Shown: positions 1 through 64,000 of the stretch, in pieces
Numbering within the stretch: position 1 is the stretch's first letter
How the letters are laid out: each line of letters opens with the position of its first letter
Origin: Hormiphora californensis
Taxonomy: Eukaryota > Animalia > Ctenophora
Direction of reading: 5' to 3'
Assembly: GCA_020137815.1 (NCBI GenBank)
Contig: CM035357.1
Coordinates: 1,550,001 to 1,614,000 of the forward strand
Length of the DNA: 64,000 nucleotides
Position numbers and translations under genes: made by a program
The notes under the pieces: model-generated
What the model saw: the letters and a program-made list of their open reading frames with translations, nothing else
What the model was told of the DNA's origin: nothing
The model's database searches: none

Positions 1-19
1 TGAATTTAACAGTAAACTC

Positions 20-1495
20 GTGGCTAAATGTTTCCTAAACTTGTCAAATGAGCAGTCTGAAGTGGAAACTGAAGAAGATTGGATAGACGAACTCTTTTTA
101 CATTGTGATGATTCATTGAAAGGACTCTCAACTGGGGTGAAAAGAGTATCAAGATGGGCGAACGAGAATGAGTTTGATATGGATGATATTGATGTCGTTA
201 CACTAAGAGGAACACTCCAATCCATTGCTACATATCCCTTTGATGATTATCGTGACCACTTCTCAATACTGATAACAACAAGAATTATTGCATTATGTAT
301 TCATAATGCGGTGTTTCCCTGCCTCAAATGGATTTAAAATTGATGAATAAGCTTCAAAACTGGATTTCCTGATGAATTTTGTGCTCAAAGAGCATTTTTT
401 GGCTGATGCGATGTTGGTTACTAAGGTAACTAGGTTAGTTGCTATGGTAACCAAAGCAGTTGCTATGGTAACCGAAGCAGATCCTATGGTAACCATTAAC
501 CAAGACAGTTGTTATGGCAACCAAGGCAGTTGCTTAGGAGACCCCAGTTGGCTATCAAGTGCTTCAAATTTAACCGCATCTCAACTCGAGTCACTAGTGT
601 GACAGTAGTTTCATGCTTGAATACGTTCTACAACTTCATGACATGGCTGTAGGGCGCCCAAAGTGATTTCAGGTGATAGTGGGAAGTGCTATCAGCGAGT
701 AATTGCGCGCCACAAAGTGTGTTAATCATTTCCTTTGTTGAATCAACAAAGCGTGAGATGAAAGTTTTATGAAGGAGCAGACTTGTTGTTAGGCGTTGTC
801 CGTGACGGACGGACGGACATTTAGTTAACCCCCACGATCTGCTGATTTCTAAACCCTGAATGATCTTTTTAGCACGTGCGTGCTAAAAACATCATCCGGG
901 TGAATGCCCTTCGGGCATTCACCCGGGCAGGGAAAAAATAAGGAGCACTATTTTTATGGAGGATCAAAATCTCGAGGAACAAGGTCACAAACGACAAGAT
1001 CGCCATGTCGGGTTTTACACACAAAAAAATGGAAAAATTCTCTTAGATGGAGGTGAGAAGGATGAGTGGGATATTATTACAACATGCCAAATTGCCGGAT
1101 ATCGGTGTCTGGTAGCTGCCGAAGCAGCAGGCTGTGACGAGAATGGAGAGTTGGTGGAGGTAAAAGCACATCGCGTTATTAGCAGACTGGAGCAAAGACA
1201 CAGTTTTAGGAAAGGAAAGCTATTAAAGACCTACATTCTCTGCTATTTGGTCGGGGTTGAGCACATTTTGATTGGATTCCTTAACACAAAAGGGGACGTT
1301 GTGGAACGAAAAAGATACACGCTCCCTGAAATTGAAAATGAATGTATGAAATACTGGAACCGGGATTATCACATGGATTTCCTTGGCCAGGTCCTGGGCT
1401 GGGCACTACCTCAAGTATCGGAGGGTAAAGTTTACCAAATGGCGTACTATGGTGGAAACCAGATATCATTTAAAGAAGTAGACAATGCCAAATAA
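20..1495 (+). pseudogene. DXO/Rai1-family copy 1, interrupted by a 657-bp transposon (278-934), catalytic motifs altered; 5' end may lie upstream of the window
   Basis: ORF 20..337 has DVVTLRGTLQSIA (motif I Arg). ORF 956..1495 has ELVEVK, KLLKTYILCYLVG and IGF. Removing 278-934 restores LIT-KIRSTIFMED, collinear with paralog LVKISNTIVMDE. Motif II reads GFYTQ and motif III reads EAA. Confidence 0.8.
278..934 (-). mobile_element. Non-autonomous Helentron/HINE (DINE-1-like) element inserted in DXO copy 1
   Basis: Subterminal IR TTTCCCTGCC (314-323) / GGCAGGGAAA (926-935); terminal hairpins at 290-309 and 896-926; (GACG)n tract near 804-818; internal tandem repeat 415-540; no TSD. A related copy lies at 19303-19667. 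Confidence 0.7.
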
Positions 1496-1692
1496 CACTT
1501 GGTTTTGGATATAAAATTTTTACATGTTTTTCTTAGCCGATTTTTGTAATGCAAATTTACGTTTTTTTTATAAGTGTTTTAACTAGTTTTATAATTTAAA
1601 CTTTGTTTTGTGAATTTAAATCACCTATTGGTAGCCCAAACGCAAACGTATACCCTCACCATCTTTCTTACGCCAGATATTGTCACCTGATT

Positions 1693-3035
1693 ATGAAGAC
1701 GTCCTTTAAGGTTCCACGAAACCACAGCTCTGCTTCCAAACCTGTCAAATTCAACAGTATCGAACTCGGTCGGTTCTCCCTCACGCCTACACGCGAGTAT
1801 TGCCCTGATGTTTCTGTTCCGAAGATAAAAAAGGTGGTCAAACTTCCTGCGGATCTAAACGAGGGATACAAAGAATATGAGGACAAACTGTTAGGTGGAG
1901 TTGACTGCATTTTCGAGTGGATTAGCAGGAATAAATTTGACACGGAATCCGTCGATTTGATCACATTCAGGGGTATCCTGAAGAAGATTGCAACAAGTGC
2001 TTATGATCACTACAGGAGTCACTTTTGTTTCCGGCTGGTTAAAATCTCCAACACCATCGTAATGGATGAAATAGAGACCGATCAAAAACGGGAAAGAGAG
2101 GCGAACATGAATTCCATTCAGCTGCGTAATGTATACCACGGAAGAAGACTTGAAGAAGTCACTATGGATGTGGGGGTGAATGAGACAGATATTGTGACGA
2201 CTTGTAAAGTAGCGGGGTATCGGTGTGTTGTCGCTGCCGAGGTTGATGGATGTAACGATGAGGGAGAGTTGGTGGAGGTAAAAGCTAACTTTGTGATAGA
2301 ACACCCGAAACAGATGAACACCTTTCGGAATGGTAAACTATTCAACACCTTAATGCAGTGCTATCTAGGTTGGTATCCAGAACGTCCTTATTGGCTTTCG
2401 TGATAAGGGCGGTATCTTGAGAAGCCTACAGAACTATACACTTCCTCAAATTGAAGAAGAGTGTAGGCAATATTGGGACAAGGATTTCTACATGTCTTTT
2501 CTAAATTCAGTCCTCTCCTGGGCTCTTCCACAAATTGCAGAAGGAAAGGTTTATCATTTGGAGTATCTGGGTGGCGATGAAATAACACTGATAGAAGTTC
2601 CAGACCCAAATCATATCCCACAGTACTTCAAAGATCATGCAAAGCAGTATTCACCTGGCAGTGGCGCTCCTGGTCCAGATATTGGAAGTTCAGAAATTGG
2701 GCAGAACATCAAATACACAGTGGCACTCTACCAATGATCATGATGCGAACGCGAAAGGAGCTAAAGGGGAGCAGTTCCATGCTAGAAGGGAGGGTCAAGA
2801 GAACAATCAACGAACATCCTCTTATGAAATGGGTCGTGAACGAAGGGCACAGGGTTGGGGAAACTCTCGGGGAAACTATCGAGGACAAAGCACTTTTCGA
2901 GGTAGAACTGAATCTGGTAGGGGACAGCTAAATGATACTCAGGACAGGGGATCTTCAAGAAGGCATCGATCGCGATCGGGGGAATGGGTTCCAGAAAGCC
3001 GGGCTGACCGTGACTCTGACTGGCGCAGAAGGTGA
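1693..3035 (+). CDS. DXO/Rai1-family nuclease copy 2 (type A, RG-rich tail); two apparent +1 frameshifts (about 2368 and 2695)
   Basis: Motifs DLITFRGILKKI, GRRLE, AAEVDG, ELVEVK, KLFNTLMQCYL(VG) and GFRD match the DXO/Dom3Z active-site motifs. Versus paralogs there is an extra G at ctaGgtt and an extra A at gaAattg. Confidence 0.8.
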
Positions 3036-3295
3036 ACAATTTCTTCAGGCGAAGAATCATGCGTTTTCTTGTGCTGTTGCACCTCCAAAAATAATAGTAT
3101 GAACAATACAAGCGTTTTCTTGCAATTCATGATATAATGTGTCTAATTTTTATTGTGAAAATTGGAAGCACACAATTGGTGTTGATACGTTGACATTTCA
3201 TTGACCGATCTATTTATATCCTATAGTGAAAGTTTCGTTTTTTGTTTCCCTTTTCTTCTAACTTATCAGCAAATTCTCCCTATTCTTCAAGGTGA

Positions 3296-4597
3296 ATGTC
3301 AGATTATTCTACGTTTTATATAGATCGTGGCAGCAGGGACCCGTACCAACATGTTTCTCTCACCGCCGAGCGTGTCGGACATTTCGCTGTTACTCCAGAT
3401 TTAAAGTATTCTGACAAGGTGGTGTACAGTAAATTGCGAGAAAATATCCGACTCCCTGTTGACCTCAATGCAAACTTTGAAGAAAATCGTGAGAAGTTGA
3501 AGAAATATGCCCTAGATTGCCCAGATATGATCCAGAATATAATGAAATGGGTATGCCGAAATGGTTTTGATACAGGAGAAATCGATTTGGTAACGAATAG
3601 AGGACGGCTACGGCGGTTAGGTGAATATCCCTTCAATACTCGGAATAAAAATCGGCTACGGGAGCATTTCTGTTTTCGGCTTACAAAAGTTGCTAACTTC
3701 ATATCCATGGACGAGGTTGAAACTGAATTCAGGCTGAACAAAATTAAAAATGAGTCAGACTATACCAAACAGTTCATGTGTACTGGTCTTGAACTTGAGA
3801 ACGTTCTTCTGGAGGAAGGCAGTGAAAACAAGGTCCATATACTGACATTGACAACGATTGGACGTATTCGCTGTCTGGTTGCTGCTGAGGTCGATGGATG
3901 TGATGGAAATGGGGAGTTGGTTGAAATAAAGTCCAATCTACTTTTACCTGATGATGACTACCAGAAGTGGAAGTTTTATAATTTCAAGCTTTTTGCAGCG
4001 TATTTTCAGTGCTACCTAGTTGGTATTCAACATCTTCTGGTGGGGTTTCAAAGCTATGACAATTTTTTAGAAGATTTGAAGCGGTATACTCTACCTCAGA
4101 TTGAAGAAGAGTGTAAAGCTTATTGGAACAAGGATTTCTACATGTCATTTCTAAATTCAGTCCTCTCCTGGGCTCTTCCACAAATTGAAGATGGAAAGGT
4201 GTATCATTTGGAGTATCTGGGTGGCAATGAAATAACACTGATAGAAGTTCCAGACCCAGATCACATCCCACAGTACTTCAAAGATCATGCGGAGCAGTAT
4301 TCATTTGGCAGTAGTGTCTTTGTCCCCGATATTGAAATCTCCGAATTAGGCAGAACATCAAATACACCATGGACGTCAAGAAGATATCACGATGCAAAGG
4401 GAGCTGAGGGGGAGAATTGTCGTGGAAGAAATAACAGGAATCGTGGACGTGGACGTGGACGTGGACGTGGACGTGGAGGTAATTCAAATTACAGGGGCCG
4501 TGGAAATTCCAGTGGCAATAACCGTGGAAACTCCAGTGGCAACAACCGGGGAAACTCCAGTGGCAACAACCGGGGAAATTCCAGTGGTCGCAACTAG
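3296..4597 (+). CDS. DXO/Rai1-family nuclease copy 3 (type B) with (RG)n and GNSSGNNR tail
   Basis: 433-aa intronless ORF with NRGRL, GLELE, AAEVDG, ELVEIK, KLF..YFQCYLVG. Its stop TAG aligns with CAG in copy 4. Confidence 0.88.
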   Translation: MSDYSTFYIDRGSRDPYQHVSLTAERVGHFAVTPDLKYSDKVVYSKLRENIRLPVDLNANFEENREKLKKYALDCPDMIQNIMKWVCRNGFDTGEIDLVTNRGRLRRLGEYPFNTRNKNRLREHFCFRLTKVANFISMDEVETEFRLNKIKNESDYTKQFMCTGLELENVLLEEGSENKVHILTLTTIGRIRCLVAAEVDGCDGNGELVEIKSNLLLPDDDYQKWKFYNFKLFAAYFQCYLVGIQHLLVGFQSYDNFLEDLKRYTLPQIEEECKAYWNKDFYMSFLNSVLSWALPQIEDGKVYHLEYLGGNEITLIEVPDPDHIPQYFKDHAEQYSFGSSVFVPDIEISELGRTSNTPWTSRRYHDAKGAEGENCRGRNNRNRGRGRGRGRGRGGNSNYRGRGNSSGNNRGNSSGNNRGNSSGNNRGNSSGRN

Positions 4598-4865
4598 AAA
4601 AGCTTCAGTGGTAATTGACCGTGGGAACTATCAAAGACACAATTCATACCAGGAGCAAGGTAGAGCAGACAGTGGTGAAGGACGAAATGAATATATGGAA
4701 TGGAAGGCCAGCAACTTTTTGTGAAATCGATGAGAAAATCAGTTTTGCTGTCCTGACATCAATGACTATTAACCAACATTTGCCTGTCGAGTGTTGCTAT
4801 TTTAAAGTGAGAGTGGACCGACACCGAATTTGACAAGGTTGTTGTAGGTAGTAGAGATTATTTCT

Positions 4866-5111
4866 CTGAGCATTTTGCTTTTTCCCGCTTAAAATTGACC
4901 CCTCCATCACTGAGATACTTTTGTTATGTTGGGAGCATGACGTCACGCATCTACCTCTGTATTCTCTCTGTAGGCAGTACATCGAACATGCCCGGGCGTG
5001 CACACATACAGAATACAAGAGATAGATGTGTGACGTCATGCTCCCAACATAACAAAAGTATCTCAGTGATGGAGGGGTCAATTTTAAGCGGGAAATAAGC
5101 AAAATGCTCAG
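4866..5111. mobile_element. MITE with ~100-bp TIRs, present only in the left arm of the foldback element
   Basis: CTGAGCATTTTGC...GCAAAATGCTCAG; absent from the mirror position near 9580. Confidence 0.85.
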
Positions 5112-5359
5112 TAGTCAGGACCACTATTGGTGCGCGGTCGTGCCCACGGAAGGAGTGCTTGGATCATCTTGAAACCGGTTTTAAGTTCACTAATGCATGC
5201 CCAAAAGTGTCTGTAGCCATTTGGGTGATGTTCTGACAATCCAATCACGAGTTATGACCGAAAAACAGTCAAAAAAGACGTTTTAAAGTGACAAAAAGGA
5301 GGATCTGAAGGGCTGGGGCTTTGAAACTTCTTGTGTGGACAGAGAATCGTCCAAATTTG

Positions 5360-5449
5360 TTGGTGATGACATCCCCTATTTGTTGGTGATGACATCCCCT
5401 ATTATGTTTGCTTCGCGCGGCCCTAGTGGAGGGGTGACCGCGTCACCAA
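5360..5449 (+). mobile_element. Micro-transposon (TTGGTGA..TCACCAA, 9-bp TSD CCAAATTTG); mirror copy at 9225-9314
   Basis: Direct repeats at 5351-5359 and 5450-5458; relatives at 12555 and 55654. Confidence 0.8.
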
Positions 5450-5454
5450 CCAAA

Positions 5455-5753
5455 TTTGCAGTGTCAACTTTCAGATACTTTCTATCTTTTGTAGTTATCT
5501 AATTAGAGTCGTTTAAACATGTGAGAAGTTGCTAAAGGGCGCTATAATACTGCTTGTGAAGTGATCACTTGACGAGATTTGCCCAATTAGAGAGCGGATT
5601 AAAGCATACAAGCGGTGAGAGCAAGCAATATGAGACGGAAGCAGTACCTAATCACCCTGTTTTGTAGGGTCATATAGGTTGTCTCACATGTTTAAACGAC
5701 TCTAATTAGATAACTACAAAAGATCGAAACTATCTGAAAGTTGACACTGCAAA
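5455..5753. mobile_element. Nested MITE with ~70-bp TIRs; mirror copy at about 8921-9219
   Basis: TTTGCAGTGTCAACTTTCAGATA...TATCTGAAAGTTGACACTGCAAA. Confidence 0.75.
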
Positions 5754-8700
5754 ATGGGGGGGGGGGGCGGCTGAAGTTTTTGAAGTTTTTGAAGTCAACT
5801 TCAAAAACTTCAAAGAGAAACTTAGGGTGGAAAACTTTAAAAACTTCAAAAACTCATATCTCATAAACCGTTGGAGATAGGCCCTATGTTGCTTCATAAC
5901 TCTTATATAAACTCGAGGCCGCTGATGATTTTGGTGTCCATATTTTTTTCACTACTCCATTAATAAAAAATTTGCATTTTGTGAAACTGGCAAAAAGGGT
6001 GTGGCCCCAAAAAAATTTTTGAAAATTTACTTCATAATTTTTAAATACTTTCTTAGCATTTTCTAGGCAACTTTTTGAGTTATAGAATGAAAATGGTATC
6101 TGTTTTTACAAAAAATTTAAATTTTTTAAACCAAATTTTGCCATGGATTTCATGGCTAGGAATCATTGTAAATATCCTAATTTGTGGTAGAAAAAGGGCA
6201 GACAAGGACGGATTAAGTTGCCACAATATGTATTAAGCATGAAATTAACCTAAACAAGTGGAATAATAGTCACTGATCACTGCGCTGGCAAGCGCAAAGG
6301 TGGCCCCATCCCATCCCCCAAAAACTTTTCCCGAAAAAGTGGGCCCGCTTGCCAACAGCGTAGATATAACAATTTTGAAGTTTTAGCTCATTTTGGCACT
6401 TTTCGACCCCTCCTAACTCCGGAACCAGATGAGCTAGGAGGCTGAAATTTGGTACTTAGAAGCTTCCCATAGACCTCTACTGATGGTAAAAATTTGAAGT
6501 AGCTAGCTCACTCCGGTCGCAAGTTATGACACCACCCCCAAAACAGAAAATTCAGTGTGGCGATAGGTATATATATATATATATAGATATAGACGCTTCA
6601 CTGTGTAACACTTGCAGCCCGAACCATAATAGCTAGAGACTTTAATCAAGTTTTATTCGTTAGCAAATCGTTCGGGGCATGTATTAGTTAAGGTTTCAAG
6701 TGAAAATGTCCACTATGACGGGCGTAATGACGTCACAAAGTGACGTCATTGAAAAATATCAGACCATATATTTTCAAACGCCTCTAGCACCCTCAAGAAG
6801 TATTCTGATTCCTGATTTGACGAAAAATCGTAGGTGGCAAATTGTCTGAACTTTCAGATACTATATCGTAAATTTTTCTAACTTGTCATTTTCAGACCTT
6901 AAAACGCGTCGGAACTCAAAAATTTGATGTTAAAATCCACATAAAAATTCACATTTAGTGCAATAACTTCAGTTCTTGACTACCATGCCCTTTAAAACTT
7001 TCCACACTTTTAGTGCTTCATAGGCCTAATAGTCTGTAATAATTTTCGACGTCATTTGTGACGTCATTTGTGACGTCACGACGTCAAAACGACGTCTAAT
7101 TTTGAAAATTTCGTCAAATCAGTTTCCTTCAACCCAGGATATATTTGAATTACATTTGAACACATTAGTTGACAATTTGCTTAGTTGTTTGAGGTCATAA
7201 ATGACCTCAAACGACCAAAAAAGAGTTCAAATTTAGAGCAAAAACTAATTGAAATTAGTTCGCCAGAAAGGTGGCCCATTTTGAACTTACTCCTTCATTT
7301 CCGTCACCTTTGAGTTGAGGCTTCATGGACAGGTATCCGTAAACTTTTCCGCCTTCAACTCAAAGGTGACGGAAATGAAGGAGTAAGTTCAAAATGGGCC
7401 ACCTTTCTGGCGAACTAATTTCAATTAGTTTTTGCTCTAAATTTGAACTCTTTTTTGGTCGTTTGAGGTCATTTATGACCTCAAACAACTAAGCAAATTG
7501 TCAACTAATGTGTTCAAATGTAATTCAAATATATCCTGGGTTGAAGGAAACTGATTTGACGAAATTTTCAAAATTAGACGTCGTTTTGACGTCGTGACGT
7601 CACAAATGACGTCACAAATGACGTCGAAAATTATTACAGACTATTAGGCCTATGAAGCACTAAAAGTGTGGAAAGTTTTAAAGGGCATGGTAGTCAAGAA
7701 CTGAAGTTATTGCACTAAATGTGAATTTTTATGTGGATTTTAACATCAAATTTTTGAGTTCCGACGCGTTTTAAGGTCTGAAAATGACAAGTTAGAAAAA
7801 TTTACGATATAGTATCTGAAAGTTCAGACAATTTGCCACCTACGATTTTTCGTCAAATCAGGAATCAGAATACTTCTTGAGGGTGCTAGAGGCGTTTGAA
7901 AATATATGGTCTGATATTTTTCAATGACGTCACTTTGTGACGTCATTACGCCCGTCATAGTGGACATTTTCACTTGAAACCTTAACTAATACATGCCCCG
8001 AACGATTTGCTAACGAATAAAACTTGATTAAAGTCTCTAGCTATTATGGTTCGGGCTGCAAGTGTTACACAGTGAAGCGTCTATATCTATATATATATAT
8101 ATATACCTATCGCCACACTGAATTTTCTGTTTTGGGGGTGGTGTCATAACTTGCGACCGGAGTGAGCTAGCTACTTCAAATTTTTACCATCAGTAGAGGT
8201 CTATGGGAAGCTTCTAAGTACCAAATTTCAGCCTCCTAGCTCATCTGGTTCCGGAGTTAGGAGGGGTCGAAAAGTGCCAAAATGAGCTAAAACTTCAAAA
8301 TTGTTATATCTACGCTGTTGGCAAGCGGGCCCACTTTTTCGGGAAAAGTTTTTGGGGGATGGGATGGGGCCACCTTTGCGCTTGCCAGCGCAGTGATCAG
8401 TGACTATTATTCCACTTGTTTAGGTTAATTTCATGCTTAATACATATTGTGGCAACTTAATCCGTCCTTGTCTGCCCTTTTTCTACCACAAATTAGGATA
8501 TTTACAATGATTCCTAGCCATGAAATCCATGGCAAAATTTGGTTTAAAAAATTTAAATTTTTTGTAAAAACAGATACCATTTTCATTCTATAACTCAAAA
8601 AGTTGCCTAGAAAATGCTAAGAAAGTATTTAAAAATTATGAAGTAAATTTTCAAAAATTTTTTTGGGGCCACACCCTTTTTGCCAGTTTCACAAAATGCA

Positions 8701-9867
8701 AATTTTTTATTAATGGAGTAGTGAAAAAAATATGGACACCAAAATCATCAGCGGCCTCGAGTTTATATAAGAGTTATGAAGCAACATAGGGCCTATCTCC
8801 AACGGTTTATGAGATATGAGTTTTTGAAGTTTTTGAAGTTTTCCACCCTAAGTTTCTCTTTGAAGTTTTTGAAGTTGACTTCAAAAACTTCAAAAACTTC
8901 AGCCGCCCCCCCCCCCCCATTTTGCAGTGTCAACTTTCAGATAGTTTCGATCTTTTGTAGTTATCTAATTAGAGTCGTTTAAACATGTGAGACAACCTAT
9001 ATGACCCTACAAAACAGGGTGATTAGGTACTGCTTCCGTCTCATATTGCTTGCTCTCACCGCTTGTATGCTTTAATCCGCTCTCTAATTGGGCAAATCTC
9101 GTCAAGTGATCACTTCACAAGCAGTATTATAGCGCCCTTTAGCAACTTCTCACATGTTTAAACGACTCTAATTAGATAACTACAAAAGATAGAAAGTATC
9201 TGAAAGTTGACACTGCAAATTTGGTTGGTGACGCGGTCACCCCTCCACTAGGGCCGCGCGAAGCAAACATAATAGGGGATGTCATCACCAACAAATAGGG
9301 GATGTCATCACCAACAAATTTGGACGATTCTCTGTCCACACAAGAAGTTTCAAAGCCCCAGCCCTTCATATAAGGGCTGTGTTCAGATCCTCCTTTTTGT
9401 CACTTTAAAACGTCTTTTTTGACTGTTTTTCGGTCATAACTCGTGATTGGATTATCAGAACATCACCCAAATGGCTACAGACACTTTTGGGCATGCATTA
9501 GTGAACTTAAAACCGGTTTCAAGATGATCCAAGCACTCCTTCCGTGGGCACGACCGCGCACCAATAGTGGTCCTGACTACAGAGAAATAATCTCTACTAC
9601 CTACAACAACCTTGTAAAATTCTGTGTCGGTCCACTATCACTTAAATATTTTTAAATGCTGAGCTATTTTTATACTGCTATTTTCTGTTTATTTTACCGT
9701 TAAAGTCGGATTTTTTGAAGTTGTCATCCCCCCTTTTCGTGTGTGGAATGTTTTTTGCGTGTCACATCACATGTGGTGTGTGTGTCAAAATTGATAAATT
9801 TCACATGCACGGTCATTTTGGGGTGACAACTTCAAAAAGTTCGATTTTAGTAGTTACTGATAAACTA

Positions 9868-10010
9868 CAGTCAAACTTCGATTGGATCGAATCGTCGAAA
9901 GAAGGGTTATTTTAAATAATCAAGGTTTCTTTTTTAGAGCTGAATTATCATCTATCATTGAAATCTTAATTCGAGGAAAACTTTTCTGTCTGGTAATTCG
10001 AGTTTGACTG
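9868..10010. mobile_element. pogo/Tc1-like MITE (TA-CAGTCAAAC..GTTTGACTG-TA), co-duplicated at about 12697-12832 and 15260-15390
   Basis: Short TIRs with TA flanks inside the duplicated spacer. Confidence 0.65.
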
Positions 10011-10539
10011 TAGTCTGTATACGACAATGTATGATGTATGTATAGATAGGGAGATCAAAACATGACGTAAATTAATTAAGTTAAGTTTTTTTAGCCCTCA
10101 GGCCGATGTATTTTGAATGTATTGTATTGTATTGTGTATATTACGAGATAAAATCTAAGATAAGAAACCTTGATTGTTCAAGTGTAGTATTATTGTAAAT
10201 CATGCTGTTTTTTAATCATCTTTACTCTTTTTTATCTTGTTTTAACTATTATGAATTTGTAAATCTTTTTTTCTGAAATCTTAATGTTTGTTTAATTCTT
10301 CCGGACCTCCTGTCCCTACAATACGATCTGTGTGTTTGGTGGCCTGTTTACAGGTGCGAGCGGCCTAACCTCTACCCAAACCCCAACCCTAACCCTAACC
10401 CTACTTAAATAGCCTTGCCAAGTTAGACTGTTTTACAAATGTAAAGGGAGGGTTAGAACATAACAACTTTAGCCCTAACCCTAAAAAACCGTTTGTCAGC
10501 ACTCGCCAAACACCCAGATTTTAACGCTGGCCCTACAAT

Positions 10540-10790
10540 ACCAATTTACCCCAAAATCCAACTCTACCACTTCGCCACCCTATATCACTTTTCTCTTTTA
10601 GCTTAGTTATGATGTGAGATACATTAAGGAGCTGATGAGCAGAACACGCTCCTAAATTACAATGTGCTATGATGATCTCCATTTAGAGATTTAGGGGTTA
10701 TCTCTACCTCCAGGATGGGGTAACAATACCAAAAACAATATCCTAGTCTTCCTGGCTACGAAACCGTACAACTTCTCGTAAAATCGGTAC
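10540..10790 (+). pseudogene. Decayed duplicate of the Rab14 5' flank/5'UTR/first codons (also 13415-13655 and 17095-17335)
   Basis: CTGGCTACGAAACCGTACAACTTCTCGTAA vs Rab14 ATGGCTGCGAATCCGTACAACTACTCGTAT. The upstream CCCAAAATCC...TTTTAGCTT..TATGAT.TGAGATA is shared with 22213-22285. Confidence 0.75.
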
Positions 10791-10957
10791 TGTTATACAT
10801 AATGCAATTAATCTTGTTATTGTGAAAATTGGTAGCACACAATTGGTGTTGATACGTTGACATTTCATTGACCGATCTATTTATATCCTATAGTGAAAGT
10901 TTTTTGTTTCCCTTTTCTTCTAACTTATCAGCAAATTCTCCCTATTCTTCAAGGTGA

Positions 10958-12448
10958 ATGTCAGATTATTCTACGTTTTATATAGATCGTGGCAGCAGCG
11001 ACCCGTACCAACATGTTTCTCTCACCACCGAGCGTGTCGGAGATTTCGCTGTTACTCCAGATTTAAAGTATTCTGACAAGGTGGTGTACAGTAAATTGCG
11101 AGAAAATATCCGACTCCCTGTTGACCTCAATGCAAACTTTGAAGAAAATCGTGAGAAGTTGAATAAATATGCCCTAGATTGCCCAGATATGATCCAGAAT
11201 ATAATGAAATGGGTATGCCGAAAACCTTTTGATACTGGAGAAATCGATTTGGTAACGAATAGAGGACGGCTACGGCGGTTAGGTGAATATCCCTTCAATA
11301 CTCGGAATAAAAATCGGCTACGGGAGCATTTCTGTTTTCGGCTTACAAAAGTTGCTAACTTCATATCCATGGACGAGGTTGAAACTGAATTCAGGCTGAA
11401 CAAAATTAAAAATGAGTCTGACTATACCAAACAGTTCATGTGTACTGGTCTTGAACTTGAGAACGTTCTTCTGGAGGAAGGCAGTGAAAATAAGGTCCAT
11501 GTACTGACATTGACAACGATTGGACGTATTCGCTGTCTGGTTGCTGCTGAGGTCGATGGATGTGATGAAAATGGGGACTTGGTTGAAATAAAGTCCAATC
11601 TACTTTTACCTGATGATAACTACCAGAAGCAGAAATTTTATAATTTCAAGCTTTTTGCAGCGTATTTTCAGTGCTACCTAGTTGGTATTCAACATCTTCT
11701 GGTGGGGTTTCGTAGCTATGACAGTTTTTTAAAAGATGTGAAACGGTATACCCTGCCTCAGATTGAAGAAGAGTGTAGGCAATATTGGAACAAGGACTTC
11801 TACACCTCTTTTCTAAATGCAGTACTCTCCTGGGCTCTTCCTCAAATCGCAGATGGAAAGGTGTATCATTTGGAGTATCTGGGTGGCAATGAAATAACAC
11901 TGATAGAAGTTCCAGACCCAGATCACATCCCACAGTACTTCAAAGATCATGCGGAGCAGTATTCATTCGGCAGTAGTGTCTTTGTCCCCGATATTGAAAT
12001 CTCCGAGTTAGGCAGAACATCAAATACACCATGGAGGTCAAGAAGATATCACGATGCAAAGGGAGCTGAGGGGAAGAATTATCGTGGAAGAAATAACAGG
12101 AATCGTGGACGATGGGTGCAGTTTGGAGGTAATTTAAATTACAGGGGCCGGGGAAACGTCAGTGGCAACTATCCGGAAAATTCCAGTGGTAACTATCGGG
12201 GAAACTTCAGTGGTGACTATCGGGGAAATTCCAGTGGCAACTATCGGGGAAATTCCAGTGGCAACTATCGGGGAAATTCCAGTGGTTATAGTTACTATCG
12301 GGCAAATTCCAGTGGTGACTATCGGGGAAATTCCAGTAGTGACTGTCAGGCAAATTCCAGTGGTGACTATTGGGGAAACGTCAGTGGTTATAACCAGGAA
12401 AGCGTCAGTGGTGGAGGACGAAATGAATATGGAAGGGAAGGATGGTAA
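10958..12448 (+). CDS. DXO/Rai1-family nuclease copy 4 (type B) with YRGNSSG(N/D) repeat tail
   Basis: 496-aa intronless ORF, near-identical to copy 3; all catalytic motifs intact; about 10 copies of a 24-nt repeat at 12140-12390. Confidence 0.9.
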   Translation: MSDYSTFYIDRGSSDPYQHVSLTTERVGDFAVTPDLKYSDKVVYSKLRENIRLPVDLNANFEENREKLNKYALDCPDMIQNIMKWVCRKPFDTGEIDLVTNRGRLRRLGEYPFNTRNKNRLREHFCFRLTKVANFISMDEVETEFRLNKIKNESDYTKQFMCTGLELENVLLEEGSENKVHVLTLTTIGRIRCLVAAEVDGCDENGDLVEIKSNLLLPDDNYQKQKFYNFKLFAAYFQCYLVGIQHLLVGFRSYDSFLKDVKRYTLPQIEEECRQYWNKDFYTSFLNAVLSWALPQIADGKVYHLEYLGGNEITLIEVPDPDHIPQYFKDHAEQYSFGSSVFVPDIEISELGRTSNTPWRSRRYHDAKGAEGKNYRGRNNRNRGRWVQFGGNLNYRGRGNVSGNYPENSSGNYRGNFSGDYRGNSSGNYRGNSSGNYRGNSSGYSYYRANSSGDYRGNSSSDCQANSSGDYWGNVSGYNQESVSGGGRNEYGREGW

Positions 12449-12554
12449 TCAGTAGAAAGGAGGCCAGTAACTTTTTGTGAAATCGATGAGAAAATCAGTT
12501 TTGCTGCCCTGACATAAATGACTGACATTTGCTATTTTAATATTTTCAAATGCT

Positions 12555-12612
12555 TTGGTGACACGGCCACCCCTACACTAGCCGCACGAAGAATACGGGA
12601 TTTCATCATCAA
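12555..12612 (-). mobile_element. 58-bp micro-transposon with 9-bp TSD TCAAATGCT
   Basis: TSD at 12546-54 and 12613-21; empty site in the paralogous spacer near 9652-9660. Confidence 0.75.
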
Positions 12613-13968
12613 TCAAATGCTGAGCTATTTTTATACTGCTATTTTTATACAAGGAATTTTCTGTTTATTTTACCGTTAGTTGTTACTGATAAACTACAGT
12701 CAAACCTCGATTTACTGGAATCGTCAAAAGAAGGGTTATTTTAAATCGAGGTGTCTATTATTTAGAGCTGAATTATCATTGAAATCTTAATTCGAGGAAA
12801 ACTTTTCTGTCTCTTTACTTCGAGTTTGACTGTAGTCTGTATACGACAATGAGTTTTATGTATGATGTATGTATAGATAGGGAGATCAAAACATGACGTA
12901 AATTAATTAAGTTAAGTTTTTTAGCCCTCAGGCCGATGTATTTTTGAATGTATTGTATTGTATTGTGTATATTACGAGATAAAATCTAAGATAAGAAACC
13001 TTGATTGTTCAAGTGTAGTATTATTGTAAATCATGCTGTTTTTTAATCATCTTTACTCTTTTTTATCTTGTTTTAACTATTATGAGCTTGTTAGTCTTTT
13101 TTTCTGAAATCTTAATGTTTGTTTAATTCCTCCTGTCCCTACGATACGGGCACCGTTACGATCTGGGTGTTTGGTGGATTGTTTAGTTTTACAGGTGCAC
13201 ACTGCCAAAAAAGTTGATTCACTAAAATGGCTCTAACCGCCAAACCACTCAACCGTTTTGGCTAATTCCAAGTTTATCTCCAGTAGGAAATGTCAAGGCC
13301 TAACGTTAACCCAAATCCAAACCCTTCTTTAGTCCTAACCCTAAAAAATTAAACTGTTTGTCAGCACTCACCAGTCACCAAACACCCAGATTTTAAGGCT
13401 GGCCCTACAATACCAATTTACCCCAAAATCCAACTCTACCACTTCGCCACCCTATATCACTTTTCTCTTTTAGCTTAGTTATGATGTGAGATACACTAAG
13501 GAGCTGATAAGGAGAACACGTTCCTAAATTGCAATGTGTTATGATGATCTCCATTTAGAGATTTAGGGGTTATCTCTACCTCCAGGATGGGTTAACAATA
13601 CCAAAAACAATATATCCTGGCTACGAAACCGTACAACTCCTCGTAAAATCGGTACTGTTATTCCTGTTAATCACCGTAGGCCAACTTATAATGCTGCATC
13701 ATGCAGCCTGCATGTACCCGTTTTAATTATCTAGCACTCCCGCTCTTGCAGTTGTTTTCAGAAAGGCCAACTATTACACAATGGCTATACGGTATAGCCT
13801 ATACCTTGTTACAAAAGCCATCCTGGACCCTCGTTTATGCTGTCAGTGTGTAAGTCTGGTTTCAAGTTTTGCTGTATAACATCTACCTGGTAAGTGAACT
13901 TATTACATAGCACACTCACCATTCTCTCTTCGCAAACTAGTTATTGGTACCTACTACCTGGTTGGGTT

Positions 13969-14970
13969 ATGAAAGCGTCCTTTAAAGTTCCACGTCATCG
14001 CAGTTCTGCTTCAAAACCTATCAAGTTCAACAGTATCGAACTCGGTCGGTTCTCCCTTACGCCTATAACACGCGAGTATTGCCCTGATGTTTCTGTTCCG
14101 AAAATGAAAAAGGTGGTCAAACTCCCTGCGGATCTAAACGAAGGATTCGAGGAATTTGAGGATAGGTTGATGGGTGGAAACGACTGCGTTTTTAAGTGGA
14201 TTTGCGGGAACGATTTTGACATGGAGTCTATTGATTTGATCGCATCCAGGGGAATCCTGAAAAAAATCGCAACGAATCCCTACGACCATTTCAGGAATCA
14301 CTTTGGTATCCGGCTGGTTAAAATTGCTGACACCATTGCGATGGACACATTGGAAACTGCAGAAGAGGAGGAAATGACAACTTCTCAGCTCCGGAATAAG
14401 TATCACGGCCACAGACTCGAGAAGGTCACTATGGACGTTGGGGAAAATGAGACAAATATTGTGACAACCTGCAACATTGCCGGGTATCGGTGTCTTGTTA
14501 GGGCCGAAGTTGATGGATGTAACGATGAGGGAGAGTTGGTGGAGGTAAAAGCAAACTTTGTGATACAATATCCAAAACAGTTGGAAAACTTTCGTCGGAG
14601 TAAACTGTTCACCACGTTCATGCAGTGCTATTTGGTTGGTATTCCAAACGTCCTTATCGGGTTTCGTGATAAGAGTGGCATTTTGAGAAGGGTACAGAAC
14701 TATACCCTACCTCAAATTGAAGAAGAGTGTAGGCAATATTGGAACAAGGATTTCTACATGTCATTTCTAAATTCAGTCCTCTCATGGGCTCTTCCTCAAA
14801 TTGAAGATGGAAAGGTTTATCATTTGGAGTACAAGGGTGGCGATGAAATAACACTGATAGAAGTTCCAGACCCAGATCACATCCCACAATTCTTCAAAGA
14901 TTACGTGCAGCAGAATTCATCCGGCAGTGGCGTTCCGGATATCAGCAAACTCACTTTGGGTGTAAATTAG
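13969..14970 (+). CDS. DXO/Rai1-family nuclease copy 5 (type A, no RG tail)
   Basis: ATG at 13969 (MKASFKVPR); motifs SRGILKKI, GHRLE, RAEVDG, ELVEVK, QCYLVG, GFRD. Confidence 0.9.
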   Translation: MKASFKVPRHRSSASKPIKFNSIELGRFSLTPITREYCPDVSVPKMKKVVKLPADLNEGFEEFEDRLMGGNDCVFKWICGNDFDMESIDLIASRGILKKIATNPYDHFRNHFGIRLVKIADTIAMDTLETAEEEEMTTSQLRNKYHGHRLEKVTMDVGENETNIVTTCNIAGYRCLVRAEVDGCNDEGELVEVKANFVIQYPKQLENFRRSKLFTTFMQCYLVGIPNVLIGFRDKSGILRRVQNYTLPQIEEECRQYWNKDFYMSFLNSVLSWALPQIEDGKVYHLEYKGGDEITLIEVPDPDHIPQFFKDYVQQNSSGSGVPDISKLTLGVN

Positions 14971-15429
14971 CGGGATTTAAATTACATGCTGGAAGAGGGA
15001 GCCACTGTGGTGAGCGAAGTGGCAATGGAACAAAACGGATCCATGGGTTTGGGCTAAATCTGGCGGAGGATCTCATGGTTGGTGTATATGAAAGGGGGTC
15101 CCGGAAAACTTCCAGCTGGTATCGATCTATTAGGTATGAGCCGTGACTGGCGAAGCAGGTTATGTCAAATTGTCAGGGAATCAATGAAAAAGGACATTTT
15201 TCTCACAACCTAAGAAGGAATTTCTGTTTATTTTACCGTTAGTCGTTACTGATAAACTACAGTCAAACCTCGATTTACTGGAATCGTCAAAAGAAGGGTT
15301 ATTTTAAATCGAGGTGTCTATTATTTAGAGCTGAGTTATCATTGAAATCTTAATTCGAGGAAAACTTTTCTGTCTCTTTAATTCGAGTTTGTCTGTATAC
15401 GACAATGAGTTTTATGTATGATGTATGTA

Positions 15430-16576
15430 TATTGTATGGTCTTGTTTTTTTTTAACTGGTCGTCCGACCAAAATTTTTCAATTAAAGATTCCGATACATT
15501 AACATAACAGCCGGGGGTTGATTTTCATATACTCAGATGGTGCGGTGTTCAAATTTCCTTTTAGCGAAAAAACCAGATCTCTATCTTACTCCTGAGCGGT
15601 GCTATTAATGAAAACACGACGTGCGGTGCTCTTGTGCGGTGCTGACCTCTAATTTACCTCTTGGTGCCTCTTATAAGTTGAAATTTCAGGAATCGATGAC
15701 TATAATTTTTTCCCAATCAACAAAACTGACATCAATAAACATTTTACTCTTTTAGTGCGGTGCAGGCCTAAATTTCTGCTTTTTTCTTACTCTTGAAGGG
15801 TAAAATGAGCAAATAGCATTACGGTTTCTTGCACACCTTTTCTATCGACATTTCTTGATACTATGAACCTAAAATCAACACTAAAGTTTACTCATGGGGT
15901 GCGGTGCAGAGGCTTCAAAAGTGGTTGCATATTGCGACTTGTCAACTGCACCGCAATTAATGAGTAAATACGTCTGAAAACTAGCTAGTGGTGTAGCTAG
16001 TGTCTATATCAACTGTTTCTGATCAAAATTGGAATCATTATTACTCATTTGGTGCGGTGCATGGGCATTTTAATAGAACTTGATATTTTCCGTGTCACCG
16101 CACCAAATGAGTAAATTTTTTGATTTTTTTTCAGCACTAATTGTTCCTTTACAAATGAGGAACGTATTAGTCAACATTTGGGAATAATAAAGTCCATTTG
16201 ATACTATAAAACCTCGATTTAAAAATGCTGCTACTTTGAGTGCCAATTGCACCGCACTAGATGAGTCACATGCTTACTCATCGCTGTAGGCAAGATTGAT
16301 AGACCAATTATCTGCAATTTTACTCAAAAATTGCAGTTTTATTATTTGTCCTGAAGATTTTGTACCAGTTTTAGCAAACGTGGTCATATGCACCGCACAA
16401 CATGAGTAAAGTTTTAAAAACACAAGCTTAAATTACTCTCAAGACACTTTTACATCATAATTTTGATTTTTAGCAATTTTGAAAAAATATTTCTTACCTA
16501 AATACTCCTTTTTCCAAAATTTGTCGAATTTTCAGTCGAGGAGACGACCAGTTAAAAAAAACAAGACCGTATACTG
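15430..16576. mobile_element. Non-autonomous TIR element (TA target) with internal ACTCA..GTGCGGTGC repeats
   Basis: GGTCTTGTTTTTTTTTAACTGGTCGTC...GACGACCAGTTAAAAAAAACAAGACC; absent from the paralogous spacers near 10040 and 12870. Confidence 0.8.
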
Positions 16577-17617
16577 TATAGCTAGTGAGATCAAAACATG
16601 ACGTAAATTAATTAAGTTAAGTTTTTTAGCCCTCAGGCCGATGTATTTTTGAATTTTTTTGAATTTGTATTGTATTGTGTATACTACGAGATAAAATCTA
16701 AAATTAGAAACCTTAATTGTTCAAGTGTAGTATTATTGTAAATCATGCTGTTTTTTAATCATCTTCACTCTTTTTTATCTTGTTTTAAATATTATGAGCT
16801 TGTTAATTTTTTTCTGAAATCTCAATGTTTGTTTAATTCCTCCTGTCCCTACAATACGTGTGCCGTTACGATATGGGTGTTTGGTGGCCTGTTTACAGGT
16901 GCGCGCTGCCAAAAACGTTGATTCACTAAAATGGCTCTAACCGCCAAACCACTCAACCGTTTTGGCTAATTCAAAGTTTATCTGGTAGGAAATGCCAACC
17001 CAAACCCCAACCCTAACCCTACTTTAGCCCTAACCCTAAAAAACCGTTTGTCAGCACTCGCCAAACACCCAGATTTTAGCGCTGGCCCTACAATACCAAC
17101 TTACCCCAAAATCCAACTCTACCATTTCGCCACCCTATATCACTTTTCTTTTAGCTTAGTTATGTTGTGAGATACACTAAGGAGCTGATAAGGAGAACAC
17201 GTTCCTAAATTGCAATGTGTTATGGTAATCTCCATTTAGAGATTTAGGGGTTATCTCTACCTCAAGGATGGGGTAACAATACCAAAAACAATATCCTGGC
17301 TACGAAACCGTACAACTTCTCGTAAAATCGGTACTGTTATTCCAGTTAATCGTAGGCCAACTTATAATGCTGCATGTACCTGTTTTAATTATTTAGCACT
17401 CCCGCTCTTGCAGTTGTTTTCAGAAAGGCCAACTATTACACAATGGCTATACCTTGTTACAAAAGCCATCCTGGACCCTCGTTATGCTTTCAGTTTAAGT
17501 CTGGTTTCAAGTTTTGCTGTCTAACAAGTTTCCTGGTAAGTGAATTTATTACAGACTACAGAGCACACTCATCATTCTCTCTTCGCAAACTAGTTATTGG
17601 TACTACCTGGCTGGGTT

Positions 17618-18616
17618 ATGAAGGCGTCCTTTAAAGTTCCACGTCATCGCAGCTCTGCTTCAAAACCTGTCAAATTCAACAGTATCGAACTCGGTCGGTT
17701 CTCCCTCACGCATACATGCGAGTATTGCCCTGATGGTTCTGTTCCGAAGATGAAAAAGGTGGTCAAACTTCCTGCGGATCTAAACGAGGGATGCGAGGAT
17801 TTTGAGGAAAGGGTGATGGGTGGATACGACTGCGTTTTTAAGTGGATTTGTGGGAACGAATTTGACTTGGATTCTGTTGATTTGATCGTATCCAGGGGAA
17901 TCCTGAAAAAAATCGCAACGAATCCCTACGACCATTTCAGGAATCACTTTGGTATCCGGCTGGTAAAAATTGCTGACACCATCGCGATGGACACATTGGA
18001 TACTGCAAAAGAGGAGGAAATGACAACTTCTCGGCGACGGAATATTTATCACGGCCACAGACTCGAGAAGGTCACTACGGACGTTGGGGAAAATGAGACA
18101 TATATTGTGACAACCTGCAACATTGCCGGGTATCGGTGTCTTGTTAGGGCCGAAGTTGATGGATGTAACGATGAGGGAGAGTTGGTGGAGGTAAAAGCAA
18201 ACTTTGTGATACAATATCCAAAACAGTTGGAAAACTTTCGTCGGGGTAAACTGTTCACCACGTTTATGCAGTGTTATTTGGTTGGTATTCCAAACGTCCT
18301 TATCGGGTTTCGTGATAAGAGCGGTATCTTAAGAAGCCTACAGAACTATACACTTCCTCAAATTGAAGAAGAGTGTAGGCAATATTGGAACAAGGATTTC
18401 TACATGTCATTTCTAAATTCAGTCCTCTCATGGGCTCTTCCACAAATTGAAGATGGAAAGGTTTATCATTTGGAGTACAAGGGTGGCGATGAAATAACAC
18501 TGATAGAAGTTCCAGACCCAGATCACATCCCACAATTCTTCAAAGATTATGTGCAGCAGAATTCATCCGGCAGTGGCGTTCCGGATATTAGCAAACTTAC
18601 TTTAAGTGGAAATTAG
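17618..18616 (+). CDS. DXO/Rai1-family nuclease copy 6 (type A, no RG tail)
   Basis: Near-identical to copy 5; motifs intact. Confidence 0.9.
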   Translation: MKASFKVPRHRSSASKPVKFNSIELGRFSLTHTCEYCPDGSVPKMKKVVKLPADLNEGCEDFEERVMGGYDCVFKWICGNEFDLDSVDLIVSRGILKKIATNPYDHFRNHFGIRLVKIADTIAMDTLDTAKEEEMTTSRRRNIYHGHRLEKVTTDVGENETYIVTTCNIAGYRCLVRAEVDGCNDEGELVEVKANFVIQYPKQLENFRRGKLFTTFMQCYLVGIPNVLIGFRDKSGILRSLQNYTLPQIEEECRQYWNKDFYMSFLNSVLSWALPQIEDGKVYHLEYKGGDEITLIEVPDPDHIPQFFKDYVQQNSSGSGVPDISKLTLSGN

Positions 18617-19302
18617 CGGGATTTAAATTACATGCTGGAAGAGGGAGCAACTGTGGTGAGCGAAGTGGCAAAGGAACAAAACGGTTCCATGGGTTTGGGC
18701 TGAATCTGGCGGAGGATCTCATGGTTGGTGTATGAAAGGGGATCCCGGAAAACTTCCAGCTGGTATCGATCTGTTAGGTATGAGCCGTGACTAGCGAAGC
18801 AGGTTATTGTCAAATTGTCAGGGAATCTATGAAAAAGGACATTTTTTTCTCATAACCTAAGAAAGAAATTTTGTGAGCCATGACAGCATTTTCAGTTGGT
18901 GAACCTTACTAATAGCTGTTGACCGGATTTTCGATTTTGTTTCTTTCAATAACTAATTGAATTAAACAGTTTACCAGAAATAAACTTCAAATATCGGTCA
19001 TACGCTTTGTGAGGGATGCAAACTGTAACTGCCACTGTGTACTTTTTTCTACCGTGATCAATGAATGTATGAACAACGGGGAAGTAATTTTGATATCTCC
19101 TTCTGGTGATCAACACACACACACGCCCTCTGTACAACAGTTTAATGGGGAATCTCACACATACACGGGCAGAACTCGGTTAAGGTCCCTGGTTCAATTC
19201 CCGGTCAAACCCAGTATTTTTCGATTTTCTTCCCTATTTAATTCTTGCTCTGAACTCATTATTCAGAATACTAATGTATGAACAACGTTAAGTTTTAATT
19301 TT

Positions 19303-19667
19303 TTTCCCCGCCCGGGTGAAGGCCGAAGGCCTTCACCCGGATGCCTTTTGCAAAAAGGCATAGGGGTTTAGAAATCTAAACGGATATAGTGACTATGTGT
19401 AGCAAGTCAGCTCTCTTGTCCCATTTCAGGTTGCGAGGGGCAACATGTAGCAACTAGAGCCGTGCACACAACAACAACCTGCTCCTTCATAAACCACGCA
19501 ATTCCGCAATGTGGTGCGCAATTTAGTGCTACTAAAACACAAGTATTTGTTCTATACTGGTTCCTTGATTTATAAATGATCCGAATTGTCTGTCCCGCCT
19601 TCGTGTTAGAAATGAAAGGTTGGCGGGGAAACATAGCATTATGAAACATAATGCATTTATTTTTGTT
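19303..19667 (+). mobile_element. Helentron/HINE-like element related to 278-934
   Basis: SubTIR TTTCCCCGCC / GGCGGGGAAA; 5' hairpin CCGGGTGAAGGCC-GAA-GGCCTTCACCCGG; 3' hairpin GCATTATG-AAA-CATAATGC; T-rich ends. Confidence 0.7.
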
Positions 19668-19966
19668 ATCTTTTTTGTACAGTATAAAGAATGTAATTGT
19701 TGAATGTTTTGTGATGTGATGTGATGTATAAAATATGTAACAAGATAAAAGTTGAGACGATTCGAGTGCTGTTTTTCAAACTTCTCAGCTCTTTTCTACT
19801 TTGTAATGAAGAACATTTATATCTTTATATCGCTTTTTTGTCTGTTTATTCTATCCTCCCCTCGTAAATATACATCCCTGATCCCGCAAATCAAAATGTA
19901 CCTATTCCCTTTATCACAATCCTTTCCTAGCTTGGATAAGGTTTACGTTTAGGACCTGCAGAACCC

Positions 19967-21380
19967 ATGTCCGTGTCTACGTTTCACATAGATCGTGGTA
20001 GCAGGGACCCTTATCAACGTGCCTCTCTCACAACTCAGCACGTTGAACTTGGGGAGTTCGCTGTTACCCCAAATATAGAATATTCTCCTGAGGTGGTGTA
20101 CAGAATACTACGAGAAGACATTCAACTTCCTGCTGATCTCAACGCTAACTTGAAGCAAAATCTTGAAAAAATGAAGAGAAATGCATTACTTCTTCCTGAT
20201 ATGATACAGTTTATAATGAAGTGGATTTGTGACAACAATTATGACACCAGTAATATCGACTTAGTGACTAACAGATCGAGGCTAAGACGGCTAGCTCAAT
20301 ATCCTTTTAACAAGCGACATGAAATGGATACCCGAGAGCACTTCACATTCCGGCTCAAAAAAGTTGGTAATTTCATTGTTATGGACGAGATAGAGACGCA
20401 GCATAGAGTAGATAGAGTAAATAGTGAGTCTGATGACATGAGGCGGATTATGTGTCAAGGTTTTGAACTTGAGAACGTTTTTCTTGAGGAGGGTAGTGAA
20501 AATAACGTCCATACACTAAAGTTGACAACGATTGGTCGCATTCGCTGTTTTGTGTCTTTTCAAGTCGATGGACGTGATAGAAATGGGGAGTTGGTTGAAG
20601 TAAAAGCGAACAGAATCATCAGGAAGGACATGCATGAGGACGTATTTCATGCTTATAAACTATTTGAAGCCTATTTACAGTGCTGCCTCGTTGGTGTACC
20701 ACACCTATTTATCGGTTTTCGTAATAAAGATGTTGGTCTTTTGTTAGATTTAAAACAGTACACCCTGCCTCAAATTGAAGAAGAGTGTAAAGCTTATTGG
20801 AACAAGGATTTCTACATGTCATTTCTAAATGCAGTACTCTCCTGGGCTCTTCCTCAAATCGCAGAATGGAAAGGTGTATCATTTGGAGTACAGGGGTGGC
20901 GATGAAATAACTCTGATAGAAGTTCCAGACCCAGATCACATCCCACAATACTTCAAAGATCATGCGGAGCAGTATTCATTTGGCAGTAGTGTCTTTGTTC
21001 CTGATATTGACAGTTCAGAGCTGGGCAGAATATCTAATACATCATCAAATGCTCTATGGAACCAACAACAACGTGGACATGATTTGGACATTTATCATGA
21101 TGCGAAAGGAGCTAAAGGGGAGCAGTTCCATGCTAGAAGGGAGGGTAAAGAAAACTATCAACGAACATCCTCTTATGAAATGGGTCGTGAACGAAGGGCA
21201 CAGGGTTGGAGAAACTCTCGGGGAAACTATAAAGGACATAGCACTTCTCGTGATTGGACTGAATCCGGTAGGGGACAGCTAAATCATACTCAAGACAGGG
21301 CATCTTCAAGTAGGCATCGATCGGGGGAATGGGTTCCAGAGAGCCGGGCCGACCGTGACTCTGACTGGCGCAGAAGGTAA
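19967..21380 (+). CDS. DXO/Rai1-family copy 7 (divergent type B, motif III E->Q, RG tail); one apparent +1 frameshift near 20866
   Basis: Motifs NRSRL, GFELE, SFQVDG, ELVEVK, QCCLVG, GFRN. GCAGAATGG vs GCAGATGG in paralogs; continues in ORF 20829..21380. Confidence 0.8.
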
Positions 21381-21499
21381 ACAATTCCTTCAACTTCTAG
21401 GCTTGGTGAATAGTTCTTCCGTCCTCATACATCAGACAGCTGCTAATTTTTTGTTTTTTCCTATTGTTTCCTGATTTTAGAATTCAGAGTGACTGTTAA

Positions 21500-21725
21500 A
21501 GGTTGACAAGATACCTAAAACTTTTCTTCGATCTTATTTTTTAATTTTTCCGGACTTTTGTAGAGTCTACATAGAAAAATCAAAAAGTGGTTTGAAATAT
21601 TTTTCTACACGACAAACAATTCCGGAAAAAAAGTTTAAATGTCATGAATAATCAAAAAAATAAGATATACATAGATATACATAGATATAAGATAAGAAGA
21701 ACAGTTTTAGGTATCTTTTCAACCT
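21500..21725. mobile_element. TTAA-target MITE (Kolobok-like AG..CT ends)
   Basis: TTAA-AGGTTGACAAGATACCTAAAAC...GTTTTAGGTATCTTTTCAACCT-TTAA. Confidence 0.75.
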
Positions 21726-22326
21726 TTAAGTAATTTTAAATATTATATGTGACTTTCAATATATGTATATACAGAGCTCTTACCTGATTATAGGTTTATT
21801 GCACGCCTTACGCCATACTGTTTTTTGCACTCAGAATATATTGACATTATTTTTATTTTAACTTATTTTAACTTTTTTTATCTGCATGTACATACCTTTT
21901 TATAACGGTTTATAAATATCTTTTCTTAGCTCGTTTATTTAGGCATCACTTTACAAGCGGAACCTGGACCAGTCCTTTTTAGAGGTGCCTGCGGTTCAAA
22001 ATTGTGTGCAATATAATGCATTGAATCCATAAATGTGCTTGATTAGCACTTCAAAGCGAATACAATGCTAGGCGGTCCCGGTTCCAACTGCACGGTTATG
22101 CTGTTTTACATATTTTAATCTGTATCTTTTTGATAAGCATGTCCTTTTATATCTTTTTTCTGAAATCTCAACTGTTAATTGGTTTAAATTCTGAAAAAAC
22201 CCGAAAAAATGATCCCAAAATCCCATTCTTCCACTTCCCACGCTATAACACCATACCCTTTTAGCTTTGCTATGATATGAGATAGATTTACGACCTAAGG
22301 AGCAGAAAACGGAGACAAACTTCTAA

Positions 22327-26420
<4,094 letters not shown>

Positions 26421-27275
26421 TCAATCTTTGAATCATTTTGGGGTGTTATGTAGCATCTATAGCGGTGAGATTAATAACGATTAGTATTTTTGGTTAAATT
26501 CCAACGATTTAGCTTTGTGTGGATTGATTGGTGTAAATGATAATGTTTGTAACGCAACACAGAGCGCGCTATATATACAGGGTGTTCACAGAACTGTTTA
26601 GCCTCTTTTCAAATATGTTCCTTTGACCAAATGAAAGGTCTAATTTTTGTGTGACACTCTGTGTGTATTTGTGTGTCATATATTTCATGTCGTTTGTCCG
26701 TGTGTGTGTATGTGTGTGTACAAGAATTTTTTTGCAACACAGTATACTGGCTATACTGATATATACAATGATGATGATATCTCTCCCCCCCCCTCCACTG
26801 TTTAGATGTTTACGTTACAAAAAACTATGCGTTTTACTGATTTTCCACCAAACAGACTTCCTTCTATCCCTTTCGTTCTCTTTCTGTTATTTTCTTTGGC
26901 ACAGGTGCGTTCGGAGATCTTCCATTCAGATGTAAGATGACACCAGCGAATCCAAGAGTCTGGCATGTAAGAGAATGAGACAGCTGAGAGATACTGCATA
27001 TAGAATTTGGAGGAGACAGCCATCTGAGAGAAGAGCTATCATGATATATCATGATATAGAGATAAATGGGAATATACTGGCTAGAGTAAGAGGGAGGTAA
27101 GAGGGAGGTATATTGAGTATGAAAAGAGAGAGAAGACAGCGATATCACAGAGTATGGCGCTGTTCTATTGTGAAATGTACACACTCGGATAGGAGCACTA
27201 AATGGTGGCGTACAAGAGAGAGAGAGTGCCCTGGTGTCTTTGTCTTCCTCTTCTTACACTATCTGTTTCGGTTAT

Positions 27276-27438
<163 letters not shown>

Positions 27439-27441
27439 AGG

Positions 27442-28035
27442 ATGGGTGACCTAGATCACATCTACCTACAAGGTCTGGCCCTACTTCACAGCAGTGACCC
27501 AAGCAGCACAAATAAACTGATAACGCTTTGCGAAGAAACGATAGCTGCCAGCGAGTGGGCTGGGGTAACTATCTCTGGAGACCTCTCTTCTCTGGTAAGG
27601 AATGCTGGTTTGAGAATGATTTCATTGTTTGTGTACTGTTTTAGCGTCACTGTGCTACATTTCGTCTTCCTAATTTCCCAAATCTCCCAGGTATCAAAGT
27701 TACCCAAGGAAGAGAGAGTGGCGATGGAGAGCAAACCTAAGAGGCTCCGTGATGCAGATAGTGATGAAGTTAGTGTCATTCCTTCGAAGGTAATCAGGGT
27801 GTTATTATATGATAATTATGAAAATTGAGGGTGGTTATATTTTGTGTCTTGAATGGTGTGTGGGTGGTTAAAATGTTGATTTCTATTCAAATACAGTTTT
27901 CTAACCCTCACCTCCCTCTTCCAGGCCCTAAAAGGTGTGATCATGTCCAGTCCCCTGTTTGGTAACTCACTCTCAACATCCAAAACATCGCGAATGAACC
28001 TCCTACGAAAGGACGTTAAAAAGTCGAAAAAGTGA
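27442..28035 (+). CDS. INTS12: Minimal Integrator subunit 12-like protein (120 aa, no PHD finger); exons 27442-27594, 27691-27789, 27925-28035
   Basis: MGDLDHIYLQGLALLHSSDPSSTNKLITLCEETIA resembles the INTS12 N-terminus [34 protein letters not shown] (recalled). The C-terminus SRMNLLRKDVKKSKK resembles KRLQMVKKKAAQKKLKK. Both introns are phase-0 GT-AG. Confidence 0.65.
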
Positions 28036-28579
28036 TCTGAGATGGGGTCTACAGAGGCAGTGTGCGCGGCCTTTCAGCAATGGAGAGTGGGAGATGTTAG
28101 CAGCGATTCCCGCCGCGCACCGGTACACTGACCGTCCGCATGTCCTACATCTCGTACACGCAGCAAGATGTCGCTGATCCAGAGCTCAGAAGCCGGAAAA
28201 GAGCACAGCTGTGAGAGACAATTGTATTGATAAAGCTTGCACCCACACAGAGAGTTGGTAACGAAGTTACCCCTCCCTTGCCGGCCGGCGCGGCGTGCGA
28301 AGCACGCCAAACGAAGGCCGCGAAGAGTGTGAGGTGTCTTCGATACCAACACAGAGAGAAGGATAGTGTATTTGTTTCCCAACCTTATGTTGTATAATTT
28401 CGCCCCATTTTTTAACCAAATTAAACGCATTTTCTTTGAATTTGTACACTCGAGATGACAGACAACGAAACTTCTTTGACGGGGGAACGTATATAAATTA
28501 GTAAAATCTAGAAACAAGCGCACGTGTCTTTAACACATCATGTTATGTTAGTTCTCTCTCTCATATACAAAGACACACA

Positions 28580-31500
28580 CTACTGAGCGGCGAGCTTCCT
28601 CTTCAGAGATTCGGGCATCTCAGGGGGAGGGGGTCGGGGCAGCCTGAAGGCAACCTTTACGGAGTCGTAGATGAACCATTGGAGAGCGGTGAGGGTACCG
28701 ATCATGATGATTCGAGGACCGAGTCCCTTCCACATACCAGCAAGACCTGGGAAGAGAGAAGGGTAATGCAATCAATTCTTGTAAAGTGTGACAGGATAAT
28801 GGAATGAAGGATTGGGAATATATTCAAATATTCAGACGCCAGGGAGGCTGCATTAGCATATTTACACACTTCCTCACACTCCAGAGAGATATAGAGAGAA
28901 AGAAAGAGAGAGAGAGGAAGAAAGAGAGAGAGAGAGATAGATACCACCAACTTACCGAGCTCCTTGGCAGCTGAAGCAACACCACCGCCGGGGTTAGCGT
29001 TCAGTTTGGACACAATTGAGTCAGCAGGGTGAGATACGATGGCACAGAACACTCCGGCAATGTATCCAGCGACAAATGTGACGATCAGCTGTTCTCCCTT
29101 GGAGCAGTCAGATCGGGGCTTGGGTACAACGTGCCTGGGGGAGAGGAGTGTTAATATTTGATTTTCAGTTTAATTGGTTTTGGATGACACTATATGAAGA
29201 GGTCCGGACCGATCACGACTGAAAGGACGGATCAGGAATTGAGTTTGCTTAACCGCCATGTCAGAAGGAAGGAAAGTAGCAAGATACTGCTTGTGCAAAC
29301 ACACAGCCGCAGGAAGTATCGGTACCACCCTACACGCACCCTCCTGCCCCGGGTTCTGCAGAGTGGCGCATTGCTGACAACTGTCGATTTGAAGTTTGCG
29401 CGCGGCCACTCTCCTGCTAGTCGCGTGTGCGCAATTTCCAGAGTTTTCCTGCATCTCACCACGCACGACCAACGCAGCAGAGGCCGAGAAGGAGTAAATT
29501 TTCCGGTGCTAGTTGTTTTAAATTACCAGTAGCAGGAGGCCAACCAAGAAGAGATAAAGAAATATTATGAATTACACACTCACTTGTAGAGCAGCTCAAC
29601 GGTCTTCTCGAAGCAGGCGAACTTCATCATAGTGTAGGGAATCTGTCGGGCCCAAAGGGGAGATAGACCCTTGTAGAATCCATTCACACCCTCCTCTCTC
29701 AAGATTCGGGGGGCACCTGACAAAAAACAGGGGTTATTATTAGCCAGATTTATGTGATTTAATGGTCTCCATCGTACGTCTTTTTCAGTTTGCTGTTGGA
29801 AATTAGAATTGGCAGCAGATCAACTTGAACAACCAAATGTAGTCATTCTAACGTAATAATGCAATCTAACCTGTCTGCCGAATGTCTGCTACACAAACCA
29901 CTGTCTACCAATCAATCCGCCCTGACTATTGTAACACAACTATTCATTGTCTCATATAATACCGTACTCTTCGCACCGGGCCGTGAGCGAGTACGCACCG
30001 AGGTTGCTTGGTGTACACTGTACAGTCAGTGCCTGACAAACTGTTCATTACCTGCTCGGAGAGTTGTTTCCCAGCCAGGGGTGGTTTGAATTCGGACCTT
30101 GACACTCTCCATAGGACACAGGAAGATATCGGCAAAGAATTCAGCACTGGCAGAGGCAGCCAGGTACATAGAGGTCCTGTACAGGTAGGCGTTCTCCTGA
30201 TGGGAGAGGGAGGGGATTAGAGATGTGGAGAGGGGAGTGGCCAGTGTGGGATTAGAGGCAGCCAGGGAGGCCGAGGGAGAAGAGTGTCGAGTAGTGGGAG
30301 ATGAGCTGTGATAAGATCAAGGTGGTGGAGAAGTTGTTGTGGGATCTCGACACCAGCGGCCAAAAGGGCTAGAGTGAGTGGCCGTATATAACGGTGTGAG
30401 GACTGAGGGCAGGGAGTGAGAAATGAACTATGAATAGAACGGGGGAAGGTAATGAAAAGAGTGAGAGAGAAACAAGAGAGAGGGCTGAGTCCTGAAGGGG
30501 TAGACTGTAGAGTGTTATAGACAACAATTCTATAACAGGAAATTAACACGGATAGAGAGTGAACTGCTGTAGTTGCAAGAGACAACTATTGAGACCCCCC
30601 TAAACAAATTATGAATATCCTGCATATATCTACGATATTTTCAGGATATTCGGCGATACAACCGAGTGTAAAATATTACAAACTTAACTTTAGAACATAT
30701 TACAAACTACCACTTTACCTCTCCTAGGAGGCCACTGTACACATTCTTGAACAGCTCATAGAATCCGAACTTGCCGATTCCCTGCATTGAGTACCCAACA
30801 AGGGTTGGAGCCCATCCAAGGGTAAGGGCCTTGATACCACCCTCTTTAACTGTCACCTTGAATCCATTAGCTAGACCCTTGTACTTGGCGGGGTCAACCT
30901 GGGAGGGAGAGTGGGTGGTTAGTAGAGGGGGGGGGGGAGTAGGTGGTTAGTAGAGGGAGGGTGGGTTAGTTGAGGGAGGGGGAGTGGGTGGTTTAGTGGA
31001 GGGAGGGGGAGTGGGTGGGTTAGTAGACGGAGGGGGTGGGTTAGTAGAGGGAGGGGGGTGGGGGAGTTGAGGGAGGGAACTATAATAGTGGTTAGTTGTT
31101 TATCGACCAATGACATTGAATGTTGGGGTTTCTAAAGCCACTAACTGCCCTCCAATCCTCTCCCTATCTATTTTGCTAAATCTCTCCCTCTCAACTGGTT
31201 TGCATGCACGGCCAATTACACACAGACGGAAGTAAAGAAAGAGACATGCAGCTGATGTACTACTTGTATGAAAACACTCTCTCAACCCTTCTCTTCTCTA
31301 TCCCCCTAATACCAATAAATACCCCCATTGCAACCACTATCTTCCCTGGGAGACTGATCACTAACCTGGATTCGGCACTTGACGAGATCAAGGGGTACGA
31401 CAGCAGTGTGGGTGAGTCCACAACTGAGGAGACCTCCGAAGGCACAGAGACCATAGAACTTGGGGCTACCAACCTCACAACTGTACTGGGGTTCAGCTGA

Positions 31501-32401
31501 TGGAAGGGAAGGGGTTAGAGTGAGAGAGTTCAGCTGATAGGAGGGAGAGGGTTAGAGAAAGAGAGTTCAGCTGATGGGAGGGAAGGGAGGGGGTTTAGCT
31601 GATCATAGGAGGGAAGGGGTTAAGGCCAGAGGGGGGGGGTCGACGGATCTAAAAAGTCACTTTTGAGGTTTGGTCCGGCTCGAAGAGCCGGACCAGATGG
31701 AATAGTTGGAATCGTTTTAGCGCACACCGTTAAGGAGAAATTAAAACTAACAAAATGTTAACCTCAATAACTTTGGAACGAAGGCCTAAATCAAAAATCG
31801 CTACATCAGATTTCAGCACAAACATCTCAGGATCATGCCTGCCAAGTTTCAAGGCCCAACTCCTAGCCGTCTCTGAATGAATGGAAGGGAAGTAGGAAAA
31901 ATTCGGAAAAAATTGTTCTGAGATATTGACCAAAAGGCTACTTTTCGGGAAATATGTTAACCTCCAATATTTTGTGAACCGCTAGGGTTAGCACGATGAA
32001 ACTTTGCAGTCACGCTCTCCTTGGTGAGATCTAACTTTTTGAACCGTTTCTACTGTCTCAAGTCATCCCTCGTGTGATTTATTGAGGTTAACTTCGATTT
32101 TGGGGCAAAAGTTAACCTCAAATTTCTCCTTAACGGTGTGCGCTAAAACGATTCCAACTATTCCATCTGGTCCGGCTCTTCGAGCCGGACCAAACCTCAA
32201 AAGTGACTTTTTAGACCCGTCGACCCCCCCCCCCTCTGGCCTTAATGTGAGATTTCAGATAAAAGGGGTAACCAACGATCATTGCGGAATTTGCGGCACA
32301 ATTAGTTCAGAGTTGTATTCAGTCTACAACCTATGTAACATACCTGATGCGGCAACAAGTTGCCTCTGGAAGAAAGCCTCCTTCTGTCGTTCAAATACCA
32401 T
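28580..32401 (-). CDS. SLC25A3: Mitochondrial phosphate carrier; exons 32401-32344, 31496-31366, 30898-30719, 30196-30052, 29716-29584, 29134-28956, 28746-28580
   Basis: [97 protein letters not shown]. Confidence 0.95.
29835..30040 (-). ncRNA. Candidate intronic H/ACA-like structured RNA in SLC25A3
   Basis: Two hairpin domains on the host strand, ACAATA (ANANNA) between them, and ACA after the 3' stem GTCA..TGAC. Unverified. Confidence 0.25.
31624..32241. mobile_element. TTAA-target MITE with ~120-bp TIRs in SLC25A3 intron 1
   Basis: TTAA-GGCCAGAGGGGGGGGGTCGACGG...CCGTCGACCCCCCCCCCCTCTGGCC-TTAA. Confidence 0.85.
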
Positions 32402-32849
32402 CTCTCACTCGAACAAGCTATTGTAGAGAGAAGGAAAGTCGGTAAATCATCAGGCAAGGAGGGAGAAATATTGGATAGTTGGAGTATCATTAAAAGTCAG
32501 AGTTTTTAAAACGAAATCCCACTTATTTACATGCATGATACAATTTAAAACATAAGCAAACAGATAATTCAAAAAACTGAGGGTCAAAATAAAACACAAT
32601 TTAAAATATTATAGTCCATTTTCTGAGGGTCACACTCAGGTTTAGTTGGTGGAGAACAGGACAAGGTCTAACCACCGTGATGAATCTGGTAGAAACCAGA
32701 ACTTCTTACAACTCCATCCTTCGACCTACTCTGAAAAAGTGGGGTTAGTTTTGGAGATATGATTTTGGTAAAAAGTAAATAAAAAAGAGGGGCTCTAGGT
32801 TAAAATTATAAATTGTTTCAATCATAAAAAAACAGCATACAAAAGTCTC

Positions 32850-33679
32850 TCAATAAGTAACATTCCTCCCACCCTCATCCCTTCCCTCCACCAATCCAGT
32901 TCTAACCCACAACTCCCCACCATTACCCCGTCTCATTGGCACCACAATCCCTCCTCCCCCGTCCTCAACCGTACCTTGTCTACCGACCACACACTTGGCC
33001 CGAATACACTCCTTAGCAGAGGCCAGGTCCACTCCCCCGTCAGTGTATGAGTTGAGGACATAGGGGACATCAGTTGCAGCACAGTTAATGTGAACATTGT
33101 CACATCCAACCTGGTTAAATATATTCGTTAGTTATACAAACAACAAGGGGCAGATCAAAAATACTGCATTAATGAAAAGAATGAAGTTTAATAGTGTAAT
33201 ATAGCGAGATCGTTTGCACTAATTGACTGTTACATACCCGTTCAATGAGTCTAGCAGTGGCCCACATGCAGATACACCAGCTATCACCGGGGTTGGGTTC
33301 GTTACAGATCCTGTCCTTCCAGTTCCATCGCTGCTGGCCTGGGAAACAGAGATGTTAATGTTTAGGATGTATCAGTAATTAATAGCAGATTAGCTCCACA
33401 AGTTCTAGTAAAGGGTTAAATTAATTTCATCCAAAGGGTGTTAATATCGGCCATTGATTTACCAGTAATATCCCAAAAGCTGTCACCCTCGTTGTCCCAA
33501 CTCAGTTCATTGCAATCTTGAGGGTTATCGACCAGCTTTGCACACACCCTATGGGTTCTGTCATGGTTGCATTTGTAATCCCCATACCTAGGACCCTCTC
33601 CAGGACAAACAGCGACGTCTCCGGAGTGGCTGAGCACACTCAGAACAGACAGGGTAAACGCGGCGAGCAGTTTCGGCAT
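32850..33679 (-). CDS. Secreted Cys-rich DUF2237-like protein; exons 33679-33463, 33338-33238, 33110-(32975 or 32850)
   Basis: Signal-peptide-like MPKLLAAFTLSVLSVLSHS; THRVCAKL..FWDITGQ..NPGDSWCICMWATARLIERVGCDNVHINCAATD resembles the DUF2237 pattern HxVCA / PGDxWCxC / ATH. The 3' end is uncertain. Confidence 0.6.
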
Positions 33680-34321
33680 CCTTAAAATAATTTTTGGTGA
33701 GTTTGAGTTGGAATAAAACTGTTTCAAGATAAAATGAAGCAAACGAGTGATAAATCGGGTATCGCCCAGACACCAGTAAACAGTCGAAACCGGAAGAGAC
33801 GCGCAAGGAAGGACAAATCGGAAAAAGGACAAATTTTGCGCTCTGCAAAAAAAGAGCTCTTCCCCAAAATTTTGCAATTTTATTTTATGCAGTGTTCAAG
33901 AGCGCGGCGCATGCGCGGCACGCAAATGCAGTGTAAAAAAATTTGATTGTAACGCCGCGCGCTCGGCTCCAAAAATTATATTTCAACCAAGCGTGACTTT
34001 TTGTTTTGTCTTTTTCTTCAGTTTTTGCCCCCTCGACCGGCGACCGGCGACCCCTACCGAATACCGATGAGGCCCCTCGGAAATGTTCAAGTCATGCACA
34101 ATCAAGTCACGCCCACCAATCACAGCTCAGAACGCGCGGAGTGCTTCACGCGTTTCAAACTTTTCAACACTACTTTAAACAAATTAATTTGAGGGGCAAG
34201 ACGCCACTGCGGCACCCCCCCTCAATTGTTTCAGTCGTATGACCCTACAATAAGTGGACGAGCGGATCCCGAGACTGTGAGTAAACACAATCCTCACAAC
34301 CATCACAGTCACAATCCACTG

Positions 34322-35755
34322 ATGAATCCTGAACTTCCATCCTCTTCTACAAGAAGCGGGATGAAGTTTTCAGCCTTCGCAACCCCACCTAGAGGTTCCC
34401 ATCAGGCGATGCCAGTGCAAACGCCAAGTCACTTCACCTCTGCCAACCAATGTTTGTGTAATGGGAATATGACAAACAGGGCCATGCTGAAGTGCAGTAC
34501 GTGTAAATCATGTTTCCATGACGAATGCGTAGGTCTGAAGTCACTAGGCGATCTTGTTTCACCATCAGACGATGGTTTGTTTCCCCTTGAAGACTGGGTT
34601 TGCAGCGCTTGCATCTTTACGTCCAGGCTTCTCAAACCTGGTAGTCCTTTTCTAGAAGCTATAGCTATTAAGGTTGCTAGGCTTATGACAGATACTAGCC
34701 AGTCATCTGATAACAGCTCTCACTTCGACACAACTGTTAACGCATGGCAAAACAACACCATTTCCGTAACATCTGAAGCGAGTATTGACAGCGTCACCCC
34801 CAGCATCATGAACAATGACAATTTCCCACCGCTACCTTCATCCAACAGCAAATCTTCACTTCAATCCACCGCCACAGCATCCACTGACACAGCTAACACT
34901 GCTGCATCTCGCCCAGGTATCCAAAGCACAACCTCCTCTAAGGTTACAGCGAGAAAAGCACTTCCACCCCAGCCTCGATTGACGATCCACTGTGATGATG
35001 TAAAGGAGACGAGGAATGCTATCGACAAAGCCTTGGAAAATATACCTATCTCTCAAGCAAGAAACTTTTCTTCTTCGGTAAGAGTATGGTTTCCCAATGA
35101 GGAATGCCAGCGATTGGCCACAGAATGTTTGAAGACTGCAGGAGTGCTAGAGCAAACTGCCAGAGTGTCCGCTGAGGTAATGTCAAAAGTAGAACTCAGG
35201 TTTGTCCCTGTTGATTCACTCCCAAGAGATGCCACAACTGCGGAATGTAGAAAATTCTGTCTCGAGAAGCTAACAGCAAAAAATGAAGTTCTGAGAACCT
35301 GCAAAGACCTTTCCATTGTCTATTTCAAACGCACGCATACAGACCCGGACCTAGCCACAATTGTCCTGAAACTACCAGTGCAGCTGAAGGACAAGCTTAT
35401 GTCTGACGGTAGGGTCTTCTTTCAAATGTCTTCCGTCAGAGTGTCTCATCGTGTACACATCAAGAGATGTCCTCACTGCCAAGCCCTTGGCCACTACCCT
35501 GATAAATGCCCGAAGAAATCCCATCCAGCGACATGCATGTATTGTGCAGAAGAACATTCTACTGAAAGCTGTTCACTGAAAGAGGACACTGAGAAACACT
35601 GCTGTAAAAACTGTATCAACAATACAGGACTCTCCTCAGATGTTAAACCTCACCATGCTGGCTCACCTAAATGCCCAACGTACAAAGAGCACTATGATCG
35701 TATTTCAAAAAACTACCGTCAACGCAGCACCTTGCTCTCAAATACGGCAATCTAA
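34322..35755 (+). CDS. LINE ORF1p with PHD finger and CCHC zinc knuckles
   Basis: CLC..CSTC..FHDEC..WVCSAC; CPHCQALGHYPDKC, CMYCAEEHSTESC, CKNC..H..C. Confidence 0.85.
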   Translation: MNPELPSSSTRSGMKFSAFATPPRGSHQAMPVQTPSHFTSANQCLCNGNMTNRAMLKCSTCKSCFHDECVGLKSLGDLVSPSDDGLFPLEDWVCSACIFTSRLLKPGSPFLEAIAIKVARLMTDTSQSSDNSSHFDTTVNAWQNNTISVTSEASIDSVTPSIMNNDNFPPLPSSNSKSSLQSTATASTDTANTAASRPGIQSTTSSKVTARKALPPQPRLTIHCDDVKETRNAIDKALENIPISQARNFSSSVRVWFPNEECQRLATECLKTAGVLEQTARVSAEVMSKVELRFVPVDSLPRDATTAECRKFCLEKLTAKNEVLRTCKDLSIVYFKRTHTDPDLATIVLKLPVQLKDKLMSDGRVFFQMSSVRVSHRVHIKRCPHCQALGHYPDKCPKKSHPATCMYCAEEHSTESCSLKEDTEKHCCKNCINNTGLSSDVKPHHAGSPKCPTYKEHYDRISKNYRQRSTLLSNTAI

Positions 35756-38622
35756 ACTGCAGATCGATGAACAACAAACTTGGTGAAATATACGGGGCGT
35801 GCTGCGATCTTGACCTTGACGTACTCGGTTTGACAGAAACCTGGCTAGAAGACGGTGACGTAGTCACCCCTGCACTGATGAAAGAACTAGGATACAATCT
35901 CTATAGTTCGGCAAGAGGGGCAAGAGGAGGCGGCGTCGCTATCTTAGCGAGGAAAGCATTACGTGTAATACCTATCAAGACTAAGAACAAACCAACAACT
36001 TTTGAATGTATCGAAGCTACGATTGAAGGCGGGCATCTTCAGAAAACTAGATTGGTTGTGGTATACAGACCTCCGTCCTCTTCCAAAAAGGAGTTCTTGG
36101 CAGAATTCGAAGAGTACATATCGTCACTAAACGGCCTCAGTGGACACCCTGTTATCTTGGGCGATTTCAATATCCATACTGAGGATGACGATGATCATAC
36201 TTCAAACTCCTTCCGTGATTTGCTTGTAGATGAGCGATGGACACAGCATGTCGAGGATCCAACACACGAAAGTGGCGGTACATTGGACTTGGTGATAAGC
36301 AGAGATGATGAAGCTTCACCTAGGATTAGTGCAGTCGAGGTTGCAAAATCCTCCGTTTCAGACCATTATGCTGTCACATTCTACTTACACGTCGGAAAAC
36401 CAATTCAGCAAGAAAGAAAAGCTGTTCTGTGCAGAAACATGAAAAAGCTCACTGTTGAGGTCCTATCTATGAAAATAGATGAGTCACCGCTGATGTCAAA
36501 TCCACGTCCCTCTACACTGGAAGGGTGTCTCAACCTGTACAACGTCTCACTTCGAGAAATACGGGATGAGATAGCTCCACTACAGGAAAAGGTTATTAAA
36601 GACTCGGATCACCCACCTTGGTATGATACACTTTGTGAGGAAGCTAAAACCTCCCGCAGGACACGAGAAAGAGCTCTGAAGACGACCTTGAAAGACTCCA
36701 CGAAGAAAGAAGAACACAAAGAAGCTAGAACAGCTCTGAATAAAGCTATGAAAGAAACATCCAGATTTCTCATGAAAACCAGGATAAATTTCTATCGTGG
36801 AAAGCTTGACTACGTGGCTGATGATCCAGCTGCTGTCAGTGGGTTAATCAACAAACTACTGGGAAAAGACAAGATCCCACAGGAGCTTCCAAACGGGAAT
36901 TCTTCGAGTGAAACAGCAGAAAACTTTGGCACTTTCTTCAAATCGAAAATCGAGGATATCTACGAGACGATCAGAGTTGAAAACGAACAATCTGAACCAT
37001 TGCCAGAACTACCACAAACTGACTACACTGGTGCCACATTTTCATCCTTCCGAAAAGTAACTGAAGAGGAACTCAGTGCTATAATTCAATCTATGGAGAA
37101 AAAGCACTGTGATCTCGATCCTATCCCTACCAGCAAACTCGTAGGTGTTCTCCCGAAGTTACTTCCTCTTATCTCTGACATTGTCAACAAAAGCCTACAA
37201 GAAGGTTTAGTTCCTGAACAGCTGAAGCAATCACTGATTCGACCCTCGTTCAAGAAGAAAGGAAGCCCGGAAGAACTCAATAACTACAGACCGGTATCCA
37301 ACTTAGCTTTTATATCCAAGCTAATTGAAAAATGTGCGTCTATACAGCTTACGGAGCGCCTTGAGACGAACGAACTGTTTCCAGGAGTTCAATCGGCGTA
37401 CCGAAAACATCATAGCACTGAGACCACACTGGTGAAAGTAGTGAATGATCTTCTTCTAATTACAGACACGAAATCTAAGGCGGTACTTGTATTGCTAGAC
37501 CTCAGTGCTGCCTTCGACACGATTAACCATGAATTGTTACTTGGGAAACTGAGGAGGAATTATGGCGTTGAAGGTACTGCCCTTGAATGGTTTGCCTCCT
37601 ACCTCAAAGATAGGAAAGCTTCTGTGAAAATTGAGACCTCTACATCCTCGCCCTTAGCCATCAACATCGGAGTGCCACAGGGCTCTATACTTGGACCACT
37701 GTTGTTCATTCTGTACACAAAAGAGTTGGAAAGTATTGCTAGGCACTATGGACTAATGGTGGAGCTATATGCTGACGATACTCAGTTGTATGTTTCTTTC
37801 AGCAACGATTCTCTCCTAGACCTCGAGACGAAACTGCAGGGTTGCTTAAACCACATCAAAGCGTGGATGTCCAAGAACTTCCTCAGACTCAACCCCAGCA
37901 AAACTGAAATAATCGTGTTAAACAACAAACATGATAAAACAGAAAACCCTGAAAGCCTTCAAACGATGAGCAACCATGAATCTACAAAGCCACTTACACT
38001 AGTAAGGAACCTTGGTGTGTTTCTGGACTCAGAGCTCTCCCTATCTGGTCATGTATCCAGAACCGTAAGGACGTGTCAACTAGCCCTTATGAATCTTTGA
38101 AAAATCCACAGAATGTTGGGTGTTACTCTGAAAGTCAAACTTGTTAACAGTTTAATACACAGCAGACTGGACTACTGTAACAGCCTCCTTGCTGGTTCTT
38201 CTGCCAAAGACATCGGTCGATTACAGAAGATTCAAAACTCTGCAGCCCGTTTCGTCTTTGGACAACGCCTCTACCAAGGCACCACAAACCTTCGCAAACA
38301 GCTTCATTTCCTACCCGTTCGAGAAAGAGTGCAGTACAAGTTGTGTCTACTGACATACAAAACACTGAATGGGATAGCCCCACCTTACCTATCGAAGATG
38401 ATAACACTCCGTCAACCGAAGTTAAAAAGTCTACGAAGGGATACTGACAAAACCTTACTTGACAAGAACTATGCCAGATATTGTTCGAGTAAAGGTGCGT
38501 TCAGTGTCGCTGCTCCGGAAATATGGAATAGCTTACCTTCTTCTCTTCGGGAAAGCTCATCCATCACATCATTCAAATCCAACCTGAAAACCCACTTCTT
38601 CCGGAAGGCATACGAGTGTTAA
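35698..38622 (+). CDS. LINE ORF2p: AP endonuclease + reverse transcriptase, with a single in-frame TGA at 38098-38100
   Basis: NLNCRS, LTETW, GDFN, SDH; NYRPVSNL, LDLSAAFDTI, GVPQGSILGP, YADD; HSRLDYCNSLL, IQNSAAR, LKTHFF. Confidence 0.92.
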
Positions 38623-39013
38623 AAACAATGTATGAAGACAATTTATACTACGAGAATTGTGGTAGAGAGATGAGAGAGAGTTGAGGATCCCGAATTAGAG
38701 TGTGAAACCGTGAAGTTAGAACGACCAGTACTCTTTTCACTCACGCTTTCTAAACTGGTCTTTCTTACTAATTTATATCTAATACTTATTCTTTTTATGT
38801 GACGGATCCCCAGAACTCGGAAAAAAAAAAGAGCCTGGGCTAAAAAATCAAAAAAAAAAAAAAAAAAAAAAAAAGTAAAGCAGAAAAGATCCAAAAAAAA
38901 AAAAAAAGACAACAAAAAAAAAGACAATAAAAAAACTGTTAAGAAAAAAGGGGGAAATATAAATTATAAATGGACACCAAAATTGGGGTATGGGGGTGGA
39001 AGGGTTGCAGTGA

Positions 39014-39390
39014 GGTGTTGTGCAGTGGAGTGTGTTGGGCTCTACTTATAGAAGTACAGCCAGTATAGTGTGTTGCAGTGGAGTGTGTTGGGCTTTACTT
39101 ACAGAAGTACAGCCAGTACGGTGTAGTGTAGTGGAGTGTGTTGGGCTCTACTTATAGCAGTACAGCCAGTATGGTGTGGTGCAGTGGAGTGTGTTGGGCT
39201 TTACTTACAGAAGTACAGCCAGTATGGTGTAGTGTAGTGGAGTGTGTTGGGCTCTACTTATAGAAGTACAGCCAGTATGATGTGGTGCAGTGGAGTGTGT
39301 TGGGCTTTACTTATAGAAGTACAGTCGGTATGGTGTGGTGTAGTGGAGTGTGTTGGGCTTTACTTATAGAAGTACAGCCAGTGTGGTGAG
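39014..39390. repeat. 53-bp minisatellite, about 7 copies
   Basis: AGTGGAGTGTGTTGGGCT recurs at 39024, 39077, 39130, 39183, 39236, 39289, 39342. Confidence 0.9.
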
Positions 39391-41064
39391 ATGCAGGCTA
39401 CTGCAGCGAGTATGACTTCTCTTCCGCTCCTTGGTTCTCCTACAGGTGAAGCAGTCGGATCCTCAGTCCTCGCCCAGGTTGTATAAGACAGTATCAATTG
39501 TTTAAGGGCTAAAGCCCTGGAGCTAAAATATTCATTTCTGGATCTCTAGATCCAAGAGCATATTCTATTAATCTGCAGTAAGCAGAGACAGTATATTTCA
39601 TCATCCGATTTAAATATGGTTTAACTAACAAAAATTACCCTCAGAAAATATCTTCTTGAAAAATATCTGGAAATCCTTGGTATAAAACTAACCGCTTTTG
39701 AAACGAGAGTTAGTGAGACGAAGTCCGCACCAAGTGATGCTAGTAGTCAAGACCTAACAGAACTCGTGTTGTTCTTTATAATATGGACAATGAAAAGCGG
39801 ACAATAAATGTATATTTGTATTTGTATTTGTATTTGTATTTGTATTTGCGCTGTGATTGGGGGGCGTGACTTGATTGTGCATGACTTGAACATTTCCGAG
39901 GGGCCTCATACTTGCAGCCCTGAGCCCTTAGACCCTACTCGCGGGCCTCGGACCCCTACACTGCAATTGGGGTTGCGCACTTTGGCCCTGCTTGTGGTGG
40001 GTTTCCCCCTGACTGTGGGGCGCCCGGCGCGGACCGCCCCTGGGGCCTGGTGCCGGACCCACAATGACACGCTGGGCCGGAGCCCATAGGCCCAGCTCCG
40101 TCCCTGGTTTATCAGTTTGATATGCGCTGTGGGTTCCTACTATGCCCCCCCCCCCTTTTTGGGTTACTCAGCCAAACGCTAAGCAAACCGCAATCCGCAT
40201 ACCGCCCGGGTATGGGTAACTACTAACTATGGCGCTAAACTCCCCCTTTTCATGCACGGATTTTTTGTGTGCCTATCACATCTTAACATGTGGTGCAAAC
40301 GTCTAAAAGTAACACGTACATTTAATCACGAGTTTGGGGCGACAACTTTTTTGGGTGCCTGAAAGCACCCTCTTTTTCTTTGCAAAAACCGCAATCCGCA
40401 TATCATCGCCTAGAATCGACCCTGTAACCAACCAACTGCGACCAACCGCATTTCATTACCACCCTGTAGCCACACGCAACTTATCCACAATGCCTATCAC
40501 GTTATCAACCACCCAATGTTGATGCTTTTATTCAGCGAGACAAAGAAGGTGTAACAACTCTTTAATATTGCCCATCCCTTATACGTCAAAGAACATAAAT
40601 CTTACTTTTTAACGTTCTATAATCGAATAAGAATTCCGCTGTGCCTCTGGACATTTGTAATTTTTCTAAACTAAAGACGTCACAACCGCTAAGCTGTCGA
40701 CGAGCAGTTGATAATCGCTGCAAAGAAACTAATAATAATCTTAATATAATCAAAGCTTTTTACTATGTGTTCACTACACTGTATAATATTTTGAGAACAC
40801 TATTAATATCTGTGACAATGATGTAGCATTAGTATGACGTACATGTGATTCTTCTATCCCTTTTGTCATTGTGTATTTTGCCATCGGCTCTGGGGAACAA
40901 ACAATCTCACTCTCTGTTATCATTGAAGCTTCTACAGCATCACTTCACTTCACCAGTCTCCATTACAAGTTGTGTGTTATCCAATATACTTCTGTGATAT
41001 ATCCCTAGATCTATTGTCCCTATACTGACCGTTACACTGTTTTTTAGTGCATCCTGAGTCCTCC

Positions 41065-58921
<17,857 letters not shown>

Positions 58922-59303
58922 TGTGTTATAATACTGGGCGACATGTTTAGGTGTCTTCTCCTTCGTGTGAACTACGAATTTTAACTTAGAAAGTGCGGCT
59001 ACACGCGGGACTGATAATAGAGACAATATCCAGGAAGATCAGATTATGTTATTGGTGCTTAGTTGGGAATCAAGAGTTGTACTCAAGTATATTAGTGGTG
59101 TTATTATATATCGTGATAGTACATAGTTTGTTTTTCCGATTCCCTGAGACAAAATTGACTGAGAAGTGAGAGCTTTAAAATTGTGCTACATGAGGGTTAC
59201 TTTGAGAGATTAACAAGAGGGAATCAAGGCAGAGAACACTTTTTGTTATTTTAAATCGATGACTTTATATCATAAGGCGAGCGAGATAGTACAATTTAGT
59301 GTA

Positions 59304-60499
59304 CAGGGTGTCCCACTGTCTTTGCGTGACCTGTTATTTTGGGCGATGAGTGGGTTCCATTCAAATTCTCATAACTCATCGAAAAATAGGTCAAAACGAC
59401 TCAACCAAAAACAGTGTTGTAGAGAATTGTCAGGCGAACATTTGGGTACAAGATTGATGTCCCAAGTCCTACCAATCGTCAGATATATCGTCTTAAAGTC
59501 AAAAATACGTGTTCATGAAATCCGACCGGGGTTCACGTTTTGAAAAATTCACAAATGCAAAGTTGCTCGGATCACATTGCATCCCTCATAAGAGTTGTAG
59601 GAAATTGTCTGGCGGTCATTTTGGTGCCCGGGTTTTGGTCCTAGCTCAATGTTTAGAGTGTCTTATGACTGTCAGAACTGGAATTTTCACAAAAGTGGTC
59701 TCAGGTATCGCATTGCATTTTGCCCTGTTATGAAGCTCATAGCTGCTTGAATAACATCTTAGTGCATGATAGGGTTGAGATAGACCACTTGCGTATCCTA
59801 CACATTAACAGGGGCCTTGCCAAATCGTCATAACAACCCTGTCAAGTGCCTAGATGAAATTGAGACGATGTGCTGATTATCATGGGATTACACACGACAC
59901 CGAGCCACCTAATTAGGGGTTGTGAGCCGATACCAACTAAGACTCAGCAGAGAAAAATCTTTATGTTCATACAGTCATAACGCAACTCAAACGTAGAGCT
60001 ATGGAAAAAATCATGGTATCAAAATGAACCTTAGACGATTCCAATGAAGCTCTTATAAATTTCAAACCATTTACCCATTTATTGATGACACGTGATCCCC
60101 TCAAAAATGTTGGTTGAATTTCGTCTTTAGACAGTCATAAGACACTCTAAACATTGAGCTAGGACCAAAACCCGGGTACCAAAATGACCGCCAGACAATT
60201 TCCTACAACTCTTATGAGGGATGCAATGTGATCCGAGCAACTTTGCATTTGTGAATTTTTCAAAACGTGAACCCCGGTCGGATTTCATGAACACGTATTT
60301 TTGACTTTAAGACGATATATCTGACGATTGGTAAGACTTGGAACATCAATCTTGTACCCAAATGTTCGCCTGACAATTCTCTACAACACTGTTTTTGGTT
60401 GAGTCGTTTTGACCTATTTTTCGATGAGTTATGAGTATTTGAATGGAACCCACTCATCACCCAAAATCACAGGTCACGCAAAGACAGTGGGACACCCTG
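59304..60499. mobile_element. Tc1/mariner-type MITE with ~370-bp TIRs and TA TSD
   Basis: TA-CAGGGTGTCCCACTGTC...GACAGTGGGACACCCTG-TA. Confidence 0.88.
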
Positions 60500-61147
60500 T
60501 ACAATGTACTTTTGAAAATGTACAATTGTACGCAAGTATTGTCCGTGTACAATGTACTATGTACATGCGTTTCCGTACATTCCAGAGAAAGAGTGAGAGA
60601 TGGTGGTGTGGTGTCTCTTTTTCTGTTAATGTACTATTTTTTATTTTTCCTTAGAGACTCTGAGTTTAATATTTGATCAGCATAGAAAGAGAAGATGGGG
60701 TATCTTTTTGCATAGATCGGCTCCAATTCTCTTTCTATTCTCTGTCTAAACTCTATATATCCCCACACCTCGCTCCCCTATCTCTCTCCCCTAGCTATCC
60801 CCACACCTCTATCCGGACCCCCCTCTCTCCTCGATTACTCAATATAACTCTCTCCCTGCCCCTCTCTCTCTCCTCGGTTACTCAATAACTCTCTCCCACC
60901 CACTCACAACAATTCGCACACAACTTGATGTGGAAAGTGTGTGTGTACGACTAGAAGAGGTCTCCTTTCTTGTAATGTGGCGTCAATAATAGTTCTCTGT
61001 ATAAATTATCGATCCCAGCTCGCCACCCATCATTTGATCAAACTTGTAAATTTTGGAAGGATTCCAATTATCTGTGCCGTCACAAGTTGTTACTCAACAA
61101 GTCACAAGTTAACTAAACACACACACTTGTGGTTAATATTCCTCAAC

Positions 61148-63866
61148 ATGTTCTTCGTTGACTTGACGGTGTTGGCTCTCAGTGGTTGTATCTTCTTTGT
61201 GTACCTGTACCTGTGTGTTGTGTACTACTGCCATAGGAACCAGTTCACTGCCTCTTCCATACTTCAGGTACCCCCCGGATTGGTGACATTGACACCTAGT
61301 GCGTGCGAGATCGAGCTCGCACATAGGTGTCCGCTCCGCCCCCTAAAAAAGGGTCGTGTCTTTCAAGCCAAATTGCACGTGATCTACTGGACCGATTTGC
61401 ATCCGGTTTGTCGCAAAAGACTACAAATTGGTCCTAGTTTACTGGAAAATACCCGAGAAGTTTGTTTGTCAACAGGAAGTGGGTCAAAATTGACACTAAA
61501 GTCAAATCTATAATCTGGCTTCCGAGCCTTTTTGCACCACTCCCAGACGGTGTAGAATGAATCTGAGGGTATCAGAAGATAGGTTGAACTCTTGTGAGTA
61601 CTGGAAAATACCCGGCATTAATAGCTGATGCTAACTGCATCAACATATCTCCCAATATCTTCTAAATCGCATGGGAGTGGTGCAAAAAGGCTCGGAAGCC
61701 AGATTATAGGTTTGACTTCAGTGTCAATTGTGACCCACTTCCTGTTGACAGACAAACTTCTCGGGTATTTTCCAGGATATTAGGATCATTTGTAGTCTTT
61801 TGCGACAAACCGGATGCAAATCGGTCCAGTGGATCGCGTGCAACATCCCTTGAAAGAAACGTCCCTTTTTTGAGGCGGAGCAGACACCTGTGTGTGAGCT
61901 CAATCTTGGTCGCGCACGGTGTCTATGTCACCAACCCCCCGGAGTTGCCTTGCTCGACCCCACCGTGCCCATGCCCTGAAACGAATCAACCCCGGCGCTG
62001 TATGGCGGCGCCATACCCCCATTTGCATTGATTCTCAGTGCGCTCAGATGGGGTCGGCGGCGCCAGACAACCCCGAAGCTGTATGGCGGCGCCATACCCC
62101 CATTTGATTTTCAGTGCGCTCAGATGGGGTCGGCGGCGCCAGACAACCACGAAGCTGTATGGCGGCGCCATACCCCATATTTGATTCTCAGTGCGCTCAG
62201 ATGGGGTCGGCGGTGCCAGACAACCCCGGAGAGTTTCTGTCAATCCGGAATTATCTGGCGGCGCCGAACCGATCTGATCAAAACGGGGTCGGCGCCGCCA
62301 GAGAGAACTCTTTCTCTCTCTCCCTGGGACCCTCTTTAACTAACTCACCATCCCGTCTCTCTTTGTCAGGCGAATCTGGTGATCTGTAATCTGATAACGG
62401 CGTACTACATGACAGGGGCTGCATTTGCTCAAGCGTTTCAGGAAACACCTGATCACACCTCAGGTACACTTCTCAAGACTTTCCATCTCTCTGTTAATTC
62501 ATAACGTCCAAGTGATATCACCATTTAATCCCGGCTCTCGCGATTTGTTACTCAATAACTCCGACCCCTTAGAACCAACCTCGAAAGGTCTGGCGAGTGA
62601 CGCCATTACGCATACGCTCACAGTCACATCTGTTTGGAAGCGCCGACCCTATTTGAGATTGAGAATTAGAACAGGCTCTGCCAGCGCCAGATCGGCTCAG
62701 ATCCGGTCGTCAAGTTAGTCTCTAAGTTAGTCTCTAACTCATTCCTCACCCCAAGGCTGGGACATGACTCTCTCCTCACTGAGTGTAACAAGCTGGGCTC
62801 TGGTGGTGGCGTTTGGTGGTGGCGCCGACCAGATCTGAGAATCAGATCCAGGGCCAGAACGGGCTCTGCCAGCGCCAGACCGGCTCAGATCAGGTCAAGT
62901 TAGTCTCTAAGTTAGTCTCTAACCGTAACTCCTCAGGTTGGGACATGACTCTCTCCTCACTGAGTGTAACTAGCTGGGCTCTGGTAGTGGCGTTCTGGTA
63001 TCAATCAAAAGAGGAGCAGGATGGAGACAAGTTAGATAAGAAAAGTGAGTAGATATCATTTTGTAAGTCCGATCCGCTATTGGCATTATAATTGGCCCAT
63101 CCTGCATCCAGGCCCATCTAACCAAGTCTTCCCTGGCCCCCAGTCCATTTCAGTCTGTATCTTCATCCCCGTCTAATTGTACCCCTCACCTCCTATTTTT
63201 GAGTATCTGATCTCCCCCATCTCCCCCTCCCTCCCTCCAGGTGATGTTAGTATAGTTACCAGCTACATCATTATCTGCATCCTATGGTCCTACTTTGCCC
63301 TCCTTGTCCTAGTCCACTGGCTAGGTGTCTACGGATGGACCTTTACTACCCACGAGAGTCACGGGTGGCTATTCTTCTTCCTAGTACCCTTCCTACTACC
63401 CTGGATTCTCCAAGCAGTCCTAATTTACCCGACCCTTGCTGCGACATACACCTCCCTGAACGCTGGGGATTTCAAATTGTTGGACACGAGCCAGCCACCC
63501 CCAACCATCCTCTCAACCCTATTCTTCTGTTCCTCCGCAGCAGCTATCTTTGCAGCTCTAACCACCCGGATCTTGTTCCCTAACGAGGAACTAACGTGTT
63601 TCCTGGATGAGGCCCTGTTATCTGTGGTGTGTATAACTTGGATGAATTGTTCCGTGTTCCCCCTACTAATGACGTGTTCCGAGAGCTGTGAGGTAGCCCC
63701 TACTAAGATGGAGGTTGATGCGGTTATTGATAGTGGAGTGAGGTATCTGAGAGGGGTTGTTAGGGAGAGGGCGGCCGTTGCTAGGGAGAGGGCGGCCGTT
63801 GCTAAGGAGAGGAAGGTTAGGGTGGAGAAGGATGTGGAGAAGGATCAGAATGAACCAGACGTTTAG
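61148..63866 (+). CDS. Divergent rhodopsin-like 7TM receptor; exons 61148-61267, 62370-62463, 62937-63044, 63241-63866
   Basis: In-phase GT-AG exons giving seven hydrophobic segments; NLVICNL (TM2-like), TM4 Trp, FLLP..IY (TM5), WMNCSVFP (TM7-like); charged C-tail. Confidence 0.6.
61290..61918. mobile_element. Diverged long-TIR MITE in GPCR intron 1
   Basis: 61300-61545 is an imperfect reverse complement of 61670-61915. Confidence 0.7.
61990..62300. repeat. GC-rich ~75-80-bp tandem repeat with internal hairpin GTATGGCGGCGCCATAC
   Basis: About 3.5 units by inspection. Confidence 0.8.
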
Positions 63867-64000
63867 ATTAACAATTATCATTGTTTGAGTGTCCAATTGG
63901 ATTTGTCTTGTGTTGTACTTGTTGCATGAAAGTGAAGCTTCGTTCAGTCAAAACTTGAACTCAGTATTTCAATTGTATTGTGGCAGGGTGGCGTAGTGGC

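Follow-up and report, generated by a model that had tools for sequence, protein, structure and literature searches.

Why should a comb jelly carry seven DXO/Rai1 genes in a row, and what would their products do? The locus lies in a 64,000-nucleotide stretch of the genome of the ctenophore Hormiphora californensis, which was analysed as a whole and is referred to here as the window. Seven DXO/Rai1 (PF08652) loci, all on the + strand, occupy positions 1-21380 in the order X-A-B-B-A-A-B', as a preliminary description had proposed; this layout is borne out by the Pfam RAI1 matches and by a six-frame profile scan, which returned 10 RAI1-matching pieces, all within 1-21377 and on the + strand. The family assignment made there is equally sound, as all seven loci match the profile (E 1e-22 to 5e-45; 2e-4 for the 5' piece of X), and one piece at each of the seven exceeds the RAI1 gathering score of 26.8 bits (81-155 bits), the X 5' piece alone scoring 21 bits. 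The array is a tandem cluster of paralogues, and the closest named relatives of its proteins are comb-jelly proteins; a search of a limited literature collection found no mention of it. In this assembly, four of the seven ORFs are unbroken (B1, B2, A2, A3), and X, A1 and B' are interrupted.

Nine key residues, taken from motifs I-VI (R; GxxxE; ExD; ExK; K..Q; GxR; PMC4513879), were followed across the copies. The earlier statement that all copies carry the DXO motifs is right for A1, A2, A3 and B2, which hold 9/9 in motif columns that align with mouse DXO, but not for X (5/9) or for B' and B1 (8/9 each); the substituted catalytic residues that it also announced are present, four in X and one each in B' and B1. 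The complete set consists of A1 (1693..3035, +), with an A-type core and a B'-type tail; B2 (10958..12448, +), an open ORF of 496 aa ending in RGN repeats; A2 (13969..14970, +), an open ORF of 333 aa, tailless and 93% identical to Pleurobrachia bachei P0001; and A3 (17618..18616, +), an open ORF of 332 aa held in a 2.3-kb duplicated unit (16575-18874, matching 12870-15227 at 91% identity). A model of A2 (pLDDT 89.8) adopts the DXO fold, with E 4e-26 and TMq 0.81-0.85 against solved DXO/Rai1 structures, and matches both mouse and Arabidopsis DXO (TM 0.81-0.85). These four copies are predicted to be active, and would coordinate two metal ions and either take off non-standard caps or trim 5' ends. 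B1 (3296..4597, +; open ORF, 433 aa), whose motif VI Arg is replaced by Gln, probably does likewise. In B' (19967..21380, +), the motif III Glu is replaced by Gln, as also in P. bachei P0002, P0005 and P0006; a motif III double mutant of AgRai1 is dead. B' possibly holds RNA 5' ends without cutting them.

The most altered copy is X (2..1495, +), a predicted pseudo-nuclease split by an insertion and with its 5' end outside the window. It has lost the motif II Glu, III Asp, V Gln and VI Arg, and is without two of the four metal ligands; its motif II is placed differently by two alignments, with Glu in neither. X is 91-94% identical to P. bachei P0004, with the substitutions common to both, and a model of P0004 retains the DXO fold (TMq 0.84-0.88 over 219 aa). 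X is predicted to be dead, and would hold RNA 5' ends without cutting. RG tails, previously attributed to the array at large, belong to B1 (12 RG in the last 120 aa, RG/RGN repeats) and B2 (9 in 150 aa), but not to the rest: the tail common to A1 and B' has 5 RG in the former and 3 in the latter, and A2, A3 and X are tailless.

The array falls within a divergent DXO clade whose named members are ctenophores only (support 100/100 with 68 rows, LG+G4; 100/99 with 36 rows, PMSF) and which includes a second, motif-degenerate radiation; the DXO radiation is likely ctenophore-specific. When P0009 was compared with the ESM Atlas, ordinary RAI1 clusters only were returned. Four subfamilies can be distinguished, with 5' cores at or near synonymous saturation between them and a P. 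bachei orthologue for each; P. bachei is likely a close relative of the source animal. The expansion was first described as young and rapidly diversifying, which fits the inside of subfamilies (dS 0.11 for A2/A3, 0.07 for B1/B2) but not the distances between them. Pairwise dN/dS is mostly 0.2-0.5 and, wherever a subfamily pair gave an estimate, its confidence interval stays below 1; the top core value is that of the B1/B2 5' part, 0.94 (CI 0.34-3.23, few differences). The subfamilies are old and under purifying selection, and the proposed signature of host-parasite conflict is not demonstrated, because no pair has a pairwise dN/dS significantly above 1.

The genes were also said to be intronless. 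This is true of the coding regions, but 5' splicing is possible, because acceptor-like sites precede the start codons: a pyrimidine tract and YAG lie 16-36 nt upstream in all six copies with a start codon, and A2 and A3 additionally carry GTAAGT upstream. Ancient retroposition or intron loss is a possible source of the intronless state, which one distant clade member shares; a scan of the 600 bp downstream of each of the 7 copies found no A-run of at least 8, a result that is uninformative at this age. The accompanying claim that neighbouring genes have introns holds for the Rab14-like gene, the only neighbour checked directly, whose Ras-domain pieces 1-43 and 87-147 are about 2 kb apart with GT donors. 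Carrier and kinase genes nearby appear as scattered fragments.

A segment of 210 bp, the 70 codons after motif VI (14701..14910 in A2, +), is homogenised across A, B and B', with X excluded; its counterparts lie at 4085-4294 (B1), 11747-11956 (B2) and 18347-18556 (A3), and start at 2435 in A1 and at 20759 in B'. Between A and B/B', the 5' cores are 33-37% identical (dS 1.7 to saturated), whereas these 3' 70 codons are 87-100% identical (dS 0.10-0.43). The identity of synonymous codons was compared between the 5' and 3' parts: it differs in 8/8 A/B/B' pairs that span two subfamilies (Fisher p 1e-4 to 3e-11), and in 0/4 pairs with X. The tails of A1 and B' show a dS of 0.20 against saturation in the cores; judged by its sequence, A1 is a mosaic, an A core joined to a B' tail. 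A tree of the 3' segment alone fails to show reshuffling, because a constraint grouping A1, A2 and A3 is not rejected (p-AU 0.55).

The locus is best explained as an old, likely ctenophore-specific tandem DXO/Rai1 array, in which predicted active decapping nucleases stand beside predicted dead 5'-end binders, and both would survey abnormally capped or foreign RNA. Recombination in the shared 210-bp segment appears to reshuffle cores and tails; the pattern points to unequal crossing-over or gene conversion at a site directly following motif VI, by which the substrate pocket would diverge while tails (none, RGN repeats or B'-type) are swapped. We give this explanation as a whole a probability of about 0.45. 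Its evolutionary part is very probable; a surveillance role of the kind proposed for C. elegans EOL-1, directed at foreign or mis-capped RNA, is tentative, at slightly less than even odds, and that target is the least supported element. RNA support for the array consists of four contigs at depth 3-4 in one metatranscriptome, with no silent control; nothing in a second RNA-like run mapped onto array genes, and the word shares of RNA run X7 (0.07) and of organism B runs (0.05-0.06) were not counted as evidence of habitat or expression.

Old subfamilies and purifying selection would also suit a housekeeping division of labour, with copies devoted to rRNA trimming, NAD/FAD-cap removal or the clearance of by-products of spliced-leader trans-splicing. 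Yeast duplicate DXOs are reported to have taken a housekeeping rRNA role, which speaks against surveillance, and Dxo1 duplicates to have gained rRNA processing twice (PMC11571810); the spliced leader is reported on at least 56% of Hormiphora Iso-Seq reads (PMC8527503). However, the late additional duplicates, the mosaic genes and the recurrent loss of motifs amount to excess turnover for a fixed split, and a single gene is said to suffice in most eukaryotes (PMC11571810), which makes this alternative rather unlikely.

The dead paralogues could instead play a small-RNA role of the kind known from Drosophila Cutoff (Cuff), with X and the Bolinopsis-like subfamily protecting piRNA or siRNA precursors at their 5' ends, while processing them would fall to the active copies. 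The loss of four of nine key residues in X, with fold and identity to its orthologue kept, would agree with this, as would the motif III Glu, retained in 0/23 Bolinopsis-like rows; Cuff, reported to be without catalytic residues, acts on piRNA clusters (PMC7061269), and endo-siRNAs and piRNAs are described as abundant in Mnemiopsis (PMC6211395). Nonetheless, Cuff reportedly still has its RNA-backbone side chains and evolves under positive selection, whereas X is without the motif VI Arg and positive selection is not seen pairwise; no gene of the piRNA pathway was detected next to the array. We consider this role unlikely.

A more ambitious version of the surveillance reading would see a DXO repertoire, spread across the phylum and recombining, in which active and decoy sensors of 5' ends distinguish self RNA, capped with a spliced leader, from the RNA of viruses or transposons. 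It would be an arm of RNA immunity whose rise parallels that of the nematode eol-1 clusters, because host mRNA is marked by trans-splicing. X-A1-B1, with gaps of 197 and 260 bp and acceptor-like sites, would then be transcribed as an operon. Taken with all its parts, this proposal is quite improbable.

Neutral birth-and-death, one needed gene among decaying duplicates in a repeat-rich region, is a further alternative. X is interrupted at 277..933 by a polymorphic high-copy repeat of 657 bp (bin depths 6e4-5e5 vs about 115-600 in the flanking X parts); the gap is an insertion and not an intron, an option ruled out because a DNA contig of sequencing run X5 joins 276 to 934, the empty site. In A1, +1 shifts fall near 2368 and 2694, B' has an apparent one near 20866 in the assembly sequence, and the motif VI loss is confined to B1. 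Within the array lies a large foldback (long inverted-repeat) element, found by self-BLAST at 4799..9649, in which 5107-9584 is 98.6% identical to its own reverse complement, 4799-4868 and 9580-9649 pair with each other, and a palindromic insert is nested at 4866-5111; a repeated spacer (9847..10796, +) upstream of B2 recurs before A2 (12676-13661) and A3 (16575-17340), at 83% identity between copies. Yet the four subfamilies have stayed open over saturated synonymous divergence, with orthologues in another species and the dN/dS intervals given above, and run X5 contigs lack both the X insertion and one A1 shift. The 2368 base is missing from contigs at 312/312 depth in run X5 and 130/276 in run X2, and the 2694 base at 606/874 in run X2 and 0/312 in run X5; the A1 frameshifts look like assembly or allele indels. 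Neutral decay is a very unlikely account of the array.

That the genes came horizontally from a virus or microbe, or that haplotypes were duplicated artefactually in the assembly, is highly improbable, in spite of the intronless coding regions, the many clade members from metagenome contigs, which reach 479 kb for one cluster, and a stretch at about 24700-26060 that looks unpolished and suggests error-prone assembly: the young pairs show 6-9% divergence and dissimilar flanks, 0.44-0.66 of the words of 10800-15000 occur in DNA runs from two samples, and six viral contig scans (P0009, P0011, alignment A1, P0017, P0032, alignment A4) and two prokaryote-genome scans, whose short patterns reach close relatives only, found no relative. 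A viral donor, for which a BFVD fold search gave 4 matches at E<=0.001, all with TMq<=0.29, and a prokaryotic donor were both rejected, leaving the horizontal origin suggested earlier without support within that reach. Metagenome contig scans gave no match with alignment A1 and one locus with alignment A4.

There are precedents both for DXO genes in tandem clusters, in C. elegans, and for dead DXOs, in Cutoff, and the roles of extra DXO copies are described as poorly characterised (PMC11571810). A second animal DXO radiation, in an early-branching phylum, offers a test of whether such expansions track RNA defence or trans-splicing, and its members, which naturally combine one common C-terminal scaffold with pockets that are active, partly altered or dead, lend themselves to cap-specificity mapping. 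The analogy to eol-1 and Cutoff drawn at the outset holds. C. elegans is reported to have eleven DXO paralogues in tandem clusters, with eol-1 induced by Orsay virus (PMC13129544), and its eol-1 clusters, about ten tandem DXO genes in an animal with spliced-leader trans-splicing (PMC13129544, PMC11571810), resemble the array, which is an independent lineage with intronless coding regions, several subfamilies without metal ligands and a homogenised 3' segment. Cutoff, like X, B' and the Bolinopsis-like subfamily, is a DXO homologue that lost catalytic residues and was kept by selection, and such loss with the fold kept is found in X and P0004; Cutoff is, however, a single gene, acts in the Rhino-Deadlock-Cutoff complex and shows positive selection, whereas X has lost the motif VI Arg and nothing ties it to piRNA clusters. 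Mouse DXO/Dom3Z, S. pombe Rai1 and Arabidopsis DXO1 share the fold (TMq up to 0.85) and motifs I-VI with A1, A2, A3 and B2, at about 20% identity, but are usually single copy, have a hydrophobic residue at the second position of motif II where the A copies have Arg or His, and are without the R/G/S/N-rich tails of B and B'. Finally, budding-yeast Rai1/Dxo1 also combine duplication with later divergence of the substrate pocket, as two dispersed copies with an rRNA role, whereas the ctenophore array appears to recombine.

The array anticipated in the preliminary description, seven same-strand DXO/Rai1 paralogs in the order X-A-B-B-A-A-B', is genuine. The ORF list and a Pfam scan (PF08652) place seven RAI1/DXO loci between 2 and 21380, all on the + strand, which similarity orders as X-A1-B1-B2-A2-A3-B', the letters denoting four subfamilies; a profile derived from the array and compared with all six frames of the whole window gave 10 matching pieces, every one inside the array interval. 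Single open frames are found in four copies (B1, 433 aa; B2, 496; A2, 333; A3, 332), and a ~1-kb spacer is repeated ahead of B2, A2 and A3. Family membership is also confirmed by fold, as the AlphaFold model of A2 (pLDDT 89.8) matched Arabidopsis DXO1 and mouse DXO in a structure search (E 4e-26 to 1e-23, TMq 0.81-0.85, identity ~20%). Closest to A2 in a 5.8-billion collection (7 matches out of 882 candidates) come six Pleurobrachia bachei models, with identities of 46-93%, and one other protein; for X, A2, B2 and B' that species has counterparts with identities of 86-94%, which points to a related cydippid ctenophore as the likely source of the window.

Active-site residues were assigned with the motif definitions in PMC4513879, array columns lining up with those of mouse DXO. 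The DXO motifs once ascribed to all copies are complete in A1, A2, A3 and B2 (9/9 key residues) and incomplete in X (5/9), B' and B1, where the suspected substitution of catalytic residues is borne out. The losses in X are identical in its P. bachei relative P0004, and the motif III Glu to Gln change of B' recurs in P0002, P0005 and P0006, its relatives in that species; the motif VI Arg of B1 is replaced by Gln, B2 and the P. bachei protein P0007 differing from B1 there. Among 13 control DXOs outside the clade described below, 11 had 9/9 key residues and 2 had 8. The P0004 model keeps the DXO fold (TMq 0.84-0.88), and residues 48-61, around motif II, are its sole low-confidence stretch. AgRai1 doubly mutated in motif III has no activity; the single natural changes of B' and B1 may affect catalysis.

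Old, conserved subfamilies to which recent duplication has added copies are indicated by the 5' cores (the part up to motif VI), where dS is high or saturated and dN/dS is low (Nei-Gojobori on the codon alignment, frame breaks read as the character X). The cores of A against B or B' share 33-37% identity, with dS from 1.7 to saturated; dS is 1.2-1.4 for B against B', 0.56-0.73 for A1 against A2/A3, 0.11 for A2/A3 and 0.03 for B1/B2, so that only the last two pairs are recent and the "young, rapidly diversifying" expansion proposed earlier holds only within subfamilies. The proposal of conflict-driven evolution finds no pairwise support: whole-core dN/dS is 0.21-0.48 in the 15 pairs that do not involve X, whose own pairs are saturated, and the top value, for the B1/B2 5' core, is 0.94 (CI 0.34-3.23, spanning 1), these being pairwise averages that may hide selection at few sites. 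Differences between read contigs and the window on 1-4400 (40 listed of 113) include 30 coding ones, 17 synonymous and 13 nonsynonymous, against ~22% synonymous sites, in a set mixing alleles and paralogues.

The 3' segment (210 bp after motif VI) tells of a mosaic. Across its 70 codons, A, B and B' share 87-100% identity with one another (dS 0.10-0.43) and just 56-58% with X. Where two copies encode the same amino acid, their codons agree more often in this segment than in the core in 8/8 of the cross-subfamily pairs compared (p 1e-4 to 3e-11) and in 0/4 X pairs; B1/B2 is reversed, its 3' segment being more divergent than the rest (p 0.004). A1 combines an A core with a C-terminal tail in common with B' (dS 0.20), and a tree test on the 3' segment alone was not significant. 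Selection on synonymous sites could explain this identity as well, but it is less likely because X lies outside the shared segment; the simplest reading is that gene conversion or unequal crossing-over within the segment would homogenise A, B and B'.

Of 1.84 billion representatives searched with a profile, 986 matched at E<=0.001 (150 listed), and a FastTree of 169 rows separates a group of 36. The group, defined after viewing that tree, was then tested in unrooted IQ-TREE analyses, with support of 100/100 for 33 of its rows set against a sample of 35 others (after removal of 19 rows that were partial or near-duplicates) and of 100/99 under a mixture model (18 against 18). Its named members number eight, six from P. 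bachei and two from Bolinopsis microptera; the remaining records checked come from ENA, Logan and JGI, one of them labelled hypothetical, and we infer these to be ctenophore DNA. The Sycon DXO falls outside, and the clade is apparently ctenophore-wide. Within it, a Bolinopsis-like subfamily keeps the motif III Glu in 0/23 rows and the Asp in 2/23 (P0195 and P0196 excluded). Sets of 2, 2, 3 and 2 of its proteins have equal longest-contig sizes, which suggests DXO clusters in other genomes, and one member is a single unbroken reading frame on a 1654-bp contig. Bolinopsis-like DXOs without motif III at L001:607-1629 and in P0039 and P0175-P0194, several copies per contig, are annotated only as "uncharacterised". 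The ENA record P0157 (755 aa) carries two tandem RAI1 domains, the second with changed motifs, possibly a fused active/dead pair. The horizontal origin once suggested received no backing, as viral and prokaryote scans, whose sequence searches reach close relatives, and a viral fold search found no viral or prokaryotic relative.

Contigs of four runs, all used, were aligned to 1-4400. Bases 277-933 of X are a repeat (depth 6e4-5e5), which we regard as a polymorphic insertion because a contig of the DNA run X5 connects 276 directly to 934 (depth 250; short side 93 letters) and P0004 is continuous at that point; the same DNA contig rules out an intron. The "intronless" label stands for the coding regions; 5' UTR introns of 51-58 nt are possible in A2 and A3, where GTAAGT, a pyrimidine tract and TAG precede the start (13850-13940 and 17536-17593). 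In A1, the extra base near 2368 is absent from the sole X5 contig there (312/312) and from 130/276 of the depth of run X2, and that near 2694 from 606/874 in X2 but 0/312 in X5; both probably reflect indels of the assembly or between alleles, the second less clearly. The B' frameshift near 20866 is read from the assembly sequence.

Of 7 contigs from the oligo-dT metatranscriptome X7, 4 match A1 and B1 (depth 3-4, 1-7 differences), a weak hint of array transcription, and 3 match the repeat in X, where the sole contig of the RNA-like run X13 also lies. Spliced leaders mark 56% or more of the Iso-Seq reads of Hormiphora (PMC8527503), which makes trans-splicing or an operon plausible for these copies. 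Each of the six copies that have a start codon is preceded, 16-36 nt upstream, by a pyrimidine-rich YAG, a level reached by 13% of random 80-bp windows, the six not being independent; intergenic gaps are 197 bp (X-A1) and 260 bp (A1-B1). A cis-intron at the B1 site is unsupported, since one X7 contig crosses it unspliced.

Around these genes, a 4.8-kb foldback element (4799-9649; arms ~2.2 kb, 98.6% self-complementary; nested 245-bp palindrome) is probably a real transposon and not a read fold-back, because its arms differ slightly. A GTPase gene with introns, presumably Rab14-like, starts 970 bp past B' (22351-24700, +); a homopolymer-rich, low-quality-looking stretch within it (24700-26060) suggests unpolished long-read sequence. 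Further features are mitochondrial carrier exon fragments (28702-29169, -), a LINE (34193-38622, +) whose ORF1 has a PHD finger and whose ORF2, interrupted by an internal stop, encodes an endonuclease and reverse transcriptase, and protein kinase exon fragments (50126-58365, +) that we take to be SRPK-like.

Most likely, the array supplies 5'-end proteins of which some cut and others do not, its diversity kept by recombination; surveillance or defence, by analogy with known systems, is our best single guess for its role, at somewhat under even odds. No mention of a ctenophore DXO/RAI1 expansion was found in the open-access literature searched, and such an expansion may already appear in the gene-family tables that accompany ctenophore genome papers. 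What is noteworthy is the apparently ctenophore-wide clade, its repeated motif loss and its core-tail shuffling; tandem arrays and dead paralogues are not new. In published work (see also PMC9283932, PMC6943137, PMC6211395 and PMC7986045), tandem clusters in C. elegans contain ten or eleven DXO genes (PMC13129544; PMC11571810), a precedent for the array, among them the infection-induced eol-1, proposed to remove RNA without cap methylation (PMC13129544), and Cutoff, a dead DXO acting in piRNA biogenesis (PMC7061269), is the precedent for a catalytically dead paralogue.
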